Part shown: positions 1-64,000 of the stretch, one piece after another | How positions within the stretch are numbered: position 1 is the stretch's first letter | Layout of the letters: every line of letters starts with the position of its first letter | DNA from: Ginglymostoma cirratum | Lineage: Eukaryota | Assembly (NCBI GenBank): GCA_024137785.1 | Contig: JAHRHZ010000028.1 | Coordinates: 27,631,847 to 27,695,846, forward strand | Length of the DNA: 64,000 bases | Reading direction: 5' to 3' | Notes under the pieces: model-generated | What the model was told of the DNA's origin: nothing | What the model saw: only the letters and a program-made list of their open reading frames with translations | The model's database searches: none | Program-made: the position numbers and the translations under genes

Positions 1-829
1 AAAATAACTATTAAATGAAAATAAATATTTTGTATCAACTGTGTGTTTGATTCATCCAATCGTAGATTTCCAATTTAAACCAAATATCTTCATACCAACC
101 AACCATTCTGTTGACAAGTATAAAGTGAAACCCAAAAGCCAATGTTCTCACACTGGAATGGTGCCAGTAACAGTTTATGCGTAAATCATTTCATTTTGGG
201 GTGGGTTAGTTGCTGCTTTTCTGGGCAACTTGCAAAGTCCTTGAGCTTTTGGACTGAAGTGAAATATTTGTAAGCATATGAAAGAAAGGTTTAAATGATT
301 GGACCTAAAACTGAGTGTAGCACGTGATTGATACAGAGCCAGCCAGAGCAGCAAAGGGCAGCCAACTGATTATAGCCCATTCCCTCGTTAGAACATCTCT
401 GATTAAACAAGGAACTATAATTAATACAGTACCAAATTATTTATACTTGAAGCTAATAAATAAATTTAAATTATAGTCATACTTGACTTAATGAACTCTA
501 CTCCTCTCCAAAAAAATCATCCAACAAAGTATTGAATTCATGTGAGTTGTATGAGCATAGTGTGATTGTTTACTGTGTGGTCACATCGAGAGTTATTGAG
601 CTTTGAATACACAATAGAACATGGGATAACCACACTTCCCCATGTCAGGTATCAGTCGAGTGAGATTTCTCTGAACTGCTTGTCGCACATTTGTATCCTT
701 TACTAAATAAAGAGACAAAAACCGAACAAAATAATGCAGATGTGGTCTCAGCAATACCCTTTACAACTAAGGCAAACCAAACCTGCCTTGATATTCCACT
801 TCCCTTTGAAAAAGTCAAAACGTTCAATT

Positions 830-1525
830 CATAATCACTTGCTGGATCCATATTCCAACCTTTTCTCATTCATATTCCAGGACATCCCCAATCCCTCTGT
901 ACCTTAGAGTCTTGTGAGCTCTCTCCATTGGAATATGATGCTGCTTTTCTATTGTTCCTTGCAAAGTGAATATGTACGCATTATTCCACATGATAGTCCA
1001 CTTGTCAAACATTTTCCCGCTCACTGAACTGATCCCTGTCTCTCTCTCCATACTCCTTATGTCCTCTTAGCAATTACCTTCCTACAAATCTTTATGTCAT
1101 TAGTAAATTTAGCAAGCATACAGTCAGTCCCTTCAGACAAGTCATTTATATCAATGGTAAGTGATCATCACAGTTATTGTTGTATCTTCTTCACCGGAAC
1201 CTATTATGTTTATCCTGTATACTCCATCCTGGAGCATGGTTACAGTTAGGGGCCTATAAACTATTGTCCAAAAGTAACATCTTATCTTTATTCAGAAATC
1301 ACATAACAGCAGGTTTTAGTCCAATAGGTTTATTGAAAATCACAATCAGTTGGAGCGCTACTCCTTTATCATGTGAAATTCCTTATATTTACTATTTCTC
1401 ATCTCTGTCAAAACTGATTCTACATCCTGATCTCCAGACCTTAAGGCCATGTACTTATTCCACAAAAATCACCCTTAATTAACTGATCTACTCCTCCACT
1501 ATTCCTAGCTTTCTGTCCTTCCTGA
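830..1525 (-). mobile_element. Degraded CR1-type LINE fragments
   Basis: Residual RT-like (FDKWTIMWNN...) and endonuclease-like sequence resembling the CR1 copies at 14 kb and 33-35 kb. Confidence 0.5.
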
Positions 1526-1829
1526 GTGTCATTTGCTTTGACTAACACTTTCAATCATCAAGTCCCACATTCTGATATTCTCAGGGCTCCCTGTGCAGTC
1601 ATCCTCAGGAGAGTACAGTTTACTGCTTCATACATTTCTCTCTGTGTGGATATCTCATCTCCATACCTGAACACCTCAAATATCCTACAAACTTATGCAC
1701 TCATGCTTCACTGTGATTCTCTGCCAGTTTCTCTCCTATTCACACACAGTATTCCTAGCCCTCATTTATCTCTAATTTTGCAGGAGAAGGGAAGTCACAA
1801 GATCAGGGACAGTTAGAGAACTGAGTGAG

Positions 1830-2150
1830 GCGGTGGCTGGGGAGTGCTTTTCCTTCAGTGAGATCCATTTTAACAGCCCATCTGGCCCACTGTGAAGAAG
1901 GGATTGTTGCAGACGGCTGCGAATGACAGCAATGACATGCTGAGATAAGCTGAACTTCCTGAGGCATTAGTGCTAGACACATTGAGACAATGATCCTCTG
2001 CCTGTAGACCCTGGTTTGGGCTCCTGCCCTCTTGGAGCTGGATCTCGCTGCCTATCTCTTTTGCCTTGTCAGGTATCTTACGGTAGAGGAAAAAGCAGAT
2101 GCAACTGTTGCTCCTGCTGCATCAGTGTCAATTTGTTGTTCTTCGTACTG
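1830..2150 (-). mobile_element. Degenerate PIF/Harbinger (HARBI1-like) transposase N-terminal fragment
   Basis: Minus-strand RVYRQR...RKFSLSQHVIAVIRSRLQ, frameshifted; resembles a Harbinger transposase start. Confidence 0.4.
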
Positions 2151-2429
2151 TTTGTCAGAGGTAAAAGGTAGAGCTGCATGTCATACTTCCATGCTGTAAT
2201 GAAGGTGGGGGTGGGGAGCGAAATGCCAGACAGGTGAACTGACATCAAAGACATTGATATCCCCTTTTATTCAGTGACAGTAGGCTCTGAGAAGCAGTAG
2301 GATGAACAGCAATCTCACACTTGACCGTAACTGGAGCTCTTCACTTTCGCTGTGAAAGGTTTCCAAGCCTGTCAATTCACTCACGTTGTTGAAATTAACA
2401 GACTTGAAACACCTCATGAAATAGTACAG

Positions 2430-2525
2430 AAAACAAAAAATGCTGTAAATCGTGGTGGATCAGGCAGCATCTATAGAGAGAGAGCAAGCTAATGTTTCGA
2501 GTCTGGATAACTCTTCATCAGAGCT
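2430..2525 (-). mobile_element. Penelope-type terminal repeat fragment with intact minimal hammerhead core (2487-2525)
   Basis: AGCU-CUGAUGA-A-GAGU-UAUCCAG-ACUC-GAAA-CA-UU-AGCU. Confidence 0.7.
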
Positions 2526-5500
2526 GGCTAGCTAATGATCATCATTAGACACTTAAGTCCAGATTTTGGATTCAAATGCCACCATGGCCAAGGTTCAAAC
2601 CCTGGTACTCTAGAACATTACTTAAGTTCTGAATTAATAATCTAGCAATGATACCACTTATTCATTTCCTTCCCTTAAGTGGAAAACAAATCAGTGATTA
2701 GTAAAGGTTCAGTATAACTCTGTGTTTTGTATTTAATGCTCCAATTTGCCAACTCAAGGATCTTGTAGCTGCCTTGTTACCTTGCCCTGCCACATCAAGG
2801 AATTTATGAATATGCACTCTGACTCCTGCAGGCCGTCTGCTCTTGCGTCCCTCTCCCTCTCTCATAATATTGATCTCAAAACCATTTTCAGCTCTTCCCA
2901 AGATGAGTATCAGCCAATGTTAGAATAAGTTAACCTTGAACTGGTCAAAAAACTCTCATTGTCTCGGTCACAGATTGCGAGTGACCACATCTTGTGACTC
3001 GACCCATCAAACTTTACTACAGGTCTTTGGTACTTGATCCGATTAAGAGCTGATCTGTTTGTTTTGGTGGTTGAAATCTGTGACTGTTTAAACTTAGCCA
3101 AAGTGGCTTTCTGTTAAGATATAATGCTGAAATTCATCCTATGAATCAAGTTCCAAATCTTCTGTATAAAGAAAAAAGGTTTTGAAGTAACCAAGGCACT
3201 GATCAAAAAGTCTGCTCTGACCTGGAGTCCATTGAGCCTCTTCAGTTTTTGTTACAGTTTTGTTTGCCCAGGCAAGCTGTGAGTATCCTCTCGGCTGCAA
3301 ATTATAGCTGCTTAATGAAGTGTCAAGGTTCAGGAATAATTAACTTTTCACCCATGCAGAACATATGGTCTTCGATTGTAAGAGTAGTTAATCTACCGAT
3401 TTATGATGATGGCGATTTAGCAGTGTTAGTACCATGGAGGACGTGCTATGTGTGGTTACCTCATTGACTGAGGGTTATGTAGTGCAAACGTTACCAAATG
3501 GTTGTTGTTCAGATCTTGTTGTAGATTGGCCTGGCCTACTTCATTATTAGAGGAAATGTGAACATAGTTGGGTATAGGATGGTAATTTCTTTTCTCTGTG
3601 CTCGTAATCAGTCTTAACTATTTCAGATTTATCAGAGCTGATCATTGGGTCATCTCGATACTAGTCACAGGTTAAATAGATAAGTACCACATGTGATAAA
3701 TATTGTTTGATCAAAGATCTGTCTTTTCTTCTGTCCTCAATTTTCTAAGGTTTGGGCCAGGGATTTTTGTTGCATTGATCCATGTTTATGGGCAAAATAC
3801 TTCAGTGGTTTGGCATTGCCTTCTGCAGGATAGTTAACCAGGCAGTTTTACCATTGACATATTGGAAGGATTTCCAGGAAGACTATCAACCCATATGGAC
3901 ATGTAACAAATGCATCTTTTATAGTTAACAATTCCCGACATTGGACTTGAAACAGGAATATCTGGCCCAACACCACAAGGCCACCTGATTAAGAGTACTT
4001 GAAATTAAAAAAAGTTTGAACCAACAAATTGTTTGTTACTGAAGGCTAAAAGTTTTTACCATGTGTTTTTCTATTTCTATAGTGGGGGAACTGTAAAGTT
4101 AAAAAAAAATTCCTTTAAAGCTCAATTGTGAATATTAAGGTGGGTGCTTCTACAGGCATATAGTACTTGGCATTGTTCAGTGCGGCTGTTTACAAGACCA
4201 TCTTATATTACACCATGTGCATTATAAGATGTGTTATTTATCTATATTTTAATAACTTATCTTTGAGTCTGGATTCTGAGCCAGTGGAATATGTGTTTTC
4301 TGTGTGCCTAAGGTTTAAGAATTAACGTGCAAGTATTTCTGTAGCCATGGTGATTTCTTTTAAAAGCAGCAGCAGAGTTTCTGTGACAGAACAAAGGAAA
4401 CAGTTGTACATTGGGCTTTCAATTTATAAAGTCAGATGTTGATGTAAAAACCATATCTTTTTCCTTTTCTTTATGTTGGGTTAAGGACCAAAATGAGAAA
4501 AGAAAATTCTTCTATAAAACAAAATTGGCAGAAGGAGCTGCTCCACTTTTAAAAACAAGTTACTGAAACTCATTTTGAGTTGTGTTTACACTGTTGCTTT
4601 GTTCAAGCAGTGGAAGTAGATGCCTAAGATAGGCTTTGGGAGATTGGTGCAAGCTTCATTTTTGCAATCGGGACCCATTGTGGGGGCCCAATATCATCAG
4701 CAGGCCATTAATTCTCTGATTGGATGCAAAGCAGGTGAGCAACTTGCAGTGAAGTAACTAAAACCTGAAAGAGAGCTAGCTATCCTTTCCTACCAGTTAC
4801 TGAAAGCTGTTGCTCCAAGCAGTGACTGAAAGACTGCACAATTCATGTGCCAAAAGCCCTGGGTCATCATCAAAGAACTGAAAGGATGTGGAGGTAAAGT
4901 AATCAGAGAACTGAAGGACTTGGAAGAAGCAAGAGGGATATCCCATTGAATCCTGGGATTGATCTGCTTTTTCCCAGTTTTCCTTCCTCTACCTTTAACT
5001 TCTGTGCCTGTTTGCTTATAGAGTCTGTCTGGATATGTGTTTAAGGATTAAAGACAGGGTTAGAGTTTTAGCTAGTAAGATTTATATGTTGGTAATTAAT
5101 CATTTTATTTGCCTATGCTTGGAATTGACTTACTAACAAAAAATATTAGTTCTTGTTAAGTAGAGAGGCCTGATCAGTGTTTTCAGTGAATCTAAGTCCA
5201 TTTGGTTAAACCTTTAATTTTTGTGACAACTCTGGGAATAGTCAGGCTCAAGTATCAGCACACTGGCCCAAATGAGTTGTGGCAGTTTCTTTCCCTTTTG
5301 ATTAGGGGAAAGGCCGATAGCTTGAAAAAGCCGTTGGGCTTCAGATTTGTCGGTTTTCGGATGTCTTGGCTGGAACTGGATGTATGAAACAGTTACTCCT
5401 CAGAAAGTAAGATATTTTAGAATTGTTAATAAATAGGTTACTTCAGTGTTAGGAGTTTAACAGTTCCAGACCAGAAGTGTTCAAGTAAAACCCTGAAGGG

Positions 5501-6177
5501 TTTTCATGAAGCTGAGAAATTCTAAGCTCATTTGTTGGAGAATCAAGGAAGAAGCTATCAAATCCTCAAGACTGGGGTTTGTGACTACAGATGAGTTAAA
5601 CTGTATGTATAATAGAGAGGAATTCTCTCTGGTGTTTGAGTACTGTAAAAGAATACTGTTGGGATTAATGAGACTGCACTGTGCCATGTGTTTTGAAATC
5701 TTTAAACACACGTTAAATCTAAATACTATGTTTGATTCTAATTTAAGTTCAATTCTTTCCATAAAATGCTGTTTTATTGTTAAAATCAAATCTGCAGAAT
5801 TGCATGTTCATGCTCCAGTGAAAGACCACCTTGTTAAAATGAAAAATAAAACCCTCAAATATGATTTAGCAAGCCAGGTTTCAACCTGATATCTGAGATA
5901 ATAGGTACTGCAGATGATAATAGGTACTGCAGATGCTGGAGAATCCGAGATAGGTTTCAGCTACAACATCAGCTGTGAACATACTAAATGCAAGTATTTT
6001 GTGACTTTACCACAATGATTGTCTACTTTAAGACAGTAACATTCCATAAAAATAACTGACTATGTAAAACATGTTAGTTTACATGCCTTCTGAGTATCAT
6101 TTCATCTCTGTATATTCAATGTACATTCATGTAAAGATTGTCACCAAATATCTGACCTTACATTGTTTAGGTGACAG

Positions 6178-6183
6178 TTTATT
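6178..6183 (-). terminator. Candidate polyadenylation signal AATAAA for gene A
   Basis: Minus-strand AATAAA about 580 nt downstream of the stop. Confidence 0.35.
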
Positions 6184-6764
6184 GGCAAAGTATCTAATTT
6201 GTTAACAAGTTGAACTTCTGTCTCATCCTACCACTATATATGTGGATGTGCAATTAATCTGATGTATGTACAATTGACATAATAGATGTAATCAATGGCA
6301 TGATACATCTGATAAAGACGACACAACACAATGGTTTTATAAAAAGAATTTATAAAGGCAGGGAGAGACAATTTACATAGAAATCACTGTCAGGGGTATC
6401 ACTGGATGAGTATACAATTTGTCCATGTGGTATTTCTCTGTCTGAAATTTGAGCATAGACTTTAGTCTATCTGATTAAGGATTTACCAGCAATAGACAAA
6501 GGACTGCAAGGTAACAGTCTGTTAATGACACCAGCAACAATCTCCGCACTTCTTGCAGACCCCCCAGGCAACAGAACTGAAACTGTCGATGAGGATAAAA
6601 ACATTGATTAAAATGGAACCTTCAGACTGTCTTAGTGATGCTAGTTATGAGAACATAAAGTATCGATAAGACTAGCAATATTGAAACCCAAGTATAGATC
6701 ATTGAACCCATTCTCCTGAATTAGCTGTACTTGCTAATTAGATGGGCTCCTTCTGATCATGCTT

Positions 6765-6863
6765 TTACTTATCACAAAAGGAAGTAGGAAAGTCTTCTGT
6801 CCAATTGAGGGATTTGCTTGTTTCCATGTCATAGGTGATATCTTCACCATAATCTCTGAAAGA
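6765..6863 (-). CDS. Gene A exon 7 (terminal): SFRDYGEDITYDMETSKSLNWTEDFPTSFCDK*
   Basis: Phase-0 acceptor TTTTTTCACTTCTTAAAAG; aligns without gaps to the gene B terminal exon (EDITY vs EGVTY, Tyr at codon 11 in both). Confidence 0.7.
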   Translation of the reverse strand, partial: SFRDYGEDITYDMETSKSLNWTEDFPTSFCDK

Positions 6864-7449
6864 CTTTTAAGAAGTGAAAAAATTGTCATTGTCAAACCTG
6901 ATTTCAAACAGAACAAAATGCAAAGCTTATGATTGATAAAGAATTATTAAATTATACACTTCTTTGTGTTTTATCCACTTCCATAATTTAGTTGAGAATT
7001 TGAAATAATTAGGTGAGGGAATTATAGCTTTCCATTACATCATAAGAACTGTTAAACCCCAATGAAAGGTTAGCAAACTGAAACATAGGAAACATGAACT
7101 GAGGGTGAAATTTTATAGGGCCCTGAATGACATGGGCTACAAAGAGATATCTGAGGAAATCTCGAGAGAAATCGAATGAGCCCTTCCATGATGTTGAGAG
7201 CAACCAAGGCTATGGGCTTAATACTGGAAAGTGGGACTAGTGTAGATTTAGTGTAGCTTTGTTGGTGCAGACTCAATGAGCCAAAGAGCCTCTTTGGTGT
7301 GCTGTATGATTCTAACTCACACTCTCCAACAGAGTTCAAAACATTGAAATGAAATTCTCATTAAGGAGTGGCGTGAGCCTACAAATAGGGATTATTTTAT
7401 CTTTCATACCTTCATTAACTACAAGTTCCATCTCTTATTACGCAGGATT

Positions 7450-10400
7450 CTATCCTGTCACCTGTAGTTGGAAACTGGATACCAAGAATTCCAGACAAGG
7501 AAGTTAGAGCGAGTGCCTGGCAACTCAAGCTCGTTGCTTGCTCCTACAGCCCAGTGGACACCTGGCATCAATGCCTAAGGACACTCTTCAGTGCATCAAC
7601 CACACGCACCCCACATCCACAGACACTGGCATCTGACAACTGTCAGCCTCTCCATACCTTCTCTGGCCAACTTAAGGTACCCTGCTGCACTGTCATGCTG
7701 CACTTTACGGTGCACTGGTAACTATTATTGAAATGCTATCACAAGGATACTTTGCACTATGGGACCGGAAAGGAGCTTAAAGATTTGAGCAGGCTGCATC
7801 TCACGGTTTCTCACTCACTGTCATAGTGCTCATGCACTTTGAGCCTACCTGGGTACTGACAGCATCCATATCCTGCCTTGGCTTTTAGTGCAGACACAAA
7901 GCCAGGCAGCTTGTCATGGTTGTTAGCAGTCGTCAGACAAGCGAGTGGACATGTTGCTGTATGGCACCATGCTATGTCAATCTCATACCTGCATTATGTG
8001 CCAGCAGCCTACACAGCAAACACAGTTACCATAGTGTTTCAATTACATGGCCATGTCTCAACATCTGAAGGGAATAGTTCTCAGTCATGTCAAGGCTGAC
8101 CCCGTTTTGTCAGTGGGTCTTGGCACAGTAAGTCATGGGCAGCTTACAATGTCAGTCCAGAGGTTTGGGCAGGATCAGTTCATCCCTTGGGGCAATCCAT
8201 AACCGGAATCCTCTCCTCATAGGGGTTGAGAAGCCAAATGTCAGGCAGTCCACCAACCATCTTGCCTTTTTCTCACCTCTTGTGAGCTGTTCCCTCATGA
8301 AATGAGAAAAAGAGAAGGATTGAGAGAGATGAAATTGGGTGGTACCACTGTAGTTCTGGTGCAATGAAGGAAAGGTGTCCTGAGTGCATGAGTAGATAGT
8401 TCAGAGGCATACAGGGCTAGTCGTGTGGGGGAACTGGGCTGGATAAGAGTGAATGAGCGAAGAAGCTATATGCAATAGTGAGATTGGTAATGTATGAGCC
8501 TTGGTGGAAGGTGGGTCTGGTAGCAGAGACAGAGGGAGTATGAGGTAGCAGAGGGAAGATAGTGGCACTTACCCTAACAGTGTGGAGAATGTCATTGATC
8601 TTGTTCCTACAGGGATCTGGGTGGTAAATTGGGACTAGGTTGGTAGGCTCTGGAGTTGAACTCTCCTCTCCCAGTCTTGGGGAAAGAGGTTCCCTTCTCC
8701 CACGTTATCCTATCACCCAGGATCTCTAGGCCCCTGTGAAGTGGGGAACCAAATTCTCCATATCTACTATGTCAGGATGAATGTTGTAGACAAAGCTGGG
8801 CAGCTCTGGCTGTACTTGACCAGATGCACAGCATCTTTTCAGAAATACCACTTGACACCAGGGATGGCAGTCCATTCGTGGGATGTCTAGGTAGTAGCCA
8901 GTCATTATAGCTACAGTGAGTGGTGGAGTTGGGCCAGTATTGAATGAGAGGGGACCATAGACATGGAGCGGGTAATTAAAGAGGTAAGTTTGAAGTGATA
9001 GCATGAGAAAACTCCATAGCCCTCCTGGATAGAAATCCCCCATGAAACCCGACAAAATTGGCACTTAGCCAAAATGTCACAGCATTTAGCCCTCTGCTTC
9101 TTATTTCTGTATAAGTGTGTGAATGTGATAGTCAAATCTGCTTTCTAACTTTACTCCCTGCTAACCATTGATGCTGTCACTCACATTGGGATTAGGGAAT
9201 CATTTACAACCAAGAAGCACTTCACACAATAAGCTCAAAGGCAACCATCACATCTTGACTGGAAAATTAAGGAAGTGGAAAGCTTGGGTCAAGTCAGGTT
9301 TGGAAGCCCATCCAAGACATGAACTCAATTTCTGAACAGATGAAATCAGGGGTATCGGATATTGAAGTCAATTCAGTGTTTGTCCTTTGAATGCTTCTTG
9401 TCCTCACACCTCTTAAGGAGATCTCAGGTTTACAACCTTTGAGCTATACAGTCATACAGCTCAGAAGAGGCCCTTCAGCCCATCGAGTCTGCGCCGACAT
9501 ATGTACACTTGTCTCACTTTTAAGCACTTGACCCAAAGCCTTGAATATTATGACACTTCAGCTGCTCATCCATGTTCTTTATAAACCTTCTAACCACAGC
9601 AGCTGTTAGCTTGTTTTGGGGGTTGTGGCATTACAAACTGCTATGTTAGAATGTAAATCCTAGTTCAGCTCAAGCACCAGCGGGTCATGGAAACAGTGGA
9701 GTGACAAGTTGGCAGAGGAAGGTGAGGTCAGTGTGACTGAGAACAAAACATGAACAAGGAAGGGACAAGAGGAAGACAGCAAGGATATCAGGGGCCACTG
9801 GAGGTCAAGGTTAGGTAGTGTCTGCAACAGCTTCCCTCACTTGCCTTTGCTGATCTCAACCCCCAAACAGTAATTCCACATGCCCTCTGCATGACCCAAT
9901 CACTCAGTCAGGACTCTTACCTGCCAGCAGCTGAAGTAGTAACTGTGCTATCCCCTTTTGTCTTCTTTAACCGGCTCTTTCTCATTCTAGGAGGAAAAGA
10001 GCTCACAATCCAGCTGAGAAACTGAAGATGACTGGTGGACTTTTCGACATTTAGCTCCTCACCCCTCCATGAGGAGAACATCCTGGTCCTGACCGCCTGA
10101 GCGGAAGACTGCGCCCAAGCCTCTGGACTGGCATCGGAGGCTGGACTTGACTTGCTGTGCCAACACCCCCTGACCAAAGGTTATCTCCCTTGACTTGACA
10201 ATCATGACAAACCTCTTGCCTTTGTTCCTGTGCTCAATGTTAGGGCAAGACAGAAGTAAGATGAGTCTGGTATCTCTGGCTGAGGGGGTAGCATGTAAAA
10301 AGACAATACACAGCAATGCAAAGTGTGAGCTCCAGTTTGGCTCAGACTGAGTGTGCATTATGGGAGCAAGTGAAGAGCCTGGAGATGCAGCCTGATGCTG

Positions 10401-10930
10401 TCCATGAGCTGGCTGCATATCCTTGAGAGTACAGTTTCCTTGCTGTAGCATTGCAATGATGGTTGGTGGTACAGCCCAAGGTACAGCATTGAATTACAAG
10501 AAATACCTGTCAGTGTATCAGAGATTTGTCAAAAGGGTTTTGAAGACTGGCAGTTATTGGATGCCAATGTCTGTGGGAAAAGGGATATGTGAGGCTGGTC
10601 CCCATGGAACATGCTCAAGAGGCAGTGTCCAGTATGGAGCGAATGTTAAGCTGAAGTCACCAGGTACCTTCATGTGGAGAATTCTCAAAGTCTAGCTTGT
10701 TTGGAGCATTAGACAAGATAGGAAGCTGAATGTTTCTGAGGCTATTAATTAGATCGCTAACATAGTGTTCAATAAGCAATAATCCTGCCTAACTGGCAAC
10801 TCACCACTGCCTGGTGAGAAACTTGTCGTGTCACTTTTCAAAAGCATGCAAGATGGGGCAAGATATTCCTGATGATGAAGTGGGCCTTGTTGTCTAATTC
10901 TCCCATGAATCTCACTATCACCCATCTCAC
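7450..10930. mobile_element. Harbinger-type relics encoding decayed Myb/SANT-like DNA-binding protein (two copies, opposite orientation)
   Basis: Minus ~8210-8760: PHFTGA..RREPLSP, NKINDILHTVR|GTAAGT, AHKR*EKGKMVGGLPDIWLLNPYEER; plus ~9990-10080: KRAHNPAEKLKMTGGLFDI*LLTP. Confidence 0.5.
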
Positions 10931-11165
10931 TTTGACTACAATAACATTCTGTCTATAAAATCTGATTCTCTGTAACTGATACTGCCAGACCTGCTGAATA
11001 TTTCAAGGACTTTCTCTCTTTATTTTATATTTCCAGCAAGAGCAATAATTTGGTTTGTATCTAGAGGATTATCTTATTTAGTTTTCTATCCATAAATAAA
11101 TTGGCATTTGAAATGAGGATAAGTAAATGTGAAATGTCAGATAAAGTGCTGTGTGAAATTCTTAC

Positions 11166-11221
11166 CAGATCAGTATAAGCGGGGTTAGAATCTTCCTCGG
11201 TAGGTTTCAATTCTTTTTCAC
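11166..11221 (-). CDS. Gene A exon 6: cytoplasmic GEKELKPTEEDSNPAYTDL
   Basis: 56-nt phase 1-0 exon; acceptor TTCTTAG, donor GTAAGA; same length and phase as gene B exon 50878-50933, with aligned E,T,E,S,P. Confidence 0.85.
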
Positions 11222-12259
11222 CTAAGAACGATACAGATTGAAGAATTGAGTATTATAAAATCCATCCCTATATATTTTAATTATCTGCCTGATGGTTTTG
11301 TATTTGTAGCAGACACATTTACTAAAATGTAACATCCTGGTATAAAGAGTCAAATTGGAATCAGACACATAAGTTCAGAAATTATTCTCTGCGATATTTA
11401 GTGACAGTGTACACAAACTGAGACCAGTGTATGGCACTTCTCTGCGTGTTATTTTGAGAAACCTATTAATCGTCTTGTTTTAAACACATCATGGAACATT
11501 TCTGTCTTTGCAACAATCTATGTAAGCCGATCCAAAGTGTTTTATAAAAGTAGACCCTATAGTTAATTCCAATGGAGGTAAAGTCAGCATGGTCCTACTT
11601 TCCCATTAAAGAAACACAACCAGTGGTAGTTTAACCTGAGAGTCAACAAACCTCAGACAAAGGGAAAGGTTGAGAAGGATATTCCTTCATACTAACCTTG
11701 ATTGGTGTGGGTATTATTACTTGCTGTTGGTATCACTCTGCATTGTAAGCTACTGGCCTAATCCACTGAGTTAATTCATTTCCTCCTAATGCCAGTGAAG
11801 CCAAATTAAAAGATTATATAACCGGCGACAATCTGAAACTAAGATAACAAGCATGGGGCTGGATGAACAGAGCAGGTCAAGCAGCATCATAGGAGCAGGA
11901 AAACTTGACGTTTCGCGCCTAAACCCTTCATTTGGTATAGCTTATCTATTAAAGTGTTGATTGCAATGACATTTGAACTCATGACACCGATTTCACTGAT
12001 TTAGTTAATAAAACATTGAATGTAATGTCTGTAATGATTAAATGCTGTATTTGAATTTCATTCTTATCATCACATTTAAGTTTCCACCCACATCTGTTTG
12101 GAAGACGATATTTACACCAGCTGTTTGCATATTTGGTTCTTGTATGCGCTACATTGTATATTGTTCTCTTTCTGAGGCTTTATTTAAATCTGTGGGGTCA
12201 AGGCATATTATTATTCATTGTTCAGCTTTACTGTGACTGCCCTAGAGATTCCTGCAGGT

Positions 12260-12500
12260 GTCAGCTGTGGCTCAGTTGGTAACATTCTGTGGCAGTAGGT
12301 TGTAGATTCGAGTTTCACTTTATAAAGTCAAACACAAAGGCCTAGTCTGACACTCCAATAAACCATTGAGGCAGGGCGTGGGGGAACATCATTTGATATT
12401 TGCATTCTAAATGACATGAAAAACTGAGACCTCAGTCTGCCTTTAAGGCTCACCTATTCCCAAGGTGAGTGAGTAAATGTTTCCTAGTATCCTGCCAAAT
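12260..12500 (+). mobile_element. Old tRNA-headed SINE, Deu-domain-like
   Basis: GCTGTGGCTCAGTTGGTAAC head with B-box-like GATTCGAGT, followed by CTGACACTCC...GAGACCTCAGTCTGCC core. Confidence 0.45.
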
Positions 12501-13107
12501 AACATTTCCTCAACCAACTTCACGAGAAGCTGTTTTTCTATGGACCTTATTACATTTCCTACATTTATGCCAATTAGCTGCAAAGTACTTTGGAATATTC
12601 AGAGCCGGACGGTGCTGTATACATGTTAACTCTTTCTTTTTCTTTGCATCTGGTATTAGGATTAATATCTGTTCCTTACAGTCATTGACCCTAGCATTCA
12701 AGCTGTTACAGAGCCTGTGGCAAACTAAATGGGTGTGCTTTGTTTATTTTATACTCTTAAAGCAGACAGGAAAAAAATACGTTCCCTTGAGGTTGTGCTT
12801 TGACCTGGAAGGCATGGTGAAGGCTACCTCAGTAAAATTTGTAACCATCGATTAGACTGCGAGTTTCCTTCAATTTGGTGCAGACTAAATGGGCCGAGAG
12901 TGCCTTCTGCACTGTATGATTCTCAGATTCTAAGGCTGTTTATCTCAGAAACCCCCTGACCTGAAGATTCCCTCTTTTGACAAAATTTCAGCCAGTTTAA
13001 GTGGACCCAGCTCTGAGGAAATGTTCAGCCTTGCTCCTTGTCCAAGTAGAAGCTGAGAGGTTTGCATTTTGATTTGAAATTGGAAGGCCCTGAATTCTCT
13101 TACTTAC

Positions 13108-13214
13108 CAACTGCGGTCTTCTTTTTGTATCTTGTGGCAAAGATAGCGACAACAAGGAACAGTACAACCACAATTCCAAGTGCAGGTACCACTACGACGT
13201 AAAAATTTGAGGTG
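13108..13214 (-). CDS. Gene A exon 5: transmembrane TSNFYVVVVPALGIVVVLFLVVAIFATRYKKKTAV
   Basis: 107-nt phase 2-1 exon; acceptor TTTTCTTTCACAG, donor G|GTAAGT; uncharged hydrophobic span followed by basic RYKKK. Confidence 0.9.
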
Positions 13215-13815
13215 CTGTGAAAGAAAACGGTCAAAAGCTCATATCTTCAAACAGAAGCTTATTTTTGTTTTCTTAGCAGTACCACAGCCTTCTTTTTTAA
13301 GACTCCCTTACGGTACAAGACTTCATAGCAGTTGAAGTATCGTTTGGACTTATGGAGTATAACTATGAAATTGACTGTTCGAAAACAGAGTTGAGAGATC
13401 TGGTGAGGAAAATGAACAGGCCACAGGACAAAAACCATGCTTTTGGTAAGGACATTTAAGAAGGCACATTTTCATGAATGAAGAAGGAGACAGACTCAGA
13501 CCAGTGAAGGAACAGGATCCTACCTAAGATCGTTTAAGAGAAAGAGAACATTCATCGCCCTTTATTGAAGAACTGAAACAGACATTTGCTGCAGCTGTAG
13601 CTCAATAGGAATGGAGCAAGAGAAAACAGCTACTGCAAGCAATATACCACAGTGAATTAATCCTCCTAAAACCTCTTGACTCCATTCTTCAACAGACCAG
13701 AAAGAAGCCATATACCTGCAATGTTTGAAGTCTTCATTTTGAGAAAAGCAAGTGTTACAGAGAACTCAGACTTTTAGGACTTAAGTGCATGATACCCTGC
13801 ATAGTCACAATCTCT

Positions 13816-15380
13816 TATAGAGTCATACAGCATGGAATTAGACCCTTCAGTCCAGCTCATCCACACCAACCGGACATTCCAATCTGATCTAGTCCCTTTT
13901 GCCAGCATTTGGTCCATATCCCTGTAAACCCTTCCTATTCATATACCCATCCAGATGCCTTTTAAATGTTGTAATTGTAGCCTCCTCCACCACTACTTCT
14001 GGCAGCTTGTTCCATACACACATCAACCTCTGTGTGAAAAAGTTACCCCTCAGGTCCTTTTCAAATCACTCCCCTCTCATCTTAAATCTATGCCCTCTAG
14101 TTTTGGACTCCCCCACCCAAGGAAAAAGACCTTGACTATCTACCCTATCCAGGCCCCACATGATTTTATAAACCTCTATAAGGTCATCCCTCAAGTCTCT
14201 GATGCTCTAGGGAAAAAAGCCTCAGCCTATACAGCCTCTCCCTATAACTCAAACCCTCCAGTCCTGGCAACACCCTTGTAAATCTTTTCTGCACCCTCTC
14301 AGGTTTAGTAGCATTCTTCCTATTGAAGGGTGACCAGAACTGTATTCCAGTATTCCAAAAGTAGCCTCACCAATGTCTGGTACAGTTGCAATATGATACC
14401 CGATCTCCTATACTCACTGTTCTGACCAGTGAAGGCAAGCATGCCAAACGCCTTCTTCACTGTCTAACTATGAATCCACTTTCAAGGAAATATGAACCTG
14501 CATCCCTAGGTCTCTTTGTTTGGCAACGCTCTCCAGGACCCTACCATTAACTGTATAAGTCCTGCCCTGATTTGCCTTACCAATGTACAAACACCTCACA
14601 TTTATCTAAATTAAACTCCATTTGCTACTCCTCGGCCTATTGGCCCATCTCATCAATATCTGGTTGTACTCTGAGATGATCTTCTTCACTGTCCACTGCA
14701 CCAACTATTTTGGTGTCATCTGCAAACTCATTAACTGTACCTCCTGTATTCACATCCAAATCGTTTATGTAAACGATGAAAATCAGTGGAGCCAGCACTG
14801 ATCCCTATGGCACACCTCTGGCCACAGGCCTCCAGTCCAAAAACCCTCTGTCACCAATTTCTGTCTCTTACCTTCAAGCCAAATTTGATCCAATTGGCTA
14901 GCTCCCTCTGTATCCCATGTGACCTAACCTTACTATCCAGTCTACCCTACAGAACCTTGTTGAATGGAACCTACATGCTGAAGTCCATGTAGACAATGTC
15001 TACTGCTCTGCCTTCGTCAATCTTCTTTGCTATCTCGTCAAAAAACTCAATCGAGTTAATGAGATATGATTTCCCATGCAACAATCCATGCTGACTATCC
15101 CTAATTGGCCCTTGCCTTTCCAAATGCATGTAAATTCTATCCTTCAGAAACTCTTTCAACAAATTACCCACCAATTACGTCAGGCTGTCAGGTCTACAGT
15201 TCTCCGACTTTTTCTTACTGTCTTTCTTAAATAATGGCACCACATTAGCCAACCTCCAGTCTTTTGGCACCTCACCTGTGGCTATCAATGACACAAATAT
15301 CTCAGCAAGAGGCCCAGCCATCTCTTCCCTAACTTCTCACAAATTTCTGGAGAACACCTGATCAAGTATGGAGGATTTTC
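13816..15380 (-). mobile_element. CR1-clade LINE, 5'-truncated (RT + 3' UTR)
   Basis: ORF 14971-15174 SQHGLLHGKSYLINSIEFFDE...VDIVYMDFS; FADDTK motif; typical 3' end. Confidence 0.9.
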
Positions 15381-15625
15381 TTGAATGAATGCCTATTTAT
15401 GTATGAGTGAGAGAATGGGTATTTTTGTAAATGTATTCAGGTGTTGAGTAATAAACATTTATCTTTTTCAAAGAAAACCCATCACAGTTTTTGATGGCTA
15501 CAGCACTCAGGGTAAAAAAGACATCGCATGTTGTGTTTTAAAATGCATCTGTCTTCTTCAGTTGAGGACTGGCAATGGGGAAATCAGTGCTATCATCTCC
15601 CCTGTTTGCAGCAAAGATTTTTATT

Positions 15626-16037
15626 CATAGAATTCCTACAGTATGGAAACAGGCCATTTGGCCTAACAAGTCCACATCAACTCTCTGAAGAGCCTTTCCA
15701 ACAATTGGCAATGGATTCGTTAGACTCTTAATTCCAGATTTATTTTTAAATTGAATTCAAATTCTACCATCTGCTGTGTCAGAATTCAAACCTGGATCCC
15801 CAGAACATTAGTTAGGGTTCTGGATTAACAATCCAGCAATAATTCGAACAGGCCATTGCTTCCCAGTGCATGGCTAATCGACCAAGCCTGTACCTCTTTG
15901 GACTGTGGGAGGAAAACCACGTAGCCACGGGGAGAATGTGCAAACTCCACACAGACAGTTGCCTGAGGCTGGAATTGAATTCGAGTCCCTGGTGCTGTGA
16001 AGCAGCAGTGCTAACTACTGAGCCACCAAACTGTCCC
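15626..16037 (-). mobile_element. HE1-like tRNA-derived SINE with a nested fragment of a second SINE family
   Basis: Minus-strand head GGTGGCTCAGTAGTTAGCACTGCTGCTTCACAGC; 15715-15860 matches the 18430 family. Confidence 0.75.
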
Positions 16038-16734
16038 TTGAGCTATTTATATTTGTTCAATAAGATTATCTTCCATTGAGTTTGTTAAAAAGGGAGCCAA
16101 TTTCCCTCTGGTTGAAACATAACCAACAGCTAAATTTTTAATGTATTCTTTAGCTCTGATTAATAAAAAAAATTGAAGTCCATCACTCAGAGTTGAAGAT
16201 CAAATATCTGGACTCCACCTTTATGAAATTCCATTTGTTAAGTGCCTGGACAATCAGAGAAATATTTAAAAAGCTGATCTCATTACTGTGGTGGATAATA
16301 AAACTGACACAGACTTAAAATCCCAAAAGCTTATTCATCAGTTATGCCAAACATTTGAAAATTTTAGCCACTTTGAAAAGGAAGATAAGGGACAGATTTA
16401 CTCTGAGATGCAATTATCTCACTTCTTATCTGTTTCAGGCATTAACCACATTGCGGCAGGGCTAAGCTTTTTTGTCTTAAGTTACTGCAATGTAAAGTTC
16501 AGTTCTATACTTTCAGAACACGTTGACACCAGGGTGCAAAGGAAAATCTGTGGTTACAAAGCTGTCTCTTTTATGTAATGATCTGAAAATGACATCAATG
16601 TTTCAGTTTCAACCTTGACCTAACGGAAACCACAGAGCATTAAATCATCAAAAGGAAATTGATATTGGGGAAACCACTGCAATAATTGAGTATGTTAGAT
16701 TTGATGCAATACCTGTTACTTACTTACAAAGTTC

Positions 16735-17070
16735 TTCCATGACAGACAGGATGGATGTAGATAAGATTTTTCTCTGGTTGGTGGGTCTAAAACTAGGGGA
16801 CATAATCTCAGGACAACAGACAGGCCATTTAAGACTGAGATGAGGAAGAATGTCTTCACTTTGGGGACATTGAATCGTTGGAATTCTCAACCTTGAAGTG
16901 CTCAATCATTGAGAATGTTCAAGATAAAAAGCATTAACATGCTGGAAACTAAGATATGAATGGAAAAGGAGATAATGCATGAAGGGGTCATTGGTATAGA
17001 TGATCAGCCATGATCTAATTGAAAGGTGGAGCAGGGTCGGCAGATTGAATAACTACTCCTGTCATTGTGT
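16735..17070 (+). mobile_element. CR1 LINE 3' fragment
   Basis: RGHNLR...FKTEMRKNVF remnant plus 3' UTR. Confidence 0.75.
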
Positions 17071-17410
17071 TAGCAACTTAGATTGTGCAGTGTAAGACAG
17101 CAGGATACTGAGCAAGCTCAGTGTATTTTAATTGCAAATCCCAGGCAATTTCTGTTTTTGTTTCTACCAGTTTTGCGATGCTTATTGCCTGCTTCCCCTG
17201 CCAATTCTGGCATTCCTCAATCACATTTCGGCTCTGTTTTGAGGGTGCCAGGAAATCAATGCAGACCCAGCTAGTGTGAAAACGGAATAGCCAATTGTTG
17301 CATTTATATCAGAACTGGCAACCTTTCATCAGTGTAGAGTGTCGAGGGTCCTCTGTAAATCTTGAAACAATATGAATTTAATTTGTTTATTTATTGATTA
17401 ATAAATATAC

Positions 17411-17471
17411 CTTTCATTTTTGAAGCTGATTGCTCTCTGAGATTCAGCAGGCGGTACTGTTATTGTAGGAG
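17411..17471 (-). CDS. Gene A exon 4: stalk PPTITVPPAESQRAISFKNE(S)
   Basis: 61-nt phase 1-2 exon; acceptor TATTTTTACAG, donor AG|GTATAT; Pro/Thr-rich; bridges D2 to the phase-2 TM exon in frame. Confidence 0.8.
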
Positions 17472-18429
17472 CTGTAAAAATAGCGGCAACAAATATTAAC
17501 ATTGGAATATCAGGTCTTCAGCTACATATTTCCCATACACAACATTTAGCCCAACCCGTGTGTCTCTGAGCTTTGCATTTCAAAGAAGCTTGATCCCCAT
17601 TACCCATTACAGGTTTTTTTAACCTAACAACAAGTCACAGACAGAAGAGAATTAGCTTGTTGGATTGTTTTTTCATAGGTGATAAAGCTGACCTCATTAT
17701 TGTGGTGTATAATAAAACTGACACAGACTTAAAATCCCAGAGGCTTCTTCATCAGTTACAAGCTTCTGTGAATTCTAGCACCTACATTTGTTCCCCCCAG
17801 TACTGTTCTCCCTCCAAACCAAGGCATATCAATGCCCTGTTAGTTGACATCCTGTGGGGCGCACATGTTTGGTATCAAGTCAAGTCACCATATTCTTACC
17901 TGACTGTAGGGCTGCCCTTCCATTGGAGCAACAACTAGTGGTGATTTAACCTGAGGACCTGAGGCAGGGGGAGAGGTTCAGAAGGAGAGTTGTTCATGGT
18001 AATCTCAGCTAGTGTGGGGATTGACCCCACACTGTGGGCATCACACTGCTTTGCAAACCAACCATCCGGCCAACTGAGCTAAATCGACCTCCTCATATGT
18101 GGTATGTGGTGGTTGTGGTTTCCATTCATTTTCTGATCCGAGTGTGAGTACCATCTAAACTGTTTATATGACCAAGTGGATTGATTGAAATTAGGTCAGT
18201 TATCATTCTAAGTGCTTATTGTATTCCATTGCTTTTATACTTTGATAAGATCAAATTAGATTGCCTTTTTAAGTGCTTTTACAGCCCTGGTTTAAAAGGT
18301 TTTATATAACAGTTATTACTGGTTATATGTCTGTTTCTACTTCCTGTCACATAGCAAATCACTAAAACCAGTTTTTTGTCTCCTTTGGTATATCAACCAC
18401 AACAGCCAGAATGTCAATGTACTAGCACT

Positions 18430-18775
18430 GGGGGAGGCGATGGCCTTGTGAAATTATCACTGGACTGTTAATCCAGAGACCCAGATAGTATTCTGGGGAC
18501 TGGGTTCAAATCACACCACAACAGATGGTGGAATTTGAATTCAAAAAATATCTGGAATTAAGAATCTAATGATGACTGTGAACCAATTGTTGGGGGGCAG
18601 GTGGGGGGAAGCACAACTGGTTCACTAATGTCCATTAGTGAAGGAAACAATCATCCTCACCTGGCCTGGCCTACATGTGACTCCAGACCCACAGCAATGT
18701 GGTTGACTCTTAACTGCCCGATGGGCAAAAAATGCTGATCTAGCCAGCAACACCCATGTCCTGTGAATGAACAAA
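18430..18775 (+). mobile_element. tRNA-headed SINE family (copies also at ~20495-20935, 26715-27060, 58605-58960)
   Basis: Shared GGAGGCGATGGCCTTGTG...GGTTCAAATC...CTACATGTGACTCCAGACCCACAG...TTAACTGCCC. Confidence 0.8.
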
Positions 18776-21611
18776 GAGAGGAAAAAACAGCCCACTGACA
18801 TAATGATTCACAGTGACACTCCTCAGACTAAACCCTTCCATGTTTGCCTTCTCTAGTTGTTATCTCTCCCATAGTTTGTACATGTCTTTTTTTTAACTAA
18901 AAGCAAAAAAGTTTGGGTAGAGCGACTATTCATTTTTATTTATTCTTTGTTGGGCTTTGCTGTTGCCCATCCTTAATTATTCTTGAGAAGGTGGTGGTTA
19001 AGTCCATATATATTACATAGGAGAAAGTAGCTTCTGAAAACCATTTTTGCATTGATGGTGGTGCTCACCAGCAAGAAGCTAGAGAAAAAGTCGATCTTAC
19101 TTGATCTTACTTGATCTAGCTTGCAGCAATGTTGGGCCTGAATTTCAATTTAAATTGAATTTTACTTTATCATGTTGTCTTCAGGAAAACTGAAGAAACC
19201 ATGTACCATGTACACTTTATTGGATTGCTCAAATAACAACTCGTTGAAGAGTGACAGTGACAAAAATGTCAATGGGGCCAAATTAATTAACAATTTAGCT
19301 GTAAATCATTACAGATTTGATTGTGATGACTGTCTGTGCAGAATTCATACTGAAATGATATGGATCCCATGAGGATCTGACAATGTCTACATCCTCATGT
19401 AAGTTGTACATTATCATACACCTGATTGTAATAACAGAATAGGTAAGACTGTTTGTTTGAACTTTAAATTAATGAAATGAATGAATTCAATTTAAGTATT
19501 AACTTTACAATATCAAAAAAATCCCCAGACTATTCTATATTCCATATAAGTATTTGCTCAATTCAAACTTTTCTTTCAAACTGCAAAAGTGTTTTATCAG
19601 AGAGATGAGGAGAAAATGTTTCCATTTGTGGGAAAGTCCAAAAATAAGGGCCATTAACCTAAGGGTGTCAGAAAATAAAACACAATAAAGTATTTAGGAG
19701 AAACATCATTATCCAGATATTGTCACCCTGCGCCCACTCTGCTGCATTCTGGCACAGGGGTAAGAACCCAATGATGATAGATACTAAATATGACCCATGT
19801 ATGTTAGCAAAATTCACACTAAATGAATTTATTATGAACTAACCAGAGTAGTGACCATTGTGCCATTTCAATATAATTTTGAGGAGGAAAAATTGAGGAA
19901 ATAAGACTGTCTGAAATTGCAATTAAGCCAATCTGAGAAATAAAGTCATCTGCCAGTTTGTTTACATCAGCAGAGACACTTCTAACTATAGCGAACCATT
20001 GTAGAAATTGTGCCTTTCTCCCTCTTGTCAAATATCTTGGTTTCAAGCATTTCCAAATCAACATAAGAAACAGGGTAAGCCTAGTTTACGTCTGTCCTAA
20101 CAAGCTATCTGAATAGTGGCCTTAAAAGAACATCTGTAGGATAATTATGCCTCAATCTTTCCTAAAATCTCTGAGAGCTATTCCCACTCCACCTTTGGTG
20201 CTGGTGTCCTCAACTGTCAAGAGCCTATGCTCTTAAAATCCCACCCATAAACACCTCCACTTCTCCACTTATCTCTCTTCCTTTAAGATGCTCCTTCAAA
20301 TCTGCTTCTTTGACCAAACCTGTGGCCACTTACTCTGATAGAACAATATATACGGCTTTATATCAAAGTCTGCTTCTGCTTTAGTTGTGTCAACATTACA
20401 GACTACCGCCTGTACTCTACCCACATTTCTATGTTTATGCTCCTCTGTACAGCTTTGGGGCATTTTTTCTATCTTTAAGATAATCAATTATTGTGGTACT
20501 GGAGAGGTGCTAATATTGCTGTATTAATAATCCAGAGACCAAATCTAATGTTCTGGAGATATGAGTTTATAATCCCATAATGGCAGGTGTTGTTATCTGA
20601 ATTTTTTAAAGTCATTTTTTCACTTGTGGGATTTGGGTGCCACTGGCTGGCCAGCACTTATTGTCCCATCCCTTTTGCTCTTGAGAAGGTGAGCTGCTTC
20701 CTTGAATTGCTACAGTCCATATGCTGTAGGTTGACCCACAATGCCATTAGGAAAGGAATTCCAGAATTTGACCTAGTGATGGTGAAGGAATGATGATATA
20801 TTTCCAAGTCGGCATGGTAGTATAATGGCAGCCCTGTTGGGTTCGCTAATCTCCTTCAGGGAAGGAAATCTGCTGTCTGTATTTGGCCTACATATGAGTC
20901 CAGACCTGCAACATAGTGGTTGACTCTTAACTGCTGGCACGCATCATCCTGACTTGAAAGTATGTCACAATTCCTTGACTGTGACTGGATCAAACCTTTG
21001 GAATTCCCTCCCTAATGACACTGTGTGTGCACCTACACCACTTGGATTGTCACAGTGCAGGGAGGTTGATCACTAGCAGCTTCACAAGGGCAATTTTAGA
21101 TGCTGACCTTGCCAATGATGCTCACAAACCATGCTTAAATAAATAAATATGTTTGGCCTACTGTTCTCCTTTTGATTTTTGGTACCACTGGGGCACTTTA
21201 CCCATCGGTCACTGCATTATAGGACTCAAATTGTACCAACATCTGGCCTCTGTGGAGAATTTTTGGAGAAGCTTTTTTATGCATTCCAGAAATCTGCCGA
21301 GCTTTTGCTGACATGTAAAGCATTGGAGGGTAGAAAGGTTGGAGTGGGGAGAAGAACATTGGCCTCTTCCTATGCCATAAATCTTTCTCTGCTTCTATGT
21401 AGTGCCTGACTCACGAGACAGAATGTAGCGTTTCCTAGTGATTGAGATGGGCCTCAGTAGATTCAGTTTCTAGCCTCAAAATCCCAACAGATCAGATGAA
21501 TTGCAAACAAATAATATCTGTCCCAACAGTTCTTCTTAACAGAACATTTAGCATTTTATTTAAATATGTAGAAGCTTCTTAAGAAGAAGAAGAAATTAAC
21601 ATCTGTCTTAC

Positions 21612-21935
21612 GTTCAAAAATGATCAGTTGTAAAGGGTCCATTCTGTCATATCCAAAGATTGTTATTCCACACCAGTAAATTCCCTTATCCTCCATAGAT
21701 AGTTGGGTGATGGTCACTGTAAACACCCCAATGGTTTGGTTATCCATAGCCATTATCCTTCCACCGCTGTTTGGACTCTGTTTTTGCGTTCCAACTATCA
21801 CAATACACGATTTCCTGTCTGATCCCCTACACAGGTATTTTTCATGGTTCTTGTAATATGACACTTGATACTGACATTGTATGGTGACAGCGTCTCCTAA
21901 GGTCCCATGCACTTGCCTTAGCCCAGTTAATCCAG
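21612..21935 (-). CDS. Gene A exon 3: Ig-V domain D2 (CD300/pIgR type)
   Basis: 324-nt phase 1-1 exon; acceptor TTTCTTCTTGAAG, donor GTAAGA; GDAVTIQC...KYLCRGSDRKSC...EDKGIYWCG. Confidence 0.93.
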
Positions 21936-22461
21936 CTTCAAGAAGAAAGAACAACATATAACTGTTTAACGTCAAGCAGAATACATGCTAGTAAAACAGT
22001 GACAAGTATTGCAGAATCTAGGAATTTTATAGCACAGAAATGGTTTAATTTGGCCCGTCATTTCCATTCTGGTTATCCGAAAGCAAATTGTCCGCTTAAT
22101 TCATTCCTTTTTTCCAAGTATGTTCAGGTTCTTACTGCTTTACCAGTTAAACAAAGATCTTATACACTGACAGTATTAGATAACTTATTTCGCTTCTGGT
22201 CAAAACAGTTCACTCCTTTCCTGAAATCAGAAAATCCTGGAAATGCTCAGCAGGCAACAGCATATGCAAGTCAAGTGAATAATGTTTCAGATTAATGACC
22301 ATCAGAATTCTGAAAGGCTGCAGATCTGAAACATTAACTCTATTTCACCTTCTGCAGATGTTGTCAGAGCTGTGAATATTTTCAGCTTTTTCAGTTTTTA
22401 TTCCACATTTCTAGAATCGTCAGTATTCCCCTTTTTAATTCGCCTCAGCAGAAAGAATATA

Positions 22462-23070
22462 TGTGGAGTATAAGAGTAATGAAGTCTTACTGCAATCGTA
22501 CAAGGTGCTGGTGAGACCACTTGTGGAGCATTCTGAGCATTTTTGGTCTCCTGATTTAAGGAAAGATATTATTTCATTGGATGGAATTCAGAGAAGATTC
22601 ACTGGGATGATCCCTGGTATGGAGGGATGATCTTATGAGCAGAGGCTAAACAGGTTAGGATTCTACTCATTGGAATTTAGAAGAATGAGATGTGATCTCC
22701 TGAAACATATAGAATTCTTAAGGGACTTGATAGGGTAAATGCTGAGAAGATGCTTCCCCTCATGGGAGAGTCTAGGACCAGACGGAATTGTCTCAGCATA
22801 AGTGGGCACCAATTTAAGACTGAGATGAGGAGTATTCGTTCTCTCAAAGGGTTGTGAGTCTTTGAAATTCCTTGGCACAGAGAGCTGTGGGAGCAGAGTA
22901 CTTGTGCACATTTAAAGTTGAGGTAAATGGTTTCTTGGTTCGTAAGGGAATCAAGGGTTGTAGGGAAAAGGTAGGAAAGTGAATGTGACGAATATCAGAT
23001 CAGCCATGATCCTATTCAATGACAGAACAGACTCGAGGGTTCAAGTGGCCAACTCCTGTTCCCATTTCTG
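22462..23070 (+). mobile_element. CR1 LINE 3' fragment
   Basis: LLQSYKVLVRP...QRRFTGMIPGMEG..YEQRL...EFRRMR. Confidence 0.85.
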
Positions 23071-23680
23071 GATAGTTAGAGAACCAATTCCATGTTCCAC
23101 TTCAGCTTTGAACACTAAAACATCTTGGCCATCTCTTGCTTCATTTATAACCAAACGAAACGTCACAAAAATCTGCAGCGGGTAAATCAGTGTGAGAGGA
23201 AAGAAGAATCATGATAAAGTCAAAATCACAAAATGTCAGGTCTAAGCTAAATCAGACATACACACACATCTTGTAGCTTCTCGAACAGTGAAACTTAGAT
23301 TATTTGTGTATTATTTCTATTTTAGTTTGTTTTTTAATCATGCTATCTATTTACATTTTGTGCTTTAAAAACTTTGCAACACAACAACTGCCAGCTCATT
23401 GAACCTGTATCAGCTGATCAGTCCTTCACAAGAAATATCAGCTTCCCCATGGGGTCTGAAGGTTGTCAACATAAACCTGTCCACACAGAGAGCAGCTACG
23501 GACAGAGTTGAAGAGTGGATCAATATTTGAAAGTCTTTTTGTTTGTGTAAGCATTTTCCAACAGAAATTCCCCACTGAACACTACTTTAAAACTAAATCA
23601 CCAAGTTTATGCTGAAAATTTGAAATAAAAACAGAAAAATGGCAACGAAAATCAGCAGGCCTGGCACCTGTGGAGAAAGA

Positions 23681-24391
23681 CTAAAGAACTGATCGTCGAC
23701 TTCAGAAAGAAAGGAGGTGAACACGTCCCCATCTACATCAATGGAACTGAGGTTGAGAGGGTGAAGAGCATCAAGTTCCTCAGCGTGACGATAACTGATG
23801 ACCTGTCCTGGACTTCCCACGTAAATGTGACAGTTAAGAAGGCACAACAATGCCTCTTCTTCCTTAGGCAGCTCAGGAAATTTGGCATGTCCCTAAAGTC
23901 CCTCACCAACCTCTACTGACACACAAATGAATGCATACTGTCTGGGTGCATAATGGCCTGGTATGGCAATTTCTCTGCCCAGGACCGTAAGAAACTGCAG
24001 AAGGTAGTGTGCACAGCCCAGACCATCGCGGAAGCCAACCTTCCATCCATGGACTATTTATACACTCGCTGCTGTGGGAAGACATTTAAAATTGTCAAAG
24101 ATCCATCGCACCCTGGTAATGCTCTCCTACAACATCTTCCGACAGGCAGAAGATACAGAAGCCTGAACACATGCACAAGCAGGTTCAGGAACAGCGTATT
24201 TCCGGCCATTATCAAACTGTTGAATGGACTCTAGCCTCAAATAATGTAACCTGCAATGTAAGCTGTATGCCTCAAAGTTTTTTTGATCTAGACATCCTTT
24301 GCTTGCTGTGATCTGTCTGTACCACTCGTAAACAAAGCTTTTCACTGTATTTTGGTCCATGCGACAATAAGTCAATCAAATCAAATCAATC
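23681..24391 (+). mobile_element. Rex1/Babar-clade LINE 3' part with (CAAAT)n tail, inserted into a fold-back element
   Basis: TKELIVDFRK...INGTEVERVKSIKFL...LSWTSH...KKAQQCLFFLRQLRKFG; ORF 23953-24234 AWYGN..AQDRKKLQKVV..DPSHPG..LPTGRRYRS. Confidence 0.88.
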
Positions 24392-25309
24392 AAAGAAACA
24401 GAATTAACCTTTCGAGTCTGAGATCACTCTTCTTCAGACATGCCAGCTCACTTCTGAAGAAAAGTCTTATCAGACTTGCAATGCTAATTCTGTTTCTGTC
24501 TCCTCAGGTGAAGCCAGACCTGCTGAGTTTCTCCAGCACATTCTGTTTTGCTTCATCAGTTTTAATTCCTTCAGTATTTTGACTTCCCCTTCAGCGTTTG
24601 ATGTTTTTATTATCTTTTTACACTAATTTATCACCCGATACAGCCTTAAAATTACAGAGTAGATTTAAATCTTCGCGACCGAGGGCAGATAAATGACCCA
24701 CCCCTTGTGGTAGAATGGAAGTTTGCCTGAAATAGTTCTCCTCTTTCAACTTCACTTTGAAATCCATTCTCTTCTTTGGGACATGCATGACTATCAGGTT
24801 TGCCTGGCCATTTGAATGATCTGGTTTTCTTCTACTTTGATCTTCCTTCTCCAGATTTATTCTACCTCAACACTATTGCTGTATTCTCCCAGAGGGAAAC
24901 AAGAGTAAATACTTGGAAATGAATGTACTGGATATACTGGGACTCTATTTTGAGGTCTACAATACAGGTCAGACCAATATATATTATTTTCAAGTTTTAC
25001 TTTTTTTTTCTGTTCTTCCTCTGGCTGAATTTGAGAATTTGACCATGATTCCAATTTCTCCCACCTTCAATTTCGTGATTCTTTCCTGATCGTGTTCTTC
25101 CCTCTATTTCTATCTCTCTCTAATGGACTCTTTGCAGATGCCAGCAACTGTCTAAAGTATGTTACTTCCCATCTCATTTTCTGAAGGAGCTTCAACCCTT
25201 TTTTCCAGCTTTCATCATTTCCATTACATTTGCTTGATTGACGCCACCTCCCACATCAAACCATAAATATCCTTCTTCCACAGTTATGTGAATGCATTGT
25301 ACACCGTGC

Positions 25310-25770
25310 AGAAAAGATTCATGAAATGGACTTCAGGAATGAACATTTTAGCATGGAGATAAAGTTGAGAAATTGGCACTGTCATTCTTGGAGAATATAA
25401 AGTGAGAGGAGATTTGAGAGAATTGTTCAAAATTACGAGGGCTCTGGACAGAGTAGATAAAGAAAAATGGTTCCCATTCATGGCAGGATTGAGAATGAGG
25501 GGGCACATATTTAAGGTAATTGGGAAAAGATGCAATGGGGGACATGGGCAGGAATCTTTACACACAATGAGTATGAAAGAACAGGAGTGCAATGCCTGAA
25601 AGTGTGTTGGATCCAGGTTCAATTGAGGCTTTTAGGAGGGAATTGGATTATTATCTGAAAAGATAGAATGTGCAGGATTACAGGAAAGGTACTACATGAA
25701 TTGCTCATTCAGAGATCCAGTGTATTTATGGTGGGCTGAATAGCCTCTTTCTACTGTAACTACCCTGTAA
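25310..25770 (+). mobile_element. CR1 LINE 3' fragment
   Basis: ORF 25402-25599 RGDLRELFKI..LDRVDKEKWFP..RGHIFK. Confidence 0.8.
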
Positions 25771-26231
25771 ATCTTTATGTACATTGCTATTCTTGTGTTC
25801 TTTTCTCACCCTGTCCTTTCTTCATGCAACAGTAACACTGTACCCTGTTTACCTTTCAAAGTTCAATTCTCTGGAAGGTTCTACACAAAACAGTATCTGT
25901 TTTCTCTGCATAGACTCTGACTATATATCCGCTTTCTAATCATGTAGCACCACCAGTCAAATGTGTGGGGTGTTGATTTATCTTCCATACACAGTTTAGG
26001 TCCAAGAAATCTTTATCTTCTGAAGAAGTATCTGTTTCTCTCGCCACAGATGCTGCCAGGCCTGCTGAGTTTCTCCAGCATTCACCATGTTTGTTTTAAA
26101 CCTTTTATTAATTGAACAAATCTAAGAACTTTTTCTGTTTAAACAGGTTACAACAACAGTAAATTGTTCATTTATTGGAATTATTACACTGTGCTTGAAG
26201 TCAATAAATGGTGATTAATAACTCAGCTTAC

Positions 26232-26561
26232 CTGTGAGAACATTCAATTTTACACAAGCCATTTCATCTTTGCCCAGCCTTGTTATCCCACACCAATACC
26301 ATCCTGCGTCTTCCAGTGATAATTGCTGCATTTTTACTGAAAATATTCCAATGGTTTGATTGTCCATAATGAACAGTCTACTGGATCTTTCCTGCTGTAC
26401 TTCTGTAGTGGATGCCAACACGATGCATGAATAACTCATTTTTCCTTTACACCAATACTTCTCAGAATCTCGGCTACTTGCTATGTTGTACTGGCAGTTC
26501 ACAGTGATGGACTCTCCCAACCTTCCGTTCACCTCGCTGGGTGCCGTGAGTCCGTATGATC
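26232..26561 (-). CDS. Gene A exon 2: Ig-V domain D1 (CD300/pIgR type)
   Basis: 330-nt phase 1-1 exon; acceptor TTTCTGTCCTGACAG, donor GTAAGC; GESITVNC...KYWCKGKMSYSC...EDAGWYWCG with the family's extra C-C' cysteine pair. Confidence 0.95.
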
Positions 26562-27959
26562 CTGTCAGGACAGAAAGAAACATGCTGTGTTAAGATTTGA
26601 AAAATGCCTGGCTGATGGAATGTCACAACCATCGGTCATGTAGCTTAGAGGCTCTTGTGAAGCAATGGTAATGTCCCTATCGCTGTGCTGGAAGATCCAT
26701 ATTGAAGTTAACGCAGAGCTAATAGCCTAGTGGTATTATCAGGAGACTGTTAATCCAGAAACTCAGCGAATGTTCCAGGGACCTGGGTTCAAATTCCTCA
26801 ATGATAGATGGTGGAATTTGAATTCAGTAACAAATCTAGATATATAAGGATGAACATGAAACTATTGTCAGGGAGAAAAAACAATTGTCTTGTTCACTAA
26901 CATCATTCAGGGTCGGAAATCTATCATCTTTGCCTGGTCTGGCCTTCATGTGACTCCAGACCTGCATCATGGTGGTTGACACTTAACTGCCCTCTGGGCA
27001 ATTAGGAATTGGCAATAAATGCTGCTCTAGCCAGAAATGCCCAAAACTGTCAGTGAATAAATGTCCCACCTGTCACTGGGATATACCATAACATGTACCA
27101 GCAGATTGATTCACAAATGCATTTTTATAATCTGACTTAAGGTGAGCTTGACAAGACCTCTAAATGGCTATGGTGGAAATTCTCTGACTGGCCTTGCTGA
27201 AATGGTCCTGTTACATGTTGAATTTCTAAGTCAGCTTATTTCATACCTTGAAGTGAATGCATTGTTTGTATTGGAGCATTATTCTGAGGAACACAGATCA
27301 GTGTGCATCATTTGCAAGTTTCACTTGTTTTTCCTTCGGTGCAGTATTCAACTTGAAAGCCTTATTAACTTGGTTACATTCAGCCAGAGGGTCTGCTCCC
27401 ATTAACATGGAAAATTGAAAGACAAATTATCTTTAAAAATTGACACATGCCTTTGCTCTACTATTTAACTCAATAGCTATTTTGTTTTGTAGGGGAAGAA
27501 CAAGCGAATAGGTGAGTATTCAGTCGGACTAATTTTCATTTGTTTTGGGTGTGAATAAGGCAGTTACTGGATTAAAATTTTGTGCCTCGTTCCCATTGAC
27601 AAGTGGGTCTTCACCATGTTTCCTGAGGCTCTGAAATGGATGGTCCAGGAGACTGCCAGAAACTTGATATCAGTAAGGCTCTAATGCAATTGTAGACTTC
27701 CAATGGGTGGCACAATTGTCACACAATTACCTCTTTGGATTGGTACTTGGTATTGAGTAGTCCTAGAGTCATACAGCACGAAAACAGGCCCTTCGGTCCA
27801 ACCAGTCCATGCCAACCATAATCCCAAACTATACTAGTCCCACCTGCCTGCTCCTGGCCTATATCCCTCCAAATCTTCCCTATTCATGTTCTTATCCAAA
27901 TGTCTTTTAAATGTTGTAATTGTACCCACACCCACCACTTCTTAAAGGGACTAATCTAA

Positions 27960-28672
27960 AGAAAGATATTCTGGCATTGGAGGCAGTCCAGATAAGAGGA
28001 TTAGATTGAACCCAGGCATAGAAGGGGAAACATTGAGTAGGTCATGCTTCTACTATATTGTTGGAGTTTAGAAGAATGAGAAATAACAGTATTGAAACAT
28101 GCAAGGTTCTTGGCACACTTGATAAAAACTGAAAGAACCGCGGATGCTGTAAATCAGGAACAAAAACAAAGTTGCTGGAAAAGCTCAGCAGGTCTGGCAG
28201 CATCTGTGAAGGAAAAAAACAGAAGGAAAAAACTGAAGGGTCACCGGACCTGAAACATTAACTCTGTTTTTTCCTTCACAGATGCTGCCAGACCTGCTGA
28301 GCTTTTCCAGCAACTTTGTTTTGTTCTTAGCACACTCGACAGGATAGATGAGGTGAGTCTGCTTCTCCTTTTAGGTAAGTCCAGGACCAGATGGCATAAT
28401 CTCAGAGTAAGAGTTGGCCCACATAAGACAGAGATGAGGAGAAATTTCTTCTCTCAAAGGGTAGTGACTCTGTGGTATTCTTTGCTGTAGAGCCGGGGTC
28501 ATTAAGTACATTCAAGACTGAGACAGGTTTTTAATCAGTAATGGAATCAAGGATTATAGGCAAAAGGCAGGAAAGTGGAGTCAGGGACTATCAAGGTAGC
28601 CATAATCTCATTGAATGCAGAACAAACTCGATGGGCCGAACAGCCTACTTCTGCTCCTATGTCCTATGGTCT
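27960..28672 (+). mobile_element. CR1 3' fragment interrupted by a fold-back element (28123-28322)
   Basis: KDILALEAVQ...EFRRMR...FFSQRVV; insertion flanked by a 17-bp imperfect duplication. Confidence 0.8.
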
Positions 28673-29445
28673 TATAATGCAACCCACTCAAAGTAATGAG
28701 AAAGGGGATTTGAAATGTTGTTTTTCAGATGAAGCAGAGAAGTAAAGCCCTGGTCTGTCAAATTTTTACCCACCACTTTCTTGGCTGATTTTCTCCAGTA
28801 ATCCAACCACCCGCCCCTCACTGTATAAATCACCTCCACCAGGCTGTGCTGTACAATAGAGATGTCAAACCTCCTGACCCTCCTCATCAATGACCTGCTC
28901 AAAACACATGAGAAGTCACGAGAAATGCACTAGGCTTTGAACCAATTCCAACAGACAGGAGACAATATTCCTTTACCCAACTCCCACCCACCTCTCCCCT
29001 ACATCTGCCCAGGGCAATCAACCAATGAGGAATCTACTGTGTTGCACAAGTGAACTGAAACTTAAACTGACAGACAGCAAATTTTACATGTGACTCCTTC
29101 ATTTGAAAGTGATAATTTGCTGAGTGTTATGAAAGTTTGGTTATAAAATTGGCTCAGCAATGATGATGCAAAGTGCTAGACTTTTGAGAAAACAAGAGTT
29201 CACAAAAAATGAGAGAAAAGGGAAAATGCTGGAAATAATCAACCAGTCCATTAGCATCTATGGACAATAAAAGGGCTGCTGAATATTTTTGGATGTGGAA
29301 TCTTCATGAAAGCTAAAATAGATAAGCGGTATAAAGGAATTTTCACGTGATCAGCAATGAGAAAGAAACAAAAATGGGTAAAACCAAAGAAGAATAGAAG
29401 CAGAATGAAACAATAGATGAAGCTTATTCAAATAATGCAGCAAGG

Positions 29446-29788
29446 TGATTCAGTGGTTAGCCCTACTGCCTCACAGCGCCAGGGACCTGGGTTTGATTCC
29501 ACCCTCGGGCAACTGTCTGTGTGGAGTTTACATATTCTCCGTGTGTCTGTGTGGGTTTCCTCCAGGTGCTCCGGTTTCCTCCCTAGTCCAAAGATGTGCC
29601 TGTTAGGTGGATTGCTAAATCACCCACAGTGCCTAGGAATGTGCAGGCTAGGTGGATTAGCCATGGGAAATGCAGGGCTACAGGGATAGGGAAGGGGGAT
29701 GGGTCTAGGTTGGATTCTCTTCAGAGGGTTGGTGTGGATGTGATGGGCTGAATGGCCTGCTTCCATATTGTAGGGATTCTATGACTCT
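29446..29788 (+). mobile_element. HE1-like SINE
   Basis: CAGTGGTTAGCCCTACTGCCTCACAGCGCCAGGGACC head; CR1-type tail. Confidence 0.85.
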
Positions 29789-30254
29789 AATGGATAACAG
29801 CGCACCGACAATAATGAAACAAAGGATTCTACGCATTATTTGACAATTATTTGCCACTTTGAATACTAAGTTTATTTGTCATATACATTGCAGTGAAATA
29901 CTTGACTGCCTTGCTGAACTTGATGGTAAATTAACAGCAGGCTTAATGAACATTATTATTCATGTGAGCTTATTGATCATTTATTATGGAGCTCATTGTC
30001 CAAGATGTTAGATACTTTACTCTTCTCAAAGTGGTATCTTCAAAATCATTAGTAAACATTAAGCATTATACAAGTAATTGCTTGGTAGTTTAGAAGTGAA
30101 ACAGTGGAGACTTGAAATTGAAGGACTGGAAAGCAAGTTTGCAAATTTTGAAAGGGGGTGATACTTTACACAGTAAGAGGAGTGGGCGCTTATTGCTTGG
30201 GTCATAGTTGGCATGGAGGGGCAGGACCTGTTAATTGTTAATCTTAGCTGATGA

Positions 30255-30735
30255 CAAGATTTCGGAGCACTACCCCTTTGTCAGGTGATGAAGGGGCAGC
30301 ACTTCAAAAGCTTGTGATTTCAAATAAACCTGTTGGACTATAACTTGGTATAACAGGGTGTAGAACTGGATGAACACAGCAGGCCAAGCAGCATCAGAGG
30401 AGCAGGAAGGCTGACGATTCGGGTCGGGACCCTTCTTCAGAAATGGGGGAGGGGAAGGGGACTCTGAAATAAATAGAGAGAGGGGGAGGCAACGATGGAA
30501 GGTGGAAAGAGGAGCAGATAGGTGGAGAGAAGACGGACAGGTCAAGGAGGCGTGGATGGAGCTAGTAGGTAGGAAGTGGGCGTGGGGGTTGGTCAGTGAG
30601 GTGAGAGGAACGGATAGGTGGGAGAAAAGACGGACAGGTCAAGGAGGCGGGGACGAGCTGGCTGGTCTTGGGATGAGGTCTGGGGTGGGGAGATTTTGAA
30701 GCCTGTGAAGTCCAGATTGAGACCTTTAGGCTGCA
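30255..30735 (-). mobile_element. Penelope-like element 3' ends (two families, adjacent)
   Basis: LQPKGLNLDFTGFKISPP (ORF end) plus 3' repeat similar to 52058-52500; decayed hammerhead-like cores at ~30260-30310 and 30411-30440. Confidence 0.8.
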
Positions 30736-32654
30736 GCGTTCTGTTTCTCCCCACTAAGCAACTTTCAATCCACTTTGAAAGTCTGCCACTCATGAAATAT
30801 CAAAAAGCAAAATTAATAAAACCGCAAGCTTAGGGTTTTGAAAACAATGCTGCAAGTTCTGTGGGAAAAATTTGTTCTAAAATGCTCTTATAAATGATGA
30901 ATCTTTTCCCACCCGTACAACAAGTTAATAATCGAAAACAGTATATGTACATTCCATACCCAAAAGCTGATTTAATAAATTACTTGTTTGTTTGCAGAGT
31001 GTTAGTTGTTGTTTCGCAATTCATTCAGATTGAATTCCGGGCAGACCATTTCCTGACCATGAATCAGAACATTAAACAGGCCACAAAGGTCATTGACTTT
31101 TATTAAGTTCCATTTGATAACAAATAGCCTGGATCTGCCTGCTCTTCAAAATCTCGGTTCCCCGACTACTCTTTTCAGTATGTTATAGGTTTTAAAAAAA
31201 CGTAATTTTGGTTGTGTCATGGAAAATCATCGAGTAAATAGAGAAAGAACAACTCGTATTTAAATATGTCCTTTGTGCAATGGTTTAAGCTCAGGGCAAA
31301 AGTATCACCCACAGGCCCCTGACTATGATTTGTTTTTAGATGTTGAACTGTAATGGCCTCAGCCCACTTGTGGTTCTTGCAGCATGCAGGCCCAGTCCAC
31401 ATTCTGGAAAAAATAAAATTACTTACAACTGATTTCTCATTCAAAGCTACGTCTTTGAGATTTTTGAGCCAGAGTTTCTGAGAGCAATTAAGTTGCAACC
31501 TAACATTCCTCTTTTCTTCCTACCAGCTGGAGGCTCACTGGAGTCTTTTTCAGTTTCTAACCTGTTTTTCTAAACTAAAGTATCTTGCATCTTTCTCTTG
31601 TCTTTTTGCTCCTGGTGAATACCAACCACTGCAACAAATAAAACATATGCGACAATTCAACACACACCTTACATCATGAGTGAGCATAGCTGTGAGATTG
31701 AATGCTGCAAGTGAACTCTAAGGCTTTTTAAAACGAAGTACCTTAACTTGCATACTCCACATTATTCTGTTGTTAGAAATAATGCCGACATATTAGCAAC
31801 CGATTGAAAAGTGGATATTGTGGATTCTGAAGGGCCGAATTAAAATCAGAAAATGCTGGAAACTCTCAATGGGTTGAGCAGCTTCTTTAGAAACAGAAGT
31901 GGAGTTCACACTTCAAGACAATGCGTTTCTTATCAGAACCTGAAACGTTCCATTTTTTTTTTCCTATAGCTGCTGTCATACCTAAGGAGTGTTTCCAGGA
32001 TTTTCTGTTTTTATTATTTGAGATTGCAGTTTTTTTAAAAACACATTTTGAAGTTTTAGTCTACGTTTTGGTGGTCTTCTCCTCAGGCAATCCCTCTAGG
32101 TTGAGGATTAACATTTATATTAATTAGATAGAATAGTGTTGACTGAATAGGTGATGTGTTGCAGCTGTAGTATTTGGGAGCTGATGGACTTTGGTGCACA
32201 TTGGTGTAATCTGCAACAAATGTTGCTTGCTCAAGGGCTTTTGGTTCAGAGTTGATAATCTGGAATCTGAGATGTGAATACTGCAACACAATAGGGAGGG
32301 TTAGATCAATTACATCAAATTTGGTTTGTGATCGTGGACAGGAGGATGTGACTGTGACTGAGGCAGCTATTGGGATCCAAAATTTATGTTTGGCAGAGCC
32401 TCAGCCAGTGTCTTGTTCAGTAGCAGGACATGTAGAAAGGTTTAATGCAATCAAACAGAGCTAACATGATTCTGTGAAAGGGAGCCTACATTTGATAAAT
32501 TTGTTAGAGTTCATTGAGGATATTGATGAAAGTAGACGTAGTGTATTTGGATTATTCTAAATGGTGTCACGTAAAAGGTCATTACACAATATGGGAGCTC
32601 ATCGTATTGGCATAGATTGAGGATTGGTAAACACATAGAAGGCAGAAAGAACAA

Positions 32655-35600
32655 AGAACATAAGAACCAGAAGCAGGAGTAGGCCATCTGACTCTTCGAG
32701 TCCACTCCACCACTAAATAAGTTCATGGTTGATCTTTTCATGGCCTGAGCTCAACTTATTCACCCTAACCCTTAATTCATAGAATTCCCACAGTATGGCA
32801 GCAGGCCATTCAGCCCAACAAGTCCACACTGACTCTCTGAAGGGTATCCCACTCAGATGCATCACCCTATCCTGCATTTCCTATGGTTGATTCACCTAAC
32901 CTACACATGATGGGCAATTTAGCATGGCCAGTTCACCTAACTTACACATACTTTGGACTGTGGGAGGAAACCAGAGCACCCAGTGGAAACCCATGCAGAC
33001 ACAGGAAGAACATACAGATAATTGCCCAAGGTTGGAATCAAACCCAGGTCCCTGGCGCTGTGAGGCAGCAGTGCTAACCACTGGGCCACCATGCTGCCCT
33101 TTCCTTTACAGCTCAAAAATGATCTATCCTAGCTTTAAAAACATTCAATGTGAAAGCCTCAACTACTTCACTGGGCAGTGAAGTTTCATAGATTCACAAT
33201 CCTTTGGCTGAAGAAGTTCCTCCTCAATTCAGTCCTAAATCTGTTTCCCCTAATTTTGAGGCTATGCCCTCTTGTTATAGTTTCACCTGCCAGTGGAAAC
33301 ACCCTCCCTGCTTCTATCTTATCTATCCCCTTCATAATTGTATATGCTTCTATAGGATCCCCCCTCATTCTTCTAAATTCCAATGAATATAATCCCAGTC
33401 TATTCAGCTTCTCCCCTTAAGCCAACCCTCTTAACTCTGGGATCAACCTAGTGAATCTCCTCTGCACCCCCTCCAGTGCCAGTGCATCCTTTCACGAGTA
33501 AGGAGACTATTCCAGGTGTGGCCTCGCCTGCACCCTTTACAGCTATAACATAAACCCCCTGCTTTTAGACTCAATCCCTCTAGCAATGAAGGACAAAATT
33601 CCATTTGCCTTCTTAATTACCAGTTGTACCAACAAACCAACCCTCAGCCCAGCAGCATGCCGCAATTTTTTACTGTTCAAATAATATGCCTTTTTATTCC
33701 TACCAAAATGGATGAATTCACATTTATCAACATTGTACTCCATCTGCCAGACCTTCGCCCGCTCACTTAAACTATCTCTATCCCCCAGCAAACTTCCAGA
33801 GTCCTCTGCACACTCTGCTTTACCACTCATCTTAGTGTCATCCGCAAACATTGACCCACTACACATTGTCCCCAACTCCAAATCATCTATGTAAATTATA
33901 AACAATTGCAGTCCCAGCATTGATCCCTGAGGCACACCGCTAGTCACATTGCCAGCCAGAAAAGCACTCATTTACCCCACTCTCTGCTTCCTGTTAGTTA
34001 ACCAATCCTCTATCCATGCTAAAACATTGTGTGTAACACAGAGCACCTTTATCTTATACAGCAGCCTTTTGTGTGGCACCTTGTCGAATTCCTTTTGGAA
34101 ATCTAGATACACCACATCTACTGGGCTCCTGTTGTCCACTGTGCTCGTAATGTCTCCACAGAATTCCAGTAAGCTAGTTAAATATGACCTGCCTTTCATG
34201 AACCCATGCTGCGTCCACCCAATGGGACAATTTATACCTAGATGTCTTGCTATTTCTTCCTTGATGATAGATTCAAACATTCTTCCCACTACAGAAGTTA
34301 AGCTAACTGGTTTATAATTCCCTATCAGAGATAAAAGGTACTGCAGATGCCGGAGAATCCGAGATAACACGGTGTGGGGCTGGATGAACACAGCAGGCCA
34401 AGCAGCATCATAGGAGCAGGAAAGCTTGACGTTTCGGGCCTAGACCCTTGGGTCTAGGCCNNNNNNNNNNNNNNNNNNNNNNNNNNNNNNNNNNNNNNNN
34501 NNNNNNNNNNNNNNNNNNNNNNNNNNNNNNNNNNNNNNNNNNNNNNNNNNNNNNNNNNNNNNNNNNNNNNNNNNNNNNNNNNNNNNNNNNNNNNNNNNNN
34601 NNNNNNNNNNNNNNNNNNNNNNNNNNNNNNNNNNNNNNNNNNNNNNNNNNNNNNNNNNNNNNNNNNNNNNNNNNNNNNNNNNNNNNNNNNNNNNNNNNNN
34701 NNNNNNNNNNNNNNNNNNNNNNNNNNNNNNNNNNNNNNNNNNNNNNNNNNNNNNNNNNNNNNNNNNNNNNNNNNNNNNNNNNNNNNNNNNNNNNNNNNNN
34801 NNNNNNNNNNNNNNNNNNNNNNNNNNNNNNNNNNNNNNNNNNNNNNNNNNNNNNNNNNNNTTTCCCACTGGTCTTTGCCATTTTGTATGCCTTGTCTTTC
34901 AATTTGATAGCCTGCCTTATTTCCTTACACATCCGTGGCTGATTAACCCTTTTCCTACCGTCCTTTCTTTTCACTGATATATACTTCTGCTGAGCACTTT
35001 GAAAAATTGCTTTGAAAGTCCTCCATTGTTTATGAACTGTGCTTCCGTAAAGTCTTCACTTCCAGTCTACTTCAGCCAACTCCTCCCTCATCTTGTTGTG
35101 GTCTCCTTTGTTTAAGGATAGAACCCTGGTAAACAAACGACCGTACTGTGATTGCTCCTTCCAAGAAGATCCCTAACTATGAGATCATTAATCATTCCTG
35201 TCTCAGTACACAGGACCAGATGTACGGTAGATTGCTCCCTCATCGGTTCCATTCCATACTGTTCAAAGCAATGATCGCGGATACATTCAATGAACTCCTC
35301 CACAAGGCTTCCTTGACTGACCTGGTTTGACCAATCGACATGTAGATCAAAATCCCCCATGATAATTGCCGTGCCATTTTTGTAGGCATTAGTTATTTCT
35401 TTGTTTAATGCCCGCCCCAATGTGATGTTATTATTTGGTGGCCTATAGACTACGCCTATCAGTGACCTTTTCTCCTTAGAATTTCTAATTTTCACCTAAA
35501 TGGATTCAACCTTATTCTCATAGAACCTATATCATCTCTCACTACTGCCCTGATGTCATCCTTAATATCAGAGCTACACTACCCCCCCTTACCTTCCTGT

Positions 35601-35830
35601 CTGTCCTTCTGAATAGTCTGATACCCCTGGATATTTAATTCCCAGTTATGACCATCCTGCAACCGTGTCTCCATAATAGTTGCCAAATCATACTCATTTA
35701 CAATGATTTGTGCCGTTAACTCATCTACCTTGTTTTGAATGCTACAAGCATTCAGGTAACATGCCTTTAATGGTAGTTTTAATACCATCTTTTTGAATTT
35801 TAACTCCTCTGTTAATAGAGTCGGGATTAA
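32655..35830 (-). mobile_element. Long CR1 LINE (endonuclease + RT) spanning the gap, with nested HE1 SINE (32778-33099) and Penelope end (34326-34460)
   Basis: YLNACSIQNK, GVVYRPP, IIMGDF (APE); QHGFMKGRS, DVVYLDFQK.FDKVPH, GVPQGS, FADDTK (RT). Confidence 0.93.
34461..34860. other. Assembly gap (400 N) in gene A intron 1
   Basis: Run of n. Confidence 1.
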
Positions 35831-36096
35831 GGAACTCATTCAGTTTGGAAATATGTAATTAATGGAATGCCACAAGCATCAGTCCTAGGGCATCAATAAT
35901 TTACCATCTATATTAATAACTCGGAGTGGAGTGCAGAATACCCTACGAATAATAAAAATAAATAAATCATTGGGATTACATGCATTTTACAATTTATACT
36001 TCCTGCTTAACACTCAAAACCACAATTGTCTGCAAACCTCTTTCCTGATCACATCTAGTCCACAAACTACTCTGAGCTAATTCCTCCAGAGAGAAT

Positions 36097-36333
36097 AAAA
36101 ACCGAAAGAACTGCGGATGCTGTAATCAGGAACAAAAACAGAAATTGCTGCAAAAGCTCAGCAGGTCTGGCAGCATCTGTGAAGAAAAAAATCAGAATTA
36201 ACGCTTAAGGTCCGGTGAACTTCCTTGGAATGGTTCTGAGGAAGGGTCACCGGACCCGAAATGGTCACTCTGATTTTTTCCTTCACAGATGCTGCCAGAC
36301 CTGCTGAGCTTTTACAGCAATTTCTGTTTTTGC
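36097..36333. repeat. Penelope-derived fold-back (inverted) element
   Basis: Arms AAAACAGAAATTGCTG..CAGCAGGTCTGGCAGCATCTGTGAAG and its reverse complement; central CTGAGGAAGGGTCACCGGACCCGAAA. Confidence 0.85.
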
Positions 36334-36582
36334 TACTCCATACTGAACTTAGGCTTTCCAATGAGGTGATCTCCAGACAGAAACTGGTCCAACTCTCTCT
36401 TGACAAAATCCAACAATCAGCATCCAATTTCATGTGAATTCTTTAACTCATTGGCCCTTTTCACTTTAAAGTTGGAATGCATTCACAAGTTAGCTGTAAC
36501 AAGGCTGCCTACAATGCCACATGAATATATGGATCTTGACTTTGTGACTGCCAGACACTAAACATCAACATAAGAGCTAAAT

Positions 36583-37073
36583 TACAGGAAGGATGTGGAA
36601 GCATTGGAAAAGGTGCAGAGGAGATTTACCAGGATGTTGCCTGGTCTGGAGCGAAGGTCTTATGAGGAAAGACTGAGGGACTTGGGTCTGTTCTCATTGG
36701 AGAGAAGAAGGCTGAGAGGGGATTTAATAGAGACCTACAAAATGATCAGAGGATTAGATAGGGTGGACAGTGAGAGTCTTTTTCCAAGGATGATGACGTC
36801 GGCTAGTACGAGGGGGCATAGCTGCAAATTGAGGGGTGATAGATTTAAGACAGATGTCAGAGGCAGGTTCTTTACTCAGAGAGTGGTAAGGGCGTGGAAT
36901 GCCCTGCCTGCCAATGTAGTTAACTCAGCCACATTAGGGGCATTTAAACAGTCCTTGGATAAGCATATGGATGATGATGGGATAGTGTAGGGGGATGGGC
37001 TTAGATTAGTTCACAGGTCGGCGCAACATCGAGGGCCGAAGGGCCTGTTCTGCGCTGTATTGTTCTATGTTCT
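36583..37073 (+). mobile_element. Young CR1 3' fragment with uninterrupted ORF end and TTCTATG-type tail
   Basis: ORF 36595-36990 ALEKVQRRFTRMLPGL..YEERL..LFSLERRRLRGDLIETYKM; CpGs retained. Confidence 0.92.
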
Positions 37074-38184
37074 ACTCAGGGAGCTGTTCTTGGCATCGGG
37101 GCTGCATTACAGCAAATATAGTACCAAGGTCTCACTAGAAAACTCAGCTCAATGATGGAAAAAAGAAACATTCTCTGATGGCCAAAATTAATTCTGACAT
37201 GAGAAAACGGTTGTGCTAATCAGAGGCTATTTATTGTAGATCTTGCTACTACATTGCTGCTGCTTTCAGGCTCTCTCTCTCTCTCTTTCTCTTGGCCCTT
37301 TCTTTCTTTCTCTCTATCTCTCTTTCCTTATCCTTGGACTCTGTGTCAATCACCTCATCCCCTCCAGTGGAACTGCCAAGAAAGAATCTATGACCCAACT
37401 ATCCTTATCAATGATCCTCTCTTTCTCAGAAGGTAAGGAATGAGTCTCGTTTCTGGTGATCATACAGTGGGAGAGTTTATTCGCAACCCCTTGATGGTAC
37501 CTAATGCTGCATATCAGCAACATTCATGTTTGGGTTATCGAGCAGCAGGTCAACATTTGCACCATATATGGAGCACACTCATTAGGAAGGTGCTGACCAC
37601 CTCTCTGACATTGACAAAGTCAGCACTGTATGACACAACTGACCAGAATGGAACCATACCATCCATTTCGACACAGTGGCCACCAACACAGGACAAAGGC
37701 TGAGTATATTACAATGAATAGTTCACTTATTGACCTCCTCAAGACCTCTGTGTACTCTAAGGACTGCTGGGAAGATGATGGAATTGTCATCAATTGTTCA
37801 AAAGGGTGCACACACAACAACATTGGAGAAGCTTTACATTATAGGGTCATTGAGTCAGAGTCATATAGCGCAGAAACAGACCCTTTGGTCCAATGAGTCC
37901 ATGCCGACCATGATCCCAAACAAAACTAGTCCCATCTGCCTACTCCTGGCCCACATCCCTCCAAACCTTTCCTATTCATGCACTTATCCAAATGTCTTTT
38001 AAATGTTGTAATTGTACCCACATCCCCGACTTCCTCAGGAAGTTCATTCCACATGTGATACACCTTCTGCGTAAAAAGAAATGCCCCTCATGTCTTTTTA
38101 AAATCTTTCTCCTCTCACCTTATAAATGTGCCCCCTCGTCTTGGAATCCCCCATTCTCGGGAAAAGACAACTTGCTTAGTGCTT

Positions 38185-38400
38185 GGGGTCAGTCAGATCA
38201 GTTGGCTGGATAGCTGGTTTTCAATGCAGAGTAATTCCAACAGTGTGGGTTCACTTCGTGTCACTGGCTCAGGCTATCATGAAGGACTATCCTTCTTTAA
38301 CCTCTCCCCTTGCTTGAGGCATGGTGACCTCCAGGTTAAACCACCACCAGTTGTCTCTCTCTGATGAGACAGCAGCCTTCTGGGATTATAGTGACTTTGC
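38185..38400 (+). mobile_element. tRNA-headed SINE family (copies also ~11610-11790 -, 17930-18095 -, 59670-59790 +, 61725-61925 +)
   Basis: Shared CTCTCCCCTTGCYTGAGGCATGGTGACC..CAGGTTAAACCACCACCAGT core. Confidence 0.7.
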
Positions 38401-39042
38401 TTTTCTCCATCACTAAGTTCAATATCCATATTTTCTACCAGTAACACAGGCACTATTTGAAGCTTGTTCTGTAACAGCTCACCGAGTGAGTTTGCTAATA
38501 CCTCTTTGCACCATAACAACTACAAGAAAAGTCATGGAAACAACAGGCCATGCACCACCTTGCCTTGGACATATGGTCATACGTTGACAATAACTTGAAG
38601 GTCCTACACACCACCAGTGTGGGAGGGTCATTACTATGAGGTCTGCCAGATACAAGGAAAATTTCTCAAGGCACCTACACTTGGGTGATGAATCCAAAAT
38701 TTATGACGTTGCCAACATCCTGAAACAAATAATTTAACAAAATATACTGGCAAAGATATCGTCAGAAAGGAGTCCTGTTCTTTTCCCTGCAGTTTGCTGC
38801 AGTACACATGGAAGATTCAGTTATAGGTTTCAGTGGGGGTGGGCAGGGGCTGGAGGTGGTGGGTGATGGGAGGGAGATGTTAGTTAGCTTAGTTGGCCAT
38901 GTATCTATAATGTGGTCCAGTACAATGTCAATAGTGCAAGTTCAATCCTTGTAATGGCTGTACAGTTCAAGCAGCCCTTCCTCCTCCTCATCTTATAGAG
39001 TCATAGAGGTCTACAGCACAGGAAAAGACCTTTCAGCCCATT

Positions 39043-39291
39043 AAACAAGGAAAAAAACCCAAAGAACGGTGGAATCTGGAAGTGAGAAGCAAAGTCAGAA
39101 ATTGCTGGAAAAACTCAGCAAATCAGGCAGCACCAGCGGAGAGAAAGTAGAGACAACATTTCAGGTCCAGTGACCCTTCTCCAGACCCTCTGCAGTTCTG
39201 AAGAAGGGTCAGTGGAACCAGAACATTAACTCTGCTCTCTCCACAGATGCTGCCAAGCCTGCTGAGATTTTCTAGCAATTTCTGATTTTGC
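39043..39291. repeat. Fold-back element with exact 11-bp TSD (TTCAGCCCATT) inside a CR1 tail
   Basis: TSD 39032-39042 / 39292-39302; inverted arms with two decayed hammerhead cores. Confidence 0.85.
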
Positions 39292-39844
39292 TTCAGCCCA
39301 TTGAGTCTGCACAAGTCATAAACTATTCTAACCCCATTTCCCATCACTTGGCCTGTAGCCTTGTATGCCTTGGCATCATAAGTGCATGTCTAAATACTTT
39401 TTAAATTTTAGAGGGTTTAGCTTCTACTGCTTTAAAGGCAGTGAGTTCGAGATTCCTACCATGATCTGTGTGAAAAAATTTTCCTCACATTTGCTTTGAG
39501 CCTCTTGCCCCATGCCTTAAAATTATGCACCCAGCTCCCTCTACCAAGGGGAAATATTCCTTCCTGTTGACTCCATCTATGTCCCTAATAATTTTATAAA
39601 TCTCAATTATGTCTCCCTCAGTCTCCTCTGCTCTAGCTATGTATAACCAATTGTCTCTGTCTAATGGAAAGAGATATGTATGTGCTTTGTGGACAATGGG
39701 TCCTTAATAGTACAATTACTTTTGTGAAAGTGGTTTGTAACAATTTCTGTCTGTGCTATCAAAGTATGTGATCAGTTTAGATTCAGATTGCAAATTGTTG
39801 ATCGCAAATTTATCAATAATCTGTCGATAGTGTCATAGCATTTC

Positions 39845-40165
39845 ATAGACTCCCTACAGTGTGGAAACAGGCCATTCAGCCCAACAAGTCCATACCAACC
39901 CTCAGAGCATCCCACCCAGACCCATCCCAGCTTAACCCACCTAATCTACACATCCCTGAACACTATGGGCAATTTAGCATGGCCAATCCACCTAACCTGC
40001 ACATCTTTGGACTGTGGAAGGAAACCGGAGTACCCGGAGGAAACCCACGCAGACACGGGGAGAATGTGCAAGCTCCACACCGACAGTCACCGGAGGCTGG
40101 AATCCAACCCAGGGCCCTGGTGCTGTGAGGCAGCAGTGCTAACCACTGTGCCACTGTGCCACCCC
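39845..40165 (-). mobile_element. HE1-like SINE
   Basis: Minus-strand head GGGGTGGCACAGTGGCACAGTGGTTAGCACTGCTGCCTCACAGC. Confidence 0.9.
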
Positions 40166-41797
40166 ATTTATTAGTTCGGTGTACCAGATCGCTGGGGCTG
40201 AAAATATGTAGGTTCTTTTCTCCACTGTAATAATAGCCTGTTAGTGATACATTTGATCCCATTGGAATTCCATGGGCCAGCAACACTACACAGAAAGGTT
40301 GGGTGCTGTGTCTGTATCAACACAACTGAGGTATCTTGGTGGACACAAGGCTGCAAACTGTGACTTTGTTGTTGAACTGCAGAGTACATTCCTGGTCCCA
40401 GAAAGGAGGTTTTAAAAAAAACTTTTACTTGCTACAGCTTTACCCAACTGATGGCTCTCTTGCCTACCCTCCAGAAGAAAAGCCCTGCTTCAAAAAATAT
40501 ATTACAGTGTCAGGTAGTCAGTTCTTTATACTATTCTTTGGTCGGATGTAGGTGTAGCTCGCTGGAGCAGCATTTCTTACTCATGCCCAATTGCTGATGA
40601 GTTAGTGGCGTTGAATTGCCATCCTGAGCTGCCTCAGTCCGCAGGGGTCGGCATACCTACACAGCAGATAGGAAGGGACTTCCAGGATTTGACCCAGAAA
40701 CACTGAAGGAACAGCGATATGCTCCAAGTCAGAATGATTTTGGCTGGGAGAGGAACTTACAGGTAGTGGTTTTCCCCTGCGTCTGCTGCCCTTGTCCTCC
40801 AAATAGTGGAGGTCATGGGTTTAGAAGATGCTGTAAAAGGAGTATTCATGTTACCAGTAACATCTTCACCTGAGATGGCCCACTTTGAAGGGTCAGGTTT
40901 TGCTCAGCCCTCAGTCCCGCCTGCCAAACTTCAACATGCTGCTCAAACAGAAACAGAAATTGTTCGAAAAGCTCAGCAGGTCTGGCAGGATCTGTGAAGA
41001 GAAGTCAGAGTTAACGTTTTGGAGTCCAGTGACCGTTCCTTAGGACATTCCTCTGATGCAGCAAAAGCTGGAACAAGAAGAATCTGGCACAAATTCCAAT
41101 TGTGCCTGCTCCAGTAGTAGCCAAATACCATGGAAACATTTCTACTGCTGCAAACAAAACCTCCAAAATTTCTCTTGAAATGGTAGGAACCAGAAGAATC
41201 TTGAAAAGCAGAAAGAATTAAAAAATTATGTGAGAAGGCTTTTTGATTTAATGGTAGCTGATTAAGAAAGTTCGTAATGATCACATTAATTAGATTTTTC
41301 ATAGAAAAACTAAGTGACATGCTGAATAAAGCTGACAAATAAAAGGCCAAGAAATCCTTGGCTGGAAAGCCATCAGCACTGTAACAATTTTGCGATTCTG
41401 TGATATGAATCTTTGACTTGCAACAGGTAAATGCTGACCACATTCTCAGTTATTTTAACAAACACCTAACACAACTGGCTGAGTGAAGACTCTCATTACA
41501 TCTTAATCATTAACATTCCAATATCGTTGTAATTTCCACAATGACAAATTGATTATATGCATAATATTCTCCCGTCTATTGAATATACACTGAATATCTT
41601 CCTGCATTGTGAAAATCAAACTTTACAGAAAGCATTAAGCTTTAAGAGCACATCTCTATATAGCTATAGACAATAAAACATTGCACATTCCATCAAATAC
41701 AAGTAGCGTTTAAAACAGAACCTTTTTTACAAATGCCTGAAGAGAAAAGTAAAAAGGTAATCTCTCCAATTTGAATTTAGTCTATTTGTTTGCTTAC

Positions 41798-41846
41798 CCG
41801 ATAATGAAACTGCAATGAGGATGATAATAAATTCAATTACTTTCAT
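41798..41846 (-). CDS. Gene A (CD300/pIgR-like receptor) exon 1: signal peptide MKVIEFIIILIAVSLS
   Basis: ATG with A at -3 (TTAATCATG); hydrophobic 16-aa leader; phase-1 donor G|GTAAGC; joins in frame to the Ig exon at 26561, giving ...VSLSGSYG/LTAP (plausible cleavage site). Confidence 0.85.
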
Positions 41847-41951
41847 GATTAAAAAGGTCTGGCCAATATTGTGGACAGAATGCCTTATGTGCGGTCTGGT
41901 TTTATTCAGAATCTGTGGTCTCCCTCCTGTCTGATAGACAGAATTCATGGA

Positions 41952-42165
41952 CTTAGCAATAATGAAATGTTTGCCATAGATTGCGCAAAAGTCATTGCAA
42001 GATTATCTATTACACAAGGTAATGCTGTAAATGTCATGCCATGTTTTTAGTGATTTCAGACTTTGTCATATCAGGTGATCTTCTAATATTTGCTCATTTA
42101 CATCTGATACCCGTGTTTTGCAGACCCAATCACAACCAGTACCTGCCTTGAAGTTCTTGCATAAT
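41952..42165 (-). promoter_or_regulatory. Candidate gene A proximal promoter with clustered C/EBP-type sites
   Basis: ATTGCGCAA 41980-41988, ATTGCAAGAT 41994-42003, TTACACAA 42010-42017, TTGCATAAT 42157-42165, CTTAGCAAT 41952-41960; CCAATCA at ~42126; GATA site 42003-42008; 105-320 bp upstream of the ATG. Confidence 0.5.
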
Positions 42166-43308
42166 TAGAATCACTGTCACATCTCAGCACGTTTGGAAAG
42201 TAAAATTAAAAGTCATGCACTCAGAGCAGGTGTTTGTAAAGTTTGAATTTAATAAAGAAAAAAATGCAGTAATTTCAACGAGTAATAAATTCGTCACACA
42301 AATACAATAAAGAAACAGATATCTGGGAGTTAGCAATCCTTCACCAACCACATATTTAAATAAAAAGAAGTGTTAGCATGCCATTAGTACCTCGGTAAAC
42401 ACATCTGCTAAATTGTTTATGCCTTACTAAGTTCGTTGAATTTAACCATCCTACTTCAAAAGTCAGAAATTGTTATACAAGACATTTCTAAACAAACCGT
42501 TTGAATTTATACAGTTTTACTTCAAGAATGACAGAACAAATAGGATTCCAAACTTCCATTTATACAGTTGTAGTCTTTAATTTTGTTTAAGTGCCTGGGA
42601 ACAATTATTCATTACTTCAACTCAGTTGAAGTTTATAGCACACACTTCATTATCTCCCATAGCATTTCTCTAAAATTTCACATCATTTTACTGTCTATTC
42701 ATCCTGTTAAAATGATCAGAGTTAAAGGTGAAGAATATGTTCAGCCTTGGTATTGCTGGATGATAAATTATAAATATTCACTTCATTCTCAGCCTCTGGT
42801 TGATTGTGTATTTGACACCGTACTTGTTTCCTTTTTTACAATGCTACAGTCACATTTAAGGTTTGAAATAAGTTCAGCTCAGTAATTATTGGCCAGTTGG
42901 GTGAAGGATTGTTGACAATGAGGACCAAGACCATAAAGTAAAGTAAAAGCAAATTCTACTTAGTAGTGATTTACGTAGATGCCAATAGGCTGTGAGTTCT
43001 TGAATGTTGGCACCCTCCAATTATGCCAATTGCTGACATTGTGTTAACGACATTGGGCTAGATTTTGCATTCAGTGCAAAGTAATGCCACCAGACATTGG
43101 TTAGCCACTAAGAAACAAATTCCCACTGTTTATATTGTGGGCTTTCCTTTTTCCAAAGGCAATTTAAACATGACTTCAGGTCAAAGGAATCTCCAAGAAT
43201 GTAGCAGCAGTCTCAGAAACAGAGGAGGCAGCCAATCCTTTAGATGTATTCTCACACAAAAAACCCCAGGAATTTAAAAGCACTAAACCACTTAACTTTT
43301 ATTTCAAA

Positions 43309-43665
43309 TGAGGTTGCTGACTTGCTCGCCGAGCTGGCTTGTTTTCATTCAGATATTTCATCACCATGCGAGGTGACATCATCAGTGAGGCCTCCAATGA
43401 AGTGATGTTGTTTTACTCTGCTTGGAATTTGTACCTCTGGTCTGTTATGGTAAGTACTGTTATTTCTGGTTTTCGTTCTGTATGGGTTTGTATATGGCAC
43501 CATAACGGACCAGACAGTATAAATTCCAAGCAGAGTAGAACAGCATCGCTTCATTGGAGGCCTCACTGATGATGTCACCTAGCATGGTGATGAAATATCT
43601 GAACGAAATCAAGCCAGCTCAGTGAACAAGTTGGCAACCTCACCCACAACCCGAGCTACAAATCT
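43309..43665. repeat. Large inverted repeat of a second Penelope-type terminal repeat with two intact hammerhead cores
   Basis: ~140-bp arms (43309-43450 / 43500-43641); CA-CUGAUGA-U-GUCACC-N6-GGUGAU-GAAA-UA-UC-UG at 43564-43601 (+) and 43350-43387 (-). Confidence 0.85.
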
Positions 43666-44778
43666 TTGCTAAAACTTTTTTGTTTTAAATTTCAAATGTT
43701 TAGACAGCAGAATAAATGATTGTTATTGAATTTTGATAGAAGTTTAAATGTCACTATTATAAAACTTATGTTTTTTTTCTGTTGAAAATTTGTAATTCCA
43801 CAAATTTAAAATTGGCTTTCAAGGGCCAGTGATGGTGTTTCGTAAGAATTACAAAGTTTGTATGGTTGTTTAAAACCCATCTCACAGACCAAAATGTAAT
43901 TTTGTCAGGAACAAAAAATGGATGTTGCTGACTTGCAGCATCCACAGTTCTTTCGGATTTTACGTAATTTTGTTTGGTTTTTACAGAGAGGCTAACATCT
44001 CAAAAGTGGAGCTTTTCATTTGACCAATTGCTTAGGGATTATACACCGGGGCAGCTGAGCAGCTCTCTTCATGGAGAAGCATAGAATTATTGACAATCAT
44101 TTCTGGATTTCTGTGTTACCCTCTGCATGTGTGGACTCCAAATTTGTTGTAAGTTTCAATGCAGTAATGATGAAGAAAGCTGACAGATTTGCCAACATTA
44201 CTACTGCAAAATTCAAACCATTAGCATCCTCATCAATTGTTATCTGGATTAATCACCAACCTTACATGAAGGTAATCCTAAACTGGTTCATCCTTCATGG
44301 TTGCTGGACAAATGTATCTACACAATATGATGTTGAGTTGTGGGGAAATTCTTTTCTACCCTAAATATATTAAGAAAATCTAACATTGTTACATTTTGCA
44401 CGGTTTACACCTTAAAACTAATCTGGAAGATGTTGTTTAATGTAAAAATAATCATGTGCAAATTAGAATATTGTTTTTGTCAATGAACCTGTTAGAACTG
44501 CATGGGGTTTAGAAAACAAAACAGGCAGTTTCACTCCATGTGAATCTTGGCCCACTCTGTTTACTTCCATTGCATCTTATCAACAATCCTTCTGTTCATT
44601 CATTTAACTAGCACCTCCTTAAAAACATCCATACAATTTATGAGAGTCACTTAATGTGCTAACAAATTTCATATTCTCACCATTCAATAGCTCATAAATG
44701 TTCAAGATTTTTTTTCGCAATGCCTATTATGATCAAAATATAAATTACTCCATCTTTTCCTGTTCAGATGTGGATTTA

Positions 44779-44885
44779 CAGTCCCAATTACAATACTCTA
44801 GAGTGGTGTCAACACCAGTCAGTCCCAATTGCACTACTCTAGAGTGAAGTTAACATCAGTCAGTTCCAATTGTAATATTCTGGAA
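44779..44885 (+). repeat. 41-bp tandem repeat (~2.6 copies)
   Basis: CAGTCCCAATT.CA.TACTCTAGAGTG... units start at 44779, 44820, 44861. Confidence 0.8.
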
Positions 44886-45834
44886 AAGCATTAGCACTGC
44901 TCCTAGTCACACAATATTATTGAGTGGAACAAAGGCCATGCACAATTGATCATAGCTACATTATGCTCAATACTCTGAGCATCTTTAAAACAGAATGTAA
45001 CCTTGACAACAGGACTCCATTTATTACATGCTACCAGTGTTAAATAAAAATTGGACAAACCAGCAGTAGTTTCAATGGTGGTGAGTGATAAAGCATTATT
45101 GTGAACAATGCTGTTTGACAGCAATAATTCTGTATGAATTGCTACAGAAAGAATTATTGCTACTTCACACAGAATTTTAAAAACATTTAAAGACCAACTT
45201 TGCATTATTTCATCCACAGATAGTGAATAGAAAGGAAGGAATTACAGTTGTGTACATTGTCCTGTCTTGTTCTGGTGCTGTATATGTCTGAATACCACAG
45301 TCACAAGACATAAGAATATAAGATTTGCCCATCAACATCTGTGGTTCACCCATCCATCCATCACTGATAAAAAGAGGACTTGCCCTTTTTTGTTAGTTTT
45401 CTCCTGCCTTTGAAAAAATGGCCAGCATTTTACCAGAGTGAGGATAACTGCATACCAATGCTCTCTCTAATTTTTCAATGTTGTGTGCAGCCCTTTGACA
45501 TTTCTCTGCAGCCATGTGCTTGAACACTTTAGAGGGAACATTGCTGGCAAGTTCAGGAGTCAGTAATGCTGAGTATAATGTTGCAGGTTATATGTTCAGG
45601 GGAACATGATAGGCCATTCAGCCCCCTAACCTGCTGTGCCATTCAATTGAATCATGGCTGATCTGTATCTTAGCTCCATCAACTTCCCATTCTTCATTTG
45701 ATTAAAACAGTATAAGGAACTAACCTGATTCTCCATGTTCATTGCCAGTTCACAACAATGCTTTTTAAACTAAATTGTTAAACATTTCAAAGAATATTCA
45801 TTTGCCTACCCATAAGTCAGGGTAAAATTAAAAC

Positions 45835-45840
45835 TTTATT
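45835..45840 (-). terminator. Candidate polyadenylation signal AATAAA for gene B
   Basis: Minus-strand AATAAA about 520 nt after the stop. Confidence 0.35.
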
Positions 45841-46362
45841 ACTGTTCTGCATAAAAATCTGTCAATCTCAATTATGAGTATTTAGATTAACCTCTACCTC
45901 AATACCCTTTTGGAAGATATAATTCCATATTTCCACCCCACCCCCCACTTCATTTAAAAAACTGATTCCTTGAAAAGGAAGTAAAGAAAAGAGCGAAATA
46001 AAAAGCATTAGCTCAGAAATTCCCAGTTCTAAATTTAATATTCTGCTTCCTTGCCCTGGCCAACAACTCACCTACTAGCTGGCTTCCCACACCCCCCAAA
46101 ACGTGTTCCCAACCATCCCTCCGACTTGAGGAAGTAGGGTAGACAGCGAGACAAAAATGGGCACCTGACAGCAAGGATTCACGCCATTGGCAAATATCAG
46201 AAAAATTCAGGAATACTGCCTGGGATTTTTCCAATATGCACTAGCTGGACATAAGGAGGCAACTTATACTCATACCCTAATGGAACAATTTACAATTTGC
46301 AGGAATATAACTCTTCAGAAAATGGGTGGAAGGTAGCTTGCAGACACTCTGATGGAAGAACA

Positions 46363-46554
46363 TTATTTTTTGAATATAACTGTTGAATACTCTGTTGGTT
46401 CTGAAGCAGGAGGCTCGGCAACAGCTGGCTTGATTGCTTCCTGACTGTTGGAGGTTCTCAGCTTCTCGAGAGCAGCAGAATCGTCCTGAGGATGATTATT
46501 GGGCTGAATCGTCACAGTGGCATATGTAACTCCTTCTTCCAACTCCTTTGACAA
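46363..46554 (-). CDS. Gene B terminal exon with ITIM (VTYATV) and ITSM (TEYSTV)
   Basis: Phase-0 acceptor CTTTATCTTCAG; LSKELEEGVTYATV...SEPTEYSTVIFKK*. Confidence 0.9.
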   Translation of the reverse strand: MSKELEEGVTYATVTIQPNNHPQDDSAALEKLRTSNSQEAIKPAVAEPPASEPTEYSTVIFKK

Positions 46555-46952
46555 CTGAAGATAAAGTGTTTATGATATGGTTGAGGAAAACAAAGGGATG
46601 AGTCAATTCATTATAAAAGCACATGAATGGAAAGGTCAGGTGTAAAGTGACCGCTTCTATTTTAGAAAATATACTAGCTGTAAAACTCTGTCAGTAACTA
46701 AGCAAGGAAACTGCTCCTTGTGTTAATTATTAACTTTGTTTCTGGGAAGAGTATTAACCATTCCAGTGCTACTTTTTATACTCAAGGGATCCTGGGCAAG
46801 GGGTCATCATGGTCACTCTGCACGTGGAGGGTCCCTGGTTCAAAGACCAGTCAGAAACCATGTTAAAACTTGAACATCCACGTATGAGGAAAGGATGGGT
46901 TACTCTCCTTCATTGGGATCTGATGATACATTGTTAGTTCCCAGCCTCTGGG

Positions 46953-48770
46953 TATAGAGTCATAGATTTATACAGCATGGATAAAGAACCTACTCTTTGG
47001 TTCAACTTGTTGGTGCCGACCAAACATTTCAATCTGATCTAGTCCCATTTGCCAGCATTTAGCCCATATCCCTCTAAGCCCTTCCAATTTGCATACTCTT
47101 CCAGATACAGTTTAAATATTGTATTTGTACTTCCTCTAACAGCTTGTTCCATACACGCATTACCCTCTGCATGAAAACGTTACCCCTTAGGTCCTTTTTA
47201 AATCTTTTCCCTTCTCACTTTAAACTTATGTCCTCTAGGTTTGGACTCCCCACCCTAGGAAAAAGACCTCGGCTAATTGTCCTATCCGTGCCCCTCATGA
47301 TTCCATAAATCTCTATAAGGTAACCCCTCAGCCTCTGATAAACCAGGGAAAATAGCCCCAGCCTATTCAGCCTCTCCCTATAACTCAAACCCTCCAGTCC
47401 TGACAACATCCTTGTAAACGTTTTTGCACCCTTGCAAGTTTACCGGCATCCTTCCTATAGAAAGGCAACTAGAATTGTATGAAGTATTCAAAAAAATGGC
47501 CTCACCAATGTTCTGTACAGCCACAAAATTACATCCCAACTCCTATACACATTGATATGACCAATGTGCCAAACAATTGCCTCACCACCACTTTCAAGGA
47601 ACAATGCACCTGCACCCCTAGGTCTCTTTGTTTGGCAACACTCCCGGGGCCCTACCATTAACTGTATAAGTACTGCCTAGGTTTGCCTTATCAAAATGCA
47701 ATACCTCATATTTATCTAAATTAAGCTCCATCTACCACTCCTCAGCTTATTGGCCCATCTGATCAAGGTCCCAATTGTACTCTGACATAGCCTTTTTCAC
47801 CATCTACCGCACGACCTATTTTAGTATCATCTGCAAACTTACCAACCATACCTCCTATATTCTCATCCAAATCAAATACATTAATGACAAAAAATCAGAG
47901 GATCCAGCATTGATCCCTATGGCTGACTACTGGTCACAAACCTCCAGTCCAAAAGGCACCCTCCATCACCACCCTTGGTCTCCTAATTTCAGGCCAATTT
48001 TGCATCCAGTTGGTTAGTACCTTCAGGATCCCATGTGATCTAACCTTGCTAATCAGTCTACCATGCCTTGTTGAACATTTGCTGATGTCCATGTAGACAA
48101 CATCTAGTGCTTTGTCTTCTTCAATCTTCTTTGCCACCTCTCTGAAAAACTCAATCAAGTTCATGAGACATGATTTCCCACAAACAAAACGCAATGATTA
48201 TCCCTAATCAGTTCTTGCCTTTCCAAATGCATATAAATCCTGTCCCTCAGAATTGCCGCCAACAGCTTTCCCACCACTGATGTCAAGCTCACCGGTCTAT
48301 TGGCTTTTCCTTCAAGCCTTTCTTAAATAATTAGCACTGCATTAGCCAATCTCGAGACTTCCGGTACCTCACCCGTGCGTATTGATGATACAAATATCTC
48401 AGCAAGGGGCCCAACGATCTCTTCTCTAGCTTCTCACAAAGTTCTGGAGCTGATCAGTTCATGGAAATTTATCTAGCTTTATGCACTTTAAGACCTCCAG
48501 CACCTCTTCTGTAAGATGAACTCTTTTCAAGACATCTCTATTTATTTCCCCAAGTTCTGTAACTTCCATGTGCTGCTTTACACTAAATACTGAAGCAAAA
48601 TATTTGTTTAATGTCTCACCCACCACCTGTGGCTCCACACGTAGACGGCCACATTGATGGGGCTCTATTCTCTCTCTAGTTACTCTTTTGCTCTTAATGT
48701 AGTTCTAGAATCTCTTTAACTCTACTTGCCAAAGCTATCTCATGTCCTGTTTCTGCCCTCCTGACCCACA
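46953..48770 (-). mobile_element. CR1 LINE, 5'-truncated
   Basis: ORFs 47215-47409 and 47934-48194 (GKSCLMNLIEFF..DVVYMD..HGRLISKVRSHGI); similar to 13816-15380. Confidence 0.9.
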
Positions 48771-49609
48771 TGTTCCAAAGATTTGATTAAAATGACTATA
48801 ATTGGCACAACTTCTTTCACAGTTTAAGATATGAGAACTCAGTGGGTTGAAAGGCCTCGTTTTAGTTCGACTCCATAAAAAATATCTTAGCGATTGACCT
48901 GGTTGCATGTGCTACAGGGCATATATCTTAGCTTCAAAGTTGTTTCCAACTAAGAAGAGCCTAGGCTTCAAAACTTAGATCAGGCCTAGCTTGGAAACTT
49001 CCACAACAGATGGTGGAATCAGAAATAAAGGGAGGAATCTTGAAGCTGAGAGATCTCCCAAATGTGGAAGGTAGGGAAGAGAGAGAGTTTTCCACTATTT
49101 TTATGAACCACCATTCCACCCACAGGACTCTCTGCGTCAAGGGAGTAAGTTGACAAGCAGTGGTTATATTATCCTCTTAATATTTGCCAATATATGTCCA
49201 GGAGGTTTCAGCAGCTTGTGACCCAGAGAAGTATCAGAGAAAGGCCTGAAGCAGCACAAGGACGGATGCCCACTCCTGAGGAGGAGCTGTACCACACTCG
49301 AACCATCAACTCTATTCTATCTCCACAGATGCTGCCAGACCTGCTGAGTTTGCCCAGCATTCTCTCTGTTTGTTTCAGATTTCTGGCATCTGAAGCATTT
49401 CATTTTATTTGAGGGATTACCTCCCGTCTGCTACCACCCAGCCAGGGGTAAAATGCCAGCTGGTCACTGGTGTGCACCTCTCCCACTCAGTTAAATCCAG
49501 ACAGTATTAATTGTTTTAACTGCTTTTTTCTCCCTCGAGCCTCCCGCTTTGCCTGCACCATAATTTTACTAGTTGTGCATTTAAAGTCCTCTATTAAGAC
49601 CATGAGGAA

Positions 49610-50430
49610 TAGGAACAGGCCATTCAAACCTGCTTCAACATTCGATAGGATCATGGCTGATTTAACATTCCTCATGTCCACTTTCCTGCCATTTTTCCAT
49701 AACCCTTGATTCCCCGACTCATCAGGAATCTACTTCAGCCTTAAATATACTCAAAGACTATGCCCCCACTGATCTCTGTGCCAAGGAGTTCCAAAGACTC
49801 ACAATTCTCTAGAAGAAATTCCTTCCAATTCAGTCTTAAATTTTCACCCTTTCAGTCTTAAATTTTCACCCCTTTATTCTGAGACTATGCCCCTTGGTAG
49901 TAGCACAGTGGTTACCACTGTTTCCTCACAGTGCTATAAACCTGGGTGCAACCCTAGGCTGGTTAACTGTGTGGAGTTTGTATGTTCTCCTGCATCTGCG
50001 TGGGTTTCCATCGGGTGTTCCAGTCTCCTCCCACAGTCCAAAGATATGCAGGTTAGGGTGGTTTGGCCATGCTAAATTGTCCATAGTGTCCAGGGATGTG
50101 CAGGCTAGGTGGAATAGCCATGGCAAATATGGGGTACAGGGATAGGGTGGGTGGTGTTGGTCTGAGTGGGATGCTCTTTGGATGGCCAGTGCAGACTTGA
50201 TGGGCCAATTGGCCTCTACCACCTCAGTACAGAGTCAATGATGAGGGGAAACATCCGCTCAGCATTTACGCTGCCAAGGCCCTTAGAATCCTATATGTTT
50301 CAATGAGATCACCAGTAAGTAGAGTCACAAGTTATTTAGCCTTCACTCATGTGAAAATCCCTCCACACCAGGTATCATCCTAGTGAAGCTTCTTTCAATT
50401 GCCTCTAATGAAACCATATCTTTCATTTAA
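49610..50430. mobile_element. CR1 3' fragment (-) with nested HE1-like SINE (+, 49897-50235)
   Basis: CR1 tail continues on both sides of a GTAGCACAGTGGTTACCACTG..CCTCACAG SINE. Confidence 0.75.
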
Positions 50431-50877
50431 TAAGGGACCAGCTTGGGGCTGGCACCTTGTGTGATGCCTTCCCTGTTACAGGTAAAACCATGGTGGGGGC
50501 AAGGGCTACACTCCTGTACATTAAAACCCATCAGCTGAGGAGTGTAAAGTTCAGCCCTAGATCTGCAACCTTTCCCTGTGTACTCAACATTGCTGTCGCT
50601 TCTTCCATTCCTTTGATCAACAAAAACATAGCAACATTTCATATTTGGTACAAACAATTGAACTAGCATTAATCGCCACCGGCTGAGATTTCCAAATTTC
50701 CCCCAACCACTGTGTGCAGAAACATTTCTAAACATAACTTCCGAAAGACCTGGCTCGAAGGATCTTCAGATGAATGCATAAAGCATGCATATCTATCGTG
50801 TCCACACATCACTTCATAGGTCAGCGGGTTCCACAAGTATTAAAACACACAGCATTGTCAACAAGTTGCAGCCTTAC

Positions 50878-50933
50878 CACAGAGTTTGACTTTGGGATAG
50901 AATTTTCTATTGTTGATTCCTTCTCTCTGCTAT
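50878..50933 (-). CDS. Gene B cytoplasmic exon DSREKESTIENSIPKSNSV
   Basis: 56-nt phase 1-0 exon; acceptor GCATTTTTTTTAG, donor GTAAGG; paralogous to 11166-11221. Confidence 0.85.
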
Positions 50934-52057
50934 CTAAAAAAAATGCAAACATAAAGGTCATGAATAAAATGGAAGGAAGAACTGTTTTCAATTTATAACT
51001 GTAGCTGCTTCTTAAAACTAAATTGCACATTCTGATTTCCCAATTCAACATTAGACGAAACACTGGGATAAACAAGAGTATTAAGGCAATTTTGGAAAAG
51101 CAACGGGTAATTACTTCATAAGTTGCAGAAAAATTTCGTGAAAACATCATCTCATAATTAATTACATAAAAAACTGGAAAATTAAAACTGGTTTGCATTA
51201 GTTACTTGTTAGGTAAAACATTTCCAAGCTATGTCAGGCAGTTGTATTGAATCTTATTGTACATCCTGATATTGCTTCACTGTTCAATCACTTTCCATTA
51301 ACATAAAATTAAATACAATTCATTTTGTATTTAGCTCCTGGTAAAGTTAATTTTTTTCTGACTACATTAACATATTATATTTCTCTTAAATATTAGTTTT
51401 TCTATCAGCTTGCCTCAGCTCATTTTCCAAGGCTAGATTTAAAACATACCCATTGGAAAGATTAGTTCTGTTATCGAAATTAACCAATTTCCAACTCCAC
51501 TGGAATCAATAGAAATGAAAGTACATGATCTCTGAAATGGGTGACAACTTTGCATTACTACTTGCCACGTATGGTTGGTGAGTAGAAATGTTTTTCTTTA
51601 GTGCATGTTACCTCTAAAATCATGTATGTATGTGGCTGTGCAGCAGGCTGGATGTTACTACATAGCTTTGTCCTATGTTAACACAATTGTGCATAAATCG
51701 TATACAGGTATTGTGCCATTGAAAGAAACTAGTCTTGCACAAGTGTAATATTTTCCACAGTCTTAGTTATTTCTGTTTCTCCACTCTCATTTTGTTTGCT
51801 TTGCATCCTTTGCCTTTCACCGTGAGGCTGTCTCACATTTTCCCCTCGCTGTTGTTTTGGCATCTTGAGACTTGTGTAAATCAAGATGATATCACTGATC
51901 AAATGACTCTGACATCAATAAGAATGATGAATGAGCATGTAAAGAGAGCTATATTTGAGAACATGCTATGTGTAGATGTAAACAAAGGAGTGTGACAGAA
52001 AATAAGGAGTTGCAGAGCCTTGAGTAGAGATAAGATCAGACAACCTCAGAGACTGCA

Positions 52058-52673
52058 GATAACAAGGTGTAGAGCTGGATGAACACAACAGGCCAAGCAG
52101 CATCAGAGGAGCAGGAAAGCTGATGTTTCGGGTCTGGACCCTTCTTCAGAAATGGGGGAGGGGAAGGGGATTCTGAAATAAAGAGAGAAAGAGGGGGAGG
52201 CAGATGGAAGATGGATAAAGGAGCAGATAGTTGGAGAGGAGACGGACAGGTCAAGGAGGCGGGGATGGAGCCAGTAAAGGTGATTGTAGGTGGGGAGTTA
52301 GGGAGGGTGTTGGTCAGCCCAGGGAAGATGGACAGGTCAAGGGGGCGGGGATGAGGTTGGTAGGTAGGAGGCGGGGGTGGGGCTTGAGGTGGGAGGAGTG
52401 GATAGGTGGGAGAAAGGATGGACAGGTTAGGGAGGCAGGGACGAGCTGGGCTGGTTTTGGAATGCGGTCGGGGGAGGGGAGATTTTGAAGCTTGTGAAGT
52501 CCACATTGATACCATTGGGCTGCAGGTTTCCCAAGCGAAATATGAGGTGCTGTTCCTGCAACCTTTGGGTGGCATCGTTGTGGCACTGGAGGAGGCCCAG
52601 GATGGACATGTCGTCCAAGAAGTGGGAGGGGGAGCTGCTGTGGTTCGCGACTTGGAAGTGCAGATGTTTGTCG
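52058..52673 (-). mobile_element. Penelope-like element, 5'-truncated, with 13-bp TSD and hammerhead motif
   Basis: ORF 52427-52699 VANH..SH..LQEQHLIFRLGNLQPNGIN (GIY-YIG region C-terminus); TSD CTCAGAGACTGCA 52045-52057 / 52674-52686; CUGAAGA-A-GGGUC-CA-GACCC-GAAA-CA-UC at ~52121-52152. Confidence 0.88.
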
Positions 52674-53483
52674 CTCAGAGACTGCAAATGTGCAGACATC
52701 CACAGTCTTAGATAGTCCAGAACAGTATCTCAACGTGCAAGTAACTGTGTTCACTTGAAATCCCACCATAAGGCAAAACAACAGCGGGAGAATAGACCTC
52801 CAGAGCCAGGATCCAAAGTTAAACAGTTTCCAAGAGATGCAACAGAAAATTGAAGAGTCTGAAGGCAGGGAAGAGACCTCAGAGGACTTAATTACAGGGC
52901 AACAGTGTGGGAAGACGCCAAAGAGCAATAAAAAGCAATTTGGAGGATCTCAAAGCCGATTTATGAACTGGCAGTACTCTGAACTGCTAAACACAGAATT
53001 AGAATTCTTCACAGTAATAAGGAAAATTCCAAGTGTTCACCCAGACCAGTTAACCGTGCTAGTGGGTAGAGCTGACAGCTCTGGTAGAGAGCTTTCCGTT
53101 ACCTCATCTATTTGGTGACATGGAAGACACACATGCCTCAAGTGGGTCCTCATGAAGCAACAATTTTTATGCTATAGAATAGCTTCAGGATTACACACAA
53201 AGGGGCCGTGCAAACAAACCAGTGCATTTTTATATGACATAGGACCAATCATTGATGATGCTTTGGTAAGACAAAGCACTACCCAATTTGATGCCTTGAT
53301 TAAAACATTTTGTGTGCACTTTTGCTACACAAAAATATGATGGAGTTGATGAAATTTAATCAGTGATTTCAGTGTTTGGGAAAATCAATAGGAGCCTTTT
53401 AAACACATTTATACATTTTGGAAAGATATTGTGCATGCAGGATTTTGTAAGATAGATTAATTGGAGACCATATAGTAGTTGGT

Positions 53484-53697
53484 AACAAAAGCAGAAGTTG
53501 CTAGAAAAGCTCAGTGGATCTGGTGGCATCTGTGAAGAGGAAAACATCAGAGTTAATCAGATCCCTCAGGAAGGGTCACTGGATCTGAAACGTTAACTCT
53601 GATTTTTTTCTTCACAGATGCTGCCAGACCTGGTGAGCTTTTGCAGCAACTTCTGTTTTTGTTCTTGATTTACAGCACCTGCAGTTCTTCGGTTTTT
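53484..53697. repeat. Fold-back element with 14-bp TSD
   Basis: ATATAGTAGTTGGT 53470-53483 / ATACAGTAGTTGGT 53698-53711. Confidence 0.85.
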
Positions 53698-53707
53698 ATA
53701 CAGTAGT

Positions 53708-56060
53708 TGGTGTCAGGGATGAGAAATTATCAGAGCTTCTTTAATTCAAGAAAGATTTAAGGTTCTAACAAACAATCCAATTTGCTATGCAGGCAGAAAT
53801 TAAGTCCCAAAATTATCTAATATTGTGAAGAAACATCATTGATTCATATTACGTGGAAGATTGTGTCAAAATATCAAAAGAGTAGGAATCAATGTCATTG
53901 ACCATGACAGGTTGCACAAGACGTGACTCTAAGCAGACTCACATGTGCAATGAATGTCCAGCAGGGTATTCGGAAAACCAATTCGGTAACAATTAACATC
54001 ACCCTCACCACTTCAAAATCAAGGTGAACGTTCTGCAATAAGAAACATTTCCAGAAAAATGGAAGTCATGCAACAAAAAGGTTCAAGAAGTTAAAGATGT
54101 AGATCAAAAGTTGAAGACAATATTCTAGGGGAAGTAAAAGAGAGAATCAAAACTGATTCTGGTCCATCAGTGTAAGGTTGGACATGTTTAAAAAAGAAAC
54201 TAAACTTCACGCGGGAGCAGCCATGTCAATACTGGCAGACAGCTTGCTATGGTTGAAGCCTACGCAAATCAGACCAACAGGTATAAAACATCCAAGTTCC
54301 AGGAATCTTAGATCTTCAGGTGAATGGGCAAGTCAACATGAAGCTTAATCACAGAGAATAAAATGTCAATGAACCCTACATATACACTGATGAATCAGAA
54401 TACCCCATTATTGAATAAAATTGCATGTATTCGTCTTGGTCTTTTAGAGTGGATGCATTACTTCAGAATGAAGATGGGAGAGAATTTCAGCAGGAATTTC
54501 CAAAGCTATTCACTTTACCCTGTACTCTTTCAGGAACATTCCTCATTCTCTGATTGGAGAAGTGGAATCTCAGTTTGACAGCACGATTGAAAGTGGGGTC
54601 ACATTGGCAGTGACTAAACTGACACAATGGTGTGCAGGGCTAGTAGCCATTCTTAAGACAAATAGAGAATTAAGATTGTGTGTCAATCGCACTCAGTTAA
54701 ACAAAGGAGTTTAGAGGGAAAGTTACCCTACTTGGCCTGCCAGTGAGAACTGAGCAAAATTGGGAGCAAGCAAAGTTTTCACAAAACTAGGTGACAACAA
54801 GAGTCAAAATTGCTGGCTGTTCTTGTTACATCATTCACATGGTATTGCTTCAAACATCTATTGTTTGGGATCCAAAGACAGAAGTCTAGAATCATGGAAG
54901 AGAAACAAAGAACAATTTACCACCTGGATGACATCCTAGAATATGTTTGACATGAAGAATAGACATGCCCAGAGGGTCAGGAATGTGTTAAATTGATCAC
55001 CGTAAATGAAAAATTCCAATTGCCCGCAACATTATTTACATTTCTAGGACACATTATCCAAGAACAAGACACTATCGTGGTCCAAGGAAGACAAGAAACC
55101 TCAATGAATTTCTTTATGATTCATGGTTTATTAGAACAACCAGTATTAGACAATGGACCTCGATTTGGAGGCTCGCTTTGGAGACAGACATCAACCAGCT
55201 GACAAGTTCTCTACTCCATCCTTCGTCAAAGGGAGGGGCAGAAAGATCAGTCAAGATTGAAGTCAGTCATACACAAGAACCTAGATTGAAAATGAGCTCT
55301 ACTCAATAAGAGATCAACACCACTAAGGCTGTAAAACTGCAAGAAGTAAAAATAGGCCATTTGGCCCCACAAGACTGCTCCACCATTCAATATGATCATG
55401 GCTGATCCATCATCCTAACATCCATTTTCTTGTCCTCTCCCGGAATCCTTGCCATCCTTACTGATCAAGAATCTACCTACTGAACAATAGTTATTTGCTA
55501 CTGGAATTGTTATTGGGGAGCAGTTAAAACTGTACTAACTTTAGAGCACAATCAAAGCCAAGCGTAACCTCTTGAAGAACACAGAAGGTTAACCAACTGG
55601 AGAAAACCATGGCAAAGGGAAACATGGTCAAAACCCAGTCGGTCTTGAAGCCAAGTCAGAAATTCTGATTAAAGAAAAGGATGTCAGAAGGCATTGTCAT
55701 CAGAGAAATATTATACGATAACAGAAATTGCAGGAGAAAAATCAGCAAGTCTGGCAGTATCTGTGGAGAGAAAGTAGAGTTAACATTTTGAGTTCAGTGA
55801 CCTTCCTTCAGAAACAAAATCCTGTATAATTAGGAGGAACAGGTACACATTGATTTTACTTGAGATAGAGTATAGTTGTTCCAAGCTGTGGGACATACGC
55901 CTATGCTTCAGAGAGGGTACAGAGTGGTAAAACTATTACAGACATGGTCCAGCACCATCATCCTAGTGTTGAACTCAGGAAAAGAAGATTGGGATCTCTA
56001 CTGAGAGTTCCAGATTGTCTCGTCCTGTAAGATTTGGATCTTGAGAGAGTGGGGAGAGAT
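53708..56060 (+). mobile_element. Decayed Gypsy/Ty3 LTR-retrotransposon internal region
   Basis: RT remnant TQWCAGLVAILKTNRELRLCV..TQLNK, YCFKHLLFGI, HLDDIL; integrase DNGPRF, HPSSKGGAERSVK; PBS-like TGGTGTCAG at 53708; purine tract GAGAGAGTGGGGAGAGA-TG at ~56043-56061. Confidence 0.8.
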
Positions 56061-57210
56061 GAGGTTACAGTGAAAATGATTAATAATGTTGATGATTGCA
56101 AAGGCAATGTAAATAACTAAAAACTAAACCACTGGAATAAAATAGATCCAGTAAAGAAACTTGAGGAGTTGAGAAATAATGAGATTGAAGGCACCAGGCT
56201 AGAATGAGTATGTGAAGAGAGAGGCCTAAGCACTACACTAGAGAGGTGTATTTGAGATCCTAGTATATACAGACATAAATAAAGGGGTGTTATAGTATGC
56301 AAGGAATTGAAGAGCCTTCCTTAGTATTAAGGAAGAAACAGGTTCATGGATTGTGCATGTACAGATGGCCGCAGCCTGATATACTCCGGTCTGCTATGAC
56401 AAAAAGGCTATTCTATTCTATTCTGTTCTATTTCAATGTGCAGTTAGTACGATCGACATAAAACATGATTAAACAACTACTGTGCTGTCTTTCTGCCTGC
56501 TTCTAACCCTTTGCTTTATGGCCCTCTCATTGGAAAAGTAGATGTTTCTTTTCACATCTGTAAACGATACTTGATCTCACTCAATACTTCAATAATGCCC
56601 CTATTGAATTACACTGGGGAGTTGGCCATTTGTCTGAACCATTGGACAGCTCATACAAAATGCAGTGAACCAAGAAAAAAACTGACTGGCATTATCTGAA
56701 AAGGCTGCTCATAGGCTTCAAACTCCTAAGAAAAAATTGACAGACATAAATACAGACCTTACAACACACAAGCTCATCATAAATTAAACCTTAGGCTTCA
56801 TTTTATGAGCTTCTACCAGCTTCTCGCAGGCATGCTACAAAGCTGATCTAAATCAGTTGTAGCCATCTCATGGCCGCCTTAATACAATCTCACCTTCATT
56901 TTGATAGCCAGAACAAGGAATCAGTGTAAGCTGAACTATCACTTATTTGTAGTTTCATTTTGTTACTTATTCTGAAATTTTGTGTCATGTTTCAATCTTC
57001 TCTCGGCTGTTTCCTTGGTAAATATAATTGATGGATTAAGATGCTGTTTTTAATAAAGCCTTTCCAATGGTTGGAAGAATATTTGACATAATAGAACGTC
57101 CTTGATCAACTGCAAACCTCTAAATTTCACTTTGCACCAATCCAAATCTTCACCTGGAGCATTAAATAATTAAACTCAAAGGCTGAGCTAGTGCGATCAA
57201 TACATTAGCA

Positions 57211-57447
57211 TAAAAGCAAAATACTGTGGACGCTACAGATCTGAACTATCATCAGAAGGTGTTGGGCAACCTCAGCAGGTCTAGAAGCATCTGTGGAGAT
57301 AGAAACAGAGTTAATATTTTGAGTCTAGAATGACTTTTCTTCGTAATGGTTTCAGTTCTGATGATGAGTAATGTTGGAATCAAATTATTAACTGTTTTTT
57401 TCTCCACAGATACTTCCAGATCTGCTGAGTTACTCCAGCACTTTGTG
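57211..57447. repeat. Older fold-back element of the same class (others at ~22230-22430, 23620-24580, 40947-41045, 55718-55812, 62790-62930)
   Basis: CTCAGCAGGTCTAGAAGCATCTGTGGAGA ... TCTCCACAGATACTTCCAGATCTGCTGAG inverted arms. Confidence 0.75.
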
Positions 57448-58380
57448 TCATCAACAGATTACCATTATGGCATGATTTACACTTGTGCTCTGACTTCTTT
57501 AATAAGTATCACCAATACCTGGCTATTTGTTTCATTTACAGTTTGCAGCACTTTGCTGCATACCTGGCCCTACTTAACCATAACAACAACATTTTATAAG
57601 TCATTCACTGGTTGGGAAGTATCTCAGGATGCTCTGAGGAAGTTTTAGAAACAGAATTTACTTTTGTTTTCTATACACCTTTGAGATTGAGGAATATCTA
57701 CCTTATTCAATTATTTTAAATGAATCTAACTTGATGCTATAACCATTGGGTAAATTAATTTCAATTCTGCATGTGATTATCTATCAGCTGACTTAATAAT
57801 GATAGTTCTATTTACAAAAGGGTCATTTGATAGCTTATTCATACATCTGGCTTTTCATACTTGTTTGAGAAATTATAATTGTTTCAGTCTTTATCCAGTA
57901 CCAAACTGGACCGTGGTTTTGCTTCCCAGTACACAACAAATAAAGAAAATGCAAACAAGTGGTCCTTTTAATTAGGAAATAAAATCACCTTCTGTGTTGC
58001 TAAAATGACTCCCAAACATTTTAGAATTATCAGCAAGAAACAAAACATGTTGCTATGCACTACACACCAATTGCCACATTGTTACTGGCAATCCTGTCTC
58101 CATTATATTGTACTGAATGGGCATTGCAACAGAGTTCCTATTCTTCCAAAGAGATAAAGGAAGTACCGTCATTTTTGGCTCAGTGCTTCGCTGGACTTGG
58201 TGCCAGGTTGAAGTGTAAATACAAGGAGATTTCTGTCCTAACAAAATGTACGTTCTGTTGAAACGCAAATGTAAGTACAATCTCAATAGTAAATCAAGAC
58301 ACAATCATTAAAGCATGTTCCAAGTCAAGATACTTTTTTTGTTTGAGAGATATAAAAATTGTTTTTACTTTAGACCTTAC

Positions 58381-58481
58381 CATCATCTTTGTGCTTTCTT
58401 ATTTTTTTGACAACTAGTATCACAAGCCCGAGAAACATCACCATCAGAATTCCAAAGATTATTCCGAGCGTTAGGAAAAGT
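58381..58481 (-). CDS. Gene B transmembrane exon LFLTLGIIFGILMVMFLGLVILVVKKIRKHKDD
   Basis: 101-nt phase 2-1 exon; donor G|GTAAGG; uncharged TM then KKIRKHK; alternative in-frame phase-1 acceptor would start at 58521. Confidence 0.88.
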
Positions 58482-59800
58482 CTTGGTGGTTTGTGTAAAA
58501 GCAGAGAGAAATGGTATGAGTCTAAGGACAAATGTAATCATCCACATATGTACCATAACATATAATGATGTACAATAGTGCAACATTTTGTAATACCTAC
58601 CAAAATGGGAGGCGATGGCCTTGTGGTATTATTGCTAGACTGTCAATTCACAGACCAGATAATGTTCTGGGGACTGGGGTTCAAATCCCGCATTGGCAGA
58701 TAGTGGAATTTGAATTCAATAAATATCTGGAATTAAGAGTCTAATGATGACCATGAATCCAATGCCAATTGTTGGGAAAAATCCATCTGGTTCACTAATG
58801 ACCTTTAGGGAAGGAAACTACCATCCTTACATTGTCTGGTCTACATGTGACTCCAGACCCACAGTAATGTGATTGACTATTAACTGCCCTCTGGGCAATT
58901 AGGGGTGGGCAATTAATGCTGCCTGGCCAGCGATGCCCCCATCCTGTGAATGAGTAAAGGAAATACAACAAATGTTTCTGATGATATCATAGGGTAGTCA
59001 AGTGGACTACTATTTAATGCCACTGAATTAATGGTCCAACTACTTCAGTTTTCACAACAGATTGTTGTTCATCAACTGATGAACAGTTATTCACCTGAAA
59101 GGTTAATGCTGTTTCTCTTTCCATAGATGTTGCCTGGCCTGCTAAGTGTTTCCCAGCATTTTCAATTTCAATTTTGTCATTGTTTAATACTTAGCATTAT
59201 TTTATGCTGTGATGGTGAAATAAATATCTAAATTAGAATTGTTACTAGAACTAAATTTGGTGTTATAACAATGATCTTAGCATTAATATTAAAATTCTCT
59301 GTATCTCTACCGCTCTTCACCTCTAAGTTGTGAACCATATTTCATCGTTCCCCTCTGAGGCACTCATCATCCTTACTTGGAAATATATTGTTGCTCCTAC
59401 ACTGTTGCTGGGTCAAAGTTCTGGAATTCCCTCCTTAAGGGCATTGTAGGACTCATACAGCACAAGGACTGCAGTGGTTCAAGAAGGGAGCTCACCACCA
59501 CCTTCTCAAGGGCAACTAGGGGTGGGCAATAAACTCTGGCATCTGCAAGTGAATACAATGAATGAATAATGCCTTATATCTCATAATATGGCTGTGTCAT
59601 ATTTTATCCGATAATACTCCTCTTAAATGTCTGGAAACATTGTACATACCAGATGAGGAACCATGAAAGTTCCTCACTCTCAATCTCTGCCCTTGCCTGA
59701 GGCATGGTGACCTCTCAGGTTAATCACTGCCATCAGTCATCTCTAATGAAAGAACAGACTTCTGGTCTTCCTAAACTATGGCAACTTTCTAAAAAAAAAA

Positions 59801-60103
59801 GGGGTGGCACGGTGGCTCAGTGGTTAGCACTGCAGCCTCACAGCCCCAGGGACCTGGGTTTGATTCCAGCCTCAGGTGACCATCTGTGTGGAGTTTGCAC
59901 ATTCTCCCCATGTCTGCATGGGTTTCCTCCAGGTGCTCGGGTTTCCTCCAGTTTCCTCCCACAGTTCAAAGATGTGCAGGCTAGGTGGATTGGCCATGCT
60001 AAATTGCCCATAGTGTTCAGGGGGGATGGGTCTGGGTGGGATGCTCCAAGGGTCAGTGTGGACTTGTTGGGCCAAAGGGCCTGTTTCCACACTGTAGGGA
60101 TTC
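59801..60103 (+). mobile_element. HE1-like SINE
   Basis: GGGGTGGCACGGTGGCTCAGTGGTTAGCACTGCAGCCTCACAGC head; tail CTGTTTCCACACTGTAGGGATTCTA. Confidence 0.9.
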
Positions 60104-62989
60104 TAATTCTAATTTACTACATTGAGGGTGCTATATCAATACAAAATCTTGTTTTTATGAATGCCAAATCAAATTAAACCATTAGACTACTATTTGTCCT
60201 GTTAAACCTTCCTACCCTAAGTTTTTCTGCTACTTCCCTCTGACTCCTATTTTTAACATCCTAATTATGTTGCATTATTTTCTGATGCCTCATGAATTAA
60301 AACTCCGGCCAGTCTATTCCCTCAGTAAGTGAACAGAGGAAACACCAGCCAAACAGGGTAACTCCCTTCTAAAAATAATCTTTAATTTAGCAAAATTTAT
60401 GAGCGTTTTTGGTCCTACCATTCAGTATGTACAAATCTGATTTATATCAATGAAAAGATTTCTCTGTAGTTTACAAATCATTGGATTGGAATAACGACTG
60501 GAAAATGTTGTATTACCAAGCAGTTCTCAACATGCTTTTCTAACATTAATTTAAAAGGAGGGGTTAAACATTCTCATATTTTTCTCTATTTGGGATTTGC
60601 TGCTCATCATGTCCATAACTGATGGTGATTGAATACTAGAATAGGTCAGTAACTCCATTATCATCACAGTGCACGATTGTCAAGATGATAGAGAGTGGTG
60701 AATCTTGCTGTTTCTTTTGTCTAGCAATCCCCATGTCCTTAAACTCAACCTCAGACTACATAACATGATTTGCTGATTAACATGATTTAAACTGACTGTG
60801 CATGACTAAACAGTTACCTAACTAATTCTGGTAAGTATCAGGCATGCCCCAGTATGGACTTTCTTCTGCATCCATAAGACAATTAAGAGCTTTAAGTCAT
60901 ATTACTTTGTCGTATATACAGAACTGCAATGAATTGCAGTTGGCAGGCACACTTGGTTATTCCCGAACCATGCAGAGGAAAGCTTTCATTACATAAGTGT
61001 TAGATCACTCGGCAACCCAGGGGAATACACTAGAACAACACATAGCTGTTAAATCACAAAATTGTCTTCCCATTTCAAACTGAGTTGTTGTGTTGTTAAG
61101 GAGAGTTATGGTGAATATTATAATTTTCTTTGGTTCTAGAGTGTGGTTAACTTCTAAAATACTGAACTACAAGTATAGTGTGAAGGCTACATTTCCTTAA
61201 AGCTCATAATTAAACTTGTAGCATATATAGGTTAACAATGTAATTGTGGAAGTTATTTTGCTGGTTTCTTTTTAAATACTCATCCTTCTTTTCAAATCTT
61301 TCTATAGTATCATACCTCCGCATCTCTGTAATATCCTCCTGCTCTACAATTTAAGATATTTGCATTCTTTATAATCTGGCTGCTGAGTGTCTCTGATTTC
61401 AATTGTTCCTGTATTGATGACCATGCCTTCAGATGCCCAGGCTACAAGCTCAGGAATTCCCTCTGTAGAGTTCTCCATCTTGCTACCTGTCTTTTCTCTT
61501 AAAACTTATCTTTCTGACTAAACTCCTGGTCACCTGCACTAATGTCTTCTTGTACAACTCAAGGCACACTTAACTTGATAATGTTGGTACGAAGCATGTT
61601 GGGACACTTTGTTACATTAGGAGGTGCTATTTAAATGCAAACTCATTTTAATGTAGTGGTGCTCATTTGAGGACCCTGTAATGGATTAAATCACATTGCT
61701 TATTAATCCTGTTGATTGGTGTTTGGATTAGATCAGTTGACTCGACAGATTTTTTTTTTGCAACGCAGAGATGCCAACAGCATGGATTCAATTCCCGTCA
61801 TTGACAGGTTGTCATGAAGGACTCTCCTTCTCAATATCTCCCCTTGTCGGAGGGAAGGTGTCCCTCAGGTTAAACCACCACCAGTTGTCTCTCTCTACTG
61901 ACAGAGTAGGCTATGGTGACTTTCTTCTCTCCTGAGTTTCTGGTAGTAATGGGGAAAGTTGTAACTACTTCATGCTCCTGGCAAACAGCTTTGCTTACTT
62001 GAAGCACATATTGAAAACTTGGGTTGGCACTGCACACTCTATTCCAACTTATAATTTTAATTTCCAATATATGCAATTTTTTTTTTACCAGACCTGCAGA
62101 ATAGTAAAGAGACAACAGTATAGATAACTAGATAGAGGCCAGCTGTCAGCACCATAAAGACAATAGGCCAACTAGCCTTCATCTATATTGGACCACATCT
62201 GTCACCTTCTGTAACTTGATTTAAACTCAGAGGCAGAAATAACCTTAAAATTATTACAAAAAAAGACATTAATTTCACTTTCTAGTTATCTTTGCTACAC
62301 CCCACTCATAATGGAAGACAGGCTAGAAAAAGTAGTTAAACTAGCACACACATATATTGATACTGATACCAACATTGGACACAAAACCAAATAAAATCAG
62401 ACTGATATATTTATTTAGGTATTATTGCTGTACGTAAAATACTGGAATTGTACAGGACAGAGATATTGTATGAAAGAAAAAATGTCTTTTCCTTGATAAA
62501 GCAGTGTGTGAACTACTGGAAATGGGACCTCTTTTATCTGTGTATCATCAAATCTCATCACCAACCTGGGTGTTACCATTGATCAGAACCTAAACTGTAC
62601 AAGGCACAAGTCAGGAGTATGATGGTATTTTATTCACTTGCCTAGATTGGTGGAGCTCACAGAAGTAACACATCGGTATCTCGACACATCTGGGAGAAAA
62701 CAGCTTGCATATTGGCACCTCATTCACAACCCAAAATGATCCCTCCACCACTGGCTCATACTGGCAGCAGATTGCACCATCTACAACATACTAAAGAACT
62801 GTGGATGCTGGAGGTCTGAAACAATTAAAAACAGAAATTGCTGGAGAAACTCAGCTGCTCTGGCAGCATCTATGGACAGAAAATAGAGCTAATGTTTCAG
62901 GACTGAGCATTAACTATGCTTTCTCTACACAGGTGATTTTCGTTTGTACCATCAGCAAGGTGCATTGCTCAAATAAATTGGTCATTTAC

Positions 62990-63026
62990 CTTAGTCTTTC
63001 CTTGTCCTTAGTATAACCCTTTCGAC
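62990..63026 (-). CDS. Gene B short stalk exon (S)RKGYTKDKERL(R)
   Basis: 37-nt phase 1-2 exon; acceptor CATTTTGAACAG, donor AG|GTAAAT; same phase pattern as gene A stalk exon. Confidence 0.7.
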
Positions 63027-63337
63027 CTGTTCAAAATGATGTATGAAAATATTATTTGATCATTCATTAGCCTCATGTTAACTGTGTCAAGGTAGATGTA
63101 CAAGGTACAATGAATGAAATTTTGATTAGAACAATCAAGAAGCGGTACGTGGTTTTACAATGCTGTCCTGTTTGACTCTTAACTAAATTATAATTCTCAT
63201 ACTTTACTGAGAAAGCAGTGTCCCAGAGATTTTGAAAATACGTAACAAATATATATACACATCAAATTATGTGAACCTGTATTGAACACGAAAATATCAC
63301 TGAAAATGCAGCAAATAAACATATATTTATGCCTTAC

Positions 63338-63673
63338 TTTCATGAACTTTAAGTAGTATGGGAGTTAGTGGATCCAGAAGGTGAGGTCTCTCTATTCCAC
63401 ACCAGTACCATCCCTTATCATTTTCTGTCATCTGGGTCATATGTACTGTAAGTTGTCCTTTTGCATTATCAGCTGTAATTTTTATTCGGCCATCGTGACT
63501 TTTCCTTTCAGGGCCACTGGTTTGTACTAAAACATTACAGCTTCTCCTGTAGTAGCCTTTGCACCAGTATTTCTGATAATTTCTAAAATATGTGTCAAAT
63601 CTGCATTCGATTTTGACTGATCCTCCCGTTTGTGCAGATTTTTCTTCTGGTCCACTAATTGAAGCGTGCGTAA
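63338..63673 (-). CDS. Gene B (inhibitory CD300-like receptor) Ig-V exon
   Basis: 336-nt phase 1-1 exon; acceptor TTTTCACATTTACAG, donor GTAAGG; GGSVKIEC...KYWCKGYYRRSC...NDKGWYWCG; begins THA/SISGP like a signal-peptide end; leader exon presumably beyond 64000. Confidence 0.95.
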
Positions 63674-64000
63674 CTGTAAATGTGAAAACATATGAAAATT
63701 TAAAACATATTATTTTATGTTTCAGAGACAAAAGGACATTAACATTGATGTTCTCTTCTCTCTTGTGTTCCACACTATTTTTCTGTGACCTCTTTCTCTT
63801 TGTCAGCTTTCCTCTCCTTAATTCTTAGTGGTTGCCCTCCTCATTATTCTTTTTGTTCACTGGCTCCCCTCTTGTTACAATATTTCCTAATGTAACTATA
63901 TGTCTGTTAGTTTGTTGCTTTCGTATTTTTAGTCACAAGTGCGCTGCAAAACCAAAAATGACCAAGATTAACAAATGGATTTAGGCCAGGTAGAAGACAC

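Follow-up and report, generated by a model that had tools for sequence, protein, structure and literature searches.

Sharks possess a J chain without a known pIgR (PMC4016189, PMC13337447, PMC10801876), and the literature records no shark pIgR so far (PMC4016189; PMC13337447, 2026), as a sequence-only reading of the present locus had also stated. That reading described, within a stretch of 64,000 nucleotides from the nurse shark Ginglymostoma cirratum (the window), a receptor gene of the CD300/pIgR superfamily with two V domains and an endocytosis-type tail, here called gene A. The question is whether gene A encodes a transport receptor of the pIgR type or a receptor with another ligand and another use of its tail.

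Gene A lies on the minus strand and comprises an ORF of 1026 nt in seven exons, encoding 341 aa with one terminal stop. All six introns are GT-AG with compatible phases, and the product consists, in order, of a leader, two V domains (D1 and D2), a stalk, an uncharged TM and a tail. The gene model proposed earlier turned out to be correct to the residue. Its parts and flanking elements are (a slash marks the exon border):

41946 to 41948, minus strand: upstream in-frame ATG, 34 codons ahead of the leader ATG, in a weak context with t at -3
41798 to 41846, minus strand: coding part of exon 1 (49 nt), leader MKVIEFIIILIAVSLS(G), donor G/GTAAGC, phase 1; supported by 300 clipped RNA reads and by the same leader in the Stegostoma and Heptranchias orthologues
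26232 to 26561, minus strand: exon 2 (330 nt), V domain D1, both ends in phase 1
21612 to 21935, minus strand: exon 3 (324 nt), V domain D2, both ends in phase 1
17411 to 17471, minus strand: exon 4 (61 nt), stalk (P)PTITVPPAESQRAISFKNE(S), starting in phase 1 and ending in phase 2; supported by 424 clipped RNA reads and by alignment to Stegostoma
13108 to 13214, minus strand: exon 5 (107 nt), predicted from alignment to shark orthologues, TM without charge followed by the stop-transfer sequence RYKKK
11166 to 11221, minus strand: exon 6 (56 nt), tail (G)EKELKPTEEDSNPAYTDL, 89% identity to Stegostoma
6765 to 6863, minus strand: coding part of exon 7 (99 nt), SFRDYGEDITYDMETSKSLNWTEDFPTSFCDK, from orthologue alignment, acceptor aaaag/tct, phase 0
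6767 to 6765, minus strand: stop codon TAA
6183 and 5778 (range 5773 to 6183), minus strand: candidate polyadenylation signals AATAAA, 582 and 987 nt past the stop

The TM segment NFYVVVVPALGIVVVLFLVVAIFA contains no charged residue, and reading of the TM and tail exons likewise bore out the earlier claim that a consensus ITIM is missing. D1 carries four framework Cys and one extra Cys in the G strand. The upstream ATG (41948), through whose stretch the Stegostoma RefSeq model reads, and two tyrosines of the last exon (in RDYGED and DITYDME) had not been mentioned before.

Transcription was assessed in the polyA RNA run X7. The joint between D1 and D2 (26232 to 21935) was covered by 436 reads with 172 start positions. 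The unaligned ends of reads clipped at the D1 acceptor (300 reads, agreement 1) were placed uniquely at 41799-41828 in the leader exon, and those of reads clipped at the D2 donor (424 reads, agreement 1) uniquely at 17442-17471 in the stalk exon. RNA depth was approximately 460-570 in the exons (about 460 in D1 and 570 in D2) compared to 1-5 in the introns, corresponding to a calculated value of approximately 350 reads per kb per million reads for the V exons. Thus, exons 1-4 are spliced in RNA as the earlier model had them, and the three distal junctions (stalk to TM, TM to tail, and tail to last exon) are predicted to be as in that model from the alignment of shark orthologues.

Intron 1 is interrupted in the assembly:

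34461 to 34860, no strand: assembly gap (N), inside intron 1 and within one LINE copy; the drawn length may differ from the true gap length

An Exo_endo_phos_2 match at 35112-35495 on the minus strand lies upstream of the gap, and RVT_1 lies downstream of it, with profile positions 7-110 at 33972-34391 and 116-197 at 33543-33971, both on the minus strand, the gap separating the endonuclease (35112-35495) and reverse-transcriptase (34391-33543) parts of one minus-strand LINE. Since the RNA splices across the gap and D1 directly follows the leader in the orthologues, no coding sequence is hit.

Orthologues of gene A were found in at least 10 other shark species, one per species, including Rhincodon, Stegostoma, Chiloscyllium, Cetorhinus, Mustelus, two Scyliorhinus species (S. 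torazame and S. canicula), Heterodontus and Heptranchias; example accessions are Stegostoma XP_059509194.1, Heptranchias XP_067863879.1, and Scyliorhinus torazame GCB70550.1 and XP_072338018.1. They match gene A block by block from the leader to the tail, the two V domains, stalk, TM and tail being conserved from Hexanchiformes to Orectolobiformes, and in the V domains gene A is 93-95% identical to the whale shark orthologue and 86-88% to that of the zebra shark. Most database models of the orthologues are merged with an adjacent gene (B+A or A+next) and carry the automatic RefSeq/GenBank names 'polymeric immunoglobulin receptor-like' or 'uncharacterized protein', and in S. torazame D2 is duplicated, giving three V domains. 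No experimental studies of the shark orthologues were found in the literature consulted. We conclude that gene A, which is transcribed at a high level, is most likely functional and encodes a type I membrane receptor in the CD300/pIgR immunoglobulin superfamily.

Both V exons are matched by Pfam V-set (E 7.7e-16 for D1 and 1.6e-13 for D2), and 2537 relatives were found at E<=0.001. The best per-domain PDB match was mouse CD300LF, with 80.4 bits for D1 and 70.1 bits for D2; the corresponding values were 60.9 and 48.6 for human CD300LF, 48.9 and 50.9 for CD300A, 45.4 and 44.0 for human pIgR D1, 25 and 30 for FCMR, and 24 and 23 for TREM1. The extra C-C' disulfide of the CD300 family is present in D1 (KYWC-x7-C) and D2 (KYLC-x7-C), and CD300LF/CLM-1, a lipid receptor of mouse and human, resembles gene A in this disulfide with its YWC motif, as well as in being a type I protein whose TM is uncharged and whose tail bears tyrosines. 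However, CD300LF has one V domain, whereas gene A has two, joined in RNA, and the ITIM tail or charged TM residue of the CD300 family is lacking from gene A. CD300LF carries ITIM-type and YxxM motifs, neither of which occurs in gene A, and the two tails are unrelated, the likeness being one of sequence that does not imply orthology.

In V-domain trees, D1 formed a clade with support 97/95 and the core D2 a clade with support 99/92, and D1 and D2 clustered together and with ray and chimaera domains (89/94). The two V domains go back to an old duplication, possibly within cartilaginous fishes. Neither a grouping of D1 with pIgR D1 nor one of D2 with pIgR D5 was recovered in these trees, the backbone of which was poorly supported, and in the AU test the two groupings obtained p 0.19 and p 0.03, respectively. 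The non-Ig genes that flank the locus, which could show synteny with the tetrapod CD300 locus, fall beyond the window. The two-V CD300/pIgR-superfamily identity claimed earlier is upheld, and the phylogeny suggested along with it gave no supported pIgR orthology.

Teleost PIGRL and SITR and skate MDIR are each a lineage-specific multigene family whose V domains are CD300/pIgR/TREM-like, and through the skate MDIRs such domains have been known from cartilaginous fish since 2006 (PMC3031540). The two-domain pIgR/PIGRL layout of teleosts (leader, two V, stalk, TM, short tail) is found in the 341-aa exon model of gene A, the comparison with PIGRL being by domain type and not by orthology. Zebrafish PIGRLs reportedly, in work by Kortum et al. 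from 2014, have two V domains and bind phospholipids. In MDIRs, V-type domains occur together with C2/I-set domains and with an ITIM or a charged TM, whereas gene A is V-V only, with neither.

The phosphocholine/Ca2+ site of CD300lf consists of Cys36-Cys44, Tyr34, Trp89, Gln41, Arg42 and Met100, and also uses Lys94(O), Gly96(O) and Asp98 of CDR3 (PMC6166816). In ungapped alignments, Tyr34, Cys36-Cys44, Trp89, Gly96, Asp98 and Met100 were kept in both D1 and D2; each domain thus retains six of eight pocket positions, D2 having in addition Arg/Lys at the Gln41/Arg42 positions of its CC' loop. The pocket of D1 may be altered, as Gln41/Arg42 are replaced by Ser/Tyr. The CDR3 segments are:

26260 to 26292, minus strand: D1 CDR3 C-GITRL-G-K-D-E-M, predicted CD300LF-type Ca2+/phosphocholine loop with the G96, D98 and M100 equivalents
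21640 to 21672, minus strand: D2 CDR3 C-GITIF-G-Y-D-R-M, same predicted pocket signature

Every shark orthologue has the motif C-x5-G-x-D-x-M in both D1 and D2, one of them with a 1-aa deletion, and ray and chimaera relatives have it as well; it was seen in just 20 of 221 fetched family proteins, and occurred in none of the pIgR domains examined (rabbit, bat, bird, Polypterus and minnow). Of the two ligands suggested earlier for gene A, Ig or lipid, a lipid is plausible, given that the CD300LF phosphocholine/Ca2+ pocket residues are retained in both V domains.

The tail of gene A is acidic, comprises 60 aa and has four tyrosines, and contains no ITIM, ITSM or ITAM and no match to (I/V/L/S)xYxx(L/V/I). 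Its main motifs are:

11186 to 11166, minus strand: NPAYTDL (within DSNPAYTDL), exon 6
6842 to 6822, minus strand: DITYDME, exon 7

The DSNPAYTDL read earlier is present, with NPAYTDL approximately 22 residues from the membrane. Five of the 10 other shark orthologues keep NPxY, seven keep YxxL/M and eight have at least one of them, and the NPAY tyrosine is replaced in two (NPVD in Mustelus and NPVF in Heterodontus), which weakens the term endocytosis-type tail, based as it is on NPAYTDL. The overlap of NPxY with YxxL recurs in the distal LRP1 motif NPVYATL. Yet the ectodomains of the endocytic and engulfment receptors with NPxY/YxxL motifs (LDLR, LRP1 and CED-1/MEGF10) are unrelated to gene A, and the NPxY of gene A, partly conserved as it is, differs from theirs in having no aromatic or hydrophobic residue at -5, where LDLR-type FxNPxY typically has a hydrophobic one. 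The invariant tail element is D-I-[T/R]-Y-D, absent from the sequence-only reading, with its Tyr in 10 of 10 shark orthologues; we know of no adaptor consensus that fits DITYD[M/I/V]E, the best-conserved tail motif. The nurse shark tail stops 9-10 residues before the end of the orthologues, and their PTY(I) tyrosine is Ser in gene A, leaving one tail tyrosine fewer.

Could gene A nevertheless be the functional counterpart of pIgR in sharks, binding polymeric IgM/J chain at the basolateral epithelium, followed by tyrosine-signal endocytosis, transcytosis and possibly cleavage? Gene A and pIgR share the V-domain superfamily and are both type I proteins with tyrosine-based sorting-type tail motifs, and while tetrapod pIgR has 4-5 domains, the two V domains, TM and short tail of gene A are as in teleost pIgR (PDB 5f1s is among the matches). 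The 'pIgR-like' RefSeq names, the stable one-per-species orthology, the high mRNA abundance, the shark J chain lacking a known pIgR and the survival of a D1 plus tetrapod-pIgR-D1 clade in the AU test also speak for such a counterpart. In contrast, both domains are nearer to CD300LF than to pIgR D1, and D1 has NIASSRDSEKYWC and a CD300LF-type CDR3 instead of NRHTRKYWC, so that neither the CDR1 of human pIgR D1 (…PPTSVNRHTRKYWC) nor the pIgR CDR3 is matched. Furthermore, the lipid-pocket motif is missing from every pIgR domain examined, the tail shows no similarity to the rabbit, bat and minnow pIgR tails and matches shark orthologues alone, the AU test speaks against pairing D2 with pIgR D5, in the trees the two V domains cluster together and with domains of rays and chimaera, and domain number varies among orthologues. 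The pIgR-like transport role put forward earlier is thus unlikely.

A better, though still tentative, case can be made for a purely signalling or regulatory leukocyte receptor, whose tail tyrosines, phosphorylated by Src/Syk-family kinases, would recruit SH2/PTB adaptors and tune activation, for example with the single acidic-flanked YTDL working hemITAM-like and endocytosis beside the point. The adjoining gene B bears ITIM-type VTYATV and TEYSTV, and the invariant tyrosine of the tail lies in DITYD, an acidic, kinase-substrate-like context, and not in NPxY; mammalian CD300LF is said, in work by Alvarez-Errico from 2007 that PMC10768021 cites, to signal by several tyrosine motifs. However, gene A has no ITIM, ITSM or ITAM and no charged TM for adaptor pairing, its tail motifs fit no defined SH2 consensus, and uptake and signalling can coexist. 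The early stop, the PTY(I) tyrosine changed to Ser, the variable NPxY/YxxL and the ease with which short tyrosine motifs arise could also point to a receptor gene that is decaying or under weak constraint within a fast-evolving cluster, with tail motifs present by chance, but the intact ORF, strong expression, correct splicing and conservation of V domains, stalk, TM and tail blocks across shark orders make this the least probable of the explanations.

We therefore lean, with about even confidence, towards gene A being a CD300-like receptor for a lipid-type ligand with a tyrosine-motif tail, possibly endocytic, and not the shark pIgR. Each V domain would bind a phospho-headgroup or lipid-type ligand via a CD300LF-like Ca2+-holding CDR3/CC' pocket, the two tandem pockets could provide avidity for membranes, dead cells or lipid particles, and ligand occupancy would be read out via the tail tyrosines. 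Uptake could be signalled by the membrane-proximal NPAY/YTDL, through docking of a clathrin adaptor or a PTB protein, and some SH2 partner could dock on the invariant DITYD tyrosine once it is phosphorylated. Gene A would most likely sense lipids as CD300LF- or PIGRL-type receptors do, with internalisation like that of scavenger or engulfment receptors.

A tblastn search of the window with the two open V-like reading frames located three minus-strand V exons, at 26.5, 21.9 and 63.5 kb, all three of which matched Pfam V-set; the first two belong to gene A, the minus-strand gene of a two-V-domain CD300/pIgR-like receptor, and the third to gene B, a neighbouring CD300-like gene. The splice sites of gene A were read directly in the sequence with orthologous proteins as guides, giving seven coding exons, in which D1 and D2 denote the first and second V domains and TM the transmembrane segment:

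41846-41798, minus strand, leader exon, MKVIEFIIILIAVSLS/G
26561-26232, minus strand, D1 exon
21935-21612, minus strand, D2 exon
17471-17411, minus strand, stalk exon
13214-13108, minus strand, TM exon
11221-11166, minus strand, tail exon 1
6863-6765, minus strand, last coding exon

Every intron has GT-AG ends, and the phases (1, 1, 1, 2, 1, 0) are mutually consistent. Counted by script, the joined exons sum to 1026 nt and encode 341 aa with a single terminal stop, exactly the length given by the sequence-only reading. Homology searches were run exon by exon, and the joined protein served only for length, stop count and residue positions. For the last exon, an acceptor cag/a at 6855 was rejected, as phase 0 then reads RLW-stop, and the orthologue alignment led to the acceptor aaaag/tct at 6863. 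An in-frame ATG (41946-41948, minus strand) lies 34 codons 5' of the leader ATG, and the AG directly preceding it (41951-41953) is the acceptor in a zebra shark RefSeq model fusing gene B to gene A.

The first four exons could be followed in RNA. Reads of one public polyA run carrying the same species label (X7) were mapped to 21500-27499, where depth reached ~460-570 over the D1 and D2 exons vs 1-5 in the intron. The two V domains had been proposed to belong to one gene, and this is borne out by 436 reads with 172 start positions that join 26232 to 21935, the plus-strand CT..AC ends corresponding to GT..AG on the minus strand. At the D1 acceptor, 300 clipped reads (agreement 1) extend into 30 letters that match the window once, at 41799-41828, which lies at the 3' end of the proposed leader exon, and at the D2 donor 424 clipped reads extend into letters unique in the window at 17442-17471, where the stalk exon starts. 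The leader-, D1/D2- and stalk-spanning reads thus show that exons 1-4 are joined as predicted, with D1 and D2 in one transcript. The junctions from stalk to TM, TM to tail and tail to last exon are based on canonical sites, phase and orthologue alignment. With ~3,000 of the 12.9 million X7 reads falling on 654 nt of exon, a calculated ~350 reads per kb per million, the transcript level of gene A in this run is high. The exons of gene A were not covered in three other runs (X8, X9 and X13), of which X9 and X13 contained intronic repeats only. Short intronic repeats at 26040-26080, 26900-27010 and 23700-24550 were very deep in RNA-derived contigs of other runs, with many clipped reads; they probably represent dispersed elements, SINE-like or otherwise, that are transcribed elsewhere.

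An assembly gap (N, 34461-34860) lies within intron 1 (41797-26562). Its minus-strand upstream flank holds an endonuclease ORF (PF14529, 35112-35495) and its downstream flank two reverse-transcriptase ORFs that span RVT_1 positions 7-110 and 116-197; with these ORFs in the correct order and orientation, the flanks are parts of one LINE. The RNA splices to D1 from beyond the gap and the orthologues have zero residues separating leader from D1, indicating that the coding sequence is untouched by it. LINE fragments with endonuclease and RT-like ORFs occur in introns 1 and 4 at 36595-36990 (plus strand), 33543-35839 (minus strand) and 14975-15281 (minus strand), and one of them contains the assembly gap.

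A word-index protein search with the D1 ORF, confined to lengths of 67-213 aa, gave no match, an outcome of that length limit and no sign of absence; an exhaustive search returned 2537 relatives, many with 2-12 V domains. Heading the matches was a zebra shark RefSeq protein, annotated as 'polymeric immunoglobulin receptor-like', in which the orthologues of genes B and A are fused and the leader is identical; other orthologues were found in whale shark, bamboo shark, basking shark, Mustelus, two Scyliorhinus species, Heterodontus and Heptranchias. At the V domains gene A shares 93-95% identity with whale shark and 86-88% with zebra shark, in keeping with an orectolobiform shark. Most RefSeq models of these orthologues are fusions of two adjacent CD300-like genes, showing two or three TM segments and V domains from different clades. 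The gene B exons (46351-63710, minus strand) match the zebra shark fusion protein over its N-terminal half; they encode a V domain, a TM 100% identical to that of the fusion, and a tail containing VTYATV and TEYSTV. The count of V domains is unstable: in Scyliorhinus torazame D2 was recently duplicated (three V domains), and ray proteins (Leucoraja, Hemitrygon) carry 2-4 near-identical D2-type domains, one skate isoform having no TM. An extra cysteine in the D1 G strand (26250-26252, minus strand, EMACVKL), probably unpaired, recurs in whale shark and zebra shark and is replaced by Ser, Asp or Pro in the remaining shark orthologues examined.

Taken singly, each domain of gene A has mouse CD300LF as its best solved relative, and multi-domain pIgR chains outscore it only through the summing of four domains.

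Bit scores of the single V domains of gene A against solved proteins
Mouse CD300LF: D1 80.4; D2 70.1
Human CD300LF: D1 60.9; D2 48.6
NKp44: D1 51.1; D2 39.6
CD300A: D1 48.9; D2 50.9
Human pIgR D1: D1 45.4; D2 44.0
FCMR: D1 25; D2 30
TREM1: D1 24; D2 23

Maximum-likelihood trees built from single V domains placed the shark D1s in one clade (support 97/95) and the shark D2s in a separate one (core support 99/92) that is sister to ray domains; all gene-A-type domains, whether from sharks, rays or chimaera, clustered together (89/94). The pIgR affinity raised by the sequence-only reading found no support here: the trees, with their backbone unresolved, did not link these domains to pIgR D1, pIgR D5 or the tetrapod CD300-like clade. 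By AU test, grouping D1 with tetrapod pIgR D1 was not rejected (p 0.19) and grouping D2 with pIgR D5 was marginally rejected (p 0.03). Taken together, trees and AU tests leave pIgR orthology of gene A unsupported, though the trees alone do not exclude it.

The predicted binding pocket bears more closely on the ligand. In the CD300lf-phosphocholine structure the pocket comprises Cys36-Cys44, Tyr34, Trp89, Gln41, Arg42 and Met100, and a Ca2+ ion is coordinated by the carbonyls of Lys94 and Gly96 and the side chain of Asp98 (PMC6166816). We compared D1 and D2 with it by ungapped BLASTP to a close mammalian CD300lf-like protein, taking the mouse CD300lf sequence from a PDB search.

Pocket loop of D1, D2 and CD300lf
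D1: YWC-GITRL-G-K-D-E-M
D2: YWC-GITIF-G-Y-D-R-M
CD300lf: YWC-GITKG-G-L-D-P-M

Both domains retain Gly96, Asp98, Met100, Trp89, Tyr34 and the extra disulfide. At positions 41/42, D1 carries Ser/Tyr and D2 Arg/Lys. All shark orthologues (one with a one-residue deletion) have the pattern C-x5-G-x-D-x-M in both D1 and D2, and it occurs in ray and chimaera relatives too. It was found neither in the pIgR domains of rabbit, bat, bird, Polypterus and minnow nor in gene-B-type V domains, and only 20/221 family members compared carry it. We regard this pattern as the most specific clue that the sequence offers to the ligand type of gene A, and its distribution speaks for a lipid or phospho-headgroup ligand rather than Ig.

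The TM is uncharged and is followed by RYKKK and the tail GEKELKPTEEDSNPAYTDL / SFRDYGEDITYDMETSKSLNWTEDFPTSFCDK, which resembles shark orthologues alone and showed no similarity to any pIgR tail compared. No ITIM, ITSM or ITAM was found in it, so that the earlier statement that a consensus ITIM is lacking holds; ITYDM, ITYDI and ITYDV were ruled out as ITIM-like, the +3 residue being Glu, Ala or Asp. The internalisation motif proposed earlier, NPAYTDL, does exist, and LRP1 carries a similar NPxYxxL. Its conservation is only moderate and the usual hydrophobic residue at -5 is missing: NPxY is present in 5/10 other shark orthologues, the position reading NPVF in Heterodontus, NPVD in Mustelus and NSLY in both Scyliorhinus species, and YxxL/M in 7/10. 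The tyrosine of D-I-[T/R]-Y-D is invariant across the ten. Gene A stops 9-10 codons short of its orthologues, with Ser in place of the tyrosine in DFPTYI. Within 6741-6767 (minus strand), the TAA stands at the position of an orthologue Gln and the codons beyond it still resemble the orthologue C-terminus (KHDQKEPI), reflecting either a recent 9-10-residue tail truncation in nurse shark or a sequence error.

Behind gene A stands the question of how antibody moves into the secretions of cartilaginous fishes, which are said to lack pIgR. PIGR homologues were not found in shark genomes (Akula et al., 2014, PMC4016189), and a 2026 review, likewise placing cartilaginous fish among animals without pIgR, asks how their Ig is transported (PMC13337447); sharks possess J chain (PMC10801876). 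Skate MDIR genes with CD300/TREM/pIgR-like domains have been known since 2006, according to the passage citing them in PMC3031540. Within the literature searched on shark CD300 or pIgR-like receptors we found no published study of gene A. The sequence-only observation is confirmed, and gene A adds a well-supported new member to a known superfamily; computed orthologues of the gene are already in databases. We consider it very improbable that cartilaginous fish have, in gene A or its ancestor, their missing receptor for moving J-chain-containing IgM across epithelia or for clearing it; if true, gene A would mark the stage where pIgR arose from a lipid-binding CD300-like receptor. It is a concrete candidate for the pIgR role, quickly testable and probably excludable, and its exact RNA-supported model is a ready basis for cloning. 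The database models of its orthologues are shown here to be mostly neighbour-gene fusions.

As the most probable working model, we suggest that gene A encodes a tandem-domain CD300LF-like receptor for lipid-type ligands, which would be read out via its tail tyrosines and may be internalising. Sharks do have two-V receptors of the pIgR/CD300 superfamily that are conserved and strongly expressed. As the evidence favours a lipid pocket like that of CD300LF over an Ig-binding D1, the value of gene A more probably lies in its being an early tandem-domain lipid-sensing receptor whose ITIM-less tail is unusual.
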